Assembly: GCA_040757555.1 (NCBI GenBank)
Contig: JBFLWN010000007.1
Location: 9,404 to 73,403 of the forward strand
Reading direction: 5' to 3'
Source of the DNA: Patescibacteria group bacterium
Lineage (GTDB): Bacteria > Patescibacteriota > Minisyncoccia > UBA6257 > GWB1-50-10
DNA length: 64,000 bases
Below, one piece after another: positions 1 through 64,000 of the stretch. Numbering within the stretch: position 1 is the stretch's first letter; every line of letters begins with the position of its first letter. Below the pieces are notes generated by a model. It was given only the letters and a program-made list of their open reading frames with translations, had not been told where the DNA came from and made no database searches. Both the position numbers and the translations under genes were made by a program.

Positions 1-30
1 CCCCGTTTTTTCGGGGAGTTTTGTTTTTGG
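1..30 (+). terminator. Rho-independent terminator-like hairpin (ccccg-tttttt-cgggg) plus U-run, end of a truncated upstream gene
   Basis: Perfect 5-bp GC stem with 6-nt loop followed by agttttgttttt. Confidence 0.35.
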
Positions 31-211
31 GGTGTGGGGTTGACCCCGTGTAGAGACCGCGATTACTCAGAATATATTAAAAAGCACATGACATATAGAA
101 ATTGTATTTGTATTACTTGCACACTTCATTTGTGGACTAAGATCGTGATCCACCTCAAACGGGGTTGATTTTATAATAGGGGAATGATATTATGGTGTAG
201 ATTTAAATTAT

Positions 212-517
212 ATGTTTGCAGTTATAGAAACAGGAGGAAAACAATATATTGTTGAAAAAGGAACAACACTTTCCGTTGAAAAACTTTCTTCATCAAAAGG
301 CAATAAAATAGTTTTTGATAAAGTACTTTTGATAGTTGAGAAAGACAAGGTGTCATTCGGCACTCCTTATATAAAGGGAGCGGTAGTCGATGCCCAATCA
401 TTGGAAGAGGGACGTGATAAAAAAAAGATAGTTTTTCGCTATCATTCAAAGACCCGATACAGAAAATTGAAGGGTCATCGCCAACCATTTACCAGTGTAA
501 AAATTCTCTCGGTATAA
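212..517 (+). CDS. rplU: 50S ribosomal protein L21
   Basis: N-terminus MFAVIETGGKQYIVEKG is the bL21 signature; 101 aa. Confidence 0.9.
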   Translation: MFAVIETGGKQYIVEKGTTLSVEKLSSSKGNKIVFDKVLLIVEKDKVSFGTPYIKGAVVDAQSLEEGRDKKKIVFRYHSKTRYRKLKGHRQPFTSVKILSV

Positions 518-523
518 AGAACT

Positions 524-557
524 CCCCGCAGCCTATAAGACTTGCGGGGATTTTGCT
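524..557 (+). terminator. Intrinsic terminator after rplU
   Basis: Hairpin ccccgcagcctataagacttgcgggg followed by attttgct. Confidence 0.45.
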
Positions 558-564
558 ATGATAA

Positions 565-1029
565 GTGTATATGCTCATTTCAAGCGTATATTGGAACACG
601 CGCCGAGGACAGATGACGTTGCCGTTTATATTGCTCATAAGTGGTATTATTGTTGAAATCGCAATTGCCGGAGCGTTTGTTACATATTTTTTAAGTACAT
701 CGGGATATGGAGAACGACTTGCGGTGCGTGCCGAAACCGCTGCCCGTTCAGGTATTAATGATGTATTCGCACGTATTATGCAAAATAAAGATTTTTCTCT
801 TTCCTCGTGTGCTACTCCCTACGAATATACCATTACCGCGGGAGGGGGAGATACCGCACGGATTTCTTTATGTAGAGCAACCGATGTCACTACAAACAAA
901 TATACCTATACCGTTACGAGCATTGGTGTGGCGGTATCCCATCAAAAAAAGTTTGTTGCCACACTACTTGTGGATCAGACTACTGGGCAAGTTGAACTAC
1001 AATCACTTACCGAACAACCAGTTGAATAA
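565..1029 (+). CDS. Type IV pilus minor pilin / PilX-like protein (N-terminal RRGQ plus hydrophobic helix)
   Basis: NTRRGQMTLPFILLISGIIVEIAIAGAF resembles a PilX N-terminal motif; sits upstream of a PilM/N-like gene. True start may be the internal Met at 613. Confidence 0.35.
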   Translation: MYMLISSVYWNTRRGQMTLPFILLISGIIVEIAIAGAFVTYFLSTSGYGERLAVRAETAARSGINDVFARIMQNKDFSLSSCATPYEYTITAGGGDTARISLCRATDVTTNKYTYTVTSIGVAVSHQKKFVATLLVDQTTGQVELQSLTEQPVE

Positions 1030-1034
1030 TAGTT

Positions 1035-2567
1035 ATGAATAATATTCTTTTTAAAACAAAAAAAATTCTCGAATGGTTCGGACGTTTTTTAGAAAAACTA
1101 AGTTCCCGACCCCCTGTGGGTGGGGTGTATGTAAGTAGTTTGGGTGTGCAATATATATCTTTTGAAAAGGAAAAGCCCCAAACTTATTTTTTTCGTTTTC
1201 CCCCAGGGGTGATGAAAAACGGACGCGTACAAAATACAGAGGAATTTATAAATATTCTTAAGCAGATACGCGAAGCAGTGAATCCAAGAAAAAAAACACA
1301 AACACTCCAGGTGATTGTGACACTTCCCACGGAAGTTGTTTTTACACAAAGTTTTGAGGTTCCTAATGTCGGGGAGGAAAAACTTGAGGAGGCAGCAAAT
1401 TTGAACCTCCAGATGATTTCTCCTATTCCCCAAGATTCCGCATATATGAGTTGGCAATTAGTGAAGGAAGGCGACGATCGTTTTGAATTATTTGGAGCAT
1501 TTATCGAAAAGGATATTATTGAAGAATTTAGAAAGGTATTTGAAGGTGCTTCATTTCATCCAATTGCCTTTGAATTTCCCGCACTTTCTCTCTCTCGCGT
1601 TATTACCGAGTCAGTTAATCTGAAGGGAAAGTCGGTGTTGGTATTACAGGTTTCAGGAGATGGGATCAATCTTTCAATTCTTCGTCACAACACGTTACAG
1701 TTTGACTATTTTCGTTCATGGCAGTCGATACAAGGTGAAGGAAAGCAGATTTCACGTGAAGCGCTTGAGCAGGTTATTGTCGATGAGGTGCAGAAAGTTA
1801 TTAATTTTACTTTGAGTAGATTTAAAGAAATGCTTGAACAAGTTATTGTGGTGGCCCCAGGGTTTGAGGGGGATATACAACGAATATTAAAGGGGAGGTT
1901 CGGGAATTTGGGAATTATTCCTTTCATACTTCCCTCACAAGAAGTAACTCCCTCATGGTATGTCGCATATGGATCGGCGCTTCGCGGGAAAAATGACTTT
2001 AACAGGGATCAACATATTAATTTAAATTATGGAATGTCTGCAGACCTCTTTTTCGAAGAATATGTTTTGGGTTTTACAAAATTATGGAGAAACATACTAG
2101 GTATCATTTTTCTATTTTTCTTTATTTTATTTATGATTTCATCGTCGTTTTTGAGTAAACAATTGAAGAATTTAAATACCGAGTTGAATGTTTCCAAAAT
2201 TCAGATAAACGATGCGGAATTTAATAATATTCGAGCGAAAGCACTCGAATTTAATATTCTAGTTGATGCAATCAGACGCGAACCGCGATACGGAGCGTTT
2301 TTCTCGAGTTTTATTGATTATTTCAAAAAACTTACGGATGAAAATAAAATTACCATTGATCGCATTGAGCTTTCCTCTCCGGCGGGCGCGATACAGGTTT
2401 CAGCTCGTGCTCCCGATACGGGGACTGTGGTTGCATTTAAAAACACATTGCTTAAAAACGCGAGATTTAGAGATGTTGACCTTCCGCTTTTTGGAATACG
2501 CGAACTCCCCGACAACACCGCAAGTTTTTCACTTACGTTTTTTGTGAACGAAGCGATGTTTCAATAA
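1035..2567 (+). CDS. PilM/PilN-like fusion, type IV pilus assembly (actin-like N-domain, single TM, PilN-like C-domain)
   Basis: 510 aa. N-terminal ~330 aa is PilM-like; a TM segment ILGIIFLFFFILFMISSSFL is followed by a coiled C-terminal region typical of PilN. Confidence 0.45.
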   Translation: MNNILFKTKKILEWFGRFLEKLSSRPPVGGVYVSSLGVQYISFEKEKPQTYFFRFPPGVMKNGRVQNTEEFINILKQIREAVNPRKKTQTLQVIVTLPTEVVFTQSFEVPNVGEEKLEEAANLNLQMISPIPQDSAYMSWQLVKEGDDRFELFGAFIEKDIIEEFRKVFEGASFHPIAFEFPALSLSRVITESVNLKGKSVLVLQVSGDGINLSILRHNTLQFDYFRSWQSIQGEGKQISREALEQVIVDEVQKVINFTLSRFKEMLEQVIVVAPGFEGDIQRILKGRFGNLGIIPFILPSQEVTPSWYVAYGSALRGKNDFNRDQHINLNYGMSADLFFEEYVLGFTKLWRNILGIIFLFFFILFMISSSFLSKQLKNLNTELNVSKIQINDAEFNNIRAKALEFNILVDAIRREPRYGAFFSSFIDYFKKLTDENKITIDRIELSSPAGAIQVSARAPDTGTVVAFKNTLLKNARFRDVDLPLFGIRELPDNTASFSLTFFVNEAMFQ

Positions 2568-3124
2568 AATAATTTCTCGTATATTGTGTGAAATACATGA
2601 GAGAGGATTTCCAACTCTTCTTTCTTCATTTTTTTTAGAACAAATTCAGACGCCTTTTTTCGTCTTTCCTCTTGCGAAAAAGAAGGGCGAATTCCTATAC
2701 GAAGTCGGAAAAAGTCTTTTGTTCCAAGAGCGCTTATTATGGAGGCAACACCCTTGTGTCCTGCGGCCCCTTTTGCAAAATCGAGTTTATAATCTCCTAA
2801 CGTAAGGTCTGAATCATCGTGTATTACGAGAAGAGAACGAGGATTTTCTTTAAAATAATGTAATGCAATTTGCACTGCACTACCCGACTCGTTCATGAAT
2901 GTGAGGGGAGTCACAAATATTTTTGAGGCAATTTTTGAATGAGTAAATATTTTTGAGGCGTGTGTTTTAGATGATATATTTTCATTATCCTCAAATTTTT
3001 TAATACATAACATACCGATGTTATGATAGGTATATTCGTATTCTTTACCAGGGTTTCCCAGCCCTACAATAATGTGTAGATTCTTGTGGAGGGCTTCTAT
3101 ATTTCCAGGATTGAATTCTTTCAT
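2561..3124 (-). CDS. pth: Peptidyl-tRNA hydrolase
   Basis: IVGLGNPGKEYEYTYHNIG is the Pth N-terminal signature; 187 aa. Confidence 0.9.
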   Translation of the reverse strand: MKEFNPGNIEALHKNLHIIVGLGNPGKEYEYTYHNIGMLCIKKFEDNENISSKTHASKIFTHSKIASKIFVTPLTFMNESGSAVQIALHYFKENPRSLLVIHDDSDLTLGDYKLDFAKGAAGHKGVASIISALGTKDFFRLRIGIRPSFSQEERRKKASEFVLKKMKKEELEILSHVFHTIYEKLFY

Positions 3125-3222
3125 CTGATTCTTTACAATTATCCCATAATTATATATGAGACGCTATTTTCGGGAAAATAATATGAAGTCGTTTTTATTT
3201 GTAAATTTAATTTTTAAATAGG

Positions 3223-3765
3223 ATGAAAAAATTTCTTTGGTCTTTGTTTGAGGTGATAGAAACAGTGGCAATCGCTGTAGTTGCAGTGGTACTCGTTCGG
3301 ACATTTGTGGTACAACCCTTCGTGGTAAGTGGGGCTAGTATGGAACCGACATTTTATAACGGAAATTATCTTCTCGTGGATGAACTCGCATACCGTTTTC
3401 GTACTCCAGAACGCGGAGAAGTGGTGGTGTTTCGTTATCCCGGTGATCGAAGATCGTTCTATATTAAAAGGATTATTGGACTTCCTGGGGAACGGGTAAC
3501 ACTTGATAATGGAAGAGTTTCGATTTATAACAATGGGAAGAAACAAGAGTTGGATGAAGAGTATCTCTCTAAATCGTCTCCCTCGGGATCTTTCGATGAT
3601 ACCCTCGGGGAAAATGAATATTTTGTAATGGGAGATAATCGTAATTTTAGTTTTGATTCTCGTAGTTGGGGTCCTCTTTCTCAGTCGGATATCATAGGAG
3701 TCGTTCGAATTCGGTTGTGGCCACTCCATGAAATGCAGGCATTCGCTGCACCATTGTATAAATAA
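3223..3765 (+). CDS. lepB: Signal peptidase I
   Basis: GASMEPTF, RIIGLPGE and GDNRNFSFDSR motifs of S26 peptidase; N-terminal TM. Confidence 0.9.
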   Translation: MKKFLWSLFEVIETVAIAVVAVVLVRTFVVQPFVVSGASMEPTFYNGNYLLVDELAYRFRTPERGEVVVFRYPGDRRSFYIKRIIGLPGERVTLDNGRVSIYNNGKKQELDEEYLSKSSPSGSFDDTLGENEYFVMGDNRNFSFDSRSWGPLSQSDIIGVVRIRLWPLHEMQAFAAPLYK

Positions 3766-3770
3766 AACAC

Positions 3771-5057
3771 ATGACAACACAAGAAAAAAAGAAAGATAAA
3801 AAAGAAAAAGGAGAAACACTCTCTTCGAAAAACGTATCAGATATTCTTCCAAAAGACGGAGACGCGTGGAAGGAAATTGGTCGGGCGGTTTTTGGTGTTG
3901 CAGAACTCCACAATTTTCACTATATGGAAACACCAGTAATTGAGCGTGCTGAATTTTTTGAGACAAAACAAAACAAGGATTCTCTGTCTAAAAATCATTT
4001 ATATGTAGTAAAAGGAAAGGGGGAACGTTTGGTGTTACGACCGAATTATACCCTTCCATTTCTCAGGAGTTATATTGATAATCATCTTGGATATTTCGCT
4101 TCTCCCCTCAAAATATTTTCTTATGGACAGACATTTTCAATAAAGCAGACAAACGAACACGAAAAAAATATTTCTCGTGAATGGGTGTTCCACGTAATCG
4201 GAGATAATGATCCTATTTATGATGTAGAAATCATTCACACCACCCTTGAGGTAATGAAGGCGTTAAAAATAAAAGACGTGTCGCTTCTTATCAATATTAA
4301 TGGATGTAGGACGTGTCGCGGTGCATATAGGGAAAAAATTAAATCATTTGTAGGATCGAAGAAGGGAGAGTTGTGTTCGCATTGTGTACACTCACACGAA
4401 AAGGACCCATTTGCTTTTTTTGATTGTGTATCCGAGAAATGTACGGTTACAAAGAAGGATGCCCCCACAGTGCTTGATTATCTCTGTCAGAGTTGTAATA
4501 ACTATTTCAAAAACCTCCTTGAGCTCATAGAGGATAATGGAATTCTCTATGAACTTACTCCTTCACTCATAAGAAAGAGCGAGGGAAGTAATCGGCTCGC
4601 GTTTAGTGTGCGAGCGGGAGGAATTGAACTTGCGGCGGGTGGACGACACGACTACATCTCCGAAACCGCATTTAAGAGACAGATTGCTGCCGTTGGGGTT
4701 TCGCTTTTTGTTGATCACATCACACAGGTTATTCAAGTACAAGGAAATCAAATACTTACAAGACAGAAATCACGAGTGTTTTTTATCGTAGTAGGAGATC
4801 AAGCAAAGAAAGCGAGTGTGCGCTTGATGCATCTTTTGAGATCAAGCGGAATTATTACCATGGAAGCACTTGGAAGAAAATCATTGAAGATGCAATTGAA
4901 GGCAGCAGAAAAAGCGAAGGCCCCAGTTTCAGTTCTCCTTGGACAAAAAGAGGTGTTTGAAGAAACCGCAATTGTTCGCGACATGGATACGGGGGCACAA
5001 GAAACAGTAACATTTGCTGGACTTGTGGAGGGGGTGAGAAAAAAATTAAAATCATAA
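3771..5057 (+). CDS. hisS: Histidyl-tRNA synthetase-like class II aaRS with Cys-rich insertion
   Basis: LRPNYTLPFLRSYI, AAGGRHDYI (motif 3-like) and a C-terminal anticodon-binding-like domain. Motif 2 is divergent and an 8-Cys insertion is present. Confidence 0.6.
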   Translation: MTTQEKKKDKKEKGETLSSKNVSDILPKDGDAWKEIGRAVFGVAELHNFHYMETPVIERAEFFETKQNKDSLSKNHLYVVKGKGERLVLRPNYTLPFLRSYIDNHLGYFASPLKIFSYGQTFSIKQTNEHEKNISREWVFHVIGDNDPIYDVEIIHTTLEVMKALKIKDVSLLININGCRTCRGAYREKIKSFVGSKKGELCSHCVHSHEKDPFAFFDCVSEKCTVTKKDAPTVLDYLCQSCNNYFKNLLELIEDNGILYELTPSLIRKSEGSNRLAFSVRAGGIELAAGGRHDYISETAFKRQIAAVGVSLFVDHITQVIQVQGNQILTRQKSRVFFIVVGDQAKKASVRLMHLLRSSGIITMEALGRKSLKMQLKAAEKAKAPVSVLLGQKEVFEETAIVRDMDTGAQETVTFAGLVEGVRKKLKS

Positions 5058-5059
5058 AT

Positions 5060-5464
5060 ATGGGATGCGTTTTTTGCAATATAGTAAATAAGGATATACA
5101 AACAAACATTGTGTATGAAGACGATGTCGCAATTGGAGTGCTCGATATTCACCCGCGAGCACCGGGACATGTTGTGTTATTCCCAAAAGATCATGTACAC
5201 TCTATACTAGATCTTCAAAGTGAGCAGATTGGTCCATTTTTCCATAGTGTTCAAAAGGTAGTATCTCTCTTACAGGAGAAGATGACGCCAGAAGGCTTTA
5301 CTATTGGAATTAACCATGGAGAGGTGGCGGGGCAAGAAGTTGCCCACCTCCATGTGCATGTTATTCCTCGTTGGAAAAGTGATGGGGGGTTGTGTATACA
5401 GAGTATTGTGCAACACATATCAAAAAAGTCGCTTGATGAAATATATAAACAAATAATTTCTTAA
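5060..5464 (+). CDS. HIT family (histidine triad) hydrolase
   Basis: HPRAPGHVVLFPKDH and the HLHVHVIP histidine triad. Confidence 0.85.
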   Translation: MGCVFCNIVNKDIQTNIVYEDDVAIGVLDIHPRAPGHVVLFPKDHVHSILDLQSEQIGPFFHSVQKVVSLLQEKMTPEGFTIGINHGEVAGQEVAHLHVHVIPRWKSDGGLCIQSIVQHISKKSLDEIYKQIIS

Positions 5465-5470
5465 ATTCAT

Positions 5471-5701
5471 ATGATAGATGTAAAGAAAAAAGAAGGAGAA
5501 CACGTTGGCGCGTTTATTTTTCGTTTTAATAAAAAAGTGAAACAGAGTGGAATTATGAAAGAAATGAAAAAGAGAAAATTCACCACACGGAATGTAAATC
5601 GAAATAAACGTAAATCAGCAGCGCTCTACCGTGTTTCAAAAGTAAAGTCGCTTTCAGAACTCAAAAAATATGGAAGCACTCCTGGAAGAAAAAATTCGTA
5701 G
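5471..5701 (+). CDS. rpsU: 30S ribosomal protein S21
   Basis: Basic 76-aa protein with an S21-like FRFNKKVKQSGI...KRK pattern; the classic rpsU-yqeY neighbourhood. Confidence 0.6.
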   Translation: MIDVKKKEGEHVGAFIFRFNKKVKQSGIMKEMKKRKFTTRNVNRNKRKSAALYRVSKVKSLSELKKYGSTPGRKNS

Positions 5702-6134
5702 TGACCTCGAGGGGTCAATGAGGCAAAAAGATCAACTGCGCACCGATACGCTCCGGATGCTCCTTTCGAGCATTCATTCGCGTCTTATCGAAAAGAAAGG
5801 ACAGGGAAAAACCGAACTTTCCAACGAAGAGGTGCTGGAGGTGGTTGCAAAAGAAGCAAAAAAAAGAAGAGAAGCAGCTGAAATCTTTATATCTGGCGGG
5901 CGAAATGACCTTGCGGAAAAAGAGCGAAAAGAGCTTGTTATTGTTGAGATATATCTCCCCGCGCAAGCGAGTGACGAGGAAATTGAAAAGGTGGTAAAAA
6001 AAGCGATTGAAATTGTAAATCCGACGAGTCAAAAAGATTTTGGAAAAGTGATGGCAGAAGCGATGAAAGATCTAAAAGGAAAGGCTGATGGCACTCGCAT
6101 AGGAAATTGTATAAAACAATTCCTGTCGTTTTAA
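5670..6134 (+). CDS. yqeY: GatB/YqeY domain protein
   Basis: N-terminal MEALLEEKIRSDLEGSMRQKDQLRTDTLRML matches the YqeY family; overlaps the rpsU end. Confidence 0.8.
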   Translation: MEALLEEKIRSDLEGSMRQKDQLRTDTLRMLLSSIHSRLIEKKGQGKTELSNEEVLEVVAKEAKKRREAAEIFISGGRNDLAEKERKELVIVEIYLPAQASDEEIEKVVKKAIEIVNPTSQKDFGKVMAEAMKDLKGKADGTRIGNCIKQFLSF

Positions 6135-6143
6135 TCTTGGTAT

Positions 6144-6608
6144 ATGAGTGACACTCGCGTGTTCCAGAAAAACGGAAATACGATAATTGTTTTGACAGAT
6201 ACAAAAGTATTTGCCCCATACGTGCAATTGGTGGGAAAAGTGGTAGCTACCACTCTTTTTTTAGAAAAACAAAAAAATGTTTCGGTTGAAGTATATTTAC
6301 TTACCAATGAGTCAATAAGAGAAATAAATAAGAAATTCAGAAAAAAAGACGTAGCGACGAATGTATTGAGTTTTGAAAATTCAAAAGATCTTATATTTTC
6401 CGAAAAATTGGGGAGAACAAACAAAAAACACATTGGGGAGATCTATCTTGCCCCACGGTATATAAAATCCAAAAAGGAGGATATACGGGGTCTTTCTCTT
6501 CATGGGACACTCCATCTTTTGGGCTATGACCACAAAAAACAGGCGGATTACAAGAAAATGGAGAAAAGGGAAGAAAAAATCTTTGCACGCATAAAACTGG
6601 GGAAATAG
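6144..6608 (+). CDS. ybeY: rRNA maturation endoribonuclease YbeY
   Basis: HGTLHLLGYDH metal-binding motif. Confidence 0.9.
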   Translation: MSDTRVFQKNGNTIIVLTDTKVFAPYVQLVGKVVATTLFLEKQKNVSVEVYLLTNESIREINKKFRKKDVATNVLSFENSKDLIFSEKLGRTNKKHIGEIYLAPRYIKSKKEDIRGLSLHGTLHLLGYDHKKQADYKKMEKREEKIFARIKLGK

Positions 6609-6661
6609 CCCAGCTTTTTTCTTTTTGTAAATTGGTTATAATGAATACATATTTTTGATGT

Positions 6662-7879
6662 ATGTCTCTTATTATTACAGGATTGGATATTGGTTCTTCG
6701 CAAATAAAGGGGGTGGTGTGTGAAAAAAGAAAGGATGGCCAACTTTCAATACTCGCGGTAGTGAAGCAACCATCTTCTGGATTTCGAAAAGGAGTTCTTG
6801 TTGATCGCGAAGATGCAACGGGCGTACTTCGTGAACTCGTATTGGATCTTCAACGTATTTCAAAAAAAACCACACAGAATGTTTTTGTAAATACAAACAG
6901 TGCGCATATTCGTGTTCGCAATTCCCGTGGAATTGCTGCGGTGGCGCGCGCAGACCGGGAAATACAACAGGATGATATTGATCGGGTAATCCAGGCATCA
7001 CAGGCGGTGAAATTACAGCCAAACTATATGGTGATCCATAACATCACTCGCGAATATTTTGTTGATGATATTGGAGATATATATGACCCACTCGGAATGA
7101 CGGGGCATCGTTTGGAGGTGAGTACGCTCGTGGTTGAGGCATTTGCTCCACAAGTGACACTTCTTTTGAAAACACTTGAGAGCGTAGGGATGCATGTTGG
7201 GGGATTGATTTTTAACCCGCTTGCGGCTGCGCGTTCGGTACTTACGAAATCCCAACGCGAATTAGGGGTGTTGTTAATTGATTTTGGATTTGATTCTACT
7301 TCATTTGTGATTTATGAAGAAAATAAAGCATCATACGCAAAAACAATTCCTATTGGTACGCGCCACATTACGAACGATATTGCGATGGGGCTTAAAATTT
7401 CTTTTGAGTCTGCGGAAAAATTAAAACTTACTCATGGATATGCATTTGCAAAAGATATTTCTAGGAAAGATATTATAAAACTTTCTGAATTCGATCCATT
7501 AAATAAAAATGAAATTCCAAAACGATTTATCGCGGAAATCATTGAAGTGCGTCTTGCTGAAATACTTGAACTCGTGAATAATGAATTGAAAGTTTTAGGA
7601 AGAAGTATTCAATTACCTGCTGGGGTGGTGATTACTGGAGGGGGGACAAAGCTTCCGGGAATGACGGAGTTGGTAAAACAGGAGTTAAAATTTCATACAC
7701 AGGTTGGATTTCCCGATTTAGGTGCATTTGAAGTGATGAATCCAACACATAAAGAGCTTATTGATGATCCGGAATTTTCTACTGCACTTGGGCTTGTGCT
7801 TTTTGGGGATGACGAGGGAACAAAGCCAATGGACGCGACTGATTGGGTAAAGCAGTTTATAAAAAATCTTTTTCCATAA
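6662..7879 (+). CDS. ftsA: Cell division protein FtsA
   Basis: Actin-like ATPase with GLDIGSS at the N-terminus and VITGGG; directly upstream of ftsZ. Confidence 0.9.
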   Translation: MSLIITGLDIGSSQIKGVVCEKRKDGQLSILAVVKQPSSGFRKGVLVDREDATGVLRELVLDLQRISKKTTQNVFVNTNSAHIRVRNSRGIAAVARADREIQQDDIDRVIQASQAVKLQPNYMVIHNITREYFVDDIGDIYDPLGMTGHRLEVSTLVVEAFAPQVTLLLKTLESVGMHVGGLIFNPLAAARSVLTKSQRELGVLLIDFGFDSTSFVIYEENKASYAKTIPIGTRHITNDIAMGLKISFESAEKLKLTHGYAFAKDISRKDIIKLSEFDPLNKNEIPKRFIAEIIEVRLAEILELVNNELKVLGRSIQLPAGVVITGGGTKLPGMTELVKQELKFHTQVGFPDLGAFEVMNPTHKELIDDPEFSTALGLVLFGDDEGTKPMDATDWVKQFIKNLFP

Positions 7880-7891
7880 TTACACATACCT

Positions 7892-9130
7892 ATGACAAAA
7901 AAGAAAAAAAGAGGTGTTAAAAAAATAAAACAAACGTTATTCCCACAACAATCGCAAACAATGAAACCAAAAGCGATTATTACCCGCATTAAGGTGGTGG
8001 GGGTTGGAGGGTGTGGCGGAAACGTGGTGAGCCGAATGATGGAAGGTGACCGCATGCGTGGGGTTGAATTTATCGCAATAAACACTGATGCACAAGATCT
8101 TGATCGAGTAATGGCACATCGGAAGATTTATGTGGGAAAAGCACTTACCCGAGGACTTGGTGCGGGAATGAATCCGGAAATTGGAAAACAGGCGGCTGAA
8201 GAAAATCGTTCTGAAATTGGTGAGGTGTTGAATGGAGCAGATATTGTTTTTGTTGTCGCGGGGATGGGGGGAGGAACAGGAACACTTGGTTCATCGGTGG
8301 TTGCCGAGATTGCAAAAGAAAAAGGAATTTTAACAGTCGCGATGGTGACGAAGCCGTTTGCGTTTGAAGGATCACAGCGTATGGCACTTGCGCAAGATGG
8401 ATTAAATAGACTCAAGGATAAAGTGGATTCGCTTATTGTAATTCCGAACGATCGTGTGTTTACACTCGTCGATAAGGATACTCCACTACTCAAAGCATTT
8501 GGATTTATTGATGGGGTCTTGAAACAGGCGGTAAGTGCAATTTCTGATTTGGTAAATGCTCCAGGAATTATTAATGTAGACTTTGCTGATATTAAGGCAA
8601 TTCTAAAAGATGCCGGAATGACACTTATCGGTATTGGAGAAGCATCGGGACAAGATCGAAGTGTGAAGGGCGTGAATATGGCGGTGAATTCTCCACTTCT
8701 TGAGATTTCAATTGATGGAGCAAAAGGAGTCCTTTTTAGTGTTGCAGGAGGAAAAGACTTGAAAATGTCCGAAGTAAATGATGTGGCAAAGGCAGTGACG
8801 GCAAATCTCGACCCAAATGCAAAAGTAATCTTTGGGGCGTATCAAGATAGAAGTCTAAAAGAAAAAAGTATGCGCGTGACCGTAATCGCAACCGGGTTTA
8901 GTGGGGTAATTTCGGGTTCTCGCATGAATACACCAACTCTTTTCTTTTCAAATGAATCACCAAAAGCAATTACCATTGAAGAGCCCATTGGAAGAAAAGA
9001 GAAGTTAACATCACAAAACAAAGAAGAGAAAGAACGAGAAAAAGTGCGTGAAGAGCGTGAAAAAAAATTGGAATTAAGTGATCAAGAGCCGTGGGAAATT
9101 CCCGCATTTTTGAGAAAGAAAAAGAAATAA
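7892..9130 (+). CDS. ftsZ: Cell division protein FtsZ
   Basis: GVGGCGGN and the GGGTGTG tubulin signature. Confidence 0.95.
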   Translation: MTKKKKRGVKKIKQTLFPQQSQTMKPKAIITRIKVVGVGGCGGNVVSRMMEGDRMRGVEFIAINTDAQDLDRVMAHRKIYVGKALTRGLGAGMNPEIGKQAAEENRSEIGEVLNGADIVFVVAGMGGGTGTLGSSVVAEIAKEKGILTVAMVTKPFAFEGSQRMALAQDGLNRLKDKVDSLIVIPNDRVFTLVDKDTPLLKAFGFIDGVLKQAVSAISDLVNAPGIINVDFADIKAILKDAGMTLIGIGEASGQDRSVKGVNMAVNSPLLEISIDGAKGVLFSVAGGKDLKMSEVNDVAKAVTANLDPNAKVIFGAYQDRSLKEKSMRVTVIATGFSGVISGSRMNTPTLFFSNESPKAITIEEPIGRKEKLTSQNKEEKEREKVREEREKKLELSDQEPWEIPAFLRKKKK

Positions 9131-9159
9131 ATCAAACCCCTACGAAGGGGATTTGATTT
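9129..9159 (+). terminator. Hairpin terminator after ftsZ
   Basis: aaatcaaacccc-tacgaa-ggggatttgattt, a 12-bp stem. Confidence 0.5.
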
Positions 9160-9209
9160 ATAATAGGCTTATTGAAATATTCTTTGTATTCAAGTATTAT
9201 TTTTTTGTT

Positions 9210-9284
9210 GCCACCTTAGCTCAGTGGTAGAGCAACGCTTTTGTAAAGCGTGGGTCCTCGGTTCAAATCCGAGAGGTGGCTCCA
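9210..9284 (+). tRNA. tRNA-Thr (anticodon TGT)
   Basis: Cloverleaf folds by hand: acceptor gccacct/aggtggc, anticodon loop tttgtaa, T-loop ttcaaat, CCA encoded. Confidence 0.85.
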
Positions 9285-9341
9285 AATTGCACCGCACTAT
9301 TTTTTCCTGTATTGTAATAAAGTTCTTTTCAGAGAATTATT

Positions 9342-9414
9342 GCCAATGTAGCTCAGTTGGTAGAGCAACTCCATGGTAAGGAGTAGGTCATCGGTTCAAA
9401 TCCGATCATTGGCT
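9342..9414 (+). tRNA. tRNA-Thr (anticodon GGT)
   Basis: Acceptor gccaatg/cattggc, anticodon stem actcc/ggagt, loop atggtaa, T-loop ttcaaat. Confidence 0.8.
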
Positions 9415-9477
9415 CAAAATATAAATACTTTACTTTTTTCCTGTTTTGTTTTAAGTTTACAGTATTACAAAATTTGT

Positions 9478-9648
9478 ATGGCACAAGGGAAATTTACTGA
9501 AAATTTAATAAAACTTCGCTGCACGAAGTGTAAGCGCACAAACTATCTCAAACACAAGAACAGAAAGACAGTTGAGCGAAAGATTGAATTTAAGAAGTAT
9601 TGCGAATGGTGCAAGGCGCACACTCCACACAAGGAATCAAAAAAATAG
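9478..9648 (+). CDS. rpmG: 50S ribosomal protein L33
   Basis: MAQGKFTENLIKLRCTKCKRTNYLKHKNRKTVERKIEFKKYCEWCKAHTPHKE is a typical L33 zinc ribbon. The ORF-track start 9373 overlaps the tRNA, so the start is trimmed to the ATG at 9478. Confidence 0.85.
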   Translation: MAQGKFTENLIKLRCTKCKRTNYLKHKNRKTVERKIEFKKYCEWCKAHTPHKESKK

Positions 9649-9652
9649 GAAA

Positions 9653-9680
9653 TTCCCCGAGAGGGGATTTTCTTTTTATT
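9653..9680 (+). terminator. Intrinsic terminator after rpmG
   Basis: ttcccc-gaga-gggga hairpin followed by tttctttttatt. Confidence 0.6.
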
Positions 9681-9708
9681 GAGATTTTAGTATAAAATAA
9701 AGGACGTT

Positions 9709-9779
9709 GGGAGCTTAGTTAAGTGGCATAACTGCGGTCTCCAAAACCGCTGTCGGGGGTTCGATTCCCTCAGCTCCCG
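9709..9779 (+). tRNA. tRNA-Trp (anticodon CCA)
   Basis: Acceptor gggagct/agctccc, anticodon loop ctccaaa, T-loop ttcgatt. Confidence 0.85.
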
Positions 9780-9809
9780 CAAAAAAAATCTCGTGCTATA
9801 CTAAAAATA

Positions 9810-10805
9810 ATGTCTAAACCACTTTGTATTGCGGTGCTTATGGGAGGGCCTTCATTGGAACATGAGGTGTCTTTGAAAAGTGGTGAGATGGTGTTTCGAC
9901 ACCTTGATCGGAGCAAATATGAACCGGTGCGTGTAGTGATAGAAAAAAACGGTGATTGGAATATTCCCGCAGAAGAGGTAAAAAAGTTTTGTGATTGTGC
10001 GTTCGTGGCAATGCATGGAACATACGGAGAAGATGGAACGGTGCAGGGAATTTTAGAGCTCCATAAAATTCCGTACACGGGATCAAGTGTGCTTTCGAGT
10101 GCACTTGGAATGAATAAATTTTTATCACTCCGCGTGTTTCAAGATGGAGGACTTCTCATCCCGACAAGTATCCTTGTACACAAGGGGGAGTGGAGGGTGT
10201 CTCATGGTGAGGTGATGAAAAAGATAAAAAATCTTATCGAATTCCCATTAGTAGTGAAACCAAATAATCAAGGATCAAGTTTTGGAGTCACGATTGTAAA
10301 AAATGAAAAGAAGTTAAAAGAAGCGCTTGATGAGGTATTTGGGTTTTCAAAAGATATACTTGTAGAGAAATTTATTGAAGGAAGAGAGATAACATGTATG
10401 GTATTAGATCATGGGTGGGGAGAAAGTGCATTTCCTCTTCTTCCGACAGAGATTATTCATCGCGGAAGGACGTTTTTTGATTATAAAACAAGGTATGAAA
10501 AAAATGGATTGCACGAAGTTACTCCTCCTCAAAATATTTCGAAATCTATTATGGAAAAACTGAGATCAACAGCACTTACCGCACACAAACTTGTTGGTGC
10601 AAGTGGATTTTCACAAACCGATATGATTTTAGATAAAAACGGAGACGTGTATATTCTTGAAATAAATACAATTCCCGGGCTTACTGAAGAAAGTTTACTT
10701 CCAAAGGCTGCAGTGGTGTCCGGAATCGAATTTCAAAAACTTCTCTCAATTATTCTTGAAGCTGCACTTCATCGACATGGAAAGGGAGTGAAGGGTTGCC
10801 TTTAA
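9810..10805 (+). CDS. ddl: D-alanine--D-alanine ligase
   Basis: CIAVLMGGPSLEHEVSLKSG, AFVAMHGTYGEDGTVQG and an ATP-grasp C-terminus. Confidence 0.9.
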   Translation: MSKPLCIAVLMGGPSLEHEVSLKSGEMVFRHLDRSKYEPVRVVIEKNGDWNIPAEEVKKFCDCAFVAMHGTYGEDGTVQGILELHKIPYTGSSVLSSALGMNKFLSLRVFQDGGLLIPTSILVHKGEWRVSHGEVMKKIKNLIEFPLVVKPNNQGSSFGVTIVKNEKKLKEALDEVFGFSKDILVEKFIEGREITCMVLDHGWGESAFPLLPTEIIHRGRTFFDYKTRYEKNGLHEVTPPQNISKSIMEKLRSTALTAHKLVGASGFSQTDMILDKNGDVYILEINTIPGLTEESLLPKAAVVSGIEFQKLLSIILEAALHRHGKGVKGCL

Positions 10806-10833
10806 ACCTCTTTGTGGTGTAGACTAGAAAAAC

Positions 10834-12117
10834 ATGCATAATCGGAAAAATATATCTCTTATTCTTGTGGGCGTTTTTATTCTCTCGTTTATAGCGGGAA
10901 TTTTTGTGTACGAGCCATTTTGGAAGACGTTCAGTTCGTTTCGCCCATGGGGTTTGGGACTTGATCTTGCGGGGGGGAGTTATCTCACTTATGAAATTGA
11001 TTTGAGCCAGGTTGCTGAGGTGGATAAAGATTTCGTAGTAAAAGGACTTAGAGATGTTATTGAAAAACGCGTGAATCTCTTTGGGGTAAGTGAACCGCGC
11101 GTGTATAACGAAAGCACCGCGGGTGCTACTCGTCTTGTTGTGGAACTTGCCGGTATTAAAGATGTAAAAGAAGCAATAAAGCAAATTGGTGAAACCCCGT
11201 TTTTGGATTTTCGCGAAGTATCACAAGAAGGAACAAGTACTGTTTCATTTATTCAAACAGAACTCAACGGAAGGTATGTAAAAGGCGCTCAGCTGCAATT
11301 TGATAATATCACCGGTACTCCACAAGTGAGCATCGAATTCAATAGTGAAGGAGCGGATTTATTTGCCGAACTTACTGGGAGAAATGTAGGGCGCCCGGTT
11401 GCAATATTTTTGGACAATGAACTTGTTGAGATGCCGATGGTACAGGAAAAGATCACGGGAGGGAAAGCTCAAATTACAGGAAAATTTACTGTTGATGAGG
11501 CACGGAAGATGGTTGAGCGTTTTAATGCAGGGGCGCTTCCTGCACCAATCACTCTTGTGAATCAACAAACCATTAATTCTGATTTTGGAAAAGATTCACT
11601 TGATAAGGCGTTATTTGCAGGAGCACTCGGAACGCTTTTTGTGATTATATTTATGCTTGTTTTCTATCGATCATTGGGCATTTACTCAACCATTGCTCTT
11701 TTGATGTATGTAGCACTTGCGCTCGGTGTATTTAAATTATTTAACGTGACCATGACACTTGCGGGTATTGCTGGGTTTATTCTCTCAATTGGAATGTCGG
11801 TAGATGCAAATATTCTTGTGTTTGAACGAATGAAGGAGGAGTTGAGGCGGGGAGTGAGTAAAACCGCAGCAATTGAAGAAGGATTTCGCAGAGCATGGAC
11901 CTCAATTCGAGATTCAAATGTAAGCACACTCATCACTTCAGGGGTGCTCTATTTCTTCACTTCGAGTTTTGTGCGGGGGTTTGCACTCACATTGTTTATT
12001 GGAGTGATTGTAAGTATGTTTTCGGCAATTACCATTACTCGCACCCTTCTTCGCGTGTTTGTAAAAGACAAAAAAATAAATACATCAAAGCCAGTCGCAT
12101 CACAAACAATATCGTAA
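10834..12117 (+). CDS. secD: Protein translocase subunit SecD
   Basis: LGLDLAGGSYLTYEID motif and a C-terminal 6-TM domain. Confidence 0.9.
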   Translation: MHNRKNISLILVGVFILSFIAGIFVYEPFWKTFSSFRPWGLGLDLAGGSYLTYEIDLSQVAEVDKDFVVKGLRDVIEKRVNLFGVSEPRVYNESTAGATRLVVELAGIKDVKEAIKQIGETPFLDFREVSQEGTSTVSFIQTELNGRYVKGAQLQFDNITGTPQVSIEFNSEGADLFAELTGRNVGRPVAIFLDNELVEMPMVQEKITGGKAQITGKFTVDEARKMVERFNAGALPAPITLVNQQTINSDFGKDSLDKALFAGALGTLFVIIFMLVFYRSLGIYSTIALLMYVALALGVFKLFNVTMTLAGIAGFILSIGMSVDANILVFERMKEELRRGVSKTAAIEEGFRRAWTSIRDSNVSTLITSGVLYFFTSSFVRGFALTLFIGVIVSMFSAITITRTLLRVFVKDKKINTSKPVASQTIS

Positions 12118-12126
12118 TTAATTACC

Positions 12127-13029
12127 ATGGATGTCATTGCAAAACGTAATATATTTTTAGGATTTTCTGGAATCGTTGTTGTTGCGAGTCTCGTTGTCAT
12201 ATTCATATTTGGATTGAAGCCAGGGATAGATCTTGTCGGAGGAACACAATGGAATATCGCGGTGCAAAATGGAGACGCAAATGAAGTTACTATCAAAGAA
12301 ACAATGTTGGGAGTGAGTGATAGAGAAGTGATGGTAAAAACAACGAGTGACGGAACTTATCTTATTCGTATGCTCGACACAAACGAAGAGTTGCATCAAA
12401 GTTATTTCACTGCGCTTACGGCAAAATTTGGAGAAGTCGAGGAAAAAAGTTTCTCAAGTATTGGTCCTGCAATTGGATCGGAACTTCGTGCAAAAGCAAT
12501 TTGGGCGGTAATACTCGTGTTGTTCGGAATATCGGTTTATATTGCATTTGCATTTCGAAAGGTTTCACATCCGATACAATCATGGAAGTATGGCGTATCA
12601 ACACTACTCACTTTATTTCATGATGTGATTATCCCAGCAGGATTGTTGGCGATATTGGGACATATAGCGGGAGTTGAGATTGATACAAACTTTATTGTTG
12701 CACTTCTTGTGGTCATGGGATTTTCCGTGCACGATACGATTGTTGTGTTTGATAGAATTCGAGAAAACATTCTTCTCTCTCGCGGAAAGAATATTAATCT
12801 CAAAGATATAATCAATTTTAGTATTAAAGAAACAATGGTTCGTTCCATTAATACTTCACTTACTCTCGTACTTGTTCTTCTTGCGATGATATTTTTTGGT
12901 CCTTCACCACTTTTCTATTTTGTTCTTACTATAATGGTGGGTACAATTTTCGGAACGTACTCGTCAATTTTTGTGGCAAGTCCACTCCTTTATATTTGGA
13001 ACCAACAAAGTGTAAAAAAGTCCGTATAG
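12127..13029 (+). CDS. secF: Protein translocase subunit SecF
   Basis: GIDLVGGTQWNI motif and a TM domain; directly follows secD. Confidence 0.9.
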   Translation: MDVIAKRNIFLGFSGIVVVASLVVIFIFGLKPGIDLVGGTQWNIAVQNGDANEVTIKETMLGVSDREVMVKTTSDGTYLIRMLDTNEELHQSYFTALTAKFGEVEEKSFSSIGPAIGSELRAKAIWAVILVLFGISVYIAFAFRKVSHPIQSWKYGVSTLLTLFHDVIIPAGLLAILGHIAGVEIDTNFIVALLVVMGFSVHDTIVVFDRIRENILLSRGKNINLKDIINFSIKETMVRSINTSLTLVLVLLAMIFFGPSPLFYFVLTIMVGTIFGTYSSIFVASPLLYIWNQQSVKKSV

Positions 13030-13122
13030 AGCGGATTTTTTTTCATTTTTTTGTATAGAACTATAGGTATTTTTACCCCCTTGACCTATCGGCGGGTGGG
13101 GGGTTGACTCAAAAATGAAAAA

Positions 13123-14172
13123 GTGCTACTCTCTAAAGGTACACATAAGGGTAATATGGTAAAGAATTTAGATCAATTTATAGAGGAGTTGCTTTCCGAA
13201 TTTTCACCAAAGCAACAAAAGGTTCTTGTGGGCCGCTTCGGTTTAAAAACTGGAAAGCGGGCAACCCTTCAAGAGATCGGCGACGAGCTCGGTATTACAC
13301 GTGAGCGTGTTCGTCAGATTGAAGAGTTGGGGATAAAAAAACTTCGGGAAAAAACCAAAGAAAGAGCCGCTGATTTTATTGCAGAAGCGGAAAATCGACT
13401 TGGAGAAACCGAGGGAGTATATAAAGACGATCTTTTTATCGCCGATATGTATCGCAAGGGTGGTTTCTTACAGACAAAACATTGGGATACAAAAACACGA
13501 TTTATTTTCTTGGCAGCCGGATCTCCTTCATATCACAAAGAGGATGATGATTATCATGCATTTTGGTATGATGATAAGAAAAACGAAAAGCGTTTCTTTG
13601 ACTTTATAAAAAATGTTACCCATTTCTTGGAAATAAATGATAAAGAGAAGATTTCTAAGGAACCCTTATATGCTTCACAGTGCAAAGACTTGGCAACATG
13701 CCACCTCCTTTCTATTCCGAAATTTTTTGGAATTAATGTGTTTGGTGATTTTGGATTACGTACATGGGCTGAAATTGAACCAAAAACAATTCGAGACAAA
13801 GCATATCTTGCGTTAAAGAAAGTTGGAAAGCCGCTTCACTTTGAAGATATCGCAAAAAATATTTCAAAGTTGGGAATTGATAAGAGATCTGCTCATGTGC
13901 AAACCGTGCACAATGAAGTTATTAAAGACAGTAGATTTGTTCTTGTGGGTCGTGGAGTGTATGCACTTCAGGAGCATGGATACGAATCAGGAACTGTTCG
14001 TGAAGTAATTGATCGTCTTTTAAAATCAAAAGGACCCCTTCACTCAACCGACGTGGTAAAATTGGTAAACGAACAGAGATTTTTAAAAGAAAATACTATT
14101 CTTTTAAACCTACAAAACAGAAAGTACTTCAAACGCCTTGACGATGGAAAATACAGTATAAAAGAGGCATAA
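13123..14172 (+). CDS. Sigma-70 region 4 (HTH) domain protein with unknown C-terminal domain
   Basis: QKVLVGRFGLKTGKRATLQEIGDELGITRERVRQIEELGIKKLRE closely matches sigma-70 region 4; ~250 aa downstream are unrecognised. Confidence 0.45.
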   Translation: MLLSKGTHKGNMVKNLDQFIEELLSEFSPKQQKVLVGRFGLKTGKRATLQEIGDELGITRERVRQIEELGIKKLREKTKERAADFIAEAENRLGETEGVYKDDLFIADMYRKGGFLQTKHWDTKTRFIFLAAGSPSYHKEDDDYHAFWYDDKKNEKRFFDFIKNVTHFLEINDKEKISKEPLYASQCKDLATCHLLSIPKFFGINVFGDFGLRTWAEIEPKTIRDKAYLALKKVGKPLHFEDIAKNISKLGIDKRSAHVQTVHNEVIKDSRFVLVGRGVYALQEHGYESGTVREVIDRLLKSKGPLHSTDVVKLVNEQRFLKENTILLNLQNRKYFKRLDDGKYSIKEA

Positions 14173-14197
14173 CCCATCATTTATCCATTTACCCATA

Positions 14198-14228
14198 ACA
14201 CCCCCCATCTCGAAATGATGGGGGGTGT
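14198..14228 (+). terminator. Strong hairpin (12-bp perfect stem), weak U-tract
   Basis: acaccccccatc-tcgaaat-gatggggggtgt. Confidence 0.4.
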
Positions 14229-14330
14229 TGTATGGTCGGATGAGGGATGGGGGATAAACAATATGGTGCGAGAGTGATTTATTGAAGTTTTCTCTAAAAA
14301 GTCCGATAATGTACTTATCATCAGGTTTTT

Positions 14331-15749
14331 TTGTTAACTATGATTAAGAAATCGCTTGGGGCAATAGGGGAAATCATTATCCACTTTTTCAAACAACAGG
14401 AGGCGTGGCTCATTCTGTTTCTCCTCGGCATAAGTGGTCTTTTTTTCATTACTCTTCCTTCCGTCTCGTTATGGGAAATTATTGATTTTCTCCTCCTTTT
14501 TCTTTCCTATACGTGGTGGCTTTGGTTTTTTCTTATTGTATTTCCATTGTTTCACTCAACATTCCTATTTTGGAGAAACGAAGAATTCAAAAAAGATTTG
14601 AAATTTATCCTTCTTGAGATTCTTATTCCGCGCGAGGTCCAAAAAAGTCCACAAGCCATGGAACAGGTACTTGCCGCGCTTCACTCTCTTCGAAATTCTC
14701 CCGGAGATATTAAGGAAACATATTACGAAGGAGAGGTAACGGTTCCGTTTGGACTCGAAATGATTAGCTTCGGGGGAGAGATTCACTTATATGTTCGTTG
14801 TCAGAAAAAACAACGCAACCTTGTTGAGGCGGCATTTTTTTCATATTACCAGGATGTAGAATTTACTGAAGTTGAAGATTATGTAAAACAATTTCCACAA
14901 TCAATGGAAGAGGTATATGCACAGGATAAGGATATATGGGGGACAGAAATGGTGCTCGCAAAACCGGCGGTGTATCCAATTAAGTCATATACCACTTTTG
15001 AAAGCGAGGCCGAGGCAAAACAATTTGACCCCATTTCCACATTTTTAGAAGTGTTGGGAAAGATAAATAAACAAGAAATTGTCGGAATTCAATTTCTTAT
15101 CGCTCCTGCGGGGAACGAGTGGAAAGATAAATATAAAGATGTGATGGATGAACTACAGGAACCCGCGACAGCAGAAATTGAATCTGACGAAGGGAGTCGA
15201 AAAATTCCCATTTCGCGTACCCCCGGTCAGTATGATGTATTGGAAGCAGTGGAAAGAAATCTCTCAAAACCCGCATTTGATACCATGCTTCGTTTTGTTT
15301 ATATGTCCCCAAAAGCGACGTATTATGATAGTTTTGCCCGAAGAGGTCTTGTTGGTGCATTCAATCAATATGCCGCGTTAAACCTTAATTCTTTTAAGCA
15401 AAATTATAATGTAAGCACAAGAACGCAAATTTGGAATTGGCCCCATATATTTCCAAAAATTAGAAATCAATTTAGAAAACAGCGTCTTCTTCGCAATTAT
15501 TTAATACGCGAAATACCACCGGAAACATGGATGGGTCGCTTTATCACCTCTTATATATTTAATTTTAATTTTTCAACAAAACGTTTTTTGATGAATATCG
15601 AGTGTCTTGCAACCCTTTTTCACCTTCCGACAATGGTGGTGTTGACTGCTCCTCATATCAAGCGCAATGAAAGTAAGAAAGCCGGTCCGCCCGCTGGAAT
15701 TGCAATATTCGGTGAAGACGCGGAATTAGAAGATTTTTATAAAAAATAA
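14331..15749 (+). CDS. Hypothetical membrane protein (N-terminal TM helices)
   Basis: 472 aa. Hydrophobic N-terminal ~80 aa with a large soluble remainder and no recognisable motif; first gene of a three-gene cluster ending in the VirD4-like ATPase. Confidence 0.5.
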   Translation: MLTMIKKSLGAIGEIIIHFFKQQEAWLILFLLGISGLFFITLPSVSLWEIIDFLLLFLSYTWWLWFFLIVFPLFHSTFLFWRNEEFKKDLKFILLEILIPREVQKSPQAMEQVLAALHSLRNSPGDIKETYYEGEVTVPFGLEMISFGGEIHLYVRCQKKQRNLVEAAFFSYYQDVEFTEVEDYVKQFPQSMEEVYAQDKDIWGTEMVLAKPAVYPIKSYTTFESEAEAKQFDPISTFLEVLGKINKQEIVGIQFLIAPAGNEWKDKYKDVMDELQEPATAEIESDEGSRKIPISRTPGQYDVLEAVERNLSKPAFDTMLRFVYMSPKATYYDSFARRGLVGAFNQYAALNLNSFKQNYNVSTRTQIWNWPHIFPKIRNQFRKQRLLRNYLIREIPPETWMGRFITSYIFNFNFSTKRFLMNIECLATLFHLPTMVVLTAPHIKRNESKKAGPPAGIAIFGEDAELEDFYKK

Positions 15750-15755
15750 CAGATT

Positions 15756-16286
15756 ATGGAATGGATAAAAGAAACAATTTCTTATATTGTGGGCATAGAC
15801 TGGAAAAGTATTTTTTATATTGTGCGGTGGATATTTATCACGCTCGATATTATTTTGGTTATTCTTTTTGTGTTGGTATTTCGAAAAGCACTTGAACATC
15901 GTCCGAAATTTACTGCATTTCCGGGAGGAAAAAAATCGAAGAAAAAGCGTGCTGAAGCGAAGAAGTTTGATTTTACTCCGCAGTGGAAAAAGATCCTTAC
16001 GACCGTTGAGGCGGGGGGATCGGACGCATCACTCCTTGCAATTATTGAAGCCGATAAGCTTGTTGATACCGCACTCAAAAATCTCAAGTTTGAAGGAGAA
16101 TACATTGCGGAACGACTTGAACGCGCAGGAAAGGTTATGGATTTAAAAACAATCGATGATGTGTGGCGCGTACATCGGATTCGTAACAATCTCGTACATA
16201 CTCCGGGGTTTCAAATTTCTCAGTCTCAAGTAAATGATGTGCTAAAGGTATATGAGAAGTTCTTAAAAGAGTTAAATGTATTATGA
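15756..16286 (+). CDS. Hypothetical single-TM protein
   Basis: 176 aa. TM segment IFYIVRWIFITLDIILVILFVLVF then a Lys-rich linker; its end overlaps the start of the downstream ATPase by 4 nt. Confidence 0.5.
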   Translation: MEWIKETISYIVGIDWKSIFYIVRWIFITLDIILVILFVLVFRKALEHRPKFTAFPGGKKSKKKRAEAKKFDFTPQWKKILTTVEAGGSDASLLAIIEADKLVDTALKNLKFEGEYIAERLERAGKVMDLKTIDDVWRVHRIRNNLVHTPGFQISQSQVNDVLKVYEKFLKELNVL

Positions 16287-17752
16287 GTTTACGGAAAGGT
16301 ACTAAAATTCAACTCATTAAATATGCGCCCCCGCCGCCGGATCTTCCTATTTATGGACAAATAGATCCGAAGGAGGTTTCGTTTATCGGACGCACTAATT
16401 ATGTTGCCGCACTTGAAACGAAAAATTTTATTTTTGGGTTAAAGAGGGTTGACCGCCGACGACATACTTACGTGATCGGAAAAAGCGGTGTGGGGAAATC
16501 AAAATTATTAGAGTTGCTTGTTCGGCAGGATATTGCCTATGGATATGGATTGTGTCTCATTGATCCGCACGGAGAAACAATTGAAGACATTCTTCCCTCA
16601 ATACCAAAAGATCGGATTGATGATGTGTGTATTATTGACCCCTCAGATTCCGAATATCCGGTTTCATTCAATCCGCTTGCGAATATTGATCCTTCGTTTA
16701 AACATCAACTCACCCAAGGATTGATTGAAGTTATGGAAAAACAATTTGGTGCAAACTGGACACCGCGTCTCGAACACGTTTTTCGATTCACGTGTCTTGC
16801 ACTTCTTGATTATCCGCATGCAACAATGCGCGGAATGATTTCTCTTCTTTCCGACAGAAATTATCGACAAAAAATAGTGGAATATATTGAAGATGACATG
16901 GTAAAACGTTTCTGGGCAATTGAATTCACCGATTGGTCGGAGAAGTTTGATACTGAGGCTATTATTCCTTTGGTAAACAAACTTGGGCAATTTCTTTCGA
17001 ATCCAATGCTTCGAAATATATTCGGACAGAAAGAAAATAAGGTTGATCTTGCGAAACTTATGCAGGAAAAGAAAATTGTGCTCATTAATCTTTCGAAAGG
17101 AAAAATTGGGGAAGAAAACTCAAGTTTCTTTGGATCAATGTTTGTGACGAAGATAAAACAGGCGGGTATGGAACGCGCATCACTTCCTCCCTCGGAGCGC
17201 CATGATTTCTATCTGTATGTTGATGAGTTCCAAAATCTTGTTACCGATACATTTGAAAACCTCCTTTCGGAAGCCCGAAAGTACGGCATTTGTCTTACTA
17301 TGGCACACCAATATGTAGGACAACTACTTCCAAAAGTACAGGCAGCAGTACTCGGAAATACAGGAACGATTATTGTTTTTCGTGTGGGTGGTGAAGATGC
17401 AGTGAAGTTAAAACCGGAAATGGAGCCTATTTTTGATGTAAAAGATATGATCAACCTTGGTATGGGACAGATTTACATTAAAATGACCATTGATGGGGAA
17501 ACATATGACCCGTTTTCTGCTGAAACCTTACGAGTGCTTCCTTCTCCTCACGAATCATATCGTCAGGAGATTATTGAAAGATCGCGACAAAGATATTCAA
17601 TCCCCGCCGATGCCGCAAAAAAACTTATGCAAGAGGAAGAATCATCTATTATTCGAAGTGCCCAGGAAAAGGCAATTATCAGTGGTGGTGCGAAAGGAGG
17701 GGAATCATCCTCTCAAGTTGTTGCGGATAAAAATTTAGAGCCACTTATATAA
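16283..17752 (+). CDS. VirD4/TraG-type coupling-protein-like P-loop ATPase (soluble, no N-terminal TM), paralog 1
   Basis: Walker A GKSGVGKSK, LIDPHGE and Walker B FYLYVDEFQN, plus a TraG-D_C-like AHQYVGQL region. Confidence 0.55.
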   Translation: MSLRKGTKIQLIKYAPPPPDLPIYGQIDPKEVSFIGRTNYVAALETKNFIFGLKRVDRRRHTYVIGKSGVGKSKLLELLVRQDIAYGYGLCLIDPHGETIEDILPSIPKDRIDDVCIIDPSDSEYPVSFNPLANIDPSFKHQLTQGLIEVMEKQFGANWTPRLEHVFRFTCLALLDYPHATMRGMISLLSDRNYRQKIVEYIEDDMVKRFWAIEFTDWSEKFDTEAIIPLVNKLGQFLSNPMLRNIFGQKENKVDLAKLMQEKKIVLINLSKGKIGEENSSFFGSMFVTKIKQAGMERASLPPSERHDFYLYVDEFQNLVTDTFENLLSEARKYGICLTMAHQYVGQLLPKVQAAVLGNTGTIIVFRVGGEDAVKLKPEMEPIFDVKDMINLGMGQIYIKMTIDGETYDPFSAETLRVLPSPHESYRQEIIERSRQRYSIPADAAKKLMQEEESSIIRSAQEKAIISGGAKGGESSSQVVADKNLEPLI

Positions 17753-17808
17753 CCCCCGACTTTCCATTATAAAAAGGTGCGGGGAAAGGTCGAGCACAAT
17801 ACAATATT

Positions 17809-18114
17809 ATGGTACTTATTTATACTACGTGCCACGATGAAGAATCAGCAAGAAAGCTTGCGGGGATGATTATTGAGAAAAAACTTGCTTCATGTGTAAA
17901 TATTTGGCGCATTGGATCAATTTTTAAATGGGAGGGACAGTTGAAAGAAGAGAAAGAAGTTGCGGTGTTGATAAAAACAGTTGAGACAAAGGTGCAACAA
18001 ATTGAAGATTTTATTTCATCGATACGTGAGTATGCGATTCCATTCGTGGGGGTTTTAAATATCTTTCGTGTGAATAGGGAATATAAAGAGTGGATGGCAA
18101 AAGTGATTGAATAA
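17809..18114 (+). CDS. cutA: Divalent-cation tolerance protein CutA
   Basis: 101-aa CutA1 fold signature (VLIYTTCHDEESARKLAGMIIEKKLASCVNIW, IKTVETKVQQIEDFI). Confidence 0.85.
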   Translation: MVLIYTTCHDEESARKLAGMIIEKKLASCVNIWRIGSIFKWEGQLKEEKEVAVLIKTVETKVQQIEDFISSIREYAIPFVGVLNIFRVNREYKEWMAKVIE

Positions 18115-18212
18115 ACATGTGGAAAAAAGATGATAAAAACACACAAATTCGGTGTGCATGTCGTTCATTGTAGGGATTTTGTTAGTTTGTTTCCAAAAAC
18201 TAGAAATTATGG

Positions 18213-18218
18213 TATAAT
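18213..18218 (+). promoter_or_regulatory. Extended -10 element (TGgTATAAT)
   Basis: tggtataat lies 12 nt upstream of a small ORF ATG; the -35 is weak. Confidence 0.3.
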
Positions 18219-18229
18219 CAAAAAAGATA

Positions 18230-18403
18230 ATGTTTATTCCACAATTAATCATTGGAATAGGAGTATTAATTTTTTCGCTTCTTTTTGTCTCGGTATTTGT
18301 GATGTTACATAAAATGAGGCTTCTTAAACACATCATTGCAAAACTTGAGGGGGAAGAAAAAGATGTTGATGATAGCCAGTGGGGAGATTCGGAGGGGAAT
18401 TAA
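18230..18403 (+). CDS. Small hypothetical membrane protein (57 aa)
   Basis: MFIPQLIIGIGVLIFSLLFVSVFVML TM followed by an acidic tail. Below the ORF-track cutoff; flanked by a promoter-like element and a terminator. Confidence 0.3.
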   Translation: MFIPQLIIGIGVLIFSLLFVSVFVMLHKMRLLKHIIAKLEGEEKDVDDSQWGDSEGN

Positions 18404-18432
18404 ATAGGGGGGTTGTATTTTCATATATGATA

Positions 18433-18453
18433 CCACGTGAGCGTGGTTTTTTT
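18433..18453 (+). terminator. Intrinsic terminator
   Basis: ccacg-tgag-cgtgg followed by ttttttt. Confidence 0.6.
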
Positions 18454-18508
18454 GTTGAAAAAAACAGAGAGAGGTATAAAGTATAACTAGTAAGAATAGT
18501 TGCTGATT

Positions 18509-20221
18509 ATGAATCCAGAAACCAGAATTTGCCAAAATTGTAAGCAAAACTTCACCATTGAGAGTGAAGATTTTGATTTTTATAAGAAGATAGACGTACC
18601 TGCACCGACATGGTGCCCATTTTGCCGGAGGGAACGGCTTCTTTCATGGAGAAATGAACGAACATTGTATAAACGCAAATGCGCAGCAACAGGAAAGGAT
18701 ATTGTTTCGATATTTTCTCCGGATGGTCCCATTGTTGCATATGAGAGGGATTATTGGTGGAGTGACGCATGGGATGCGGGACAATTCGGTGTTGAGTATG
18801 ATTTTTCAGTACCTTTTTTTATGCAGTTCAGAAAACTTATGGAGCGTGTTCCGATGCCATCGGTTTTTAATAGCACGTGCGTGAACAGTAATTATTGTAA
18901 TCATGTTGCAAAATCGAAAGATTGTTATTTTGTATTTGCATCATTTCAAAATGAGAATCTTGTATACTCATCTCAGTGTGGTGATGTGAGGGATTCTTCG
19001 GATGTTCTTACTGCAAATAGCTCGGAGTTATGTTATGAAGTCATCAAGGGGATGAAATTGTATCATTGTTTGTTTGCAGAAAATTCGGAAAATTGTAGCG
19101 ACTGCGCATTTATTTATGATTGTAAAGGATGTCAAAATTGTTTTGGATCGACAAATTTGAGAAATAAATCATATTATTTTTTCAATCACCCATGCACAAA
19201 AGAAGAGTATCATGAGCGCATAAAAGAATTTAATCTCGGGAAAAGAGGGGATATTGAAAAAGCTCGCGCATTATTTAACGAAGAGAAGTTGAAGGCGGTG
19301 AGGCGGCCTGCGTTTTTTGTAAATACCACAAATTCAACAGGAGATTATCTCGACCAATGTGAGTCGTGTAAATACTGTTTCGGAATTCGTTTGGGGGGAC
19401 GCAATTGTAAATTTTGTATGAATGGGGGGTATGCGCTCAATGATTCGTATGACACGTTCGGATGCGGCGATAATGGCGAGTTGATTTATGAATCGATAGA
19501 TGCGGGACTCAGTGGGTCTCGGTTCTTTTTTGATGTTGTGGCATATGGGGGAACGAACGTACAATATAGTTTGAATTCCCACGGTTCGGAAAATCTTTTT
19601 GGATGTATCGGTCTTCGTAGTAAACAGTATTGTATTTTAAATAAACAATATACAAAAGAAGAATATGAAATTTTACTTCCGAAGATAAAAGCACATATGA
19701 CCGAAATGCCATATAAAGATAAAAATGGAAGAGTATATGTCTACGGTGAATTTTTTCCAACAGAACTTTCGCCGTTTGCATATAATGAATCACTTGCGTA
19801 TGAGCATTTTCCCTATACAAAGGAAATTACCGAAAAGCGGGGGTATCCATGGCGAGATCTTCCTAAAAATGAATATGCAATCACTCTCCGTACTGGAGAT
19901 ATTCCGGAAAATATAGCGTATGTTTCCGATGAAATTACAAAAGAGGTATTGGAATGCGGACATAAACGCACATGTCTTGATAACTGTGTAGGGGCGTTTC
20001 GTATTACTCCACAAGAATTTTCGATATACAAAAAAATTGGCATTGCGCTTCCGACATTATGCCCAAATTGCAGACACATGGAGCGAATAAAGAGAGCAAA
20101 TCCATTTTTCCTATGGAAGCGGAATTGTACGAAATGTGGAAAGGATATTGAAACTTCATACTCGCCCGAACGACCCGAAGTTGTTTATTGTGAGTCATGT
20201 TATCAACAAGAGGTAGTGTAA
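18509..20221 (+). CDS. Cys-rich multi-zinc-ribbon protein, paralog 1 of 10 (unknown function)
   Basis: Begins MNPETRICQNCKQNF...WCPFCR. Central CxxC/CFGC repeats, LFGCIGL-YCILNKQYTKEEYE, C-terminal LCPNCRH ribbon and tail YCESCYQQEVV; 34 Cys. Confidence 0.8.
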   Translation: MNPETRICQNCKQNFTIESEDFDFYKKIDVPAPTWCPFCRRERLLSWRNERTLYKRKCAATGKDIVSIFSPDGPIVAYERDYWWSDAWDAGQFGVEYDFSVPFFMQFRKLMERVPMPSVFNSTCVNSNYCNHVAKSKDCYFVFASFQNENLVYSSQCGDVRDSSDVLTANSSELCYEVIKGMKLYHCLFAENSENCSDCAFIYDCKGCQNCFGSTNLRNKSYYFFNHPCTKEEYHERIKEFNLGKRGDIEKARALFNEEKLKAVRRPAFFVNTTNSTGDYLDQCESCKYCFGIRLGGRNCKFCMNGGYALNDSYDTFGCGDNGELIYESIDAGLSGSRFFFDVVAYGGTNVQYSLNSHGSENLFGCIGLRSKQYCILNKQYTKEEYEILLPKIKAHMTEMPYKDKNGRVYVYGEFFPTELSPFAYNESLAYEHFPYTKEITEKRGYPWRDLPKNEYAITLRTGDIPENIAYVSDEITKEVLECGHKRTCLDNCVGAFRITPQEFSIYKKIGIALPTLCPNCRHMERIKRANPFFLWKRNCTKCGKDIETSYSPERPEVVYCESCYQQEVV

Positions 20222-20239
20222 AAATTTATAACTTTCAAA

Positions 20240-20782
20240 ATGAAGTGGAAAATAAGTTCAAAACAAAAACAACTTCTTGAAAATCTTTTTCGGGATATAC
20301 CCGCGAAGAAAGTGAGAAAAATTCTTGATGTTGGAAGTGGGCGGACAAGTATTCAGTTTTTGGCGGATAAATTTAAAAGTGTAATTGTGAAGGGACTTGT
20401 ATATCCTGGCGACAAACGTAAATTACAGCCGATTCGAGACTGTGTTTCGCGGAAGAACTATGAAATTATCGAACGTGACTTTAGAGATGTACGTTTTACC
20501 GAAGGGTTTGATATTACACTTGCTCATCTTTTTCTTGGTGAGGCAACAAAATTTGGATCGAATACATTTGGGGGTATGCTCCGAAAGCTTTTTTCACTTA
20601 AAACAAAATATCTTGTGATTGTTGATCTTCTTTTTGATCCTGGGGTTGATTATAATCTGGTATTTCAGATGATTGCGAAAAAAGGAAAACTTCTCAAGGT
20701 AATCTATCAATGGAGAGAAGGTGAGTCGAGGAAAGAATATAAAGGAATAGTTGGGTTTCTTATTAAGTTAAATCATGAATAA
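20240..20782 (+). CDS. Small class I SAM-dependent methyltransferase-like protein
   Basis: Motif I ILDVGSGRTS; 180 aa; embedded between paralogs 1 and 2. Confidence 0.45.
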   Translation: MKWKISSKQKQLLENLFRDIPAKKVRKILDVGSGRTSIQFLADKFKSVIVKGLVYPGDKRKLQPIRDCVSRKNYEIIERDFRDVRFTEGFDITLAHLFLGEATKFGSNTFGGMLRKLFSLKTKYLVIVDLLFDPGVDYNLVFQMIAKKGKLLKVIYQWREGESRKEYKGIVGFLIKLNHE

Positions 20783-22541
20783 GGAACAAAAGATGTGTCA
20801 GAACTGTCATCAAGAATTCTGGATTGAGTCAGAGGATTTTGATTTTTATAAAAAAAACAGTGTGCCGGCACCAACATCTTGTCCCGAGTGCAGAGAAATT
20901 CGGCGCATTGCATTCCGAAATGAGAGATCTTTATATAAACGGAAATGTGATTCATGTGGAAATATAGTGGTATCTCGGGTGTCGCCCGATAAACCATATC
21001 CGATGTATTGTCGCGATTGCTGGTGGTCTGATAAGTGGGATCCGTGTGACCATGGACGCGAGTATGATTTCTCTCGTCCATTTTTTGCGCAATTTAGAGA
21101 TCTTCTTTTTTCTGTTCCGAGCGTTTCTATGTTGAATGGGAATATGGTGAACAGTGATTGGGTGAATCAAGAGACCGATGATAAAAATTGTTACTTAAAT
21201 GTAGGGGGCCACTTTAATGAGGATTCTGCATACAATACATACGAATTTAGAAGCAAGGATTCGTTTGATAATTTTTGGCTTATGTCGGGAGATTTATGTT
21301 ATGAGAATATTACGTGCGATCGGTGTTATAAAACGGCCCTTTCAAAAGATTGTAATGATTGTCGAGAGGTTTTTTTCTCGTTTGACTGTAGAAATTGTTC
21401 GCATTGTTTCGGATGTATAGGACTTCGAAATAAGGAATACTGTCTATGGAATGAACAAAAAACAAAAGAAGAATATGAAGCGTTTATAGATACTCGACCG
21501 CTTTCATCATATAAAAATCTTTTGGAAAATATGAAACGAGCGGAAGGGGTATGGAACGCAATGCCTCGTCGAGCCCTTTATATTCTAAAATCGTCAAATG
21601 TTTCAGGAAATTACATAACCAATTCAAAAAACACACATTATGTATGGGACGGGGATAATATGGAAGATTCAAAATATCACTATATTGTTGCCGGACTTAA
21701 AGATTGTTTTGATGGGTCATCTTTTGGGTGGGCAGAAAAATGTTATGAGTGTTCTTCTTCGGTTGGTCTTTATAACTGTAGAGGAGTTATGTTTTCATTT
21801 GGAGGAGGCGGCGCGGAAGAAAGACACACAACAAATGTTGATCATTCACACACAGTGAATTCCTGTCACGATTGTTTTGGATGTGTGGGACTTCGCAATA
21901 AACAATATTGTATTTTAAATAAACAATATACCAAAGAATCTTACGAAGAATGTAGAAAAAAGATTATTAAACATATGAGTGAGATGCCGTATATAGATGC
22001 AAAAGGAAGAATATACCAGTACGGAGATTCATTTCCTATAGAGTTATCTAACTATGGATATAATGAAACGGTTGCACAGGATTATTATCCACTTACAAAA
22101 GATCAAGCTCTCCAAGAAGGATACTCATGGTGTGATTATGAATCGGAAACGAAATACGAATTTTCTGATTATATAATTCCCGATGATATAAAAGATGTGA
22201 AAGATGATATCCTCGAAAAGGTATTGAAATGTGAGGTTTCGGGAAAACCGTATCGAATTATTCCCATGGAGTTGCAATTCTATCGACGTGTTGGTTTACC
22301 GATTCCGAGAAGGGCACCGTTGCAAAGACATAAAGAACGTATGACGCGTCTTCTCCCTCGAAAACTTTTTACCCGAGAATGTCAGTGCGGGGGGGAGAAA
22401 TCATTAAATGGGGCATATATAAACACAGGGACACATGTGCATGGTAAGGAAGAATGCGACATGAAGATTGAAACCTCATATTCCCCAGATCGCCCGGAAA
22501 TAGTATATTGTGAAGGTTGCTACCAGGCGGAAATTTATTAA
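20775..22541 (+). CDS. Cys-rich multi-zinc-ribbon protein, paralog 2
   Basis: MNKEQKMCQNCHQEF, YCILNKQYTKESYE, tail YCEGCYQAEIY. The C-terminal ribbon is partly degenerate (RRAPLQRH). Confidence 0.8.
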   Translation: MNKEQKMCQNCHQEFWIESEDFDFYKKNSVPAPTSCPECREIRRIAFRNERSLYKRKCDSCGNIVVSRVSPDKPYPMYCRDCWWSDKWDPCDHGREYDFSRPFFAQFRDLLFSVPSVSMLNGNMVNSDWVNQETDDKNCYLNVGGHFNEDSAYNTYEFRSKDSFDNFWLMSGDLCYENITCDRCYKTALSKDCNDCREVFFSFDCRNCSHCFGCIGLRNKEYCLWNEQKTKEEYEAFIDTRPLSSYKNLLENMKRAEGVWNAMPRRALYILKSSNVSGNYITNSKNTHYVWDGDNMEDSKYHYIVAGLKDCFDGSSFGWAEKCYECSSSVGLYNCRGVMFSFGGGGAEERHTTNVDHSHTVNSCHDCFGCVGLRNKQYCILNKQYTKESYEECRKKIIKHMSEMPYIDAKGRIYQYGDSFPIELSNYGYNETVAQDYYPLTKDQALQEGYSWCDYESETKYEFSDYIIPDDIKDVKDDILEKVLKCEVSGKPYRIIPMELQFYRRVGLPIPRRAPLQRHKERMTRLLPRKLFTRECQCGGEKSLNGAYINTGTHVHGKEECDMKIETSYSPDRPEIVYCEGCYQAEIY

Positions 22542-22544
22542 ATT

Positions 22545-24191
22545 ATGGAAAAAACATGTAAACATTGTAAAAAGGAATTTTCCATTACCAATGAAGAACT
22601 TGGGATGTATGAAAAATTGAGTATAGAGCTCCCACAACTTTGTTTTTCTTGTCGGGTAAGTTTACATTTTTCTGTTTGGTCATTTGGAAAATTTCGGAAG
22701 GCAAAATCGGATCTTTCTGGAGAGAATATGATTACTGTACTTTCCGCACAAAAAAGGTATCCCATATATACTCTTCATGAGTGGCATAGTGATGCGTGGG
22801 ATGCGATGGAGTATGGAAGAGATTATGATCCAACACGCCCATTTTTTGATCAAATGAAAGATCTTCAAGAAAGGGTGCCGCGTCCCCATCAAAGTGCAGG
22901 AAATAATACTGATTGTGATTGGTGTGATGACGCGTGGAACTCTAAAAATTGCTATCTTTCGCGCTCAATGGAGGAGTGTGAGGATTTACATTATGCGTAT
23001 CGTGTATTTCGTGGAAAGAACTCCATCGATCTCGTATTTTGTTTCGATTCGGACAACTGTTATGATTGCACCTATTGTTTTAATTCATACAATCTTTTTT
23101 ACTCACAAAATTCGCGTGATTGTATAGATTCATATTTCCTCTTTGATTGTAGAAATTGTTCGAATTGTTTTATGTGCTGGAATCTACGGGGAAAATCATA
23201 TTGTATTGAAAATATTCAATATACAAAAGAAGAATATATAGAAAAAATAAAATCATTAAACCTTGCCTCATTTCAATCAATTGAAGGTTTTCGAAAACGG
23301 TTTAAGGAGATGATGAGGTGCGATGTGGTGCATCGAGAGAATTTTAATATTCGAGCAAATAACTCGGAGGGGGAATACCTTATGGACATGAATAATTCCC
23401 ATAACTGTTTTGGAATCCAATTTTCTGAGGAGTGTTACAACTGTGTGCGGGGACTTACTGATAAAACAAATATTGATGCGAATGGGTGTTGGTATGCTGA
23501 ATTTGTAGGGAATTCAAGTTCTTGTGTGAATGCCTATGCACTTAAGTATTCTTCGTGGTCCTCTGCACGATTTTCCGAATACCTCGATATCTGTAATGAA
23601 TGTGAGTATTGTTTTGGGTGTGTGGGATTGAAAAAGAAAAAATATTGTATTTTGAACAAACAATATACAAAAGAAGAATATGAAGTGCTTCGAGAGAAAA
23701 TAATTACTGATATGAAAGTGCGGGGAGAATACGGATCTTTTTTTCCTTATTCGATGAGTCCGCATCCATATAATTTTTCGACGAGTTATACATATTTCCC
23801 ACAAAAGACAAAAGAAGAAATTCTTGCGCTTGGCGGATATTGGGAAGATATTGATGAAACGCGCATTGATGGAATGCCGACCAGTGAGTTGCCTGATGAC
23901 ATATGTGATGTTCCTGACTCCATAACTACACAAGCACTTATTTGTCCTACAACTGGATGGCGGTTCAATATTGCGCAAAAAGAGCTCCAATTTTACAAAC
24001 AAAAGGGAATTCCATTGCCTCGTGTACATTTTGATGTACGTATAAAGGATCGTATGAAATATATGACCGTACTTACTCCACGAGAACATTCTTGTATATC
24101 TTGCAAAAAGAAGATGACCATCTATTACCCAGAAACATGGGGATATGAGAAAATTGCATGTGTTGAATGCTACCAAAAGGAAGTGGCGTAG
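22545..24191 (+). CDS. Cys-rich multi-zinc-ribbon protein, paralog 3 (divergent subtype)
   Basis: MEKTCKHCKKEF, YCILNKQYTKEEYE, tail ACVECYQKEVA. Confidence 0.8.
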   Translation: MEKTCKHCKKEFSITNEELGMYEKLSIELPQLCFSCRVSLHFSVWSFGKFRKAKSDLSGENMITVLSAQKRYPIYTLHEWHSDAWDAMEYGRDYDPTRPFFDQMKDLQERVPRPHQSAGNNTDCDWCDDAWNSKNCYLSRSMEECEDLHYAYRVFRGKNSIDLVFCFDSDNCYDCTYCFNSYNLFYSQNSRDCIDSYFLFDCRNCSNCFMCWNLRGKSYCIENIQYTKEEYIEKIKSLNLASFQSIEGFRKRFKEMMRCDVVHRENFNIRANNSEGEYLMDMNNSHNCFGIQFSEECYNCVRGLTDKTNIDANGCWYAEFVGNSSSCVNAYALKYSSWSSARFSEYLDICNECEYCFGCVGLKKKKYCILNKQYTKEEYEVLREKIITDMKVRGEYGSFFPYSMSPHPYNFSTSYTYFPQKTKEEILALGGYWEDIDETRIDGMPTSELPDDICDVPDSITTQALICPTTGWRFNIAQKELQFYKQKGIPLPRVHFDVRIKDRMKYMTVLTPREHSCISCKKKMTIYYPETWGYEKIACVECYQKEVA

Positions 24192-24228
24192 AGTCCATAA
24201 GGTTATAAGTTTATAAAGTCTTTAAAGT

Positions 24229-26022
24229 ATGAATAAAGAAAATAAGATCTGCCAAAACTGCAAAATTGAGTTCATCATTGAACCCGAAGATTTTCAGTTT
24301 TATAAGAAAATTAATGTACCTCCACCGACATTTTGTCCGGATTGTCGGAGACAGAGGAGGATGTTTTTTAGAAATGAGCGCGTGCTTTATAAAAGACCAT
24401 GTAATGCACCAGGCCACACTGAGGAAATCGTCTCGACATTTTCTCCCGATAAAAAAATAACCGTATACGATGAAAAATATTGGTGGAGTGATGCGTGGGA
24501 TCCGATTGATTATGGAACTCCATATGATTTTTTGGTGCCGTTTTTCGAACAATATAAACAACTTTTGAGGCGCATCCCACTTATTGCGCTTTCGGTCACG
24601 AATATGGTGAATTGCAGTTATTGCAATGTTTCCGAAGGAGACAAAAATTGTCTTTTTATTTCGGCCTCAGAAAAAAATGAAAATGTATTTTACTCAAATC
24701 GTGTGGTGCAATCAAAAGATTCAATGGATCTCTACATCGGAAATTACTCCGAATTGTGTTACGAGCTTGTTGCAGCAACAAATTGTTATAAGGTTCTATT
24801 CAGTCAGAATTGCAGTCAGTGTTCCGATTCGGCATTTCTTTACAACTGTACAAATTGCAATAATTGTTTTGGCTGCGTGAATTTGAAAAATAAATCATAT
24901 TATTTTTTTAACGAACCATATACAAAGGAAGAATATGAGAAAAAAATATCTGATTTTGATTTTAGGAAATTGTCGGACGTGAAAAGAGTGGAGGAAAAAT
25001 ATCATGAGCTTTTGCACCGATCGATTCGAAAATATGCAAATATTCTCAAATCAACGGAAGTAACAGGGGATAACATCGCATATGCGAAGAACTGCAGAGA
25101 TTCTTTTGATATTGTAGGAAATCCGTCTGTCGAAGATGGAAGGTTTTTAAATTGGGGAGGAGCGGGAATAAAAGATGTGTGGGACAGTGGTCCGGGGGTG
25201 GGAATTAGTTTGGAGCGGGCGTACGAGGTAACTGACACGGGCATCCAGGTTGCTGATGGATATTTCACGAGTGTTGTTTATGGTTCATACGATATCCATT
25301 ACTCTATCAATTGCCACGGATCAAAACATTTATTTGGATGTTATGGGTTACGAGGAAAGGAATATTGTATTTTGAACAAACAATATACAAAAGAAGAATA
25401 TGAAATATTAACTTCCAAGATCATTCAACACATGAAAGATTCGCCGTATGTCGATACAAAAGGGAGGGTGTATGCATACGGGGAATTTTTTCCTTCGGAG
25501 TTGTCGCCTTATGCGTACAACGAAGTTATTGCGCAGGAATATTTTCCACTTTCAAAAGATGGGGCAATTGCACAAGGATATATATGGAAGGATGCCGATG
25601 AGAAAAAACATATTCCTACAATGACATTTGAGAATATACCGGATGATATTAGTGGAGTAAAAGATTCAATTGTAAATGAAATCATATCGTGTGGTCATGG
25701 GGGAAAATGTGTTGGCCAATGCGTGACCGCATTTAAAATTCTTCCGCAGGAGCTTGAATTCTATCGGAGGATGAAATTACCCCTCCCACGGTTATGTCCA
25801 AATTGTCGACACGAAGAGCGTCTGAAAAAGAGAAATCCAATGAAGTTGTGGAAACAAAAATGCCAATGTGCCGGGAAGACGTCAGAAAATGGAATATATA
25901 AAAATACCACCACCCATCAACACGGGGACGGCCCATGTTTGGATCAATTTGAAACATCCTATGCTCCGGAGAGACAGGAAATCATCTACTGTGAAAACTG
26001 CTACCAATCAGAGGTGGTGTAG
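24229..26022 (+). CDS. Cys-rich multi-zinc-ribbon protein, paralog 4
   Basis: MNKENKICQNCKIEF, YCILNKQYTKEEYE, LCPNCRHEERLKKRNP, tail YCENCYQSEVV. Confidence 0.8.
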   Translation: MNKENKICQNCKIEFIIEPEDFQFYKKINVPPPTFCPDCRRQRRMFFRNERVLYKRPCNAPGHTEEIVSTFSPDKKITVYDEKYWWSDAWDPIDYGTPYDFLVPFFEQYKQLLRRIPLIALSVTNMVNCSYCNVSEGDKNCLFISASEKNENVFYSNRVVQSKDSMDLYIGNYSELCYELVAATNCYKVLFSQNCSQCSDSAFLYNCTNCNNCFGCVNLKNKSYYFFNEPYTKEEYEKKISDFDFRKLSDVKRVEEKYHELLHRSIRKYANILKSTEVTGDNIAYAKNCRDSFDIVGNPSVEDGRFLNWGGAGIKDVWDSGPGVGISLERAYEVTDTGIQVADGYFTSVVYGSYDIHYSINCHGSKHLFGCYGLRGKEYCILNKQYTKEEYEILTSKIIQHMKDSPYVDTKGRVYAYGEFFPSELSPYAYNEVIAQEYFPLSKDGAIAQGYIWKDADEKKHIPTMTFENIPDDISGVKDSIVNEIISCGHGGKCVGQCVTAFKILPQELEFYRRMKLPLPRLCPNCRHEERLKKRNPMKLWKQKCQCAGKTSENGIYKNTTTHQHGDGPCLDQFETSYAPERQEIIYCENCYQSEVV

Positions 26023-26123
26023 TTTATAAGGTTTGTAAAGTTGAAAGTTCGTAAAGTATGGTAGGATAAGCACAATTTTTGCCACTGGGCATTTTGTTTC
26101 TAACGGGGTAAAATCAGAGATAT

Positions 26124-28040
26124 ATGGACATAGAGTTAGACAAGGAAGTTGTCTATTTTGCAAAAACCGACTTTAGGAATTCAAAGCGCCTTTTTGGTAT
26201 AAAAAGAAGTGATCGAAGGCAGCACGTATATGTGGTAGGAAAAACGGGTACCGGAAAGACCACGTTGCTTCACAATATGATGGTGCAGGATATTACCAAT
26301 GGGGAGGGAGTGTGTGTTATTGATCCTCACGGAGAATTTGTTGAAACACTTTTACAGAAAGTTCCAAAACATCGCGCAGATGATGTTATCTATTTCAATC
26401 CCTCTGATCCCGATTCGTTTATTGGGTTCAATGTACTTGAGTTGCCCGATCCACAATATAAACATCTTGTGGCGTCCGGACTCATGGGAATTTTCACAAA
26501 AATTTGGTCAAACGTCTGGTCGGCGAGAATGGAATATATTTTGAATAATGCAATTTTAGCACTTCTCGATACTCCGGGTACGTCGCTTCTCGGAGTGACG
26601 CGTTTGCTTGTCGATAAAGAATATCGTCAGAAAATTATTGCGAATGTAAAAGATCCTGTGGTGAAAGCATTTTGGATTCATGAATTCGAAGAGTGGCGAG
26701 ATCAATTCCGAAATGAAGCAATCGCCCCCATTCAAAACAAAGTAGGACAATTTCTTTCGACTTCGCTTGTGCGCAATATTGTTGGGCAATCGAAAAGTAC
26801 GATTGATATTTTTGATTTGATGAATACCGGAAAAATATTTCTTGTAAACCTTTCAAAAGGAAGAATTGGAGAAGATAATTCCGCACTTCTCGGAGGGATG
26901 CTCATCACAAAAATGCAGTTGGCGGCAATGGAACGCGTGCGTATTCCCGAGGATGAGCGTGTTGACTTTTTCCTCTATGTCGACGAGTTCCAAAATTTTG
27001 CGACTGATTCATTTGCCAATATTCTCTCTGAAGCGCGTAAATATCGTTTGAACCTTACCCTCGCGCACCAATATATTGGGCAACTTACTACCGATACTTC
27101 TACAATTGTACGCGATGCGGTATTTGGAAACGTTGGAACAATGATTGCGTTTCGTGTGGGTGCGGGAGATGCGGAATTTTTAGAAAAAGAATTTACTCCC
27201 GAGTTTGAGATTCAGGATATGGTAAATCTTCCGAACCGCCGTATTTATTTGAAACTTATGGTTGATGGAGTGACAAGTAGACCGTTTTCTGCGGGTACAC
27301 TTCCTCCGCTTGGAGTGCTAGTGGATTCCGCATCGGCTGCGGATATTATTGAAGCATCTCGAAAAAAATATGCCCGCCCCCGTGCAATTGTCGAACGGGA
27401 AATCAATGAATGGAGCGGTGTTTCTGATCAGGCTACGGAATCCCGCGCGGTATTTTGTTCGTTGTGCGGAAAAGAAACAAAGGTGCCATTTGAACCGGAA
27501 GAGGGGAGGCCAGTGTATTGTCAGGATTGTTTGAAAAAAATTAAATCAGGCGAAGCGCGTCCCGTCTCTCTTCCTCAATCAAATCCACAAAGGAGTTTAC
27601 AACAAAAAAGTAGAAAGGCGCTTGCGGCACTCGGAATCGAATTTGATGATAGTGGGGGAGAAGAAATATTCGGAGGAGATGAAAAAAACGGAAAGGAGCA
27701 AAAGGGTTCTTTCACTGATCAGGAGCGAAAGCTTTTTAGGCCAGCGGCAAATACATATGGGCAACAGCGCGCTGATGTGCCGACACAACGACCCTCATCT
27801 CGTTTACAAACTTCCCCACAATCGAAGCCATTTCAATCGCCTCAGCCATCCAGGCCTGCTCGTGTAGAAAAAGAGCCTGAACCCAAAAAAGAAGAACCGA
27901 CAATACGATTAAGCGATGTAATTGCGCGAGGAAGTATAAAACCGAAGGAAACAGTTCAACCAAAAGAGGGTGGAGACGTTTCAGGGCTTCGCGATGCACT
28001 TCAGGAAGCTCTCAAAAATTTAAATAAAGATGAAAAATAA
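26124..28040 (+). CDS. VirD4/TraG-type coupling-protein-like P-loop ATPase, paralog 2, with C-terminal zinc ribbon and P/Q/S-rich tail
   Basis: GKTGTGKTT, VIDPHGE, FFLYVDEFQN, AHQYIGQL; C-terminal CSLCGKETK...YCQDC; clearly paralogous to 16283..17752. Confidence 0.55.
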   Translation: MDIELDKEVVYFAKTDFRNSKRLFGIKRSDRRQHVYVVGKTGTGKTTLLHNMMVQDITNGEGVCVIDPHGEFVETLLQKVPKHRADDVIYFNPSDPDSFIGFNVLELPDPQYKHLVASGLMGIFTKIWSNVWSARMEYILNNAILALLDTPGTSLLGVTRLLVDKEYRQKIIANVKDPVVKAFWIHEFEEWRDQFRNEAIAPIQNKVGQFLSTSLVRNIVGQSKSTIDIFDLMNTGKIFLVNLSKGRIGEDNSALLGGMLITKMQLAAMERVRIPEDERVDFFLYVDEFQNFATDSFANILSEARKYRLNLTLAHQYIGQLTTDTSTIVRDAVFGNVGTMIAFRVGAGDAEFLEKEFTPEFEIQDMVNLPNRRIYLKLMVDGVTSRPFSAGTLPPLGVLVDSASAADIIEASRKKYARPRAIVEREINEWSGVSDQATESRAVFCSLCGKETKVPFEPEEGRPVYCQDCLKKIKSGEARPVSLPQSNPQRSLQQKSRKALAALGIEFDDSGGEEIFGGDEKNGKEQKGSFTDQERKLFRPAANTYGQQRADVPTQRPSSRLQTSPQSKPFQSPQPSRPARVEKEPEPKKEEPTIRLSDVIARGSIKPKETVQPKEGGDVSGLRDALQEALKNLNKDEK

Positions 28041-28041
28041 T

Positions 28042-28076
28042 AAAATCTCCCCGCTTTAAGCGGGGAGATTTTATTG
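28042..28076. terminator. Bidirectional terminator between convergent genes
   Basis: Perfect 13-bp stem aaaatctccccgc/gcggggagatttt with a 5-nt loop, flanked by A/T runs on both sides. Confidence 0.7.
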
Positions 28077-28079
28077 TGA

Positions 28080-28664
28080 TTATTTTGATTTATCGACGCG
28101 TTCAACGTAGTCTCCTGTTTGTGTATTGATGCGAATCACATCTCCTTCGTTTACGAAAAGAGGAACATTTACTTTTGCGCCTGTTTCAATTGTCGCAAGT
28201 TTTGTACCACCTTGTGCGGTATTTCCTTTTATGGCTGGTGGGGCTTCAGTTATCTTAAATTCCATTTTTACCGGAAGCTCGATGTCAATTACCTTTTCGC
28301 CGAATTTAAATGCCTTAATTTCGGTATTTTGTTTTAAATACTGTCCACCACTTCCCAACACATCATCGGGGAGGGTAAATCGATTTTTTGGATTTCCAAC
28401 CTCATGGAACCAATATCCGTCTTTATTATGATAGATGAAGTTTGCTAAAAGTGTTTCGATTTCGATTTCATAAAAATCTTCATTTTGGTGTGCGGTATAG
28501 TCCTGACTTTTCCCTGTAATCAGATTTTTTATCTTTAATTGCACCACAGGCTTCCTCTGTTGCATGCGAATAAACGCATATTCCATCACTTTATATGGAT
28601 TTGGGTCGTCGTTTTTGGTGAATACCGTGCCGACTTTAAGCTCAATATATTCAAGTTTTGACAT
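28080..28664 (-). CDS. efp: Elongation factor P
   Basis: 194 aa; N-terminal KOW-like MSKLEYIELKVGTVF...KPVVQLKIKNLITGKS and two OB domains. Confidence 0.9.
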   Translation of the reverse strand: MSKLEYIELKVGTVFTKNDDPNPYKVMEYAFIRMQQRKPVVQLKIKNLITGKSQDYTAHQNEDFYEIEIETLLANFIYHNKDGYWFHEVGNPKNRFTLPDDVLGSGGQYLKQNTEIKAFKFGEKVIDIELPVKMEFKITEAPPAIKGNTAQGGTKLATIETGAKVNVPLFVNEGDVIRINTQTGDYVERVDKSK

Positions 28665-28742
28665 AGATAATAACTACTAGTTTATAAAAGCGACTGTGGT
28701 ATTGTATTGTAAAAGCTAAGAAATTTCAACATAATTGGCTCG

Positions 28743-29858
28743 ATGAGTGAAAATACAAAAAAGCGGGTATTTGTAGGAATGAGTGGGGGAGTTGATAGCT
28801 CCGTTGCGGCATTTTTATTGAAAAAAGAGGGGTATGATGTGACTGGAGTATATATCAATGGGTTTAATGTAGACGGATGTTCAGAGCGCGATGCAGAGGA
28901 TGCGCGCCGTGTTGCCGATCATCTTGGAATTCCATTTTATGTGATTGATGCTCGCGAAGACTATTTTGAATATGTAGTGCAATACATGATCAAAGGATAT
29001 AAAAAGGGACTCACGCCAAATCCTGATGTGATGTGCAATAAGGAAATAAAATTTGGGATTTTTTTAGATAAGGCATTAAAACTTGGAGCGGATTACATCG
29101 CGACTGGTCACTATGTTTGTTTTGAAAAAAAATCAAAACTTTTTGAGGCAAAAGATAAAAATAAAGATCAATCATATTTTTTGTGGACACTCACACAAAA
29201 ACAATTAAAGCATTGTTTATTTCCGGTAGGGGAATACACAAAACCGGAAATTCGGGAGATCGCAAAAAAAGCAAAATTACCGACCGCAGAAAAAAAAGAC
29301 TCACAAGGAATTTGTTTTTTGGGAAAAGTAAAACTCCCCGAATTTTTGAAAGCATATATAAAACCAAAAAGAGGGGATGTGTTGGATACCGAAGGAAATA
29401 AAATTGGAGAACACGAAGGAGTGCAATTTTATACTATTGGACAGAGGCATCTCAATATAATTCAAAAATCAAATCTTAAATCTCAAAAAGGAATAATAGA
29501 TAGGAAGCCATATTATGTTGCGGAAAAAGATGTTAAGAGAAATATACTTATTGCCGCACAAGGAGATACTCATCCCGCATTATTTAAAAAAGAAATTGAG
29601 TTAACCGATGTTCATTTTATTAATACGGAAATCAAATCTCTAATTCGTGCGAATAAGCGAATGGATGTGCTTGTGCGAGTGAGGTATAGGCAACCACTTT
29701 TTAAGGCGACACTTGTATATGATGAAAAGAAATGGAAAGTTTTGTTCAACGACCCGCAAAAATTTGTTGCACCTGGGCAATCCGCGGTGTTTTATGGTAT
29801 AGGTCTCGATGAGAGTGGAAACCATGAGATGCTAGGCGGTGGGGTGATTTTGGAATAA
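28743..29858 (+). CDS. mnmA: tRNA-specific 2-thiouridylase MnmA
   Basis: PP-loop VFVGMSGGVDSSVAA and the conserved Cys of MnmA. Confidence 0.9.
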   Translation: MSENTKKRVFVGMSGGVDSSVAAFLLKKEGYDVTGVYINGFNVDGCSERDAEDARRVADHLGIPFYVIDAREDYFEYVVQYMIKGYKKGLTPNPDVMCNKEIKFGIFLDKALKLGADYIATGHYVCFEKKSKLFEAKDKNKDQSYFLWTLTQKQLKHCLFPVGEYTKPEIREIAKKAKLPTAEKKDSQGICFLGKVKLPEFLKAYIKPKRGDVLDTEGNKIGEHEGVQFYTIGQRHLNIIQKSNLKSQKGIIDRKPYYVAEKDVKRNILIAAQGDTHPALFKKEIELTDVHFINTEIKSLIRANKRMDVLVRVRYRQPLFKATLVYDEKKWKVLFNDPQKFVAPGQSAVFYGIGLDESGNHEMLGGGVILE

Positions 29859-29887
29859 TATTAAACACATAGTGTTGGGTATCTAGT

Positions 29888-31597
29888 ATGGCTGAACCAG
29901 AAATAAAAATTTGCCAAAACTGTAAGCAAGACTTCACCATAGAGAGTGAAGATTTGAGTTTTTATACAAAAATAGGTGTGCCCTCGCCAAAATTATGTCC
30001 ACTATGCCGCGCTCAACGGAGACTTGCATTCCGTAATGAGCGCGTTTTTTATAAGCGGAAATGCGATCGATGCGATAAGAATGTGGTTTCGATGTATAGT
30101 CCCAATAAACCATACCGAGTATGGTGTTACGATTGTTGGTTTTCCGAAGATTGGGATCCTCTTATATACGGGAGAAATTATGATCCAACCAGATCTTTTC
30201 TTGAACAATTTGAGGAGCTTTGGAAAGAGGTTCCAAAAGTCGCGCTTATTCATATGCGAAGCGTGAACTCAGAATATTTAAATATTTCGGCCGATAATAA
30301 GAATTGTTATATGATTGTTGAGTCGTCAAACAATGAGGGATGCGCGCATTGTTATTGGATACAGGAATGCAAAGATTGTGTTGATGTTTCCTTTGCATCA
30401 AAAACTGAACTTTCATATGAAAGCGATGATTGTTATGACTCGTATAAACTGTTTTACAGCAAAGGATGTCATGATTGTAGAGAAAGTTATTTTCTTTTTG
30501 ATTGTAAAGATTGTTCTGATTGTATTGGATGTATGAATTTAAGAAGTAAAAAGTACCATGTGTTTAACCAGCCGCTCACCAAGGAACAATATGAGGAGTT
30601 TTTAAAGACCGCAAGACTTAATACACACGAAGGGGTTGAAGGTGTGAGAAACAAATTTGAGTCGTTTATGAAGACTCAGCCGAAAAAATATGCAGAGATA
30701 TATAACGCGCCGGGATCAAGTGGGGGATATATGAAAAATAGTAAAAACTGCAAACTCTGCTTCCACTGTTATGATTCAGAGGATTCAAAATATGGGGTGC
30801 ACGTGTGGCGAAATGCAAAGGATTGTATGGATGTGGATACCGCGGGAAGAAATGCTGAACGTTTATATAATTCAATGAATGCGGGAATTGATGTTTCAAA
30901 CTACGTTTGTTCAAATCTTTGTTGGACGTGTAGTTTTATGCAGTATTGTTATTATTGTTTTAATTCAAATTTTTGTTTTGGTTCAGTGGGACTTAGAAAA
31001 AAAGAATATTGTATTTTGAACAAAAAATATACAAAAGAAAAGTTCGAGGAATTGCAAAAACAGATTATTGAAGATATGAAAAAAAGAGGGGAATATGGAG
31101 AGTTTTTTCCCGCTCATATGAGTACATTTGGATACAACGAAACGGCAGCACAAGAACAGTTTTCCCTTACAAAAGAAGCAGCAGAAAAACTAGGATTTAA
31201 ATGGGAAGAATATCCACGGGGGACCTATGGGAAAGAGAATATAAAATGGGAGAGTATTTCGGGTACTATAGATCCCTTGACTGCTATATTTGCATGTGTC
31301 TTGTGTTCTAAAAATTATCGCATTATTCCCGCTGAGTTATCGTTTTATGAAAGACTAAACATACCATTTCCACGGCTATGCCCCGATTGTCGACATATGC
31401 GTCGAATTAAGAACCGTGGGCCAAATAGGTTATGGAAACGTACATGTTCGTGTGGAAATAAAAACACGATATATAAAAATAACGCAGTCCATTTTCATGG
31501 AGAGAGTCAATGTCAGAATGAATTTGAAACAAATTTTCTCCCGGAAAACAATGAAGTATTATATTGTGAACAGTGTTATAACCAAGAAGTGGTTTAG
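29888..31597 (+). CDS. Cys-rich multi-zinc-ribbon protein, paralog 5 (divergent subtype)
   Basis: MAEPEIKICQNCKQDF, YCILNKKYTKEKFE, tail YCEQCYNQEVV. Confidence 0.8.
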   Translation: MAEPEIKICQNCKQDFTIESEDLSFYTKIGVPSPKLCPLCRAQRRLAFRNERVFYKRKCDRCDKNVVSMYSPNKPYRVWCYDCWFSEDWDPLIYGRNYDPTRSFLEQFEELWKEVPKVALIHMRSVNSEYLNISADNKNCYMIVESSNNEGCAHCYWIQECKDCVDVSFASKTELSYESDDCYDSYKLFYSKGCHDCRESYFLFDCKDCSDCIGCMNLRSKKYHVFNQPLTKEQYEEFLKTARLNTHEGVEGVRNKFESFMKTQPKKYAEIYNAPGSSGGYMKNSKNCKLCFHCYDSEDSKYGVHVWRNAKDCMDVDTAGRNAERLYNSMNAGIDVSNYVCSNLCWTCSFMQYCYYCFNSNFCFGSVGLRKKEYCILNKKYTKEKFEELQKQIIEDMKKRGEYGEFFPAHMSTFGYNETAAQEQFSLTKEAAEKLGFKWEEYPRGTYGKENIKWESISGTIDPLTAIFACVLCSKNYRIIPAELSFYERLNIPFPRLCPDCRHMRRIKNRGPNRLWKRTCSCGNKNTIYKNNAVHFHGESQCQNEFETNFLPENNEVLYCEQCYNQEVV

Positions 31598-31608
31598 TAA
31601 TTAAAAAG

Positions 31609-33336
31609 ATGAATCAAGAAAATAAAATTTGCCAAAACTGTAAGCAAAACTTCATTATTGAACTTGAGGATTTCGATTTCTACAAAAAAATGGAGGTGCC
31701 GCCTCCGACGTGGTGTCCGGAGTGTAGAAATATGCGCCGCGCACTTTGGAGAAATGAGCTTACACTCTATAAACGACGTTGTAATGTTCCGGGGCATTCG
31801 GAGGAGATAATTTCGATGTATGTGCCGACATCCCCATTAACTGTATATGACAATGAATACTGGTGGAGTGATGCATGGGATCCACTTTCATATGGACGAG
31901 ATTTTGATTTCTCTCGCCCGTTTTTTGAACAACTAAAGGAGCTTATTTATCGCGTACCTGTTGCGGCACGAGCAGATGCAATGGGGGTACAATCTCAGTT
32001 TTGTAATTTTTCTCTCGGGTTTAAAAATTGTTATTTTTCTTCGGCGGGGTGGGCAAATGAGGAGTGTATTTACAGCAATCGTATCGATGATTGTAAAGAT
32101 TCTGGTGATCTTTTTGTTTGTCATACAAATAGTGCGAGCTATGAGAATGTAGATTGTACGGAGTCGTTTAAATTATTTTATAGTACACAATGTAAAAGTT
32201 GCACCGAATCATATTTTCTTTTCGATTGCAGAAATTGCTCCAACTGTATTGGTTGCACGAATTTGCGGAACAAATCATATTTTATTTTTAATAAACCGTA
32301 TTCGAAAGAAGAATATATGCAGAAACTAAAAGATTTTTCATTTGATTCGTATTCGTTTATTCAAAATTTTAAAAAAGAATTTGATGAAAAAAAGAAAAAT
32401 GCAATTCGTCGTTACGCACAAGTCTATAATTGCACCAATGTTATTGGGGATAATGTAGCAGATTCCAGGAATTGTTATCAATGTTTTGATTTGACGGGTG
32501 GTGCAGAAAACGTGAAATACACCCACTGGGGCATTAATGGGTTGAAGGATACATATGATACTGGTCCAGGAACGGGCGGCCATTCCGAACTTATGTATGA
32601 GGGGATAAGTACTGCAAAAAATAATTCACGGTATCGATTTAACGCACTTGTGTGGGAATCTATCGATGTTGAATATAACTGGAATTGCTACAACTGCAGA
32701 AATATTTTTGGATGTTCGGGGTTGCGGAATAAACAATATTGTATTTTAAATCGGCAATATACAAAAGAGGAGTACGAAGCATTTGTGTTAAAAATAAAAG
32801 AACAAATGAATGCAGTTCCGTATATAGATACAAAAGGGAGAATTTATTTATATGGTGAGTTTATGCCCTCTGATTTTGCACCGTTTGCCTTTAATGAAAG
32901 TGTTGCATTTGATTATTGGCCACTAGATGAAGAAAGGGCTATAAATTATGGGTTTAGGTGGGTATCAGTGGATAAGAAACAATATGTGCCAACCATGGAC
33001 GTAGAAAAGATTCCCGACGCAATACATGATGTGTCTGGATCAATTTGTAACGAGATTATTACATGTGAACACAGGGGTGCGTGCTCACATAAATGTCCTG
33101 GCGCATTTCGTGTTGTTCCACAAGAATTAGAATTTTATAAAAAATATGGAATTCCGGTACCGCATCTTTGTTTTAATTGTCGTCATAGCCAAAGACTCAA
33201 AGAGCGGAATCCAATGAAATTATGGCATCGTTTATGTATGAAATCTGGGTGCACCAATGAATTTGAAACCTCCTATACTCCCGAACGACCGGAGATTGTG
33301 TATTGTGAGAGTTGTTACCAAAAAGAAGTCTTTTAA
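31609..33336 (+). CDS. Cys-rich multi-zinc-ribbon protein, paralog 6
   Basis: MNQENKICQNCKQNF, YCILNRQYTKEEYE, tail YCESCYQKEVF. Confidence 0.8.
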   Translation: MNQENKICQNCKQNFIIELEDFDFYKKMEVPPPTWCPECRNMRRALWRNELTLYKRRCNVPGHSEEIISMYVPTSPLTVYDNEYWWSDAWDPLSYGRDFDFSRPFFEQLKELIYRVPVAARADAMGVQSQFCNFSLGFKNCYFSSAGWANEECIYSNRIDDCKDSGDLFVCHTNSASYENVDCTESFKLFYSTQCKSCTESYFLFDCRNCSNCIGCTNLRNKSYFIFNKPYSKEEYMQKLKDFSFDSYSFIQNFKKEFDEKKKNAIRRYAQVYNCTNVIGDNVADSRNCYQCFDLTGGAENVKYTHWGINGLKDTYDTGPGTGGHSELMYEGISTAKNNSRYRFNALVWESIDVEYNWNCYNCRNIFGCSGLRNKQYCILNRQYTKEEYEAFVLKIKEQMNAVPYIDTKGRIYLYGEFMPSDFAPFAFNESVAFDYWPLDEERAINYGFRWVSVDKKQYVPTMDVEKIPDAIHDVSGSICNEIITCEHRGACSHKCPGAFRVVPQELEFYKKYGIPVPHLCFNCRHSQRLKERNPMKLWHRLCMKSGCTNEFETSYTPERPEIVYCESCYQKEVF

Positions 33337-33338
33337 TT

Positions 33339-35081
33339 ATGGACCAAGAAAAAAGAAATTGTCAGAATTGTAAAAATCAATTCGTCATCGAGTCCGAAGA
33401 TTTCGATTTTTACAAAAAAATTGATGTACCGCCTCCGACGTGGTGTCCGGAGTGTAGGGTAGTGCGCAGATTTATATTGAGAAACGAAAGGACAATGTAT
33501 AGAAAAGAATGTGGATTATGTGGAAAAAACACCCTCTCGGTTTACTCTGGTGATTTTGAAAACACAATGTATTGTCATGAATGTTGGATTTCCGATAAAT
33601 GGGATCCACTTGAATATGGTGTCGAGTATGATTTTTCAAAGTCTTTTTTTGAACAATATAAAAAATTATTAAAAAAAGTTCCACTGAGAATGGTGTTTAA
33701 TATCAATATAGAAAATTCTCCATATACCAATTACACAGCACATTCAAAAAATGTCTTTATGTCTTTTTCTGCGTTGCACTCGGAAAATATCTTTTTCTCA
33801 AAGAATCTACAAAGATGCTTTTGGAACGTTGATTGTTTTGATGTAAATGATTCAGAAAATTGTTACGAAGTTATTGAAAGTGAAAAAAATTACAACTCAA
33901 TGTTTTTATATCGTTCCAGAAATTCTATGGATTCTATGTTTTTATTTGACTGTGTAAATTGTAAGGATTGTATTCTATCTTCAAATCTCAGAAATAAACA
34001 ATATATTATAAGAAATAAGCAATGTAAAAAAGAGGAATACGAAAAAGAGAAGCAAAAGATTCTTTCAGGAAGTTATTCTTCCCTTCAGGTATTAATTCAT
34101 GAATATAGAGAGTTAATAAAAAACTCAATACATAAATTTTCGCAGTTCACTAATACACAAAATTGTGTAGGAGATAACCTGATTAACTCGAAAAATGCGC
34201 AGTATTGCTTTAATAGTGATGGAGTTGAAGATGTGAGATATGGATTTAGAATACCAAAAACGAGGGACTCATATGATTTGGCATATTCTGGTCCGAATAT
34301 TGAACTTATGTATGAATTTATCGGGGGTGGGAACGAAGGTGGAAGAAAAACATTTTTTGTAGCATATGGATCAGCTGCTAATGAAGATTGTGTATACGGA
34401 CAATTTTTAAATAATTCTTCTCATCTTTTCGGTTGCGTCGGTCTTACCAACAAACAGTATTGCATCCTGAACAAGCAATACACCAAAGAGGAGTACGAAG
34501 TACTCCTCAAGAAGATCAAACAACACATGTTTGATATGCCCTATATCGACCAGAAAGGCAGGGTCTACACCTATGGTGAATTCTTCCCTCCCGAACTCTC
34601 TCCCTTAGGATACAATGAGACTATTGCCCAGGAATACTTCCCCCTCACCAAGGAACAAGCACTTGCTCAAGGATTCTCCTGGAAAGATCCTGACACCAAG
34701 AACTACACCATCACCAAAAAACCCGACGATCTCCCTGACTCCATCACCGAGGTTTCCGACTCCATCACCGATGAAGTGATTGGGTGTGTACATGCAGGCA
34801 CTTGCACTCACCAGTGCACCACTGCCTTCAAAATCATCCCTCAAGAGCTTGAGTTCTATCGCAGAATGCACCTCCCGCTTCCACGACTCTGCCCCAACTG
34901 CAGACATTATGAACGTCTTGCCCAACGAAATCCCCTGAAGCTCTGGAAGAGGCTGTGCATGTGCGACAAATCAACACACCAACACGAAGGAGTCTGTCCC
35001 AATGAATTCGAAACCTCCTATGCTCCCGAGAGAAAAGAGATAGTCTATTGTGAGCAATGTTATCAGGCGGAGGTGGTGTAG
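33339..35081 (+). CDS. Cys-rich multi-zinc-ribbon protein, paralog 7 (mosaic; 3' third in different codon usage)
   Basis: MDQEKRNCQNCKNQF (start trimmed to the ATG after the paralog 6 stop), YCILNKQYTKEEYE, tail YCEQCYQAEVV. Confidence 0.8.
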   Translation: MDQEKRNCQNCKNQFVIESEDFDFYKKIDVPPPTWCPECRVVRRFILRNERTMYRKECGLCGKNTLSVYSGDFENTMYCHECWISDKWDPLEYGVEYDFSKSFFEQYKKLLKKVPLRMVFNINIENSPYTNYTAHSKNVFMSFSALHSENIFFSKNLQRCFWNVDCFDVNDSENCYEVIESEKNYNSMFLYRSRNSMDSMFLFDCVNCKDCILSSNLRNKQYIIRNKQCKKEEYEKEKQKILSGSYSSLQVLIHEYRELIKNSIHKFSQFTNTQNCVGDNLINSKNAQYCFNSDGVEDVRYGFRIPKTRDSYDLAYSGPNIELMYEFIGGGNEGGRKTFFVAYGSAANEDCVYGQFLNNSSHLFGCVGLTNKQYCILNKQYTKEEYEVLLKKIKQHMFDMPYIDQKGRVYTYGEFFPPELSPLGYNETIAQEYFPLTKEQALAQGFSWKDPDTKNYTITKKPDDLPDSITEVSDSITDEVIGCVHAGTCTHQCTTAFKIIPQELEFYRRMHLPLPRLCPNCRHYERLAQRNPLKLWKRLCMCDKSTHQHEGVCPNEFETSYAPERKEIVYCEQCYQAEVV

Positions 35082-35121
35082 GGGAATGTTTAACGCGTAA
35101 TACAGGGTATAATTATCCAAT

Positions 35122-35439
35122 ATGGAAAAAATAGAATCGGAAAATTTAGGAATAGAAAAGTTTTCTTCTTTTGTAGAGGAATATGAAAATTTAAAGAAGA
35201 GACTCTATGAAATAGATGCAGAAGTTGTGGAAAGGGGCGATGAGGAAGAGATGCTTGATTGGGGTCGTTGGGGAGGTGGTAGAATTGTTAAGGCTGAGTA
35301 TCTGAAAGAGATAGAAGGAGCTATAGAAAATTATAAAAAAGGAATTGATAAAGACTATAACCTCGGGGTTTTAGAGACGTATATTAAATTGGTAAAAGAA
35401 ATGATGCCAAAATGTGAAGAATATAGTAAAAAAAATTAA
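35122..35439 (+). CDS. Hypothetical acidic coiled-coil protein
   Basis: 105-aa ORF between paralogs 7 and 8; no recognisable motif. Confidence 0.35.
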   Translation: MEKIESENLGIEKFSSFVEEYENLKKRLYEIDAEVVERGDEEEMLDWGRWGGGRIVKAEYLKEIEGAIENYKKGIDKDYNLGVLETYIKLVKEMMPKCEEYSKKN

Positions 35440-35443
35440 GATT

Positions 35444-37105
35444 GTGAATCAAGAAACAAAAACATGTCAGAATTGTAAAATCGAGTTCGTCATTGAACCT
35501 GAGGATTTTGATTTTTACAAAAAAATGGGAGTACCGACGCCGAAATTATGTCCCGACTGTAGATTTATCAGAAGAATGTTGTGGAGAAACGAGAGGTCTC
35601 TGTATACACGAAAATGTGATTTGTGTGGGAATTCTATGATAAGCACATATCCGGAATTAACTCCTTACACCGTTTATTGCTGGGATTGCTATCACTTGGA
35701 CAAATGGGATCCAAAAATATATGCAATGGAATATGATTTTTCCCGGTCTTTTTTTGATCAATTTGGTGAATTAATGAAGAAAGTTCCGAAGTCAAATATT
35801 TACTCCGATAATCTTGGAATAAATAGTGAATATATAAATTTTGCGGGATTTAACAAAGACTGTTATCTCATTTTTAACAGCGGACACAATGAAAACTCGA
35901 TGTATTCGCGCGGAATTGCAGAATCGAGAGAAACTGTAGATGGATATTTTTGTAACAATGTTGAAAAAACATATGAAGGAGTGAATGTAAATAAATCAAA
36001 TGGAGTAGTATATGGCCAAAATTCTACGAATGATATTGATTCGTGGTTTATGCTCAATACATCCGGATGTCAAAATTGTTTTGGATGTGTAAATGTGCGT
36101 AATGGTTCCTGTCAGTTTTTTAATCAACAACTTTCCAAAGAGGAATATCAGAAAAGAGTAGGAGAGGTGAGGGGAAGTTATAAGGAAACACAGAAAATGA
36201 TAGAAGATTTCAAGCGTCACGCATCTTTATTTCCCATGCGGGAGAACACAAACATAAAGACGGTTGATTCAACCGGGAATTATCTTTTTGAGTGTAAGAA
36301 TGTAAGGGGTTGTTTTGAGTCGTTTGACTGTGAGGATTGCAAATACTGTCATTTCTTGAAGCATACAAAAGATACCTATGACGCACTTGGATTTGGATAC
36401 GGGTCGGAGCTTTTACTCAATACGGTTGGTGTGGGAAGGGAATCGCAAAGGGTTATTGGCTCAATTCAGGTTTCAAGCTCTCAAAATATTTTTTATTGCG
36501 CTTCTGTGAGGACATCAAACGAGTGTTTCGGATGTGAGGGTTTGAAAAACGGAGAATATTCAATTTTAAATAAACAGTATTCCCCAGAAGAATACAAAAA
36601 AATAAAAAAGCACATTATTGACGAACTTATGAAAAACGGGGAGTATGGACTTTTCTTCCCCCCAGAACTTTCTCCTTTCGCCTATAATGAAACGATTGCG
36701 CAAGAAAATTTTCCACTTACAAAAGAAGATGCGACAAACAGGGGATATGGGTGGAGAGATGAAATTCAAAAAACCACAGGAAAAGAAACATTATTGCCGG
36801 AAAATCTTCCCGATCAGATTAATGACGTTTCCGATTCTGTTACGAATGAAATATTAAAATGCGTGGAATGTTCAAGAAATTATAAAATCATTCCTCCCGA
36901 ACTGTCTTTTTACAGAAAGATGCAAATTTCGGTGCCACGTAAATGTTTTAATTGCAGACACGCTGATCGCGTGTGGCGCCGGGGTCCAATGAAATTATTT
37001 GATCGCGCCTGTACGCACTGTGGGAAGAATATAAAAACTCCTCTTTCGGATGATAGGGCAAAAATTGTTTATTGTGTTGAATGTTATCAGGCGGAGGTGG
37101 TATAA
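35444..37105 (+). CDS. Cys-rich multi-zinc-ribbon protein, paralog 8 (divergent subtype; probable GTG start)
   Basis: VNQETKTCQNCKIEF, EYSILNKQYSPEEYKK, tail YCVECYQAEVV. The ORF-track start 35414 overlaps the upstream ORF, so the GTG at 35444 is preferred. Confidence 0.7.
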   Translation: MNQETKTCQNCKIEFVIEPEDFDFYKKMGVPTPKLCPDCRFIRRMLWRNERSLYTRKCDLCGNSMISTYPELTPYTVYCWDCYHLDKWDPKIYAMEYDFSRSFFDQFGELMKKVPKSNIYSDNLGINSEYINFAGFNKDCYLIFNSGHNENSMYSRGIAESRETVDGYFCNNVEKTYEGVNVNKSNGVVYGQNSTNDIDSWFMLNTSGCQNCFGCVNVRNGSCQFFNQQLSKEEYQKRVGEVRGSYKETQKMIEDFKRHASLFPMRENTNIKTVDSTGNYLFECKNVRGCFESFDCEDCKYCHFLKHTKDTYDALGFGYGSELLLNTVGVGRESQRVIGSIQVSSSQNIFYCASVRTSNECFGCEGLKNGEYSILNKQYSPEEYKKIKKHIIDELMKNGEYGLFFPPELSPFAYNETIAQENFPLTKEDATNRGYGWRDEIQKTTGKETLLPENLPDQINDVSDSVTNEILKCVECSRNYKIIPPELSFYRKMQISVPRKCFNCRHADRVWRRGPMKLFDRACTHCGKNIKTPLSDDRAKIVYCVECYQAEVV

Positions 37106-37132
37106 AAAGGTATATAGTAGTAAGTATTACGT

Positions 37133-38866
37133 ATGGTGAATTCAAAAACCCCACAATTTGATAAGGCACTTGATGAAATTTTGAATTCGCTTGTTCCCCA
37201 TGAGCGGACGTGTCGAAAATGCAATGTAGTATTCAATATAATCGAAGAAGATATAAACTTCTTCCGTATATTTCGAGTACCTCCTCCAATGTTGTGCTCG
37301 CTTTGTAGGAGAAAACGCCGGTTTGGGCATTTGATGCGCGTTCCGAAATTTTTTAAGAAAAAATGTAGTGCGCCAGGGCACGAAGAAGAGGTTATAACTG
37401 TTTTTCCACCATCTTCCCCACACAGAATATACGACTTTTCCTTTTATCAATCGGATGAATGGGATGGTGCTTCTTATGGAAAGGAGTATGATGTTTCGCA
37501 ACCATTTTTTTCTCAGTTTCAGAAATTGTTCTTTGATGTTCCACACGTTTCGTTGGAACGGGATCCGATGGGAGTGGGAGTTGAGTATACACTTGGGGGG
37601 CGTGGAGGAAAGAATAATTACTATGCATCTGCACCGTTTGGGAGTGAAGAGTGTTCTTATGTGAATGATGCACGTTTTTCAAAAAATATTATTGATTCAA
37701 ATGCCATGTTCAATTCAGAATTTTGCTATGAATCAGTGAATACTTCATATAGTAATAAGGGGATATATCTTATGAATTGTTCGCATTGCATTGATTCGGC
37801 ATTCTTATATGATTGCAAAAATTGTTCCGATTGTTTTCTTTCTTCAAATCTTCGGAATAAATCATATGTATTTCAGAATGAACAACTTACAAAAGAAGAT
37901 TATCGTCGTAAAATAACCGAGATTGATCTGGGGGACAGGGACGTATTTAGAAAGATGAAAGGGGAGTTTATATTTGTCGCGGAGAAGGCATTACGGAGAG
38001 CTACACAAACAGTTAATTGTGTTGATACTCTGGGAGATAGCGATATTGAATGTAAGGATTGTTATTTTGTGTTTCGTGCTCAGAATTCCGAACATTGTAG
38101 ATATTCAGAAAATCTTTTGAAAGCAAAAGATCTTTATGGTGTTACCAATAGTATTGGAGAACATATTTATGAAGGAGTGACATGTATTCCTAGTAACATT
38201 TGGTTTTCCCTTTTTGCTCGTGATTCCACATTCGTAGAATATTGTGTGGAAGTTCGCAACTGTAATTATTGTTTTGGATGTGTGAGCCTCAAAAATAAGC
38301 GATTTCATATTTTTAATAAACCATATACAGAAGAAGAATATTGGAAAAAAGTAGATGATATAAAAACTGCAATGCTCTCGAGAGAAGAATATGGTGAGTT
38401 TTTCGATCTTTCTCTCGGACTTATGCCGTATCAATCATCGAATGGAGAATATTATTTTCCAGTTTCAGAAGAAGAGGCCAAAGCACAAAATATCCCCATT
38501 TATCCAGAGCCAGAGAGTCATCTTCCTAATAGTATTCGTATTCTTGATCCACAAACAGAAGTTCCTAAAAATATTAAAGATGTGACGGATGATATTTTAA
38601 AACATGCAGTTTGTTGTGAGGTGTCTGGGAAAGCGTTTCGTATTACACCATCCGAACTTCAATTTTATCGACGTCTTAATATTCCTATTCCATTAAAACA
38701 TCCGTGGCAAAGAATGATTGAGCGGAGGGATTGGGAATTTCCTTTTATGCTATATGACTTTGTGTGTCCACAATGTGGTGAAAAATCTTTTTCGGTATAT
38801 TCGCCCGAAGAGCAGAAAAAGTTGAAAATTTTCTGCGAAAAATGTTATTTGAGGGAAGTGGTATAA
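37133..38866 (+). CDS. Cys-rich multi-zinc-ribbon protein, paralog 9 (most divergent, N-terminal extension)
   Basis: CRKCNVVFNIIEEDINFFRIFRVPPPMLCSLCRRKRR, RFHIFNKPYTEEEY, tail FCEKCYLREVV. Confidence 0.75.
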   Translation: MVNSKTPQFDKALDEILNSLVPHERTCRKCNVVFNIIEEDINFFRIFRVPPPMLCSLCRRKRRFGHLMRVPKFFKKKCSAPGHEEEVITVFPPSSPHRIYDFSFYQSDEWDGASYGKEYDVSQPFFSQFQKLFFDVPHVSLERDPMGVGVEYTLGGRGGKNNYYASAPFGSEECSYVNDARFSKNIIDSNAMFNSEFCYESVNTSYSNKGIYLMNCSHCIDSAFLYDCKNCSDCFLSSNLRNKSYVFQNEQLTKEDYRRKITEIDLGDRDVFRKMKGEFIFVAEKALRRATQTVNCVDTLGDSDIECKDCYFVFRAQNSEHCRYSENLLKAKDLYGVTNSIGEHIYEGVTCIPSNIWFSLFARDSTFVEYCVEVRNCNYCFGCVSLKNKRFHIFNKPYTEEEYWKKVDDIKTAMLSREEYGEFFDLSLGLMPYQSSNGEYYFPVSEEEAKAQNIPIYPEPESHLPNSIRILDPQTEVPKNIKDVTDDILKHAVCCEVSGKAFRITPSELQFYRRLNIPIPLKHPWQRMIERRDWEFPFMLYDFVCPQCGEKSFSVYSPEEQKKLKIFCEKCYLREVV

Positions 38867-38883
38867 AGAATTTTAAATTTTAA

Positions 38884-40605
38884 ATGAAACAAGAAAAAAG
38901 AAATTGCCAAAATTGCAAAGGGGAATTCATCGTTGAAGATGAAGATTTTCAATTCTATAAAAAAATAGAAGTACCACCCCCAACATTCTGTCCTGACTGT
39001 AGAATACAAAGACGGCTTTCCTATAAAAATGAGCGAACACTTTATCGACGAACTTGTGATAAATGTAAAAAGAATATCATTTCCATTTTTCCTACAGACG
39101 TAAAATTTCCTGTATATTGCCCACAGTGCTGGTATGCGGATGATTGGGGGGCAGAAGAATATGGGATGGAATATGATTCTTCAAAGACTTTTTTTGTCCA
39201 ATTTAAGGAACTTATGGATCGCGTGCCCCGTATGAGTGTGTATATCGATCTTGGGCGTACGATAAATAGCGAGTATTTGCACCTTACGGGACCCGCGAAG
39301 GATTGTTATCTTGTTTTTCTTGCAGACCAGAATGAGAATTGTATGTATTCATATTCAATTTTTTACAATAAAGATCTTGTGGATGCGACTAAGGTTTCAA
39401 GTACTACGCGCGGGTATGAGCTCATTAATTGTGAAAATTGTTATCAAACAACATATTCAAGTGATTGCAAAAATTGTGTCGATACGGCGTTTTCAAAAAA
39501 CTGTAATAATTGTACAAACTGTTTTGGGTGTGTGAATCTTTCAAATAAAAAATTCTGTTTTTTTAATGAACAACTCAGTGAAGCAGAATATAAGGTGCGT
39601 ACAAGTGAATTTTTTTCAGGGTCGTTTGTAAAAACAATAGAAGCGGAAAAAAGAAGCGCTGAATTTTTTAAAGATTTTCCGGTGAAATATATGCACGGAA
39701 ACATGAATACAAATGTTTCGGGGGATTATATTTTTCAGAGTAAAAATGTGAAAAATTCATTTCAGGTAGTGGGAGGAACAGATAATAAATATTGTCAGAC
39801 GCTCAATATGGAACCAACCTCGGATTCATATGATTATTCCGATTGGGGAAATAATGCAACTTTAATGTACGATTCAGTAAATTGTGGAGAATATATTACA
39901 AGAACAAAGTTTACTTATGGTGCGTGGCTTGGGGGAGATTATGAATATTGCGATGTCTGTATTGATAGTCACAACCTTTTTGGATGTATCATGTTGAAGA
40001 AAAAGAAATATTGCATATTGAACAGACAATATACAAAAGAAGAATATGAAAAACTGCGCGCAGAGATTATAAAAGAGATGAATGAACGCCCATATAAAGA
40101 TGTAAAAGGGAGAATATATTCTTATGGTGAATTTTTCCCATCAGAATTATCACCCTACCCGTATAAAGATACTGCCGCATTTGAATATTTCCCGCTTACT
40201 GATAATGAAATAAAAAATAATGGATATGTATGGCGAGAGGAGGATGTGCGTGAATATATGCCGACCATGAAATGGTCGGACCTTCCCGATAATATCAATG
40301 ATGTATCGGATGATATTCTTAAGGAGATTATTGAGTGCGCTCATACAAAAGATGGGTGCAATGATCGATGTGCAACGGCATTTCGTATTACCCCGCAAGA
40401 GCTCCAGTTTTATAAAATAATGAAACTTCCGCTTCCGCGATTTTGTTATAATTGTCGGCACTATCGAAGATTTCGTGCGATGAATCCGTGGAAACTATGG
40501 AAAAGAAATTGTGCAAAATGTGGAGCTCAAATTGAGACCTCATATTCACCAGAGAGGGGAGAGACGATATACTGCGAACCTTGCTATCAGAAGGAAGTGA
40601 TATAA
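38884..40605 (+). CDS. Cys-rich multi-zinc-ribbon protein, paralog 10
   Basis: MKQEKRNCQNCKGEF, YCILNRQYTKEEYE, tail YCEPCYQKEVI. Confidence 0.8.
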   Translation: MKQEKRNCQNCKGEFIVEDEDFQFYKKIEVPPPTFCPDCRIQRRLSYKNERTLYRRTCDKCKKNIISIFPTDVKFPVYCPQCWYADDWGAEEYGMEYDSSKTFFVQFKELMDRVPRMSVYIDLGRTINSEYLHLTGPAKDCYLVFLADQNENCMYSYSIFYNKDLVDATKVSSTTRGYELINCENCYQTTYSSDCKNCVDTAFSKNCNNCTNCFGCVNLSNKKFCFFNEQLSEAEYKVRTSEFFSGSFVKTIEAEKRSAEFFKDFPVKYMHGNMNTNVSGDYIFQSKNVKNSFQVVGGTDNKYCQTLNMEPTSDSYDYSDWGNNATLMYDSVNCGEYITRTKFTYGAWLGGDYEYCDVCIDSHNLFGCIMLKKKKYCILNRQYTKEEYEKLRAEIIKEMNERPYKDVKGRIYSYGEFFPSELSPYPYKDTAAFEYFPLTDNEIKNNGYVWREEDVREYMPTMKWSDLPDNINDVSDDILKEIIECAHTKDGCNDRCATAFRITPQELQFYKIMKLPLPRFCYNCRHYRRFRAMNPWKLWKRNCAKCGAQIETSYSPERGETIYCEPCYQKEVI

Positions 40606-40672
40606 GGAATTTTAAATTTTAATTTAGGTATTTATTTAAAAATCGAAATTCAAAATTAGAAAATTACTTTTT

Positions 40673-42124
40673 ATGCCTCTCCCAGAGAAATTTTTCTTTG
40701 GATCGTGTTTCTTCCTTTTGGGGGTTTTATGCGGGAGTATTTCTTTTGGAATATTCACAATCATTATTACAGGCGCTTTAGCGCTTGTTTCTTTATTTCT
40801 GTTTTTTGGTCTCAAAAAGAAAACATATCTTTCGTTATTTTTTCTCCTTTTTCTTCTTCCGGTGGGTTCGTTTTATTACACCCTTCGCAGCGAGATTATG
40901 TTGAGAGTTTCACCCAATTCAATAATCGATGCGGATGTTGTCGTGGCACAAGATGTCCGCGTCCTCGAAAATTCACAGGAGGCGGTTGTGGATGTACTGA
41001 ATGAGAGAGGGGAGAAAGTGGGGCGCGTACTTTTACGTCTCAGAAAGTTTCCGGAAGTGCACTACGGTGATTTTTTACGTATAAAAGGAAGGGCGGAATA
41101 CCCAAGTGAAAGAGGATATGCGGGATATCTTGAAAAGGATGGGATTTCTGGAATTATTGCATTTCCCGACGTTATTTTTCTTGGAGAAAATAAAGGATCA
41201 AAAATATTGGAGACTCTTTTTAACATAAAGAATTTTGCCATCCATTCATTTGAAAAAGTGTTGCCACCAAAAGAAAGCGCATTTCTTTCCGGGGTGGTGT
41301 TGGGGGATACAAGTGGGTTTTCAAAAGAATTTAAAACCGCACTATCACAAAGCGGGACTTCTCATCTCGTTGCACTTTCCGGATATAACATTACTATTCT
41401 TGTTTCTACAATTATGACAATGTGTGGAATATTTTTTTCTCGTCGTAGTGCGCGATGGATTGCGGGAGTGTGTATATTTGGTTTTGTTATTATGACTGGC
41501 GGACAAGCATCGGTGGTCCGTGCGGCAATTATGGGGTGCGTGCTTCTTTTTGTTGGCGCCAGGAAGACAAAAGATCCGCGAAATCTTCTTATATGTACCG
41601 CACTTCTTATGGTGTTGTGGAATCCAAAAATACTTACCTTCGATGTTGGGTTTCAACTTTCATTTTTTGCACTTTTGGGAATTGTATATCTGCGCCCTGC
41701 CTTTCAAAAATTATTCCATTTTTCAAATAACCCAGGATTATTTTTATGGAGAGAAAATCTTCTTTCCACCACCGCAGCGCAATGTGCCGTGCTTCCTATT
41801 CTTATTTCATCATTTGGAGGGGTTTCGGCTACTTCACTTATCGCGAACGTATGTATTTTGGGACTTATTCCCGTTACCATGGGTCTTGGTTTTTCCGTAA
41901 TATTTTCAAGTATATTCTCTTTCTATATTTCTCTCGTGTTCGGATGGATTACGTGGATATTTTTAAAATTTGAAATTGGGATCATCGAATTTTTTGCGGG
42001 GATTGCTCAGCCACTTACCATATCAATGAATATATACATAGCTCTTGTATACTATTCAATCCTTCTGTTTTTTGTATTACAAATGAACAAAAGGGGACTA
42101 TCTCATCAAGATGCACAAGAATAG
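40673..42124 (+). CDS. comEC: ComEC/Rec2 DNA internalisation channel, membrane (competence) domain
   Basis: Polytopic; GVVLGDTSGFSKEFKTALSQSGTSHLVALSGYNITIL matches the ComEC competence-domain motif. Ends at an in-frame TAG. Confidence 0.8.
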   Translation: MPLPEKFFFGSCFFLLGVLCGSISFGIFTIIITGALALVSLFLFFGLKKKTYLSLFFLLFLLPVGSFYYTLRSEIMLRVSPNSIIDADVVVAQDVRVLENSQEAVVDVLNERGEKVGRVLLRLRKFPEVHYGDFLRIKGRAEYPSERGYAGYLEKDGISGIIAFPDVIFLGENKGSKILETLFNIKNFAIHSFEKVLPPKESAFLSGVVLGDTSGFSKEFKTALSQSGTSHLVALSGYNITILVSTIMTMCGIFFSRRSARWIAGVCIFGFVIMTGGQASVVRAAIMGCVLLFVGARKTKDPRNLLICTALLMVLWNPKILTFDVGFQLSFFALLGIVYLRPAFQKLFHFSNNPGLFLWRENLLSTTAAQCAVLPILISSFGGVSATSLIANVCILGLIPVTMGLGFSVIFSSIFSFYISLVFGWITWIFLKFEIGIIEFFAGIAQPLTISMNIYIALVYYSILLFFVLQMNKRGLSHQDAQE

Positions 42125-42133
42125 AATGTATAT

Positions 42134-43048
42134 ATGGATGAAGCCAAAACACCAATCGAGAAAATAATTGAGTTATTGAGGCTGAATAAGCTGGGACACA
42201 CAATGATCATTTTTTTGATTGGATGCGTGTTATTTAATATTATCTGGATTACAAACTTTTTTTCGACAAAAAGTGGGGTTGGGGGTGTGTATTTTTTGAA
42301 TGTTGGGCAGGGTGACAGCGAACTTGTGGTATTTCCGAGTGGAGTAAAATTACTGATTGATGGTGGCCCGCCGAATGGAAAGGTGGAACAGGAAATTTCT
42401 CGAATTATCGGTTCGTTTGATCGATATATTGATCTTGTGATGTTGAGTCACCCACAAACAGACCATTTTGGTGGACTTGTACGTTTATTTGATGATTATC
42501 GCGTTGGCGCATTTCTTACAAATGGGGATATATCAGAAGATAGTGCATATGTGTCTCTTGTAAATAGTCTAGAAAAACAAGATTCAAAAGATATTATAGT
42601 GTCTGCGGGGGATGTTATACGACAAGGTGATGTTTCTTTTCGTATATTATCACCAAATATTATTGATAATAAAGGTACAAAAAAAGAAGATCCAAATGAT
42701 CGTGCGATCATAGGGAAACTTTCGATGAGTGGAGGAAATGTTTTGTTTACGGGTGATATTGGAAAAAATATTGAAAATACGCTTATGTCATTTTTAGGAC
42801 AAATTGATGTGCTAAAAGTTGCACACCACGGATCAAAAAATTCATCGAGCGAAAGTTTTATTTCCCTTATACAACCCAAAATTGCGGTGATTGAGGTGGG
42901 GAAAAATTCATACGGTCATCCATCTTCAGAGGTTATTCAACGGCTTATAAACGGGGGAGCATCGATGTTTCGGACTGATGTTGATGGAACGATAAAAGTT
43001 GTTTTTGAAAATGGATTGGCCCGTGTTTCTGCCCTTCCAAATATGTAA
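42134..43048 (+). CDS. comEC: ComEC metallo-beta-lactamase domain (same frame as the upstream ComEC part)
   Basis: GQGDSELVV, HPQTDHFGG and VAHHGSKNSSS MBL motifs. Confidence 0.8.
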   Translation: MDEAKTPIEKIIELLRLNKLGHTMIIFLIGCVLFNIIWITNFFSTKSGVGGVYFLNVGQGDSELVVFPSGVKLLIDGGPPNGKVEQEISRIIGSFDRYIDLVMLSHPQTDHFGGLVRLFDDYRVGAFLTNGDISEDSAYVSLVNSLEKQDSKDIIVSAGDVIRQGDVSFRILSPNIIDNKGTKKEDPNDRAIIGKLSMSGGNVLFTGDIGKNIENTLMSFLGQIDVLKVAHHGSKNSSSESFISLIQPKIAVIEVGKNSYGHPSSEVIQRLINGGASMFRTDVDGTIKVVFENGLARVSALPNM

Positions 43049-43062
43049 AATTTCGCAAAATT

Positions 43063-43449
43063 TTGGTTTGGCGATACAATAGATATATGGAGAAATTAGC
43101 AAAGTTATCTTCTACTCATTTTTTGAGAGACAAAACACTTCGCCTGCTTTTTATTATTGGCTTATTTCTTTTTGTGGTGGGTTTTGTGTTGGTGCTTCTT
43201 AGTGTGAATATCTTGAGTCTTCCGGTTATCCTTCATTTTGATACGATGAGTGGGGTGGATAAATTCGGAGACCAGTCGTCGGTATGGGGGGTGTGGGGAC
43301 TTGGATTTGTACTTTTTCTTATTAATTCTGTTTTGGGAGAGGTATTTTTCTTGCGTGAGCGGGCTCTCTCATTTGTATGTTTCGGGGCAAATTTGTTTTT
43401 GGGAATTTTATTTCTCATTATTCTTTCGGTTATTATTACAGTGAATTAA
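43063..43449 (+). CDS. Hypothetical small membrane protein
   Basis: Three predicted TM helices, no motif. Confidence 0.3.
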   Translation: MVWRYNRYMEKLAKLSSTHFLRDKTLRLLFIIGLFLFVVGFVLVLLSVNILSLPVILHFDTMSGVDKFGDQSSVWGVWGLGFVLFLINSVLGEVFFLRERALSFVCFGANLFLGILFLIILSVIITVN

Positions 43450-43454
43450 TCACC

Positions 43455-44504
43455 ATGGCTACAATTATTATACTCATTACTATCGCAGTCATATTTATTG
43501 GGGGATTTATATTTCTCGGTGTTCTTATTTCAAAACAAAAAAAAGGAGGAACGGACGACCAGGCATTTGTGCTTATACAAAACCAGATGAATGAACTGAA
43601 CCGCACACTTGATAATAAAGTGGGGGAATCAACGCGCGCTATTGAACGGCAGTTTAGTGAAAGTGCAAAAATCATACGTGATGTGACCGAAAGACTCACA
43701 AAACTCGATGAGACAAATCGGCAGGTGATGAGTTTCACCGATCAACTGCAATCATTGCAGGATGTATTAAAAAATCCAAAACAAAGAGGAATCCTTGGCG
43801 AATATTATTTGGAAACGCTTTTGAAGAATGTGCTTCCTCCCGGAAGCTACCAAATGCAATATCCATTTAAAGACGGAACGATTGTTGATGCGGTAGTATT
43901 TGTGAAAGATAAAATTATTCCCATTGATTCGAAATTTTCACTCGAAAATTATAATCGACTTGCCGAAGAGCGTGATCAGACAGAACGCGACCGACTGGAA
44001 AAATCATTTAAGGCGGATTTGAAAAATCGCATTGACGAGACGGCAAAATATGTGAAGCCAAATGAAGGAACGATGGATTTTGCATTTATGTTTATTCCCC
44101 ATGAAGCGATTTATTATGATCTCCTTGTTGCACAAGTGGGCGCAGTAAAGGTGAACACACGCGATTTAATCGAATACGCGTTTAAAGAAAGGCACGTGAT
44201 CATTGTTTCGCCAACCTCGTTTCTCGCATATCTCCAGACCGTGCTCCAAGGACTCAAAGCACTTCAGATAGAAGAGTCTGCAAAGGAAATTCGAAAACGA
44301 GTGGAAGACTTAGGGAAGCATCTTGGGAGTTATGAATCATATATGAAAAAACTTGGGGGACATTTGGGGACGACGGTGAGTATGTATAACAATGCATATA
44401 AAGAGTTTGGAAAGATTGATAAAGATGTATTGCGGATTAGTGGGGAAGCGGCAGGGATTACCGCAGAAATAATAGAGGGGCCAAAAGAGGAAGAAGATTT
44501 ATAA
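43455..44504 (+). CDS. rmuC: DNA recombination protein RmuC
   Basis: N-terminal TM MATIIILITIAVIFIGGFIFLGV, coiled coil and the RmuC core DFAFMFIPHEAIYYDL. Start trimmed from the ORF-track 43377. Confidence 0.7.
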   Translation: MATIIILITIAVIFIGGFIFLGVLISKQKKGGTDDQAFVLIQNQMNELNRTLDNKVGESTRAIERQFSESAKIIRDVTERLTKLDETNRQVMSFTDQLQSLQDVLKNPKQRGILGEYYLETLLKNVLPPGSYQMQYPFKDGTIVDAVVFVKDKIIPIDSKFSLENYNRLAEERDQTERDRLEKSFKADLKNRIDETAKYVKPNEGTMDFAFMFIPHEAIYYDLLVAQVGAVKVNTRDLIEYAFKERHVIIVSPTSFLAYLQTVLQGLKALQIEESAKEIRKRVEDLGKHLGSYESYMKKLGGHLGTTVSMYNNAYKEFGKIDKDVLRISGEAAGITAEIIEGPKEEEDL

Positions 44505-44520
44505 TGTAGGGAGGTAAATA

Positions 44521-44549
44521 TTGACATATGCTTTTTATTATATTATACT
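44521..44549 (+). promoter_or_regulatory. Sigma-70-like promoter TTGACA-17-TATACT
   Basis: Consensus -35 and near-consensus -10 with a 17-nt spacer, ~35 nt upstream of ORF 44583. Confidence 0.45.
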
Positions 44550-44582
44550 AAGAACAGTATAATTCACAAAAAGGGAAATTAA

Positions 44583-44939
44583 ATGGAAGTAAATGTGTTT
44601 TTCTTCGTGACTTTTTTTGTTTTGATTGCCCTATCCAACATGTTCGTATGTTTTACCATTGCAAAATTATTTCTTAATGTTTTTGGGGAAAAAGTTTTTC
44701 AAACTCTTTTTCCTCCCCATTCAATGGATTTTGCAAAAGTAATCTGTATTTTCCTTATTATTATTTCTTTTCCCGCCGTGCTGCAATCCCCCAAGGGAAG
44801 TGACGGTCCAATTATAGATTGGATGATAGTGTTGCGTCAGTCAGTTTTCCTCATATACACTTTTTTCTTTTCCGTTATGGGCGGAACACTTTTTTCCTAC
44901 TTCCATTGGAAAAAATTAAAAAGAAGGAACCCACAATAA
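44583..44939 (+). CDS. Hypothetical membrane protein
   Basis: 118 aa with three to four hydrophobic helices. Confidence 0.4.
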   Translation: MEVNVFFFVTFFVLIALSNMFVCFTIAKLFLNVFGEKVFQTLFPPHSMDFAKVICIFLIIISFPAVLQSPKGSDGPIIDWMIVLRQSVFLIYTFFFSVMGGTLFSYFHWKKLKRRNPQ

Positions 44940-44976
44940 TAGGGTTCTTTTTTAATAAGGGTTTTGTTATGGGGGG

Positions 44977-45004
44977 TTGACAAGAATAATCTATATGCTA
45001 TAAT
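44977..45004 (+). promoter_or_regulatory. Sigma-70-like promoter TTGACA-16-TATAAT upstream of secA
   Basis: Perfect -35 and -10 hexamers, 16-nt spacer. Confidence 0.5.
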
Positions 45005-45264
45005 GCTTTTGTTGAATGTAGTGTTGGTTTCTTATCTTCACCGCGACGGTTCGCCGAGGCGGAGAAATGTAAGGAATCCCTCTAATTCCTCCCACCGCAA
45101 GGTGGGGGGTTTTTATTTACGCGTATTTTCAAACCTGCTACTCTATATATGTGCGGTTCGGACCTCCTAGGCGGCTATGGACGCGCACTCGTTCAACATT
45201 TAATAAAAAATTGGAGGTTACCGCCATAGCCGCTCAGGATGCCTGAGCGGCTTCAAAAAAGACT
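45005..45264 (+). promoter_or_regulatory. Long structured 5' leader of secA (candidate attenuator / regulatory RNA)
   Basis: Terminator-like hairpin cccacc-gcaa-ggtggg plus gggttttt. A 10-bp long-range stem ggcggctatgg/ccatagccgc competes with the local hairpin gccgctcagg-atg-cctgagcggc. Confidence 0.25.
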
Positions 45265-47787
45265 ATGTTTTCATTTTTATCACATATAGGAGAGAAAAAA
45301 ATTATAAAGCGCCTTGAAGGTATTACGTCGCTTGTTTTGACATTTGAAGATGAATTAAAAAATCTTTCTTCAGAAGAATTAAAAAACAAAACAAAGGGAT
45401 TAAAAGAACGATTACAATCCGGAGAATTAGATGAACATATTCTTCCGGAGGCATTTGCACTTGTGCGAGAAGCAAGTCGGCGAACATTACAAAAGCGCCA
45501 CTTTGATGTGCAAATTATGGGAGGAGTAATTCTCCATGAGGGAAAAATTGCCGAGATGAGAACCGGAGAAGGAAAGACGCTTGTGGCAACACTTCCTGCA
45601 TACTTGAACGCGCTTTCCGAGAAGGGAGTGCATATCGTTACGGTGAATGATTATTTGGCAAAACGCGATACGGTATGGATGGGACAAATTCATCATGCGC
45701 TTGGACTCACGGTTTCTTGTATTGTGCACGATGGTGCATATATGTACGATCCAGAATTTAAGGGAAGTAGTGAAGAGCAGGTTCCAGAGAGTTCACTTGA
45801 TCGTGAGCGTGACATCGTTGGTGGTTTTAAAGTGGTAGAAGAATTTTTGCGTCCGATTTCACGGAAAGATGCGTATCTCGCGGATATTACCTACGGAACA
45901 AATCATGAATTTGGATTCGATTATCTCCGCGATAATTTGGTGATGCGAACGGAGGATAGGGTACAGCGTCCGTATTATTATGCAATTATCGATGAGGTTG
46001 ACAGTATTTTAATCGACGAGGCACGAACCCCGCTTATTATTGCATCGCCCGATCAAGCATCGAGTGACTATTACAAAATGTTTGCTCGTGTCGCAGAACG
46101 TTTGGAAAAAGACAAGGATTATATTGTTGACGAAAAACTTCGTTCGGTAAATGCGACAGAAGAAGGAATCGAAAAGGTGGAAAAAATAATTGGGGTTTCG
46201 AACATCTTCGATCCGGAACACTCGCGTCTTGTGCATTTTTTCCAGGAAAGTTTGCGTGCAAAATCGCTTTTTTTCCGCGATCGCGATTATGTGGTCCGAG
46301 ATGGGGAAATTATTATCGTTGATGAATTTACCGGGCGCATGCTTCAAGGAAGGAGATATTCCGGAGGATTACATCAAGCGATTGAGGCAAAAGAAAATGT
46401 GTTGGTAAAAGAGGAAAATCGAACGTACGCACAAATTACCATTCAAAACTATTTCAGGCTTTATAAAAAAATCTCTGGGATGACGGGAACCGCACAAACT
46501 TCCGCGGAAGAATTTCATACTGTATATGGACTTGATGTGGTGAGTATCCCGACCAATAAACCAATGATCCGCGAGGATTTTGAGGATAGAATTTATAAAA
46601 CAAAAGAAGCAAAGTATCGGGCAATTGCGGAGGAAGTGAAAGAGCGGCATAAAAAAGGACAACCGGTGCTTTTGGGGACTACCTCAATCAGCAATAACGA
46701 AACACTTTCTTCATATTTATCATCTGCTGGGGTTCCTCACGAAACATTAAATGCAAAAAATAATGAACGTGAAGGATCAATTATTGCGCAGGCAGGAAAA
46801 TTTGGTGCGGTGACTGTAGCGACAAATATGGCGGGACGCGGGGTTGATATTATTCTTGGGGGAAATCCTCCGGTCGCAGAGGAGATGGAAAAAGTGAAAG
46901 CGCTTGGCGGACTTCATGTGATTGGCACCGAACGACATGATGCACGACGTATTGATAATCAACTTCGGGGACGTGCCGGAAGACAGGGAGATCATGGATC
47001 ATCACAGTTTTTCCTTTCGTTGGAGGATGATTTGGTGCGTATTTTCGGAGGTGAACGAATTTCGCGGCTCATGGCAACACTTAATTTTCCGGAAGATGTG
47101 CCAATAGAATCAGGAATGATTTCGAAAGCAGTAAACCAGGCACAACAAAAGGTGGAGGGGGCAAATTTTGATATGAGAAAACACCTCCTCGAATTCGATG
47201 ATGTGTTGAATAAACAACGGAGCGCAATTTATACAAAACGAAATGCATATCTTGAACTTGGAGAGAAGAATGAAATACGGAATACCGTGTGGGATATTCT
47301 TTCAAAATTTCACGTAAATGCGCGTGAAGAGTTGATACGCGAGGCGGAATATAATCCATCCGAATCACTCGATCAGAAGCTGAATGAACTCGACGAAAAA
47401 CTGAAAAAGGTTCCCGAAACACTCGAACCGGAACGCGCGCTTATTATTGGACAACATTTTGTGCGTATTATGGACACATTATGGGTGGAACACTTGGAAA
47501 ATCTTGAAGGACTTCGCGATTCGGTGAATATTCGCGCATATGCCCAGCATGAACCACTTGTTGAATATCGACGTGAAGCACATATATTATTTCAAGCACT
47601 CAACAAAAATTTTGAAGCACTTGTGTGGAATACCATATTTCCGATTTTTGATTTTGATTTGAAACAGATAAAAACAGAAGAACCAAAGATGAAAAATCCA
47701 CTTCCTTCGAATACAAAGGAAGTTGGACGCAATGATCCTTGTTGGTGCGGGAGCGGAAAGAAGTTTAAGAGGTGTCATGGAAAATAA
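45265..47787 (+). CDS. secA: Preprotein translocase ATPase SecA
   Basis: 840 aa; DEAD-like motor motifs; C-terminal SEC-C zinc motif CWCGSGKKFKRCHG. Confidence 0.95.
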   Translation: MFSFLSHIGEKKIIKRLEGITSLVLTFEDELKNLSSEELKNKTKGLKERLQSGELDEHILPEAFALVREASRRTLQKRHFDVQIMGGVILHEGKIAEMRTGEGKTLVATLPAYLNALSEKGVHIVTVNDYLAKRDTVWMGQIHHALGLTVSCIVHDGAYMYDPEFKGSSEEQVPESSLDRERDIVGGFKVVEEFLRPISRKDAYLADITYGTNHEFGFDYLRDNLVMRTEDRVQRPYYYAIIDEVDSILIDEARTPLIIASPDQASSDYYKMFARVAERLEKDKDYIVDEKLRSVNATEEGIEKVEKIIGVSNIFDPEHSRLVHFFQESLRAKSLFFRDRDYVVRDGEIIIVDEFTGRMLQGRRYSGGLHQAIEAKENVLVKEENRTYAQITIQNYFRLYKKISGMTGTAQTSAEEFHTVYGLDVVSIPTNKPMIREDFEDRIYKTKEAKYRAIAEEVKERHKKGQPVLLGTTSISNNETLSSYLSSAGVPHETLNAKNNEREGSIIAQAGKFGAVTVATNMAGRGVDIILGGNPPVAEEMEKVKALGGLHVIGTERHDARRIDNQLRGRAGRQGDHGSSQFFLSLEDDLVRIFGGERISRLMATLNFPEDVPIESGMISKAVNQAQQKVEGANFDMRKHLLEFDDVLNKQRSAIYTKRNAYLELGEKNEIRNTVWDILSKFHVNAREELIREAEYNPSESLDQKLNELDEKLKKVPETLEPERALIIGQHFVRIMDTLWVEHLENLEGLRDSVNIRAYAQHEPLVEYRREAHILFQALNKNFEALVWNTIFPIFDFDLKQIKTEEPKMKNPLPSNTKEVGRNDPCWCGSGKKFKRCHGK

Positions 47788-47792
47788 TAAAT

Positions 47793-48482
47793 ATGATCGA
47801 AAGCTCGACATATAAACCAGAAAAAGAATTGGAGCCAAAAATAATAATAGAGGCTGATTATAACAATTTTCTCCCAGATGAATTCAAACATGACCCATTT
47901 GGTTATTTTGAGAGAAATGGTCAGAATATAAAATCTGGAGAAGTGAAACTGGATGAGATGGGGGTAATAAAGGAAGATCCTACGGCAGTAAAAAAATTAC
48001 CGGCGTGGATGGATGAAAAGGGAGATAAATTGGAAATTATCGGGAAAAAAGTGAATATGGAAAAAGGAAAAGTTGGAGAATCCGGTGATCCGTTTTATGA
48101 GTACAAAATTATAAAGATTGTGAATAACATTGGATTACCAGCCCCAAAACCAGTTGCTCAAATAGAGCAAAATGATACACATTTATTTCTTATGGAAAAA
48201 ATAGGAGGTATCGGTTGGAACGAGGGTAGTATGGCAGAGTTAGTGGAGAAGGGGTTCAGTAATGAGGATATACAGATTTTAATACAACGAGGAGAAGAAC
48301 AGATGAATGAATTGAAGAAACGCTTCGAAGAAGTGGGGATAATAAGAAGTTGGAAACTAAAAGATATGATTTTCGATATTGATTTTAAAAACAAAAAAAT
48401 TAATAAAATTACCCCAACTGATTGGGAAAGAACGAAAATTGACCATGAAAGATTGGAAAAATATAAAAATAAGAGACAGTAA
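47793..48482 (+). CDS. Hypothetical protein
   Basis: No recognisable motif; start trimmed to the ATG after the secA stop. Confidence 0.35.
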   Translation: MIESSTYKPEKELEPKIIIEADYNNFLPDEFKHDPFGYFERNGQNIKSGEVKLDEMGVIKEDPTAVKKLPAWMDEKGDKLEIIGKKVNMEKGKVGESGDPFYEYKIIKIVNNIGLPAPKPVAQIEQNDTHLFLMEKIGGIGWNEGSMAELVEKGFSNEDIQILIQRGEEQMNELKKRFEEVGIIRSWKLKDMIFDIDFKNKKINKITPTDWERTKIDHERLEKYKNKRQ

Positions 48483-49146
48483 CGAACCACTTGTTGATAT
48501 AAAAAAATATTGTCCTGGGATAAAAATTAATCTTGGGAAGGAACGGATGAAAGTTGAAAGAACTGCATACCTTCGGAAAACCGTTGCGGAAATGTTGCGG
48601 ACCGCTCAAAAAAATTTGCCAAAGGGCATGAATTTCATTATCAACGACGCATGGCGTCCGCAATATATACAGGCGGAAATTTATTTTAATTTCATCAAAC
48701 GTTTTCAAAAAATGCATCCGAAGTGGACAAAAGAAAGGGTTGTGAAAGAAGTGGAAGAATATGTAGCGGATTGGAGGGGTATTGCCTCATCAGGGCACAT
48801 GAGCGGGGGAGCGGTGGATATTCGATTGGTGGATAAGTATGGGCACAAGATTCCGATGAAAAAGAGAGGACTAACTTATCAACAAAACGCGCTTTCGGAT
48901 CAAAAATTATTGCTGGCGTATATCCGCAAGAATAGAGAAATTATGTTTTCCGCACTGCGTGGAGCTGGACTTTCGAATTATCCAAAGGAATATTGGCATT
49001 GGTCATACGGCGACTATCAGTGGGCGAAACGGAATGGAAAGAAAACAGCAATCTACGGTACAATTTCAGATGTAAAAGGATTATATTCAAAAAAAATGTG
49101 TCCCTGCGGACAAAATAAGAAATTTATTACGTGCCATGAAAAATAA
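48445..49146 (+). CDS. LAS/M15-family zinc D-Ala-D-Ala peptidase (VanX-like) with C-terminal SEC-C motif
   Basis: SGHMSGGAVDIRLVD (SxHxxGxAxD) and C-terminal CPCGQNKKFITCHEK. Start uncertain: internal Met chosen, track start is 48379. Confidence 0.5.
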   Translation: MKDWKNIKIRDSNEPLVDIKKYCPGIKINLGKERMKVERTAYLRKTVAEMLRTAQKNLPKGMNFIINDAWRPQYIQAEIYFNFIKRFQKMHPKWTKERVVKEVEEYVADWRGIASSGHMSGGAVDIRLVDKYGHKIPMKKRGLTYQQNALSDQKLLLAYIRKNREIMFSALRGAGLSNYPKEYWHWSYGDYQWAKRNGKKTAIYGTISDVKGLYSKKMCPCGQNKKFITCHEK

Positions 49147-50098
49147 ATCGATATTACTTGCATTTTTTATTCTCGTTCTGGGAATAGTTTTTTACTGGCA
49201 GTTTTTGAGTGCGCCGGGGAGTGGAGAGAGTGAACGCTTTATTGTTCCATTACATACTGGAACGCAGGTTGTGGCAGAAAAACTGAAAGATGAAGGATTT
49301 ATACGAAACACCATTGGCTTCGATGTGGCACTTTATTTGCGAGGAAATATTTCTATTGAACCAGGAGGATATAAAATCTCAAAAGGAATGAATGCGTGGG
49401 AAGTTATTTCTGTGTTGAGGGGCAGTCCATATATGAAGTGGGTCACAATTCCCGAAGGACTTCGGAAGGAAGAAATTGCGGATATCTTAAGCGAGACACT
49501 TGAATGGAGTGAAAACCAGAAAGATGGGTGGATTCAGAAAGACACCACAAAAAATCCGGATTTTTTTGAGGGGGTATATTTTCCCGATACTTATTTGATT
49601 CCGAAAGATGAAACCCCAGAAAAAGTTGCGGAGCGAATGCAAAATAAATTTCAAGAAAAATTCGCCGAATTCGCAAAAGAAGCGACACAGCAAAATATAA
49701 AATGGACAACGCTTTTGAAGATTGCCTCGATTGTACAGCGCGAAGCGGCAGGGAGGAGTGACATGCCGCTTATCGCAGGAATTTTGTGGAACCGGTTGCT
49801 TCAGGATACAAAATTGGAAATTGATGCGACGGTACAATATATTCGCGGAAACACAGAAAAGGGATGGTGGGCGCCAATAAAAGTTTCCGACAAACAAATT
49901 GATTCAAAATACAACACGTATAAATACAAAGGATTACCGCCACATCCGATTTCAAATCCCGGAATCACTGCGATCCGCGCGGTACTTTTTCCCGAAGAAA
50001 CGAAATGTTTGTTTTATCTCCATGATAATAGCGGGCAAATCCATTGTGCTAAGACATACGATGAACATAAAGTGAATATAGAGAAGTATTTACGATAG
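49136..50098 (+). CDS. mltG: Endolytic murein transglycosylase MltG (YceG-like)
   Basis: N-terminal TM, YceG-like fold and the conserved IASIVQREA motif. Confidence 0.65.
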   Translation: MKNKSILLAFFILVLGIVFYWQFLSAPGSGESERFIVPLHTGTQVVAEKLKDEGFIRNTIGFDVALYLRGNISIEPGGYKISKGMNAWEVISVLRGSPYMKWVTIPEGLRKEEIADILSETLEWSENQKDGWIQKDTTKNPDFFEGVYFPDTYLIPKDETPEKVAERMQNKFQEKFAEFAKEATQQNIKWTTLLKIASIVQREAAGRSDMPLIAGILWNRLLQDTKLEIDATVQYIRGNTEKGWWAPIKVSDKQIDSKYNTYKYKGLPPHPISNPGITAIRAVLFPEETKCLFYLHDNSGQIHCAKTYDEHKVNIEKYLR

Positions 50099-50100
50099 GA

Positions 50101-50129
50101 TTGACGTTTTAGGGGAGAAGAGGTATAAA
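50101..50129 (+). promoter_or_regulatory. Promoter-like TTGACG-17-TATAAA
   Basis: Hexamers with a 17-nt spacer, upstream of two SD-bearing small ORFs. Confidence 0.35.
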
Positions 50130-50175
50130 GAGTACCTGCACTAATTTAATAACAATAAATAAAGGAGAGACCATT

Positions 50176-50346
50176 ATGGCAAAGAAATGTCGCTGTGATG
50201 ATGGACAAAAAGGTATGAAAAGAGTGGAGACGCTTTCCACTAAAAATGGATCGGTTCAGAAGATAAATCACAGAACCATCCGTATCGGAAGAAGTTGGTA
50301 TTCTTATTTTCTAAATAACAAAATGAGCTTTGCTCACATACGGTAA
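50176..50346 (+). CDS. Small basic hypothetical protein (56 aa)
   Basis: Strong SD AAAGGAGAGA 8 nt upstream of the ATG; below the ORF-track cutoff. Confidence 0.25.
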   Translation: MAKKCRCDDGQKGMKRVETLSTKNGSVQKINHRTIRIGRSWYSYFLNNKMSFAHIR

Positions 50347-50358
50347 AAAGGAGAAGAT

Positions 50359-50586
50359 ATGAAAACCAGATTTGTTCTCAGTGGTGGAAGGACAATAGAG
50401 GCGGTAAGAGATGGAAGTCATGTTCTCGTTATATTGAAAAAAGGAACAAAAGAAAAGAAACAGAAATTTCCGGCGAAAGTGAATACAGTTGTTGAATTTT
50501 TCGAGGAGGACGGAAGCGTGCGTATTACACTTAGGCCTCCCCGAGGAAAAACAAAGATGGAATTGATGAATTTTAATTTGTTATAA
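50359..50586 (+). CDS. Small hypothetical protein (75 aa)
   Basis: SD AAGGAG 6 nt upstream of the ATG; followed by a strong terminator. Confidence 0.35.
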   Translation: MKTRFVLSGGRTIEAVRDGSHVLVILKKGTKEKKQKFPAKVNTVVEFFEEDGSVRITLRPPRGKTKMELMNFNLL

Positions 50587-50596
50587 ATAATATTTA

Positions 50597-50628
50597 AAAG
50601 CCCCAGAATATACGGGGCTTTTTCTTTT
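50597..50628 (+). terminator. Intrinsic terminator
   Basis: gcccc-agaatatac-ggggc followed by tttttctttt. Confidence 0.65.
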
Positions 50629-50650
50629 ATTTTGCTTTATACTTATACAT

Positions 50651-51328
50651 ATGAAACAAGTGTTTCTTTTTAAAAAAAGAGATAAGCGAAATCAGTCGGG
50701 GCAACTTCTCCTTGAACTTCTTGTTGCGGTCGCGGCAGCGGCGATTATTGTTACGCTTGGTGCACAAACGACATATGTGAGTATTCGTGGAAACAAGGTT
50801 GCAGGAGACAAGAATATTGCGCTTGGATTAGCTCAGGAAACGCTTACTGCGGTTGATGGTGTGGCGACCGAAAAATGGCAGAACGTGTATGATCTCACGA
50901 AAGGAAGCGCGCAATATTACACCGCAACCTCTTCGGGAAAATGGGTAATTGCATCAGGGACACAGGATTATATATTGAACAATGTAATATATACGCGTTC
51001 ATTTACGATTCAAAATGTGTGTCGGTCAACATCAACGCGGGCAATTACGGGGATTACCGACACAAGCGGGGGTGCGACGACATGTTCTACAAATACCGGA
51101 TCACATGATCCGTCGACACAAAAAATAAATATCACCATAAGTTGGCCGGAAGCCGATCCACTCACGGAGTCTGCATATATTACCCGGTGGAGGAATAAGG
51201 TATTTACACAGACACAATGGTCAACTATGAGCGAGGGACCCGCCACTTCATCCGCTTCATTATTTTATTCGACAACCACCAATGTGACGGGCACTTCATC
51301 ACTCCAAATATGTTCGGGGGGATGTTAA
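50651..51328 (+). CDS. Type IV pilin / pseudopilin (prepilin-type N-terminal domain)
   Basis: KRNQSGQLLLELLVAVAAAAIIVTLG resembles the class III signal and N-methylation site; Thr/Ser-rich globular domain. Confidence 0.55.
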   Translation: MKQVFLFKKRDKRNQSGQLLLELLVAVAAAAIIVTLGAQTTYVSIRGNKVAGDKNIALGLAQETLTAVDGVATEKWQNVYDLTKGSAQYYTATSSGKWVIASGTQDYILNNVIYTRSFTIQNVCRSTSTRAITGITDTSGGATTCSTNTGSHDPSTQKINITISWPEADPLTESAYITRWRNKVFTQTQWSTMSEGPATSSASLFYSTTTNVTGTSSLQICSGGC

Positions 51329-51338
51329 ACTTATTTAT

Positions 51339-51965
51339 ATGATTACCTCAAAATCACCATCAAATGCAAATATTGTTTTTCTTTTTGATAAAACAAAATT
51401 TTTTGTTCCGGAAAATAGTGTGTTTGGATCGTTGTATTCCGGCGTTGAAGCGGCGGGAGCACGATTTCTTGATGATCCGATTATTCACGCAAAAGTGCTT
51501 ACCCTCCCCAATATTCAGACACGTATTACCCTTGAAGAAAATCGTTTGCGCATTGATGATGATTCAGGAAAAAATCCCGAGGAATCACGTGTGTGTGAAG
51601 ACGCATTTAAAGCAAGAGAGAAACTATTTCCTTCATCTTCCCTTGAGGCGTTTGGATTCAATTTTGACATTCAGTATCGGTTTTCCAATGTGATTCCACT
51701 TAATGATTTTTTCGAGAAGATATTCAATCCGAAAATATACGGAGAAAAAGATTTAAGAGATTTTGGGTTTCAATGTACACTCAATAATTCAAAAAAGGGA
51801 TATACCGATACATTTTTTTTCAAAATTGTTTCTCCCCTTGAGCTCTCAGTACATTTAAATAGACACTTTTCATCAAAAGAAATACCAAAAGAGAAAAAAA
51901 TAAAGGAACTTTTTCTCGCTTGTTATGAAGATGTTGATAGTATGGTTTTGAGTATAAAAATTTAG
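51339..51965 (+). CDS. Hypothetical protein
   Basis: 208 aa, no motif; lies within the pilin cluster. Confidence 0.4.
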   Translation: MITSKSPSNANIVFLFDKTKFFVPENSVFGSLYSGVEAAGARFLDDPIIHAKVLTLPNIQTRITLEENRLRIDDDSGKNPEESRVCEDAFKAREKLFPSSSLEAFGFNFDIQYRFSNVIPLNDFFEKIFNPKIYGEKDLRDFGFQCTLNNSKKGYTDTFFFKIVSPLELSVHLNRHFSSKEIPKEKKIKELFLACYEDVDSMVLSIKI

Positions 51966-52005
51966 CTTTTTTCATTACACAGTATCGCGTATAATATAAA
52001 GAGAT

Positions 52006-52914
52006 ATGTCATTTACCCAAGAGGGAGTGAAATTTGAACAGAGGAGATATCACAAAAACACGTTTATGGGCGTGTGTAAAAGGGTGTTTGAGAAGATACT
52101 TTCGGTCCTCTTTTTTCTTTTTCTTGCGAATATTGTGCTTTTTCCGGTACGTACTGAGGCGGTTACTGGTGTTTCGGATATCCTTTCCTATCAAGGGCGC
52201 CTCACCGATTCAAGTGGGAATCCATTAGGGGGATCGGGAACTAATTATTGTATTCGATTTGGTATTTATGATGCGGCGAGTGGGGGAAGTAAATTATGGC
52301 CTACAGGAACTCCTTCAACAAATACCATAAACGTAGTGAATGGGGTGTTCAATGTAGGGATTGGGGAGGTAGACGATTTGAGCACCTATAATTTTTATGA
52401 CAATGACACGGTATATTTAAATGTTGATGTTGCATCGCAAGTCACGGGAAGTTGCACGGGGGTTTCGTGGGAAACACTTGCACCGCGTCAGCGACTTGAT
52501 GCAGTTGCTTACGCACGTGTCGCGCGCGATGTGTATGGAAGTTTACTTCGTACGGATAACGCAAATTCAAAAGTGCAAATTGGAACGGGTGCGGGGGGAG
52601 TGAGTCCCATACTTTTCAATCTCGATGTAAAAAATGTTGCGGACACAATTGGTGGGTCATGTTCGGTGAATGGTACGGTGTGGTACAACTCATCACAGAG
52701 TCGAGCACTTGTATGTGAAAATAGTTTGATTCAAACCCTAAGTAATCCGCAGGCGATTGTGTCGGGGATAAAAGAACAATCGTCGGGAAGTACCATCACG
52801 TCGGGTACAGTAAATTTTTCCGGAAGTAATAGGATCACAGTAAGTCAGACAGGACAAACAATTCAATTTTCTGTAGCAAATGGAGTGAATGCGTTGGGTA
52901 TTTCAAATATATGA
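52006..52914 (+). CDS. Hypothetical secreted/anchored Ser-Thr-Gly-rich protein (possible pilus-associated adhesin)
   Basis: Signal-anchor ILSVLFFLFLANIVLFPV followed by low-complexity S/T/G-rich sequence. Confidence 0.4.
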   Translation: MSFTQEGVKFEQRRYHKNTFMGVCKRVFEKILSVLFFLFLANIVLFPVRTEAVTGVSDILSYQGRLTDSSGNPLGGSGTNYCIRFGIYDAASGGSKLWPTGTPSTNTINVVNGVFNVGIGEVDDLSTYNFYDNDTVYLNVDVASQVTGSCTGVSWETLAPRQRLDAVAYARVARDVYGSLLRTDNANSKVQIGTGAGGVSPILFNLDVKNVADTIGGSCSVNGTVWYNSSQSRALVCENSLIQTLSNPQAIVSGIKEQSSGSTITSGTVNFSGSNRITVSQTGQTIQFSVANGVNALGISNI

Positions 52915-53053
52915 AGAAGAAATTGACAATGCATTGAAGGATGTAAGTACACTTATTGAACCAGTTCTTTTGCTTGTTATGGGACTTATTGTGGGAACCA
53001 TCGCGATTTCGATTCTTCTTCCTATTTATCGTCTTGTCGGTAATTTTGTGTAA
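52889..53053 (+). pseudogene. Remnant of the PilC/GspF C-terminus (type II secretion system F domain), 54 codons
   Basis: Translation EEIDNALKDVSTLIEPVLLLVMGLIVGTIAISILLPIYRLVGNFV matches the conserved C-terminal end of PilC/GspF; no upstream remainder of the gene. Confidence 0.45.
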
Positions 53054-53056
53054 GTT

Positions 53057-53527
53057 ATGTATATAAAAGAACGAAATGATGCGGGACTTTCCCTTCTTGA
53101 GGTACTTATTGTTATTGGGATATTAGGCATTATTACCGCTGTTGGATCTGGTATTTTTAAAGAATTCGTAAAAAATACGGAAATTGATTCAGTAAAAAAC
53201 AAAATTATCTTTGATCTAAAACAAGCACAAGGAAAGGCAATGGCGGGAGATTCCGGATTGGTGTGGGGAGTATATTTTGTGAACTCCACGGATGATTATT
53301 ATCAGATTTTTTCTACCCCGACCAATTATGCAAGCGCTTCGACAACCATACAGGAATCATATTACCTCCCGGGGCAAATTTATTTTTCGGCCCCAACTTC
53401 AACGCCGGTTGAGGTTTTGTTTCAGAAAATACGCGGTACGGTAAGTGGAACTTCGACAATTATACTTGTTTCTTCGAGCACCCCTACTTCCACTATTATT
53501 GTTGCGCCCTCGGGTCTCATTTACTGA
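53057..53527 (+). CDS. Type IV pilin / pseudopilin
   Basis: DAGLSLLEVLIVIGILGIITAV prepilin cleavage/methylation motif. Confidence 0.6.
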   Translation: MYIKERNDAGLSLLEVLIVIGILGIITAVGSGIFKEFVKNTEIDSVKNKIIFDLKQAQGKAMAGDSGLVWGVYFVNSTDDYYQIFSTPTNYASASTTIQESYYLPGQIYFSAPTSTPVEVLFQKIRGTVSGTSTIILVSSSTPTSTIIVAPSGLIY

Positions 53528-53568
53528 TGGAATAGGTGTTTTAGTGTTTTTGGGATATAATTGAATAT

Positions 53569-54573
53569 ATGGTTGATGTACTTACTATTGGCACCGCAAC
53601 ACAAGATGTGTTTTTGCGGAGTAATCTTTTTAAGGTCCTTCGGGATCCCGAGCATTTGGAAAAAATGGGGTTCAAAACCGGTGAGGCCGAATGTTTTGCG
53701 TTTGGAGCAAAACTTGAAGTTCAGAGACCAATTTTTGCGTCAGGGGGAGGTGCACATAATGCTGCAGTAACGTTTGCTCGGCAAGGACTTAAAACTGCTG
53801 CAATTTGTAAAATTGGAGATGACCCCGTTGGGGATAGAATTATTGATTCTCTTAAAAAAGAACGTGTTACTCCGATTATTATTCGCGATAAAACTATTGG
53901 GACTGGATATTCAACCATCCTTCTTGCTCCAAGTGGAGAACGAACGATTCTTGTATATCATGGTGCGTCAAGTGCTTTTAAGAAAAACGATATTCCTTCT
54001 TCAAAACTTTCTTCACGGTGGGCATATATTGCACCCGGTGCAACCGCTTTTCCTGTATTATTTTCGGCACTCAGTATTTTAAAAAAAAGAAATACAAAAA
54101 TTGCAATCAACCCCTCCCGTTTTTATCTTGATATGAAAAAATCAGATCTTCATAAAATTCTTGAATTATCTGATGTGGTGATTGTAAACCGCGAAGAGGC
54201 GGCATACATTACCGATATGAAATATACCGATGAGAAAGGAATATTCAGAAAATTTGATGAGTTAGTTGATGGAATTGCTGTGGTTACCGATGGGCGACGC
54301 GGGGCGATTGTATCAGATGGTTCATATATGTATCGTGCAGGAGTTTTTGAAGAAAAGGTTCTTATGGATAGAACAGGAGCGGGGGACGCGTTCGGGTCCG
54401 GGTTTATTGCGGGACTTATTGAAAAAAACGATATTCATTTTGCGCTTCGTCTTGCGGCGGCAAATGCGACATCAGTGGTTGAACACATTGGTGCAACCGA
54501 AGGGATTCTCACAAAGAAAGATTTTCTGAAAAAACGTTGGGGATTTCTTAATTTGGATGTGGAGAACGTCTAA
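53569..54573 (+). CDS. PfkB-family carbohydrate kinase (ribokinase-like)
   Basis: N-terminal VLTIGTATQD, GGGAHNAA and the C-terminal DRTGAGDAFGSGF signature. Confidence 0.8.
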   Translation: MVDVLTIGTATQDVFLRSNLFKVLRDPEHLEKMGFKTGEAECFAFGAKLEVQRPIFASGGGAHNAAVTFARQGLKTAAICKIGDDPVGDRIIDSLKKERVTPIIIRDKTIGTGYSTILLAPSGERTILVYHGASSAFKKNDIPSSKLSSRWAYIAPGATAFPVLFSALSILKKRNTKIAINPSRFYLDMKKSDLHKILELSDVVIVNREEAAYITDMKYTDEKGIFRKFDELVDGIAVVTDGRRGAIVSDGSYMYRAGVFEEKVLMDRTGAGDAFGSGFIAGLIEKNDIHFALRLAAANATSVVEHIGATEGILTKKDFLKKRWGFLNLDVENV

Positions 54574-56242
54574 GACATTTTTATTTATTGTATGTGCAAT
54601 ATTTTTTGTTGCGGTTTTTTTATTTTCACTTCATCCGATTCGTGAATCCGATACGGGGTTTATCATACGGACAGGGGAGTACGTATGGAAGACGGGTTTG
54701 ATACCTCACGCGGACATTTTTTCGTTTACCGCTCCTCATGCTCCATGGGTGGCCCATTATTGGTTGCCCGGACTTTTCTTTTTCTTTTTTTATTCTCTTT
54801 TTGGCGCGTGGGGAGTTATTTTGTTTGTGGGAGGTATTGGGTTTTTGACATTTTTTACTATATTCAAAACTGCGCGTTTATTCAGTAATACCCTGTGGAT
54901 TCCGTTTGTTCTTTTCTTTTTCTTCTTTTCTCTTACATTTGATTTATGGTCGGCGCGTCCACAAATTTTTTCTTATTTATTTACTTCTCTCCTCCTCTAT
55001 ATTATTTTTTCGTTTAAAAGAAATCGTGTGTTTAAAAAACTTCTTTTTTTCCCCCCTCTTTTGTTTTTATGGGCGAATATGCATGCGGGGGTTATATTGG
55101 GTATTGCTTTATTGCTCATTTTTTTCGTTTCAGAGGTTATTCGAGAACGGCGTTTTTATAGCAAGGAATTATTGCATAAGGGATTTGTGGTTTTCTCTTC
55201 AATTTTTCTCACGCTCTTAAATCCGAATGGATTTTCTCTTCTTTCGTATTCACAGGACATTGCGTCCACCGCAAAAGAACTTGGAGTAATGGAATGGTTT
55301 TCGATTCTCGATCGTTTTTCAACGTGGCAGGCAAAAGCATTTATTCTTTTGATGTGTGTTTCTGTTGTATTTGTGTTGTGGAATATCGTAAAAAGAAAAA
55401 AGAATTTTTTACGTTTTGATTTTTTTGAAATTGCATTGGTATTATTTATGTTCATTCTCCCGTTTATTTCGATACGTCATGTTATTTTCTTCCCCATTGC
55501 TCTCTTTCCGCTTTTTCTTTGGACACTTGAGTGGCACTATGAAAAAGAGGTAATTCGTGTAGAAGGATTGCTTCGTAATTCCTATTCAATTCCACTTGTT
55601 TCTTTACTTATCCTCTGTACCATTGCGGGAGGAATTCTGTTAAAACGTGATGTTGTATTTGGCGCGGTGGACGAGCGTGTTCTTCCTGTTGGGGCGGTTA
55701 ATTTTATCATTCGTGAACATCTCTCGGGCCCATTCTTTAACCTTGAACACGGCGGATATCTTATTTGGAAACTTTGGCCGGAAGAAAAAGTTTTTCTTGA
55801 TGGACGAAATGAAGTATACAAGGGACTTCCCACAAAAGAGTATATCTCGGTTGCGAGACAGGAAGGGGATTGGAGAAAAATAATTGATGATAAATATAAT
55901 ATAAACGGAATGATTTTATGGTATCGTCCTCCCCTTGATGTCTTTGCAAATAATCTTGTGGTGAGTCTTTTGCGTGAAAATAAGTTTGCACTTGTGTATT
56001 GGGATGATGCGGCAGTTGTGCTTATTCGGAATAATGAAATAAACAAGAATACAATTGCGAAGTGGGGATATTTTGTGGCAAATCCATTTCGGAATGTAGG
56101 GAATATCACAAAAGAGCACATAGGGATTGCTTTGAATGAGATAGAGCGGGGGAGGTTGATTGCGCCACAATCAACGGTGCTCGAAGAATATGAATACGCA
56201 CTCATTTCACACGCGCTTACACTTAAAAAACTGGTACAATAA
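54557..56242 (+). CDS. Polytopic membrane protein with C-terminal soluble domain (possible GT-C-like glycosyltransferase)
   Basis: At least 10 predicted TM helices then a ~200-aa hydrophilic domain; no confident motif. Confidence 0.4.
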   Translation: MWRTSKTFLFIVCAIFFVAVFLFSLHPIRESDTGFIIRTGEYVWKTGLIPHADIFSFTAPHAPWVAHYWLPGLFFFFFYSLFGAWGVILFVGGIGFLTFFTIFKTARLFSNTLWIPFVLFFFFFSLTFDLWSARPQIFSYLFTSLLLYIIFSFKRNRVFKKLLFFPPLLFLWANMHAGVILGIALLLIFFVSEVIRERRFYSKELLHKGFVVFSSIFLTLLNPNGFSLLSYSQDIASTAKELGVMEWFSILDRFSTWQAKAFILLMCVSVVFVLWNIVKRKKNFLRFDFFEIALVLFMFILPFISIRHVIFFPIALFPLFLWTLEWHYEKEVIRVEGLLRNSYSIPLVSLLILCTIAGGILLKRDVVFGAVDERVLPVGAVNFIIREHLSGPFFNLEHGGYLIWKLWPEEKVFLDGRNEVYKGLPTKEYISVARQEGDWRKIIDDKYNINGMILWYRPPLDVFANNLVVSLLRENKFALVYWDDAAVVLIRNNEINKNTIAKWGYFVANPFRNVGNITKEHIGIALNEIERGRLIAPQSTVLEEYEYALISHALTLKKLVQ

Positions 56243-56248
56243 ATAGAT

Positions 56249-57517
56249 ATGGATGAGGCAATTAAACATATCGCAAAAATACTGAGATGCGACCAAGATT
56301 ATCTCTATAAAATTGATACCCATTTTTCGGAAGTGACGGGGAAGAAACATATATTTGATACGATTTTTAACGAAAATAAGATTGTTGTTGAAGATAGGAT
56401 GCGTCGACTTGGACTTTCAATGCATGCAAGCGCAAAAGAAGTGTATGATGCATTGATATCAAAAGTTGAGGCCGATGATCATACGCTCCATGAAGCACTT
56501 GGAAAACCATCGTGGACATCACAAAGGGGGTGTGAACGCGTGGCGGGGGTTGCTCAAGAAGTGATAAAAAACTCTGGTGCACCAACACGTGGTTTTTTTC
56601 TCAAAAAGAAAAAAGCGGAGGAGCTATTGAGACGAGAACCACCAAGAAAAATACTTGCATATTTAGGATATACTTCCGTTGAGAAAATGCTTGAAAAAGA
56701 GGATTTATGTGAGATATTTTGTGCGCTTCGATTTGTGGAGGGGAGTGAGTGGTTAAATAAAAAGTTTTTTAAACTTTACGAAGAATTGACCCCAAAGGAT
56801 TTTGAAGAACGGGAAATTGAAGTGAAAGCACTTTCGTCAAAGTGGAATAACGTAGCGCAGGTATTTGTGATGAAAAAATGGCACAACATCAGCCACTTAA
56901 AAGAATTGGGGGTAGTATTTATTATTCCCATCTCACTTGGAATTTCTGGAGAGTTGTTACGTATGATGAGTTTAGTGCTCCATTATTTACATGAGGTGCC
57001 ATTTTATTCCGACATGTTTCGAATAATAGGCACAGACAAAAAAACCTTTTCGAAGAATCTTATTTCACTTCTCCGCGGTGATGTAGTTGAAAAACGTCCT
57101 ATTGAAGGAGAAAAAACATTGTGGCTTGTGGTACAGCGGTATTTGGCAAAAGATGATGAAAACGAATGGCGTTTATTCGTGCCTCGCATAAATCCAGAGG
57201 CACTCCATTGGGCGCGCGCGTCCTCGGATCTTGCCCAAATCAGCGATGTGGTGCCAATTGAAGGTGGTGGACTCTCTTTTTGGGAAGATCTCGATTGGGT
57301 AGGTGACTATTTTAAGGATGATGTGGGAAATGATGTATTGGTGAGTTTTAATGTCGTCGATACCGTGATGTCACTTGTTCAGAAAAAAGAGCTTATCAAA
57401 TATCTCTATCATCATCAGGAAGCGTTATGGAACAAGGTGTTTGAAAAATATTTCGGCGATAGATTACTCGAAAAAGCGATGAAGAAGCATTTACTTCGTG
57501 GATATTTTGAAATCTAA
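56249..57517 (+). CDS. Hypothetical protein
   Basis: 422 aa, no recognised motif. Confidence 0.4.
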   Translation: MDEAIKHIAKILRCDQDYLYKIDTHFSEVTGKKHIFDTIFNENKIVVEDRMRRLGLSMHASAKEVYDALISKVEADDHTLHEALGKPSWTSQRGCERVAGVAQEVIKNSGAPTRGFFLKKKKAEELLRREPPRKILAYLGYTSVEKMLEKEDLCEIFCALRFVEGSEWLNKKFFKLYEELTPKDFEEREIEVKALSSKWNNVAQVFVMKKWHNISHLKELGVVFIIPISLGISGELLRMMSLVLHYLHEVPFYSDMFRIIGTDKKTFSKNLISLLRGDVVEKRPIEGEKTLWLVVQRYLAKDDENEWRLFVPRINPEALHWARASSDLAQISDVVPIEGGGLSFWEDLDWVGDYFKDDVGNDVLVSFNVVDTVMSLVQKKELIKYLYHHQEALWNKVFEKYFGDRLLEKAMKKHLLRGYFEI

Positions 57518-57558
57518 TATAGATATTAAAATTATGCGTTTGATATTATACTAAACAT

Positions 57559-58437
57559 ATGAAATCGTTAAAGGAATTAATTTTAGGAGTAGAAGGGAAG
57601 AAAATCGCAATTGGACATTTTAATATCGGGAACCTTGAGCAGTTAAAGGCGATCGCGCATGTTGGGGGGAGATTGAATGTGCCGGTGATTATTGGTGTCT
57701 CGGAGGGGGAACGCGCATATCTCGGTGTGAAGCATGTTGTTGATTTTGTGAAGAGTTATAACGAACAACACGCGGAGGAAGGGGGGTTTAGATTATTTTT
57801 GAATGCTGATCACACCCACTCAGTGGAAAAAATAAAAGAAGCGGTTGAGGCGGGGTTTGATGCTGTGCTTTTCGATGGGGGAAAATACTCTCTCGAAGAA
57901 AATATAAAGATAACAAAAGAAGCGGTGAAAGTTGCAAAATCAATAAATCCGAATGTGATTATCGAAGGCGAACTCGGATATATTGGTTCCTCATCGGAGA
58001 TTCTTTCAGGAGTTCCCACTGGTGCCGCCATTCGTCCCGAGGATCTCACAAAACCAGAAGATGCTTTGAGATTCGTAAAAGAAACGGGGGTGGATTTATT
58101 GGCGCCGGCGGTGGGAAATATACATGGAATGTTTAAGGATTTACCAAATCCGCGTATTGATATTGAACGTATAAAAAAAATTCGTGAGATTGCTGGGGTA
58201 CCACTCGTACTTCATGGGGGATCGGGAATAGTGGATGAAGATTTTATCGCGGCGATCAATGCAGGAATTTCAATCATTCATATTTCAACCGAACTTCGAT
58301 ATATTTGGAGAAAGGAACTTGAAGAGGCACTTCGCGAAAATCCATTGGAGATCGCGCCATATAAAGTGATGCCCGAAGTGATTAAAGCAATTGAGGAAGT
58401 GGTAGAAAAAAGAGTGAGACTTTTTTCGAAACTTTAA
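57559..58437 (+). CDS. fba: Class II fructose/ketose-bisphosphate aldolase
   Basis: LNADHTHS, EGELGYIG and VLHGGSG motifs. Confidence 0.85.
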   Translation: MKSLKELILGVEGKKIAIGHFNIGNLEQLKAIAHVGGRLNVPVIIGVSEGERAYLGVKHVVDFVKSYNEQHAEEGGFRLFLNADHTHSVEKIKEAVEAGFDAVLFDGGKYSLEENIKITKEAVKVAKSINPNVIIEGELGYIGSSSEILSGVPTGAAIRPEDLTKPEDALRFVKETGVDLLAPAVGNIHGMFKDLPNPRIDIERIKKIREIAGVPLVLHGGSGIVDEDFIAAINAGISIIHISTELRYIWRKELEEALRENPLEIAPYKVMPEVIKAIEEVVEKRVRLFSKL

Positions 58438-58511
58438 GAAATATTGATGAAATAATTTAAATCCCTGTAAATATGGGGATTTTCTTTAAACTTGTAGAGT
58501 AATCATTTTTC

Positions 58512-59267
58512 GTGTTTAATGAGTTGGTTATGGATACTACTGAAATAAAAAAGATCATATTGGAAATTAGAGCAGGGGCGGGGGGTGATGAAGCATCACT
58601 TTTTGCGGGGGATTTGGCGCGTATGTATCAACGATATGCGGGAAAACGCGGATGGGGTTTTTCGGTTCTTGATGCAAGCGAGAGTGGAGCAAAAGGATAT
58701 AAAACACTTGTTGCCGAAGTAAAGGGACAGGGAGTATATGAAGCGTTATACCATGAATCAGGGGTGCATCGTGTACAGCGTGTGCCTACCACCGAACGAC
58801 AAGGAAGAATTCATACCTCAACCGCATCAGTTGCGGTACTTCCCATTGTTGAAGCAAAAGAAGTCGATGTACGTGATAGTGATCTTGAGGTAACATTTTC
58901 ACGAGCGGGAGGTCCTGGAGGGCAAAACGTAAATAAGGTAGAGAGTGCGGTGCGTATCACCCATAAACCAACAGGACTTGTAGTGAATTGTCGCGAAGAG
59001 AGGACGCAGCATGCAAATCGGGAAAAAGCGATGGAAGTGCTTCGTGCAAAACTTTTTGAAATACAGAAAGAACAGTCGGTGGGATCAGTGGATCAAATTC
59101 GTCGCGATCAAGTTGGTTCCGCAGACCGTTCGGAAAAAATACGTACCTACAATTTTCCCGAAGACAGAATTACCGATCATCGGATCGGAAAGAAGTTTTC
59201 GAACATTGAGGGGATATTGGAAGGAAATATGGATAAAATTGTAAAAGCATTTCAAGAAAGTAAGTAA
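58512..59267 (+). CDS. prfA: Peptide chain release factor 1-like, lacking N-terminal domain 1
   Basis: [20 protein letters not shown] tripeptide (PxT class) and [16 protein letters not shown]. The ORF cannot extend upstream (in-frame TAA at 58500). Confidence 0.7.
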
Positions 59268-59292
59268 AAATAATTCCCACGTTTTGTGGGAA

Positions 59293-60786
59293 TTATTTTT
59301 TATTAAGTACTGCGATATCATCCTCGAATTCATCAGCTTTTTGTACCACCGGTTCTCCATACCACATGCGATAGGTGTACCATCTTCCTCCCGCATAATA
59401 TTTTGCTGCGGCACATCGTTCGATGAGTTTGTTTTTTTGCGATGGGATTTGATTTCCATATTCAATACATGATTTTGAATCAAGGAGATCTTTTATATAT
59501 ACTCCTGTTGCGGCAAATGCGTCCGAATTATTCCATGGAGATGGAGGATTACTTCCGGTTACCTTTGAAATTTTATCCTCATATAGTTTCCATGTTGAAG
59601 GAATAAATTGTGCTGGTCCCATTGCTCCACCGTATGCGCCGTGTTGATTTGCACAAGATACTTTTGCAAAATCAGATTTTGGATCAATATTCAAACGTTT
59701 TAACAAATCAAGGAAATAGGGGATATCGCGTGTCGGATGCATTGCCTTCTCGTATGTGCATTTTCCAACATTTTTCCCAAGTAATGATTCTCTGTGAAGA
59801 ATGGAAAGAATGAGGGCGGCACGAACTCCTGTTGCACCCTCGGCGAGTTTTGCATAATCATATGCTTTTTCGAATGTGAGCTGCCCCCCTCCCAATAATT
59901 CGAAGATTCTACTTCTGATTTGGGCAGCACTTTCTTTTGTTTTTACCAATATTTTTTGATATTCCGTTTCTTTTCCTTTGGTATCCTTGAGTATTTTATT
60001 TTTTTCCGTTTGTGTTATTTCAACGTTTTTCTTTTGTGCTTGTTGAATTGCCTTTAGATTTTCAACATCCTCTTTTTGGAGCGTGAGTTCCTCTTTTTGA
60101 TTTAATAATTCTTGTCTCAATTTTGTGACCTCCTCAAGTGTGAGGCGTAGATTATTTTGTACGAGTGTTATATTGTTCAGCGTTCCAAAGAAATCAGACA
60201 AGGTGTTGTTTGCAAGGAGGATGGTCATCATATTTTGATTATCATTTTGATAAATTACCCGCAACGATTCAGCAAGTGCTTCCTTGTTCGTGTCTATTTT
60301 ATTTTCGGTGGTGCCGATTTGTTTTTGTGTCTCAATAATATCCTGGTTTATCTTTGAAAGACTTACATTTACTGCCCGTATCTGAAGATTCAATTTATCA
60401 ACTTTTGCGTTCAGGGTAGATATCTCGTTTTTTAACGTGCTTCCTTTTTTCTTATATTCATCAATTGTTTTTTGTGTATCTTCGATTTGTTTTTCATATT
60501 CCGCAAGCTGTTTTTCAAGCTCTGTGCGTTGTGTCTGTAAATTATCGAATTTTATTTCACTTTCGGTTTTTGTTGGGTTTGGTGTTTCCGTTTTTTGTTG
60601 TTCTTGTGCGGAAACAAGAGGAAGTCGCTGTGGCGCTTGTACAGAACCAAAAAAAAGAAGCGCTACCACTCCCATAGGGAGAAGTATCTTTAAAATCCTA
60701 ACGAGAGGAATGTGTATACCCTTTTTGTATCCAACGTGTATCCGTTGTTCTCCGTTTGTTACAATATCAAAAACTCTCTTTTGCAT
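59293..60786 (-). CDS. Membrane-anchored coiled-coil protein with C-terminal lytic-transglycosylase (SLT/GH23-like) domain
   Basis: N-terminal TM, ~250-aa coiled coil, C-terminal HRES...GAYGGAMGPAQF resembling the SLT catalytic motif. Confidence 0.5.
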   Translation of the reverse strand: MQKRVFDIVTNGEQRIHVGYKKGIHIPLVRILKILLPMGVVALLFFGSVQAPQRLPLVSAQEQQKTETPNPTKTESEIKFDNLQTQRTELEKQLAEYEKQIEDTQKTIDEYKKKGSTLKNEISTLNAKVDKLNLQIRAVNVSLSKINQDIIETQKQIGTTENKIDTNKEALAESLRVIYQNDNQNMMTILLANNTLSDFFGTLNNITLVQNNLRLTLEEVTKLRQELLNQKEELTLQKEDVENLKAIQQAQKKNVEITQTEKNKILKDTKGKETEYQKILVKTKESAAQIRSRIFELLGGGQLTFEKAYDYAKLAEGATGVRAALILSILHRESLLGKNVGKCTYEKAMHPTRDIPYFLDLLKRLNIDPKSDFAKVSCANQHGAYGGAMGPAQFIPSTWKLYEDKISKVTGSNPPSPWNNSDAFAATGVYIKDLLDSKSCIEYGNQIPSQKNKLIERCAAAKYYAGGRWYTYRMWYGEPVVQKADEFEDDIAVLNKK

Positions 60787-60870
60787 AAGAATATATCATC
60801 AGTATAACTGATTTTTATTTTATTAAAAATCCCCTCCGATGTATGTCGGAGGGGATTTTTTCTGTCTCGT

Positions 60871-61497
60871 TTATTCTTTTTCTTCTTCTGTTTTTTCTTG
60901 TGTCTCTGGCACTTCTTCGGTAGTAGTTTCTGGCGTCGGGGCTACTTCTTCTTTTGCTTTTTCCGTTATCGTCGCGATAATTGTTTCTTTATGAGTGAGA
61001 ATTTTTACCTCCTTTCCTACTTTTAGATCTTCCACGCTTATTCCTTCTCCGGGATTCATGAGGAGAGATACATCAATGGTAAATGAGTGGGGGATTTTAT
61101 CGGGGAGTGCCTCTACTTCAATTTCATCGAGCACTTTTACAAGGAGATTTCCTGTTTTTATGACCGCATCTTCCCCAATATATTCAATAGGCACCCTCGT
61201 CTTTATCTTCTCATCTTTTCTTACGTGATAAAAATCAATGGAAAGAATAATATTTTTTATCAAATCACGTTCGACACGCGAAATAAGTACTGGTGTTTTT
61301 TCTCCCGATTCGCTTACAAGTGTAATGACGGTATTTTCTCCTGCCTGCTTATATATTTTTTCAAATTCTTTTATCGCCACACTTACGTGCTCATTCTTGA
61401 ACCCGTGTCCAAAAATTTCTCCAGGGACAAATCCTGTAGCTCTTAATTGTTTTACCTTTTTTCCTAAGACTGTTCTGTTTTGAGTGTTAAGTTCCAT
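60871..61497 (-). CDS. rplY: 50S ribosomal protein L25 / general stress protein Ctc
   Basis: MELNTQNRTVLGKKVKQLRATGFVPGEIFGHG and an acidic C-terminal tail. Confidence 0.85.
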   Translation of the reverse strand: MELNTQNRTVLGKKVKQLRATGFVPGEIFGHGFKNEHVSVAIKEFEKIYKQAGENTVITLVSESGEKTPVLISRVERDLIKNIILSIDFYHVRKDEKIKTRVPIEYIGEDAVIKTGNLLVKVLDEIEVEALPDKIPHSFTIDVSLLMNPGEGISVEDLKVGKEVKILTHKETIIATITEKAKEEVAPTPETTTEEVPETQEKTEEEKE

Positions 61498-61506
61498 ATA
61501 CAGATA

Positions 61507-61785
61507 TTACTTTGATTTTTTTACCGGTGTTTTGTGGTTCTTTTCTGTCGCCTTCTTTACCACTTTCTTTTCTTTTTTCGGTTGTATTTTTGATTGACGT
61601 ACTTTGAATCGTTCAACACGTCCCGCAGTGTCGATAAGTTGTTGTGATCCGGTATAAAATGGGTGACAGTGACTGCAAATGTCTACCTTGATATCTTCTT
61701 TTGTGTCTCCAAAGGAAAATGTGTGCCCGCATCCGCAGGTGATCTTTGCTTTTGGAAAGTATTTTGGATGAATGTCCTTTTTCAT
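61507..61785 (-). CDS. rpmE: 50S ribosomal protein L31
   Basis: [13 protein letters not shown]...[10 protein letters not shown] zinc-binding motifs. Confidence 0.9.
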
Positions 61786-61886
61786 ATTATATATTTACGT
61801 GGAGCTCATTATTACACGTCTTTTTCGAAATAGCAACCCCATATCTTTTCTTAATTGAACAGGAAATATTGAGGATGGATATGGGG

Positions 61887-61916
61887 TTGACAATCATCCA
61901 CGGCTTTCTCTATACT
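61887..61916 (+). promoter_or_regulatory. Candidate rRNA promoter TTGACA-18-TATACT
   Basis: Consensus -35 and near-consensus -10, ~140 nt upstream of the 16S 5' end. Confidence 0.35.
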
Positions 61917-62265
61917 GTTACTTGCCATAAAAAAATGGCTTCGGATTCGGAATATCGAATGTAGATTGAAAAACGAATAGCATATATATTCCAATATATT
62001 GCAAGCATATAGCATACTAAATAATAAACATTTTTAGTTGCCCTAATTTTCATTTCTTTAGAGGATTTGATCCTGGTCCAGGATGAACGCTGGCGGCGTG
62101 GATAAGGCATGCAAGTCGAACGGACTTTATGTGGAGCACAAGGAAATTATTTTTTTGATTTTCTTGTGCTCTATGTAAAGTTAGTGGCGAACGAGTTAGT
62201 AACACCTTGGTATGTACCCCAGAGTCAGGCATAATTCGCCGAAAGGCGAACTAATTCCTGATGGT

Positions 62266-62582
62266 CCCAGCTTCACTTTTGGTTTTAATTCTTTAAAATT
62301 ATTATTATGCATATAGTTTATGTACTTCGGCATAGTATAAGGGGTACATTATATATCGGTCAGACTTCGAATTTAGAAAAGCGTTTGAAGTCACATAATA
62401 ATAATTTAAATAAATCAACTCGACGGAATGTCGGTCATTGGATTTTTGTCTATGCGGAAGCATATTATTCAAAATCAGACGCGATACAGAGGGAGTTGAA
62501 ACTAAAACAACACGGCAGTAGTAAACGTGAATTACTGAAACGAATTCACAAAAGCATAATTGAAATCAAAAGTGAGGCTGGG
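62266..62582 (+). mobile_element. Intervening sequence in the 16S V2 region, closed by the cccagc/gctggg stem and carrying a GIY-YIG ORF
   Basis: Conserved 16S sequence stops after CTAATTCCTGATGG and resumes at TAAAGACGCAAGTCGC; complementary hexamers flank the insert. Confidence 0.55.
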
Positions 62583-62585
62583 TAA
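62307..62585 (+). CDS. GIY-YIG family nuclease (putative homing endonuclease) encoded inside the 16S intervening sequence
   Basis: IVYVLRHSIRGTLYIGQTSNLEKRLKSHN is a GIY...YIG motif with the downstream R/E/N residues; 92 aa. Confidence 0.7.
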   Translation: MHIVYVLRHSIRGTLYIGQTSNLEKRLKSHNNNLNKSTRRNVGHWIFVYAEAYYSKSDAIQRELKLKQHGSSKRELLKRIHKSIIEIKSEAG

Positions 62586-64000
62586 AGACGCAAGTCGCTT
62601 TGGGATCGGCCTAGGCCCGATCAGCTAGTTGGTGAGGTAATAGCTCACCAAGGCTACGACCGGTAGGGGAGGTGAGAGCCTGTTCCCCAACGAGGAAACT
62701 GAGATACGGTTCCTACTCCTACGGGAGGCAGCAGTCGAGAATATTCCACAATGGGCGAAAGCCTGATGGAGCGACGCCGCGTGGAGGATGAAGCATTTCG
62801 GTGTGTAAACTCCTTTTCCGCCGGAGAAAGTCGCAAGACTGATAGTACGGCGGGAATAAGTGGCTGCAAACTTCGTGCCAGCAGCCGCGGTAATACGAAG
62901 GCCACAAGCGTTATCCGGATTTATTGGGCGTAAAGGGCGCGTAGGGGGTCCGATGCGTCTTCTGTAAAAGCTCACCGCTCAACGGTGAATATGCAGAAGA
63001 TACGATCGGACTAGAAGGTGTTAGAGGCAGATGGAACGCACGGTGTAGGGGTGAAATCCGTTGATATCGTGCGGAACACCAAAGGCGAAGGCATTCTGCT
63101 GGGACATTCTTGACCCTGAGGCGCGAAAGCGTGGGGAGCAAAAAGGATTAGATACCCTTGTAGTCCACGCCCTAAACGATGCTGACTAGCCGTCTCGAGT
63201 ATCGACCCTCGGGGTGGCGTAGCTAACGCGTTAAGTCAGCCGCCTGGGAAGTACGAGCGCAAGCTTAAAACTCAAAGGAATAGACGGGGACTCGCACAAG
63301 TGGTGGAGCATGTGGTTTAATTCGACGGTAAACGAGACACCTCACCAGGGCTTGAAATGCGTATGAAAGCCAGCCGAAAGGCGGGCCCTCTTCTCACGAA
63401 GACATGCGCACAGGTGCTGCATGGTTGCCGTCAGCTCGTGCCGTGAGGCGTTCCCTTAAGTGGGGTAACGAGCGCAACCCCTACTCTTTGTTATAAGTGT
63501 CAGAGAGGACTGCCGTCGCATAGACGGAGGAAGGTGGGGATGACGTCAAATCAGCATGGCCCTTTGATGCCCTGGGCTACACACATGCTACAATGGCCAA
63601 TACAGCGGGTTGCCAAGCCGCAAGGCGGAGCTAATCCCATAAAATTGGCCCCAGTTCAGATTGAGGGCTGCAACTCGCCCTCATGAAGTCGGAATCACTA
63701 GTAATCGCGGATCAGCACGCCGCGGTGAATACGTTCTCGAGTCCTGTACTCACCGCCCGTCAAGTCAGCGGAGCTGGGAGTAGGTGAAGCCCCGTGAAAT
63801 GTGCCGTTGGCACATCAGCCAAAGGCCTATCTCACGGGGTCAGCCTAAGCTCGGTGATGAGGACTAAGTCGTAACAAGGCACGGGTAGCGGAAGCTGCTC
63901 GTGGATCAATTAAATTAAGTCGATTGCAAGTCGTAAAAAGTGAGGCGCCGAATCGTATTGTTGGCGAATCTCTGTTTGCGATTTGCACTGTGCGCATACG

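Follow-up and report, generated by a model that had tools for sequence, protein, structure and literature searches.

What would one genome do with ten divergent versions of a large cysteine-rich protein? The question is raised by a 64,000-nucleotide stretch, called here the window, of a Patescibacteria MAG that represents a tiny, episymbiont-like bacterium, in which the first-pass annotation had recognized ten same-strand paralogs of 548-597 aa. Ten plus-strand ORFs of those lengths are present, intact with 0 internal stops, and they sum to 17,220 nt. They are numbered P1 to P10 in window order, and L0xx designates loci sampled from other genomes.

Ten family copies and the genes between them

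The copies and most of the genes lying among them are as follows.

18509-20221, plus strand: family copy P1, 570 aa; ortholog 93% identical in L092
20240-20782, plus strand: 180-aa ORF bearing an ILDVGSGRT motif like that of class I methyltransferases; splits the array; missing from L092
20775-22541, plus strand: family copy P2, 588 aa; ortholog 61% identical in L001; missing from L092
22545-24191, plus strand: family copy P3, 548 aa; orthologs at 56-64% in L042, L081, L006, and L004
24229-26022, plus strand: family copy P4, 597 aa; 100% identical to NCBI AB1333_03805; best ortholog 68%
28080-28664, minus strand: efp, interrupting the array
28743-29858: mnmA, interrupting the array
29888-31597, plus strand: family copy P5, 569 aa, 40 Cys; orthologs at 89% (L094), 75%, and 73%, and about 40 more loci at 53-65%
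31609-33336, plus strand: family copy P6, 575 aa
33339-35081, plus strand: family copy P7, 580 aa
35122-35439, plus strand: 105-aa acidic ORF between P7 and P8
35444-37105, plus strand: family copy P8, 553 aa counted from GTG at 35444
37133-38866, plus strand: family copy P9, 577 aa, more divergent than any other copy, in its own deep subfamily; ortholog 94% identical in L092
38884-40605, plus strand: family copy P10, 573 aa; missing from L092

Five non-family ORFs, namely the 180-aa ORF, a 638-aa VirD4-like ATPase described below, efp, mnmA, and the 105-aa ORF, divide the copies into the blocks P1-P4 and P5-P10. The head-to-tail arrangement with 3-40 nt spacers first proposed therefore holds inside the blocks, where spacers are 2-40 nt, but not as a single run. 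Pfam scans give nothing significant for the 180-aa ORF and no family for the 105-aa ORF. P8 most probably starts with GTG at position 35444, not at the mechanical ORF start of 35414, because the former yields MNQETKTCQNC as in the other copies.

Cysteines number 27-40 per copy, and our count of 34 in P1 agrees with the earlier one. Divergence is as high as had been claimed, with pairwise protein identity of 29-49% and 47 invariant columns in the ten-copy alignment, in which all the motifs listed at first pass are present. At the DNA level the copies resemble each other in stretches of 80-250 nt at just 60-78% identity, and the sole stretch reaching 95% is the 43-nt block YCILNKQYTKEEYE. Because of this, the copies are neither assembly-collapsed repeats of one gene, a possibility that had been raised at first pass, nor recent duplicates.

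Protein architecture and relatives of the family

The family proteins have a Z-S-S-Z architecture, produced by two internal duplications. The Z module at each end is a basic double zinc ribbon, running from CxxC...CPxCR through an Arg-rich linker to CxxC-x17-CxxC, and S1 and S2 are homologous Cys-rich middle modules, acidic, and the least conserved part between copies. By hhalign the N module matches the C module with probability 99.4% (E = 1.6e-21), and S1 matches S2 with probability 99.8% (E = 3.5e-29). The AlphaFold2 model of P4 has a pLDDT of 81.9 and a pTM of 0.83, and predicts the S modules to be beta-solenoid-like, which we hold as tentative because S1 is modeled at a pLDDT of just 55-65. 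The beta-solenoid proteins among the closest known systems are curli CsgA, left-handed beta-helix enzymes, insect and plant ice-binding proteins, and pentapeptide-repeat DNA mimics. As was noted at first pass, the proteins are soluble, with neither signal peptide nor TM helix; 19-residue windows peak at a Kyte-Doolittle mean of 1.44, none of them TM-like.

Comparing 57 sequences, 8 Cys are invariant in 57/57 (C8, C11, C36, C39, C545, C570, C588, and C591), and S1 holds a nearly invariant C207-x2-C210-x2-C213-x2-C216 cluster. Cys makes up 4.7-7.0% of the proteins, with many positions not conserved. Compared pairwise, the ten copies are 45-47% identical in the Z modules and 61% in a core block, against 30-35% in the solenoid modules and 20% in the helix between them. 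The linkers between ribbons are mostly net +4 to +7, in contrast to a net-negative protein middle; whole-protein pI is 5.7-7.3 and net charge mostly negative. The C-terminus, ...YCExCYQxEVV, is nearly invariant.

A division into two sub-types, as initially put forward, is too simple, with ribbon and loop features forming a mosaic over the copies. The second N-terminal ribbon is intact, as a literal CxxC-x17-CxxC, in P2, P5, P7, P8, and P10. P2, P3, and P9 have lost the first C-terminal ribbon, and P1, P8, and P10 have a C-terminal ribbon with the literal pattern. The PYxDxKGRxY loop is missing in P3, P5, P8, and P9, exactly the four that had been singled out as most divergent.

Zinc binding by the family is putative, judging from its motifs. 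The two end modules have the pattern of the small treble-clef proteins zf_Tbcl (PF13451), zf_Tbcl_2 (PF23477), and TIGR04272, and small CxxC-x17-CxxC proteins of Methanosarcina mazei bind zinc by ICP-MS (PMC12704099). Family members score below the curated cut-offs, at best 25.6 versus 27 bits, 18.5 versus 24, and 22.4 versus 36. Furthermore, the known proteins are tiny and stand-alone, whereas in the family the ribbons come in pairs, one pair at each end through duplication, with about 400 aa of unrelated sequence between the ends. Across that central region Pfam and NCBIfam find nothing, and PDB has no relative by sequence or by fold. The family is uncurated and uncovered by Pfam/NCBIfam, in keeping with the first report of no characterized domain. 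It is nonetheless very large, comprising 5,226 clusters at 50% identity, with named matches all from Patescibacteria of the Parcubacteria/Paceibacteria (Minisyncoccia) type. A role in host interaction or defense had been suggested. PADLOC gives 0 matches to the family and IMG/VR viral contigs give one partial match only, which speaks against defense; host interaction is a possible, putative role.

The conserved operon and its ATPases

The strongest functional clue available, overlooked in the first-pass annotation, is a conserved operon with two VirD4/TraD-like ATPases. Its order is DUF8128 membrane protein, small TM protein, ATPase A, CutA, 57-aa TM peptide, n family genes, and ATPase B, and in the window its parts other than the family genes are these.

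14331..15749, plus strand: membrane protein, operon gene 1, with an N-terminal hydrophobic segment; DUF8128 by its orthologs
15756..16286, plus strand: 176-aa single-pass membrane protein with one hydrophobic segment; 96% identical in L092
16283..17752, plus strand: ATPase A, a soluble VirD4/TraD/HerA-like P-loop ATPase of 489 aa; Pfam TrwB_AAD_bind, DUF87, T4SS-DNA_transf, and TraG-D_C
17809..18114, plus strand: CutA1-like protein, 101 aa; the neighbor-cluster representative matches Pfam CutA1
18230..18403, plus strand: 57-aa membrane peptide with a hydrophobic N-terminus; 100% identical in L092
26124..28040, plus strand: ATPase B, a second VirD4/TraD-like ATPase of 638 aa, carrying a CxxC-x17-CxxC ribbon at the C-terminus as well as a disordered tail; 98% identical in L092
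28037..28077, no strand: bidirectional intrinsic-terminator-like hairpin closing the first operon; its 19-bp stem lies between the stop codons of ATPase B and efp, which converge here

Our own hmmscan finds no Pfam family in the first protein; its orthologs in L085-L089 and L091, 49-82% identical and at the same position, carry the precomputed assignment PF26449. In L085-L092 the gene of the 176-aa protein again separates the DUF8128 gene from ATPase A, the CutA1-like gene lies directly 3' of ATPase A in L085-L088, L091, and L092, and a 57-58-aa gene occupies the equivalent place in L091, L089, and L090. The best 120 database matches of ATPase A are 76-92% identical and are of Paceibacteria type wherever named. 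ATPase B, whose ribbon is of the kind found in the family proteins, matches TrwB_AAD_bind and DUF87, and also zf_Tbcl_2 at 53.6 bits, which is over the cut-off, and TIGR04272 at 55.4 bits.

The linkage extends well beyond the window. Family-anchored loci contain 49 VirD4-like ATPase genes spread over 33 of 82, at a median of 94 nt from a family gene and on the same strand in 47/49 cases. When loci are instead sampled around P5-type genes, 12/30 have ATPases, and all four loci fetched by way of ATPase A homologs have family genes less than 2 kb downstream. The order of ATPase A, family genes, and ATPase B recurs with n = 1, 2, 4, 4, 4, 5, and 6. About 60% of sampled loci have no ATPase within 10 kb, and therefore many family arrays lie elsewhere. 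The neighborhood of the operon also includes secDF, efp, mnmA, comEC, and ribosomal genes.

The ATPases resemble the VirD4/TraD/TrwB coupling proteins in matching TrwB_AAD_bind, T4SS-DNA_transf, and TraG-D_C, in weakly matching TrwB 1e9r, and in having candidate clients encoded beside them, as relaxases are. They differ in that neither has a TM segment, both score far under the NCBIfam family cut-offs, two distinct paralogs are present, and the candidate clients are unlike relaxases or any known effector. VirB4 has no match among the subset of window ORFs scanned, and CPR VirD4 homologs are almost never near virB4 (5,713 homologs in 2,918 genomes, only 148 of them near it; bioRxiv 10.1101/2025.01.22.634366).

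Subtype age, turnover, and possible function

All ten copies are closer to orthologs elsewhere than to their in-genome paralogs (for example, 64% versus 35% for P3 and 65% versus 39% for P5); hence the diversification did not happen in this genome, contrary to the ten-fold diversification first envisaged, and the copies are ancient subtypes. Between lineages whose SecD and SecF share 55-66% identity, family orthologs persist at 56-68%. Against L092, dN/dS is 0.036 for P1 and 0.06-0.095 for P9, with flanking genes at 0.013-0.155, and each copy kept is under strong purifying selection. Copy content is another matter, and, as to the question of array size and order between strains left by the first pass, the number and identity of family genes change quickly between related genomes. 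Relatives with flanking proteins 84-98% identical have 1-2 copies where the window has 4 and 6. L092, with flanking proteins mostly 92-98% identical and DNA about 88%, has at the same sites only P1 and a P9 bearing a GAA-to-TAA nonsense mutation; L094 has the P5 ortholog and one non-orthologous copy, and the first copy of L091 is a subtype missing from the window.

The explanation we favor, tentatively and at somewhat short of an even chance, is that an ATPase machine has the family proteins as its interchangeable, zinc-dependent clients, be they adaptors or cargo. The conserved basic ribbon ends would attach the proteins to one shared partner (the ATPases or nucleic acid), and the variable solenoid faces would give each subtype its own target; the proteins could be intracellular adaptors or the exported cargo itself. 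As a best guess, this is favored by the basic conserved ends around an acidic variable middle, the same-strand ATPase linkage, the ancient constrained subtypes, and the fast content turnover. Against it, the putative family-ATPase link is one of gene context, and small syntenic genomes can keep adjacency without shared function. ATPase A, at 76-98%, is far more conserved than the family, as would suit a core housekeeping function for which the family may be dispensable, and neither ATPase has the TM domain typical of canonical coupling proteins or scores near the NCBIfam cut-offs.

Should the proteins be exported effectors, which we consider unlikely, the VirD4-like ATPases would recognize conserved ends such as the C-terminus and pass the proteins, unfolded, into an envelope channel (a T4SS or a pore built on DUF8128). 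Once in the host cytoplasm the proteins would bind zinc and act there, and differences in repertoire between strains would mirror host range. Coupling-protein genes, as is generally known, commonly adjoin the substrate gene in conjugative systems, CPR VirD4 homologs have been suggested as possibly exapted for other functions, and T4SS genes are reported in Paceibacterota, Nomurabacteria, and Parcubacteria (bioRxiv 10.1101/2025.01.22.634366). The lack of a signal peptide, the conserved termini, and repertoires unlike between near relatives would suit export, but effector repertoires usually evolve faster than SecD/SecF-like identity and a dN/dS of 0.04-0.09, multi-zinc proteins are awkward secretion substrates, TM anchors are missing from the ATPases, and the subset of window ORFs scanned has no VirB4 match. 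Doubtful too is that these are autonomous nucleic-acid-binding scaffolds, probably for RNA, with ribbon modules clamping two sites, the solenoid as a rigid spacer, and the ATPase adjacency inherited synteny only. The Arg/Lys-rich linker in each Z module accords with this, as do the name "Zn ribbon nucleic-acid-binding protein" given to one member by JGI and the frequency of translation genes nearby (efp, mnmA, infA-rpsM-rpoA, cysS). So does an NYN (PIN-like nuclease) domain fused to a family member, a real fusion found in two assemblies. It is confined to one lineage, however, and the whole proteins are mostly negative. Moreover, the tight same-strand bracketing by two ATPases recurs in distant genomes with rearranged order and is therefore poorly explained by synteny alone, and a range of 1 to 10 copies between close relatives is unexpected of a housekeeping RNA factor.

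In an anti-phage or inter-genomic conflict system, the ATPases would be motors and the family proteins diversified sensors. Such a role would account for hypervariable copy content inside conserved flanks, for an island of a Dam-like methylase and an AAA ATPase adjoining the array in L094, and for weak PADLOC matches of the ATPases to the mad8 and HerA models. It is very improbable given the PADLOC and IMG/VR results for the family, the absence of a nuclease, toxin, or other effector domain, and purifying selection with no diversifying signal; the family and ATPase A are also close to universal and highly conserved in the clade, whereas defense systems are patchy. Storage or buffering of zinc or another metal, with CutA as a metal-related partner, is scarcely credible, even with so many Cys per protein, a CutA1 gene within the operon, and zinc binding shown for the ribbon type (PMC12704099). 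These are large, ordered proteins in which non-Cys motifs are conserved and many Cys positions are not, and buffering would not need distinct ancient subtypes. Metallothioneins, moreover, have a Cys content far above that of the family.

To return to interchangeable clients of an ATPase machine, the 1-2 copies in close relatives against ten here point to a strain-variable client set of an ATP-driven machine. Among the strain-variable multigene families of reduced symbionts and parasites, effector repertoires and the VirB2 pilin arrays of Bartonella and Anaplasma differ from the family, in which subtypes are ancient and evolve at housekeeping-like rates, a surface-exposure signal is absent, and antigenic or phase variation is not evident. 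What they have in common with it is tandem arrays whose content varies between close relatives inside conserved flanks, and tandem VirB2 variation has been discussed for CPR (bioRxiv 10.1101/2025.01.22.634366).

The zinc-ribbon array and the plan of its proteins

The window carries ten intact genes on the + strand for proteins of 548-597 aa, as the first-pass annotation had proposed, and these align over their full length with 47 invariant columns. They had been described as a tandem array; the common strand stands, but the uninterrupted run does not, as five other ORFs split it. The family takes up 17 kb of the 64-kb window, which is a large coding share for a small genome. The features of this region are listed in window coordinates, with P1-P10 denoting the ten copies.

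14331-15749, DUF8128 membrane protein
16283-17752, ATPase A, VirD4/TraD-like, 489 aa
18230-18403, membrane peptide of 57 aa, between cutA and P1
18509-40605, + strand, ten family genes in blocks P1-P4 and P5-P10
Within the array, ORF of 180 aa
26124-28040, within the array, ATPase B, VirD4/TraD-like, 638 aa
Within the array, opposite strand, efp
28743-29858, within the array, mnmA
Within the array, ORF of 105 aa

The start of P8 is most likely the GTG at 35444. BLASTP identity among the ten copies is 29-49%, and their pI is 5.7-7.3. All of the motifs listed in the first-pass annotation are found, namely an N-terminal ribbon CQNC...FYKK...CPxCR, the WSDxWD and YDFSxPFF stretches, a CFGCxGLRNKxYCILNKQYTKEEYE block, YGEFFPxELSPxxYNE...FPLTK, ELxFY...CPNCRH, and an end with CExCYxxEV[VIAYF]. 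Its count of 34 Cys in P1 is likewise correct, within a range of 27-40 across the ten copies, and no 19-residue window in any of the ten is sufficiently hydrophobic to be a TM helix, in agreement with the reported absence. What had been called two sub-types is instead a mosaic in which single zinc sites and loops are present or absent.

Profile-profile comparison by hhalign finds 2 internal duplications, one of residues 10-87 with 497-594 (probability 99.4%, E = 1.6e-21), and one of residues 136-240 with 284-395 (probability 99.8%, E = 3.5e-29). The end modules, designated Z, each have 2 zinc ribbons and, between them, an Arg/Lys-rich linker with a net charge mostly of +4 to +7, and the middle of the protein has a negative net charge. 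In the first N-terminal ribbon, C8, C11, C36, and C39 are invariant in 57/57 sequences, with F15, D21, F24, and Y25 conserved; in the last C-terminal ribbon, four Cys are likewise invariant in 57/57, and the remaining 2 ribbons are complete in some paralogs only. The central Cys-rich modules, S1 and S2, are predicted to be solenoid-like, and S1 ends in a C-x2-C-x2-C-x2-C cluster that is nearly invariant. Conservation across the ten copies is highest in the ends and the core block, at 45-61% identity, and lowest in the solenoid modules, at 30-35%, and the helix between them, at 20%. The structure model places 2 hairpins and a helix at the first N-terminal ribbon, and its solenoid part is predicted with modest confidence.

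The ends have some likeness to known zinc fingers. Like zf_Tbcl (PF13451), the family has 2 CxxC pairs around an aromatic-acidic stretch in a treble-clef-like ribbon, but it stays below the 24-bit gathering cut-off, with best scores of 18.1 for a full-length copy and 18.5 for an N-terminal fragment, and matches at E < 0.1 are obtained for 24/57 members. The literal CxxC-x17-CxxC of zf_Tbcl_2 (PF23477) and TIGR04272 is present in the C-terminal ribbon of P1, P8, and P10 (the spacing there is x18 in P3 and x19 in P9) and in the second N-terminal ribbon of P2, P5, P7, P8, and P10, but the best scores are 25.6 bits (P10) against a cut-off of 27 for the former and 22.4 bits against 36 for the latter. 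A ribbon of this type binds zinc in small Methanosarcina proteins (PMC12704099), and the Cys patterns lead us to infer binding of several zinc ions by the family proteins.

Age of the subtypes and turnover of array content

For all ten copies, proteins of other genomes outscore the best in-genome paralog. Orthologs and best in-genome paralogs stand at 64% versus 35% identity for P3, 68% versus 49% for P4, and 82% versus 33% for P9; for P5, the ortholog is at 65% in the family-anchored loci and 89% in a close relative, versus 39%. True family orthologs are 56-65% identical in genomes whose SecD/SecF are 55-66% identical to those of the window. Measured against L092, a close relative, P1 has a dN/dS of 0.036 and P9 one of 0.06-0.095, inside the range of 0.013-0.155 for flanking housekeeping genes. 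The first-pass annotation had read the array as a ten-fold diversification, but closer orthologs elsewhere and low dN/dS indicate ten ancient subtypes under purifying selection with no recent local diversification, and diversifying selection within the genome is rejected on the same evidence. DNA between copies is 60-78% identical over 80-250 nt, reaching 95% in one 43-nt block only, and this divergence rules out both assembly collapse and recent duplication. Ten open frames together with low dN/dS rule out a pseudogene array.

Variation of array size between strains, which the first-pass annotation had raised, is seen in near relatives that differ in their family genes. L092 has DNA ~88% identical to the window and the same gene order, with protein identities of 98% for ATPases A and B, 97% for EF-P, and 93% for SecA. 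It has only the P1 ortholog in the interval from cutA to ATPase B and only the P9 ortholog from mnmA to comEC, so that P2-P4, P5-P8, and P10 are missing. Furthermore, its P9 ortholog has a GAA-to-TAA nonsense mutation at 11201-11203, inside the conserved YTEEEY block (near window 38333), which splits it into 400 + 164 aa, and the same disrupted gene is in an independent Logan assembly. In L094 (EF-P 94%, ComEC 84%), the same interval has P5 and a family gene only 40% identical to any window copy, and in L091 (FtsA, FtsZ, and SecD 87-88%), the array opens with a subtype missing from the window, for which the best match is P4 at 55%. Across 82 + 30 sampled loci, there are 1 to 10 family copies per ~20 kb. 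Because the copies are so divergent, these content differences have to come from deletion or recombinational import, not from duplication after the split. Shifting content between near-identical genomes, combined with strong constraint on each copy, is an unusual pattern and one that marks a functional repertoire.

The gene mnmA is 72-80% identical to its L092 counterpart (8741-9964) and 76% to that of L094 (5366-6697), with lengths of 371 aa in the window versus 407 and 443 aa, amid neighboring genes that are 94-98% identical, which points to breakpoints of recombination at the border of the second array. In L094, the efp-mnmA interval (900-5400) is occupied by an inserted island that encodes an AAA-type ATPase, small ORFs, and a DNA methylase of the Dam-like kind with a PLRYPGGK motif, and that is not in the window. 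The neighborhood seems prone to gene flux in general, as a hotspot. At the other end of the array, the last ~40 nt of P9 and P10 with the spacer that follows are 80% identical (38828-38883 versus 40567-40622; repeat family D13), and the L092 spacer 3' of P9 aligns to the window spacer 3' of P10. These shared ends fit a loss or gain of P10 through recombination between them.

Neighboring ATPases, the conserved operon, and candidate functions

The commonest neighbor of the family is a VirD4/TraD/HerA-like P-loop ATPase, with 49 genes in 33 of the 82 family-anchored loci, at a median distance of 94 nt from a family gene and on the same strand in 47/49 cases. There are 2 types, A of ~490 aa and B of 600-800 aa, the latter sometimes having a C-terminal CxxC-x17-CxxC ribbon above the Pfam/NCBIfam cut-offs, as in the window, where it scores 53.6 bits with zf_Tbcl_2 and 55.4 bits with TIGR04272. 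When sampling starts from ATPase A homologs instead, 4/4 loci have family genes no more than 2 kb downstream. Gene order is conserved and runs secD, secF, a sigma-4/HARE-HTH gene, the DUF8128 membrane protein, a small TM protein, ATPase A, cutA, a 57-aa TM peptide, and then the family genes. In L092, that peptide is unchanged (100% identity) amid flanking genes at 93-98%, and L091, L089, and L090 have it in the corresponding place. DUF8128 (PF26449) is assigned by precomputed matches on orthologs; direct hmmscan of the window protein gives no family, even at E ≤ 1.

The recurring unit is ATPase A, n family genes, and ATPase B, with n = 1 in L092, 2 in L109, 4 in the window, L089, and L107, 5 in L102, and 6 in L117, and a strong bidirectional terminator is found 3' of the window ATPase B. 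In one lineage, the operon of ATPase A, 4 family genes, and ATPase B includes a 799-aa fusion of an N-terminal, nuclease-like NYN domain (PF01936) to a full family member (L089 10001-12400; L090 3146-5545). The flanking ATPases have a Walker A motif (GKSGVGKS, GKTGTGKT), but unlike canonical coupling proteins A and B are without a hydrophobic segment or TM anchor, and with NCBIfam they score 46-57 bits, where the cut-offs are 250-647. ATPase A is 76-92% identical in its best 120 database matches, from many Parcubacteria lineages, and its conservation is far above that of SecD, SecF, and the DUF8128 partner. Such conservation suggests a core machine that may be essential. In a 2025 preprint, 5,713 VirD4 homologs are counted for 2,918 CPR genomes, of which only 148 are near virB4; it was unable to assign them to the T4SS and raised the possibility that they were exapted for other functions (bioRxiv 10.1101/2025.01.22.634366). 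The bracketing of the family by 2 such ATPases offers a concrete candidate partner for these orphans.

The reading we prefer, tentatively and at somewhat less than even chances, is that the family proteins may be interchangeable clients, adaptors or cargo, of a machine of the DUF8128 protein and ATPases A and B. They resemble the substrates and adaptors of type IV coupling proteins in that their genes adjoin those of VirD4/TraD-type ATPases. The family proteins would work together with the ATPases, the conserved basic ends serving as the constant part for docking and the variable acidic solenoids as the part for specificity. Synteny is generally high in Paceibacteria-type genomes, which weakens the link, and ~60% of the sampled loci are without an ATPase within 10 kb. 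As a rival reading, the proteins would be autonomous nucleic-acid-binding scaffolds, with the ATPase adjacency being synteny only; we consider that unlikely. Should the ATPase link be no more than synteny, the family would still be among the larger uncharacterized bacterial protein architectures.

If the proteins are clients of the ATPases, they might as a special case be exported effectors, which we doubt to a similar degree; the coupling-protein resemblance speaks for it, and against it VirB4 has no match among the part of the window ORFs that was scanned. A somewhat more speculative version has the operon, the DUF8128 protein, and 2 small TM proteins forming an undescribed ATP-driven Paceibacteria delivery pathway, its cargo being strain-variable zinc-ribbon/solenoid proteins injected into bacterial or archaeal hosts. 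Both the effector class and this use of coupling-protein ATPases would then be new, with host range encoded by copy content. Few uncultivated bacteria are as widespread as the Paceibacteria (Parcubacteria), and their host interaction is mostly obscure. Strain-variable copy content might also recall a conflict or defense system, but PADLOC has no family match, with P3, P4, and P9 blank at E ≤ 0.01, and we find this improbable. Metallothionein-like metal stores are very rich in Cys and poor in aromatic residues. The family is Cys-rich, but at only 4.7-7.0% and with many conserved aromatic residues, which makes metal buffering scarcely credible.

Database coverage, taxonomic range, and other features of the window

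The full-length copies were searched with Pfam, NCBIfam, PHROGs, and PADLOC, and four sub-regions and the 57 alignment members with Pfam as well. The first-pass annotation could assign no characterized domain, and that holds; Pfam and NCBIfam give sub-threshold zinc-finger matches of the 2 ends only, to zf_Tbcl, zf_Tbcl_2, and TIGR04272, and the central ~400 aa have no Pfam/NCBIfam match in full-length copies, sub-regions, or the 57 aligned members. A PDB sequence profile search gives the family no match, and neither the family nor DUF8128 was found described in the literature. PHROGs gives a single weak match, phrog_15341 (E = 4e-4), traced by tblastn to a Campylobacter phage (xxC)n-repeat protein, and we judge the similarity to be compositional. 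That 187-aa protein, at 2540-3100 of phage vB_CjeM_WX1 (L084), is almost wholly xxC triplet repeats (NCKNCVNCFNCVDCSNC...), weakly like the family stretch DCxNCxNCFGC.

The family exceeds 6,179 clusters at 90% identity (E ≤ 1e-5) and has 5,226 clusters at 50% identity (E ≤ 1e-3), 2,297 of these at E ≤ 1e-30, with at least 588 loci in species-representative genomes. Thus there are thousands of sequence clusters, yet no Pfam/NCBIfam model, solved structure, or paper was found. The building blocks are of known kinds, being zinc ribbons, a solenoid-like repeat, and coupling-protein-like ATPases, but no curated family, solved structure, or paper that we found covers the whole protein, its Z-S-S-Z plan, or the operon, in which the number of ancient subtypes varies between strains. 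Both the family and the system are in our view new, with a candidate function only.

Named sources are all Patescibacteria of the Parcubacteria/Paceibacteria (Minisyncoccia) type, nearly all annotated as "hypothetical", and P4 is identical to a protein from an NCBI "Patescibacteria group bacterium" MAG. A Burkholderiales-labelled MAG contig (L066) has five family members and both ATPases, and a 2-kb Gammaproteobacteria-labelled one (L016) has one family gene. With a GC of 30-35% and the Paceibacteria operon, these are probably mis-binned Patescibacteria DNA, and we reject a Proteobacterial occurrence. Viral origin is rejected, there being one partial IMG/VR match, as is a mobile element or plasmid, the surroundings being ftsA, ftsZ, ddl, secDF, secA, and 16S.

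Beyond the array, ComEC is split in 2 genes, 40673-42124 for the Competence/DUF4131 membrane part and 42134-43048 for a metallo-beta-lactamase-fold protein, followed by RmuC; the split is also in L088 and L092. The 16S rRNA match at 62055-63916 is 1,862 nt versus 1,533 positions in the bacterial model, indicating an insertion of ~330 nt in the gene. Insertions in rRNA genes are often reported for CPR.

Follow-up and report, generated by a model that had tools for sequence, protein, structure and literature searches.

Paralog 7 (p7), one of ten tandem paralogs in the DNA analyzed here (a stretch of 64,000 nucleotides, henceforth the window), is probably a recombinant gene made up of two modules with different histories, in which a C-terminal module of foreign origin was imported and the DNA upstream of it was exchanged later. 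Four observations bear on this reading: an abrupt break of base composition inside the gene, a discordance between the relatives of its N- and C-terminal parts, breakpoints in the comparison with another strain, and the recurrence of the same junction across the protein family. The array, its genes and the two modules of p7 are located as follows.

18500..40605 (+): array of ten tandem paralogs of an uncharacterised Patescibacteria family (about 550–600 amino acids)
18509–20221 (+): p1
20775–22541 (+): p2
22545–24191 (+): p3
24229–26022 (+): p4
29888–31597 (+): p5
31609–33336 (+): p6
33339–35081 (+): p7, the mosaic gene
33339..34427 (+): N module of p7, host-like in codon usage (GC3 0.264) and made up of Zn-ribbons and a variable beta-solenoid
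34428..35081 (+): GC-rich C module of p7, containing the final rungs of the solenoid, a helix and, at the C terminus, a Zn-binding domain; GC3 0.585, C3 0.41
35444–37105 (+): p8
37133–38866 (+): p9
38884–40605 (+): p10

Compositional break within p7

The product of p7 is a protein of 580 amino acids, identical to the NCBI MAG protein AB1333_03835. The GC content at third codon positions (GC3) is 0.264 over codons 1–363 and 0.585 over codons 364–580, and the C content at those positions (C3) passes from 0.116 before the junction to 0.406 after it. The maximum-likelihood change point was located, for GC3 and C3 alike, at codon 364 (window position 34428), the TTC (F) codon of the LFGCVGL motif, with log-likelihood ratios (LLR) of 29.5 for GC3 and 32.0 for C3, reached by none of 2000 permutations, and with a support interval of about 34419–34461. 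The high GC3 extends to the stop codon, and at most 30 nt beyond it the GC content is down to 0.23. The GC content at second positions (GC2) is flat across the junction (0.32 versus 0.36, with values of 0.36–0.38 in the C parts of the other paralogs), so the shift of composition is essentially synonymous. The GC skew goes negative at the junction.

The C module has no near equal in composition among the 48 genes of the window. In the 1390 windows of 100 codons taken from these genes, the background GC3 was 0.326 ± 0.055, with a maximum of 0.49 outside p7, and the background C3, also in 100-codon windows of the 48 genes, was 0.124 ± 0.037, with a maximum of 0.22 outside p7; the corresponding values for the C module of p7 were 0.54–0.62 for GC3 and 0.33–0.49 for C3. 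The C modules of the other nine paralogs of the same genome have GC3 values of 0.25–0.37. The original prediction, which had described a switch from A/T-ending to G/C-ending codons in p7 and its continuation to the stop, was confirmed on the first point and borne out on the second. The GC3 profile, whose uniformity would have spoken against it, is not uniform: p7 shifts from 0.26 to 0.59, and the C-minus-N difference of the other nine paralogs is only −0.08 to +0.05.

A similar picture was obtained from codon-usage likelihoods computed with models of 55 Patescibacteria loci. For the N part of p7, the window's own genes ranked 3rd of 55; for the C part, the host model ranked 48th of 55 and the best fits were given by loci with a background GC3 of 0.5–0.65. 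A composition and codon usage that depart from those of the host, within sharp boundaries, are one mark of a xenologous segment, and the C module has it.

The AlphaFold model of p7 (pLDDT 86.4, pTM 0.87) displays N-terminal Zn-ribbons, a central domain that superposes on known beta-solenoids and can thus be assigned, as a prediction, to that fold, and, past residue ~376, a long helix and, at the C terminus, a domain rich in Cys. Residue 364 lies in the last solenoid rungs of the model, ahead of the helix (383–399) and the C-terminal domain. The junction is therefore predicted to coincide with a structural domain boundary.

Discordant relatives of the two modules

When the 217-amino-acid C module was compared with 5.8 billion proteins, it was found 88–90% identical to only two of them, P0002, which comes from two Logan assemblies, and P0005, which comes from another contig of the same MAG and is known here as a protein. 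The N parts of p7, P0002 and P0005 are only 40–47% identical to each other. The gap between C and N identities, typically 13 points among the paralogs of the window, amounts to 41–50 points for p7 versus P0002 and P0005. No relative of the p7 N module exceeded 51–56% identity, and the best match was 51% when the N part alone was searched against 5.8e9 proteins. With P0005 as a protein query, the best match was 61% identical.

The search for a donor of the C module, which had been suggested as a check of the BLAST type, did not return a donor lineage: the best outside matches to the module were 75–78% identical in amino acids in GTDB genomes and JGI metagenomes, and neither an identified donor nor a nesting of the module in a donor clade was found. 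The hosts of these closest outside modules have background GC3 values of 0.26–0.75, so that the relatives point to no single lineage.

Comparison with a sister strain

P0002 is carried by two contigs, L001 and L002, of the single-run Logan assemblies SRR21677120 and SRR21427519. Coming from different sequencing runs, the two contigs share 98.4% identity, and each of them is syntenic with the window; the comparison with L001 covers 7.4 kb of the sister strain. The features on which this comparison turns are listed next.

31699..31727 (+): 5′ conserved block in p6, CCGCCTCCGACGTGGTGTCCGGAGTGTAG, encoding PPPTWCPEC; left breakpoint
31729..34414 (+): strain-specific segment of 2686 nt, comprising the rest of p6, a 2-nt spacer and the N-terminal two-thirds of p7
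34452..34499 (+): block of highest nucleotide conservation in the family, KQYCILNKQYTKEEY, lying just 3′ of the change point; putative right-hand recombination anchor
35122..35439 (+): AT-rich ORF of 105 amino acids downstream of the C module

From 28079 to 31728 the window is 99–100% identical to L001 in 100-nt windows, with the exception of two indel-rich intergenic stretches, and the p5 ortholog of L001 displays a dS of 0.037. This near-identity stops within the PPPTWCPEC block common to p6, p7 and P0002, which constitutes the left breakpoint; a 29-mer of the p6 block is found exactly in p7 (33429–33457) and with two mismatches in P0002. The 2686 nt that follow (31729–34414) are not alignable with the 956 unrelated nt that occupy the same place in L001 and L002, so that the locus contains two genes (p6 and p7) in the window versus one in L001/L002. 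That the L001 gene arose simply by deletion or unequal crossing-over involving p6 and p7 was considered and rejected because the middle part of P0002 is only 42–47% identical in amino acids to either of them.

Identity to L001 resumes at 34415, and the module is about 85–88% identical in nucleotides (dS 0.66, dN/dS 0.10). The ORF at 35122..35439 (95–96% nucleotide identity to L001) marks the return to host composition and to a higher identity between strains. Farther downstream, p8 is about 92% identical to its L001 ortholog and belongs to a diverged right-hand haplotype, because the dS between both orthologs is 0.48 (dN/dS 0.04). The breaks between the window and L001/L002, at 31727/8 and 34415, are rearrangement breakpoints located in conserved blocks, and the right one, adjoining the most conserved block, is also where the composition changes. 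The latest event at the junction would thus have altered its upstream side and not the C module.

P0002 itself displays a GC3 jump from 0.30 to 0.53 in the same codon region, with its change point inside the support interval of p7. Both modules have G or C at 83 of 192 comparable third positions, with 58 expected by chance, which suggests that the module was already GC-rich in the common ancestor of the p7 and P0002 copies; judged from the sequences, the GC3 of that ancestor may have been roughly 0.55–0.67. As L001 and L002 already carry the GC-rich module at the same locus, the module would predate the split of the haplotypes of the window strain and L001/L002 and would not be the latest arrival.

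Conserved blocks and recurrence of the junction in the family

Among the other nine paralogs, the best 45-nt window has a mean pairwise identity of 78%, versus 50% for the whole gene. It corresponds to positions 34452–34499 and starts 24 nt 3′ of the p7 change point. The original prediction is therefore right in placing the junction at the block where the nucleotides of the family are best conserved.

A family sample of 332 full-length genes from 161 loci was analyzed in the same way. The related loci were picked by similarity to the C module of p7, and the family-wide frequencies given here are biased accordingly; the clustering of breakpoints at the junction is not accounted for by this choice of loci. 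The C-minus-N difference in GC3 over the 332 genes had a mean of 0.008 and a standard deviation (SD) of 0.077; the SD was 0.059 for control genes divided at 63% of the gene length. The difference for p7 was the second largest of the sample. Significant GC3 change points (LLR above 10, the 99.9th percentile of the null being 8.1) were found in 16 of 293 non-redundant genes, and in 10 of these 16 (8 besides p7 and P0002) the change point was at most 15 codons away from the p7 junction. The deviation takes both directions: AT-rich hosts with GC-rich C modules occur (L081 and L042) as well as GC-rich hosts with AT-rich N modules (L009, L102 and L017). Incongruence between 5′ and 3′ parts was judged by discordance of identities and not by tree tests; by this measure, in 7 of the 20 pairs with a C identity of at least 85% the N identity was 31–47%, and reverse cases also exist. 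Across the family as a whole, crossovers have repeatedly fallen at this junction. The proposal that the family is exchanged between genomes is supported by the N/C discordance, by the breakpoints between strains and by the 16 change points in 293 genes.

Alternative explanations

Two alternatives are best judged with the strain comparison at hand. The break could be an assembly chimera, in which the contig switched, at a k-mer of the conserved block, into the homolog of a GC-richer co-occurring organism and switched back at the end of the gene. A junction at the most conserved block of the family and a metagenome-assembled genome as the source speak for it. Against it, the assemblies of SRR21677120 and SRR21427519 share the layout of AT-rich N part, GC-rich C part and AT-rich downstream DNA, with the junction at the same codon and the same genes downstream, and the sister module is only about 86% identical to that of the window; an artifact would call for two exact joins at the module boundaries, repeated in each of three assemblies, and the module is under in-frame purifying selection (dN/dS 0.10). 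Three assemblies with the same layout and a 14% difference between modules make a chimera extremely improbable, and the chimeric join at about 34426 to which the original prediction had drawn attention is effectively excluded by two independent assemblies with the same architecture. The original prediction itself, taken literally, was that the C-terminal third of a resident p7 had recently been overwritten by a cassette of higher GC. The sharp compositional break and the foreign codon style agree with this, and its core is retained: p7 is a recombinant mosaic with a codon style of foreign, higher-GC type, and the site of the junction stands. It is the recent overwriting that is improbable, as the module occupies the same locus in L001/L002 with the same downstream genes, at a dS of 0.66 from that of p7, and would have been GC-rich already in the common ancestor; moreover, the strains differ in the N module and in the extra gene p6, that is, the latest change would be the upstream one at 31729–34414, and no close donor was found in GTDB genomes, JGI metagenomes or 5.8e9 proteins.

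Alternatively, the C module could have been enriched in situ, with no foreign origin, if GC-biased gene conversion between copies of the module that recombine often, or selection on its codons or mRNA, had raised GC3 locally. Several facts are compatible with it: where the C module of a gene reaches 70% identity or more to that of p7, the C GC3 tends to be above the N GC3 in many hosts (mean difference +0.11), the module has kept a high GC3 over a dS of 0.66, and its three copies are in closely related genomes. Nevertheless, the probability of this explanation seems small. The C modules of the other nine paralogs of the same genome show no such enrichment, and no other gene of the window, EF-P included, exceeds a C3 of 0.22; the C3-rich codon pattern is that of ordinary genes in GC-richer Patescibacteria. 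In the GC-rich hosts L009, L102 and L017 it is the N module that deviates, being AT-rich, and the C module matches the host, which fits a transfer of modules and not a property of the C module. An RNA or antisense gene embedded in the module was also considered as the cause of its GC-richness and rejected: there was no Rfam match, and the lone antisense ORF, of 106 amino acids (34605–34925), has no other support and was not convincing as a gene.

Proposed history of p7

Under the preferred reading, that of a recombinant gene with a foreign C module and a later upstream exchange, the N-terminal 363 codons of p7 would be in the codon style of the host itself, and the C-terminal 217 codons would go back to a copy whose evolution took place in another Patescibacteria lineage, much GC-richer at third positions (about 0.55–0.7). 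The foreign stretch would run from the conserved LFGCxGL/NKQYCILNKQYTKEEY block through the stop codon. It seems reasonable to interpret that this segment entered the lineage by homologous recombination anchored in conserved blocks, before the window strain and L001/L002 separated. Uptake by natural transformation would be a plausible route, considering that ComEC is present and that competence in Patescibacteria has been discussed (PMC12455944). Since its import, the module would have been under purifying selection and would have been partly ameliorated toward the AT-rich host. The GC3 of the p7 and P0002 modules has been held at 0.52–0.59 over a dS of 0.66 in an AT-rich genome, and this retention requires slow amelioration, repeated imports or some selection. 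In what would be a second, later use of the junction, the stretch from the 5′ Zn-ribbon block to the central block (2686 versus 956 nt) was exchanged, as the strain comparison shows; by this exchange the gene number passed from one to two, or from two to one, and the GC-rich module gained a new N-terminal partner.

The protein family and its genomic context

The family to which p7 belongs is large: at least 7977 relatives were counted, as 7977 of 8000 scored candidates had E < 1e-5, nearly all of them from Patescibacteria. No family was assigned to p7 in sequence searches of Pfam, NCBIfam, PADLOC and PDB, Pfam being searched at E ≤ 0.01. In the comparison with the treble-clef fingers zf_Tbcl (PF13451) and zf_Tbcl_2 (PF23477), p6 scored 18.1 bits, below the cut-off of 24; a few homologs do contain PF23477 (P0017 and P0073). 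Relatives of the family were not found in IMG/VR viral contigs or GenBank phages, which could have indicated viral or phage carriage, and literature searches returned nothing on this paralog family.

An ATPase gene, EF-P and MnmA break into the array. Of the two ATPases of the TrwB/VirD4/HerA-like kind that lie within it or at its flank, one has a zf_Tbcl_2 finger; a VirD4/HerA-like ATPase is encoded at 26124–28040. Homologs of these ATPases are beside family genes in 39 of 160 related loci. After the array, the window contains a split ComEC (40673–43048) and RmuC; their adjacency was considered as a conserved link and rejected, with ComEC in 4 and RmuC in 1 of the 160 loci. Elsewhere in the window, the 16S rRNA gene (62055–63916) has a length of 1862 nt against a model of 1533 positions.

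It is conceivable, if doubtful, that the whole family works as a combinatorial diversification system, where the conserved blocks at domain boundaries would act as built-in crossover sites for arrays of full-length genes, the variable solenoid and conserved Zn-finger modules would be reshuffled all the time within arrays, between strains and between lineages that differ in GC content, and the VirD4/HerA-like ATPase found in about a quarter of the loci would be linked to the function. If so, the GC-rich tail of p7 would be a trace, visible here, of a pool of exchange that spans the phylum. Apart from this, p7 is a clear-cut case, at the level of sequence, of homologous recombination inside a gene of Patescibacteria, between strains and, by composition, between lineages. 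These bacteria are uncultured, and their capacity for genetic exchange has mostly been deduced from gene content. A large uncharacterised family with up to ten tandem copies per genome, module swapping and a frequent link to an ATPase is thereby a candidate diversifying system, of interaction or of conflict.

Comparison with known systems

The mechanism considered here is well known from mosaic genes and from recombination at the conserved blocks of tandem paralogs, and what is uncharacterised is the protein family. Classical mosaic genes, like those of the penicillin-binding proteins of pneumococci and neisserias, arise by transformation and interspecies homologous recombination. They resemble p7 in that a gene that is otherwise resident contains diverged or foreign blocks whose ends lie in conserved stretches, and in that the host is probably naturally competent; ComEC is encoded in the window. 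They differ in that no donor was found for p7 and no selective agent is known for it, in that the block is old (dS 0.66 between the strain alleles) and in that recombination joins members of one large family of paralogs. A silent-cassette system of the pilE/pilS or vls type was rejected, because all ten copies of the array are complete ORFs with start and stop and no partial cassettes were seen.

Among systems of tandem paralogs, the T7SS immunity genes of firmicutes are non-identical copies that recombine homologously, with copy numbers that vary between strains (PMC9484751). Recombination among tandem copies and a change of copy number between strains are common to both cases. However, a toxin/immunity context is not evident around p7, its junction is an intragenic domain boundary, and a compositional signature of inter-lineage transfer is added.

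Of the systems described so far, the nearest to this one is the lpl cluster of tandem lipoprotein-like paralogs of Staphylococcus aureus, studied by Tsuru and Kobayashi (2008; PMC2568036). It has a central conserved region that is the site of recombination, and the unit that evolves and is exchanged there runs from the 3′ part of an ORF across the spacer into the 5′ part of the following ORF. The array described here is like lpl in having tandem paralogs in one cluster (ten on the + strand, 18509–40605), a highly conserved nucleotide block inside every ORF (78% versus a gene mean of 50%), incongruent histories of 5′ and 3′ parts (88–90% for the C and 40–47% for the N parts of p7, P0002 and P0005) and strain rearrangements with breakpoints in conserved blocks. 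The segment 31729–34414 has exactly the shape of the lpl unit, as a single occurrence among the strains compared, the best relative of its N part being 51% identical. Unlike lpl, there are two anchor blocks, the 5′ Zn-ribbon one and the central one, and the proteins are cytoplasmic-looking Zn-ribbon/beta-solenoid proteins of Patescibacteria. Also unlike lpl, the p7 module has a foreign base composition, which indicates that exchange would reach across lineages of different GC content and not only within a species.

Module swapping in other members of the family

The exchange of modules at the junction of the mosaic paralog p7 has counterparts in three family genes of reverse-mosaic composition found in related loci:

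L009, 4882-6690, reverse-mosaic family gene
L102, 4918-6690, reverse-mosaic family gene
L017, 4912-6711, reverse-mosaic family gene

The hosts of these genes are GC-rich (background GC3, the GC content at third codon positions, 0.56-0.76), and the genes carry AT-rich N modules (GC3 0.33-0.40) joined to C modules that match the composition of the host. In every case, the change point lies 1-10 codons from the p7-type junction. The N module of the L017 gene shares 77% identity with its counterpart in L081, an AT-rich host. Concerning the family gene pairs L133/L147 and L024/L086, their C modules are 98% identical and their N modules 31-39% identical; the two pairs are further, more recent cases of module swapping.

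Among the ten paralogs of the window, p3 (22545-24191) and p9 (37133-38866) are much more divergent than the remaining ones, with identities to other paralogs of 25-33% in the N module and 31-46% in the C module, the latter being devoid of the PYxDxKGR segment and of part of the Cys cluster.

Family genes were also found on two short contigs binned as 'Woesearchaeota archaeon' (L006) and 'Dokdonella sp.' (L027). In both cases, the contig is probably Patescibacteria sequence placed in the wrong bin and not a genuine example of the family beyond this phylum.

Genomic neighbourhood of the paralog array

The following genes of the window accompany the paralogs:

14331-15749 and 15756-16286, two ORFs directly 5′ of the first ATPase
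16283-17752, first TrwB/VirD4/HerA-like ATPase, before the array
26124-28040, second TrwB/VirD4/HerA-like ATPase, inside the array
35122-35439, 105-aa acidic ORF, between p7 and p8
40673-42124, first ComEC gene (Competence/DUF4131)
42134-43048, second ComEC gene (metallo-beta-lactamase domain)
43377-44504, RmuC

Both ATPases match PADLOC mad8, and the second one contains a zf_Tbcl_2 treble-clef finger at aa 442-473. In 39 of the 160 related loci, an ATPase homolog lies no more than 6 kb from a family gene, which suggests that the ATPases and the family are functionally linked. The two upstream ORFs gave no Pfam match; since their homologs occur in 15 and 11 related loci, respectively, this conserved neighbourhood may include them as well. 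ComEC, which is split into two genes, and RmuC lie directly 3′ of the last paralog, an adjacency to family genes that is not conserved (4 and 1 of the 160 related loci, respectively).

The 105-aa ORF, without family match, is 96% identical at the nucleotide level in the syntenic sister-strain contigs L001 and L002, and no other related locus was found to carry it. When the window was compared to L001, column identity fell to about 62-76% at intergenic positions 28779-28849 and 29749-29918, within a left flank otherwise 99-100% identical. Both stretches are spacers rich in indels, located around EF-P/MnmA and 5′ of p5.

16S rRNA gene

The 16S rRNA gene (62055-63916) spans 1862 nt versus the 1533 positions of the model, which implies a putative insertion of about 330 nt. 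16S rRNA insertions of this kind have often been reported in CPR bacteria.

Follow-up and report, generated by a model that had tools for sequence, protein, structure and literature searches.

The window, by which we mean the entire 64-kb stretch of DNA that was analyzed, carries on its forward strand a 16S rRNA gene (62055-63916) that matches the Rfam model RF00177 (SSU_rRNA_bacteria) over its full length (model positions 1-1533; 1398.8 bits). The gene contains a single large insertion, 296 nt being left unaligned in the Rfam alignment, within a hairpin that lies between ...CUAAUUCCUGAUGGU and UAAAGACGCAAGUCGC. The original prediction, made from the letters of the window, had described a V2 region interrupted by a protein-coding intervening sequence, and the full-length Rfam match with its one large insertion agrees with that description. 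Alignment to E. coli 16S, which had been suggested as a check, was done by hand against rrsH and places the interrupted hairpin at helix h9, at about E. coli positions 184-193, in V2. The gene is of the candidate-phyla-radiation (CPR, Patescibacteria) type: the nearest genome locus (L001) is that of Candidatus Paceibacter, with a 16S flank 95% identical to that of the window, and the 16S flanks of the other hosts with homologous inserts are 71-84% identical to it. A promoter-like site, TTGACA-18-TATACT (61887-61916, + strand; 11 of 12 matches in a consensus scan, a pattern match only), lies about 140 nt before the 16S gene begins and may be the rRNA promoter from which the entire unit is transcribed. 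The best candidate for a promoter of the insert's own was a weak 9/12 match at 62272-62299, which, judged by eye, is not kept in the left ends of other elements.

Delimited by its inverted repeat, the insert is a unit of 317 bp (62266-62582, + strand) that replaces h9 and consists of a left arm, CCCAGCTTCACTTTTGGTTTTAATT (62266-62290), a 16-nt A/T-rich leader in which no Shine-Dalgarno motif can be read (62291-62306), the body of an ORF, and a right arm, AATTGAAATCAAAAGTGAGGCTGGG (62558-62582). The ORF (62307-62585, + strand) encodes a 92-aa GIY-YIG protein; the right arm doubles as its codons 85-92 (...EIKSEAG), and its stop codon, TAA (62583-62585), comes from the conserved UAAAG of the host rRNA. 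Only about 40 nt of the insert are non-coding besides the ORF. The two 25-nt arms pair into a 25-bp closing stem with 3 mismatches at the DNA level, every one of which is a G·U pair in the sense RNA, and the predicted fold of the region has an energy of -95.4 kcal/mol (z = -8.4 versus shuffled controls). The boundaries obtained from the inverted repeat agree with those seen in 2 close relatives, L103 and L104, in which other hairpins lie between identical flanks (...GAT(A/G)GT, hairpin, TAAAGACGCAAG).

These boundaries revise several details of the original prediction. The interruption itself stands, but its length, given as about 305 nt, becomes 317 bp; the last codons, said to overlap the resumed rRNA, do so only at the stop codon, the final 8 codons being the insert's own right arm. 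The complementarity of the bracketing cccagc/gctggg is real and longer than had been noted, but its placement at the tip of a host helix is rejected, as the same ends flank ORFs at unrelated rRNA sites and in intergenic DNA. No native stem sequence could be common to rRNA helices that are unrelated and to intergenic DNA, so the arms are part of the insert, which replaces h9 outright. A further hairpin that would mask the start codon (62285-62309 with 62394-418) is not conserved across elements and was discarded.

CCUCC is absent from the 3′ end of the window's 16S rRNA, an SD-like motif was found for 0 of the 49 long ORFs in the window, and translation in this host seems to start without Shine-Dalgarno pairing, which the A/T-rich leader fits. 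The 64-kb window contains no further copy of the arm-type hairpin and no partner for an arm-like motif in the ITS (63937-63949). An RNase III signature was not found in the window either, a search that covered the 64-kb piece and is uninformative for the genome.

The 92-aa ORF is intact, as had been predicted, and matches the Pfam GIY-YIG profile PF01541 with an E value of 4.8e-19 and a score of 68.9 bits (cutoff 22.6), covering positions 1-74 of the 78 in the profile. The match spans residues 1-72, to which the AlphaFold model (pLDDT 81) adds just one helix, 71-90; the modeled order of elements, strand-strand-helix-helix-strand-helix followed by one long C-terminal helix, is consistent with a GIY-YIG catalytic domain. 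Residues Y5, Y16, G18, R26, H30, and E63 are invariant in 18 sequences (17 close homologues of 86-114 aa, 52-79% identity), and we take them to be the canonical GIY-YIG motif positions, that is, intact catalytic residues. The ORF is under purifying selection, with dN/dS values of 0.10-0.20 in its codons outside the arm, and because of this selection the nuclease should be translated.

The closest solved structures by both sequence and fold are the UPF0213 proteins BH0048 and EF2693, together with Slx1 (27-34% identity): the profile search retrieved 1ZG2 at E 2.9e-7 and 1YWL at E 2.8e-5, and the top Foldseek match was again 1ZG2. The catalytic domain of I-TevI, whose structure matches weakly (22% identity, E 0.025), and the N-terminal domain of UvrC rank behind UPF0213 and Slx1. 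The protein thus resembles UPF0213/YhbQ (PDB 1ZG2, 1YWL) and eukaryotic Slx1 in sequence, fold, and single-domain size (about 90-100 aa), and its clade differs from both in a C-terminal motif of its own, LKQHGSSKxELLKRI, which is common to the 17 close homologues and specific to the CPR clade. UPF0213 is an uncharacterized family; Slx1 requires Slx4 and has a RING domain. As with I-TevI in the td group I intron of phage T4, a GIY-YIG catalytic domain is encoded within an intervening sequence; unlike I-TevI/td, the insert has no ribozyme, and the protein has neither a linker nor a separate DNA-binding domain, for which 92 aa leave no room. We describe it as a putative nuclease that consists of the catalytic domain only and is UPF0213/Slx1-like. 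The label "homing-endonuclease-like," used in the original prediction, was too strong for a 92-aa protein of this kind, in which UPF0213 and Slx1 come ahead of I-TevI and for which no recent host-to-host transfer was seen (see below).

Relatives of the protein were gathered as 21 loci from species-representative genomes and 80 loci from metagenome contigs, the taxonomy of the contigs being inferred, and were positioned against E. coli rRNA and Rfam; the loci were collected through ORF homology and the ORF-less copies described below through an arm-derived pattern, so that all frequencies given here are biased. The closer relatives (about 48-79% identity) lie nearly all inside rRNA genes, and the rRNA copies are always in rRNA-sense orientation. 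They occupy 16S h9 (the window, L001, and 16 other loci; 16 distinct sequences) and, in 23S, E. coli positions 130-177 (the H9 region; L024-26 and L035), about 280 (L067), about 530-668 (the helix 25 region; L071 and L089), and 1704-1770 (about 50 loci, including L002 from Yanofskybacteria and L003 from Saccharibacteria), the last of which is taken to be the helix 63 (H63) region, all 23S helix names resting on E. coli coordinates from BLAST flanks and not on full structural alignments. In L024-26, where the cassette of the window's clade lies in 23S, the ORF continues into the rRNA and reaches 114 aa. Outside rRNA, one copy (L076) lies exactly between two protein-coding genes, and two others, L057 and L078, lie in intergenic DNA with tRNA genes a few hundred nt away. 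The hosts at the "other" sites L036, L068, L076, and L102 gave no Rfam match at E<=0.1; our reading of the L036 host as RNase P RNA rests on a single motif.

The arms follow one consensus at all sites, (C)CCAGCnnCAC(T)TTTGG ... CCAAA(A)GTGnnGCTGG(G), with sub-types that include CCAGCCGTAGATTTA... and CCCTCC.... In a best-inverted-repeat search that used no sequence pattern, terminal repeats of 15-27 bp with the same outer sequence were recovered for 50 of 57 distinct CPR elements, which span 16S h9, the 23S regions listed above (130-177, about 280, about 530-668, and 1704-1770), and intergenic DNA. Homologous units measure 302-331 bp, 317 being the commonest length. Among the more distant protein relatives, which come from many phyla and share 37-53% identity, 15 of 18 loci have a tRNA gene on the same strand directly beside the ORF; no inverted repeats were found around these tRNA-linked relatives (scores 5-10).

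The closing stem is the only conserved structure that RNAalifold recovered from the 16 distinct h9 elements; it comprises 21 pairs, with compensatory double changes in 12 and almost none broken. Among 45 distinct arm pairs from all sites, we counted 34 G·U pairs on the rRNA-sense strand against 5 A·C, the latter being combinations that would read as G·U on the opposite strand (binomial p = 2e-6); leaving out a recurrent U·G position beside CCAGC, the counts are 18 and 5 (p = 0.011), both p-values being indicative only, as the arm sequences are related. Because sense G·U greatly exceeds A·C, it is the pairing of the RNA that is selected and not the identity of the two DNA ends, and the stem is under selection as sense-strand RNA. 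Conservation of the arm as a by-product of coding ...KSEAG is ruled out, because the right arm follows the stop codon in many clades.

In a neighbor-joining tree, the arm sub-type tracks the protein clade rather than the insertion site. The 23S-H9 group is nested in the 16S-h9 clade and retains the CCCAGCTTCACTTTTGG arms, L051 (H63) and L067 (23S, about 280) are sisters, and two separate lineages, L060 and L090, are also found at 16S h9. Since arm sub-type follows clade across sites, arms and ORF must have moved together, and more than once. Recent horizontal transfer was not detected: the identity of the element exceeded that of the rRNA flank in only 3 of 253 H63 pairs, by less than 1 point in each case, and in the 16S set larger excesses are few and confined to pairs with L001, whose flank is truncated at 130 nt. 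Protein identity correlates with the 16S identity of the hosts (Spearman 0.40, Mantel P = 0.007). With no recent transfer and with this correlation, mobility must be ancient or rare, and the cassette appears to have descended mostly vertically. No target-site duplications were found in the 8-nt flanks of any element. A simple selfish cycle driven by a homing endonuclease would not predict that an element persists so long by vertical descent while its gene remains under purifying selection.

The same ends also close hairpins that contain no ORF. Scanning the loci with an arm-derived pattern and requiring a stem of at least 13 bp, we found 16 such ORF-less hairpins of 34-143 nt at several 23S positions, the pattern fixing part of their consensus by construction; a chance match to the pattern with a stem of that length is very unlikely. 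They include four in L066, two in L084, and one in L089 that adjoins the ORF-bearing copy. In loci that contain both kinds, the ORF-less arms are closer to those of the resident ORF-bearing copy than to those of other loci (over 14 nt, a mean of 2.4 differences versus 4.7; permutation test on six loci, P = 0.012). At h9 itself, L103 and L104, which were located through the neighboring L31 gene, share the gene order of the window (L31, L25, SLT-domain protein) and have 16S 90-95% identical to its own. Between flanks identical to those of the window, ...CTAATTCCTGATAGT and TAAAGACGCAAGTCGC..., both have an ORF-less hairpin, of 92 nt with arms CCCCGCTTTCGCT... in L104 and of 107 nt with arms CCCCGTGAGATAA... 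in L103. Cassette-free hosts at 23S 1704-1770 (H63) have a hairpin of 14-21 nt between the same flanks. The cassette-free sites and the L103 and L104 hairpins therefore indicate that the unit stands in for a whole native hairpin and that h9 turns over among close relatives.

Intervening sequences (IVSs) are known in the 16S rRNA of Clostridium paradoxum, Helicobacter canis, and Caedibacter, and IVSs of Leptospira and others contain a conserved ORF, 23S_rRNA_IVP (PF05635). The window insert is like the PF05635 IVSs in holding a protein gene, in sense orientation, within an rRNA intervening sequence; the proteins are unrelated, that of PF05635 being a four-helix bundle of unknown function as against a GIY-YIG nuclease here. 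The PF05635 family also figures in the survey of Tsurumaki et al. (2024, J Bacteriol, PMC11270868), which reports GIY-YIG (PF01541) ORFs of CPR bacteria in 15 insertions in 16S and 15 in 23S, none of them intron-like, in less conserved rRNA regions. The existence of GIY-YIG-type 16S insertions in CPR bacteria, put forward in the original prediction, was thus already published, and the window insert, a PF01541 ORF in CPR rRNA with no similarity found to group I or II introns, appears to belong to the published kind, in the same host group and with the same gene type. In contrast to the account in that survey, window-type ORFs share a conserved hairpin end, have moved between sites together with that end, and have ORF-less counterparts; its text makes no mention of inverted repeats, hairpins, or palindromes. 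In the literature searched, in which Brown et al. (2015) is represented through PMC11270868, we found no report of shared ends and a gene recurring at many rRNA sites, and nothing relevant on tRNA-adjacent GIY-YIG genes, on the function of UPF0213, or on GIY-YIG elements with inverted repeats.

A structural parallel is with IVSs of the RNase III-excised type, in which an extra stem is cut by RNase III and the rRNA is fragmented yet functional (PMC8708148). As in the examples from Salmonella 23S and the 5′ region of alpha-proteobacterial 23S (PMC8708148), the window insert is an extra stem-loop at a variable helix with a long duplex, of about two helical turns or more (25 bp, covarying), and two of the 23S regions used by the cassette family, E. 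coli 130-177 and about 530-668 (helix 25), are classical IVS regions. Classical IVSs are 100-200 nt long and mostly non-coding, whereas this insert has 317 nt, encodes a nuclease, and has a stem sequence conserved across sites and hosts.

We consider it fairly probable, at roughly 60%, that the insert is a hairpin-bounded IVS of the RNase III-excised type, rarely mobile, which carries a functional nuclease gene, its excision and the activity of the nuclease being the putative parts of this reading. The fallback offered in the original prediction, "an excised IVS or a minimal mobile insertion," is thus the best reading here. The 317-bp cassette would be transcribed as part of the pre-16S RNA, and its two 25-nt arms would pair into a long duplex, perfect or with wobble pairs, that holds the halves of the 16S domain together. 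By comparison with known IVSs of bacterial rRNA, this duplex would be a substrate for RNase III-type excision, after which the mature 16S would be free of the insert and probably in two pieces. Such excision fits the report, as PMC11270868 relays it from Brown et al. (2015), that transcripts of CPR rRNA genes lose their insertions.

The loop of the hairpin would serve as the mRNA for the 92-aa GIY-YIG nuclease of UPF0213/Slx1 type. In the clade of the window, the stop codon sits just outside the stem, so that cleavage within the stem would leave the mRNA with no stop codon; the protein may be made from precursor that is still intact, or cleavage may occur at another position. The nuclease would be expected to act on DNA, probably recognizing a structure or the conserved ends and not an extended specific sequence, and in this way to maintain the cassette or now and then move it. 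Arms and ORF travel as a unit, which is found in 16S h9, several 23S helices, and the intergenic DNA of CPR bacteria.

Pairs of autonomous and non-autonomous repeats are well known from IS/MITE systems, from Correia elements, which are cut by RNase III in transcripts, and from REP sequences with RAYT. The cassette is like these in combining a nuclease gene that has inverted ends with many short ORF-less palindromes that share them, and differs in its nuclease family, in having no target duplications, and in being found in one orientation and nearly only in stable-RNA genes. We tentatively suggest, as a possibility well short of even odds, that CPR bacteria harbor an undescribed two-part mobile system, in which the cassette and the mini-hairpins replace native hairpins of stable RNAs (16S, 23S, and possibly RNase P RNA), the nuclease recognizes hairpin or cruciform ends in place of a long target sequence, and the ends, doubling as the excision signal, render the insertion harmless in the RNA.

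The main reading has to be weighed against one in which the protein is not a mobility factor but a housekeeping, structure-specific nuclease that serves the host, for example on branched DNA or R-loops at highly transcribed rRNA and tRNA genes; its expression would depend on stable-RNA transcripts, with the hairpin serving both to park its mRNA within an rRNA and to release it. We judge it unlikely, yet it accounts for purifying selection (dN/dS 0.1-0.2) across hosts as far apart as 71-84% 16S-flank identity to the window, for the lack of detectable recent transfer together with the correlation of host and protein identities, and for the nearest fold of known function being that of Slx1, a structure-specific nuclease; the same-strand tRNA genes beside 15 of 18 distant relatives would, moreover, make co-expression with stable RNAs look old in the family. 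It is harder to reconcile with the patchy presence of the gene, the close relatives L103 and L104 having no ORF at h9, with the unit having changed sites together with its arms, and with the same ends on ORF-less copies. The literature, too, counts just 30 GIY-YIG ORFs in rRNA insertions among hundreds of CPR rRNA genes surveyed (PMC11270868).

It is less probable still that the mature 16S retains the insert as a 317-nt expansion segment, an enlarged surface h9, with the ORF translated from precursor or mature rRNA. Variability of h9, relatives that tolerate versions of 92-107 nt, and a stop codon outside the stem, as expected if an intact transcript is translated, are all compatible with retention, as is the finding that no change in ribosome function was detected when a Salmonella IVS stayed uncleaved in an rnc mutant (PMC8708148). 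Yet simple closure of a helix needs no perfect 20-26-bp duplex of conserved sequence at every site, intergenic ones included, and removal from transcripts is reported for the whole class of CPR rRNA insertions (Brown et al., in the citation given by PMC11270868).

A DNA transposon, in which a transposase-like GIY-YIG protein recognizes the arms as terminal inverted repeats in DNA and the ORF-less hairpins are MITE-like derivatives, would explain conserved ends at unrelated sites, their covariation with the protein clade, the matching of ends within a locus between ORF-bearing and ORF-less copies, and the intergenic copies. It is nevertheless very improbable: the sense-strand excess of G·U over A·C (34 versus 5) shows that RNA pairing is selected rather than strand-independent DNA ends, the ORF lies on the rRNA-sense strand in every rRNA copy, the 8-nt flanks contain no target-site duplications, no locus has near-identical copies at different sites, and no GIY-YIG transposase was found in the literature searched. 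A self-splicing group I or II intron with a homing endonuclease gene, suggested by position since such introns are common in CPR rRNA genes (PMC11270868), is effectively refuted: a permissive Rfam search of 62200-62650 returned, besides the 16S itself, only three chance-level matches and no intron family at E<=10, about 40 nt of non-coding sequence and the closing stem, the sole RNAalifold consensus of 16 homologous inserts, leave no ribozyme core (P3-P9), as the original remark that the insert is too small for a group I intron plus ORF had anticipated, the site is a variable helix and not the conserved core, and every published GIY-YIG rRNA insertion is non-intron (PMC11270868).

The window element thus joins a published class of CPR rRNA insertions with an architecture, a cassette of conserved ends and gene accompanied by ORF-less copies, that is not described within the literature searched. 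The published survey could not say how GIY-YIG inserts spread and set them apart from homing; shared ends, joint switches of site by arm and ORF, and ORF-less copies offer a concrete and testable model. For the ribosome of these organisms, the insert makes V2 longer by about 300 nt and, if it is excised without ligation, would leave a 16S rRNA in two pieces, so that amplicon length, primer-based surveys, rRNA depletion, and the mapping of rRNA reads would be affected. If the protein should instead serve the host, it would provide a first functional lead for the UPF0213 family, members of which adjoin tRNA genes elsewhere.

Inverted-repeat hairpins that end in CCAGC...GCTGG, the outer ends of the arms of the h9 cassette, were found without an ORF at several positions in 23S rRNA genes, where they are 34 to 124 nt long and number up to four in a single gene. 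Such hairpins lie in loci L066 (465-568, 614-718, 2897-2997, and 4263-4386), L084 (824-923 and 2203-2303), L079 (492-593), L087 (1166-1252), L089 (2277-2395), L101 (1267-1366), and L068 (143-178). A cassette occupies the 23S 1704-1770 site (E. coli coordinates) in L003 (CAZQWL010000081.1), which is labeled Candidatus Saccharibacteria; rRNA genes of Saccharibacteria were an exception without insertions in a 2024 survey (Tsurumaki et al. 2024, PMC11270868). A 16S gene with an h9 cassette and several more large insertions is present in L045 (107-3217), and its Rfam match consists only of pieces spread over about 3 kb. One mini-hairpin and one ORF-bearing cassette flank AGGAAAGTCCGAAC in L036 (1150-1533), a sequence resembling the P4 strand of RNase P RNA. 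By this one motif the host gene is possibly an RNase P RNA; an Rfam search gave no match at E<=0.1.

The stand-alone GIY-YIG proteins of 18 loci (L004-L021) from Bacteroidota, Zixibacteria, Gammaproteobacteria, Terriglobia, Patescibacteria, and others are remoter relatives (37% to 53% identity). A same-strand tRNA gene, differing in identity from locus to locus, directly adjoins the ORF in 15 of them, with the 3' end of the ORF overlapping the 5' end of the tRNA in several. No inverted-repeat ends surround these tRNA-linked ORFs, and we found no literature on tRNA-adjacent stand-alone GIY-YIG genes.

The 16S gene of the window ends in GGATCAATTAAATT (63895-63916) and lacks the CCUCC anti-Shine-Dalgarno, which is also missing in L031 and L070 and present in L030 and L090. 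Among all window ORFs of at least 120 aa (n = 49), none carried GGAG, GAGG, or AGGA at positions -18 to -5, versus 5 of 49 in a control window. The plus strand holds 45 of the 49 long ORFs; G+C content of the window as a whole is 38.9%, and three tRNA genes lie at 9210-9779.

Upstream of the 16S gene, L31 is a divergent gene with its end at 61785, and a promoter-like, near-consensus TTGACA-18-TATACT site (61887-61916) precedes the 16S start by about 140 nt. The 3' spacer contains AAAAAGTGAGGCGCC (63937-63949), which has 11 nt in common with the right arm of the cassette. The window, whose last position is 64000, holds no complementary partner for it. L104 aligns with the window by BLAST across this segment. 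Besides h9, h6 (V1) is a second enlarged variable helix, with a 24-bp hairpin stem at 62124-62181 (44 nt unaligned versus 8 in the Rfam model).

Two loci, L103 and L104, come from close relatives: they match the window organism in L31-L25-SLT gene order and are 90% to 95% identical to it in 16S. Both carry ORF-less h9 hairpins on the minus strand of the locus, of 107 nt (L103, 1277-1369) and 92 nt (L104, 1649-1726). These hairpins are unrelated, and their flanks are identical. Helix h9 is a hot spot for hairpin turnover within the lineage of the window organism.
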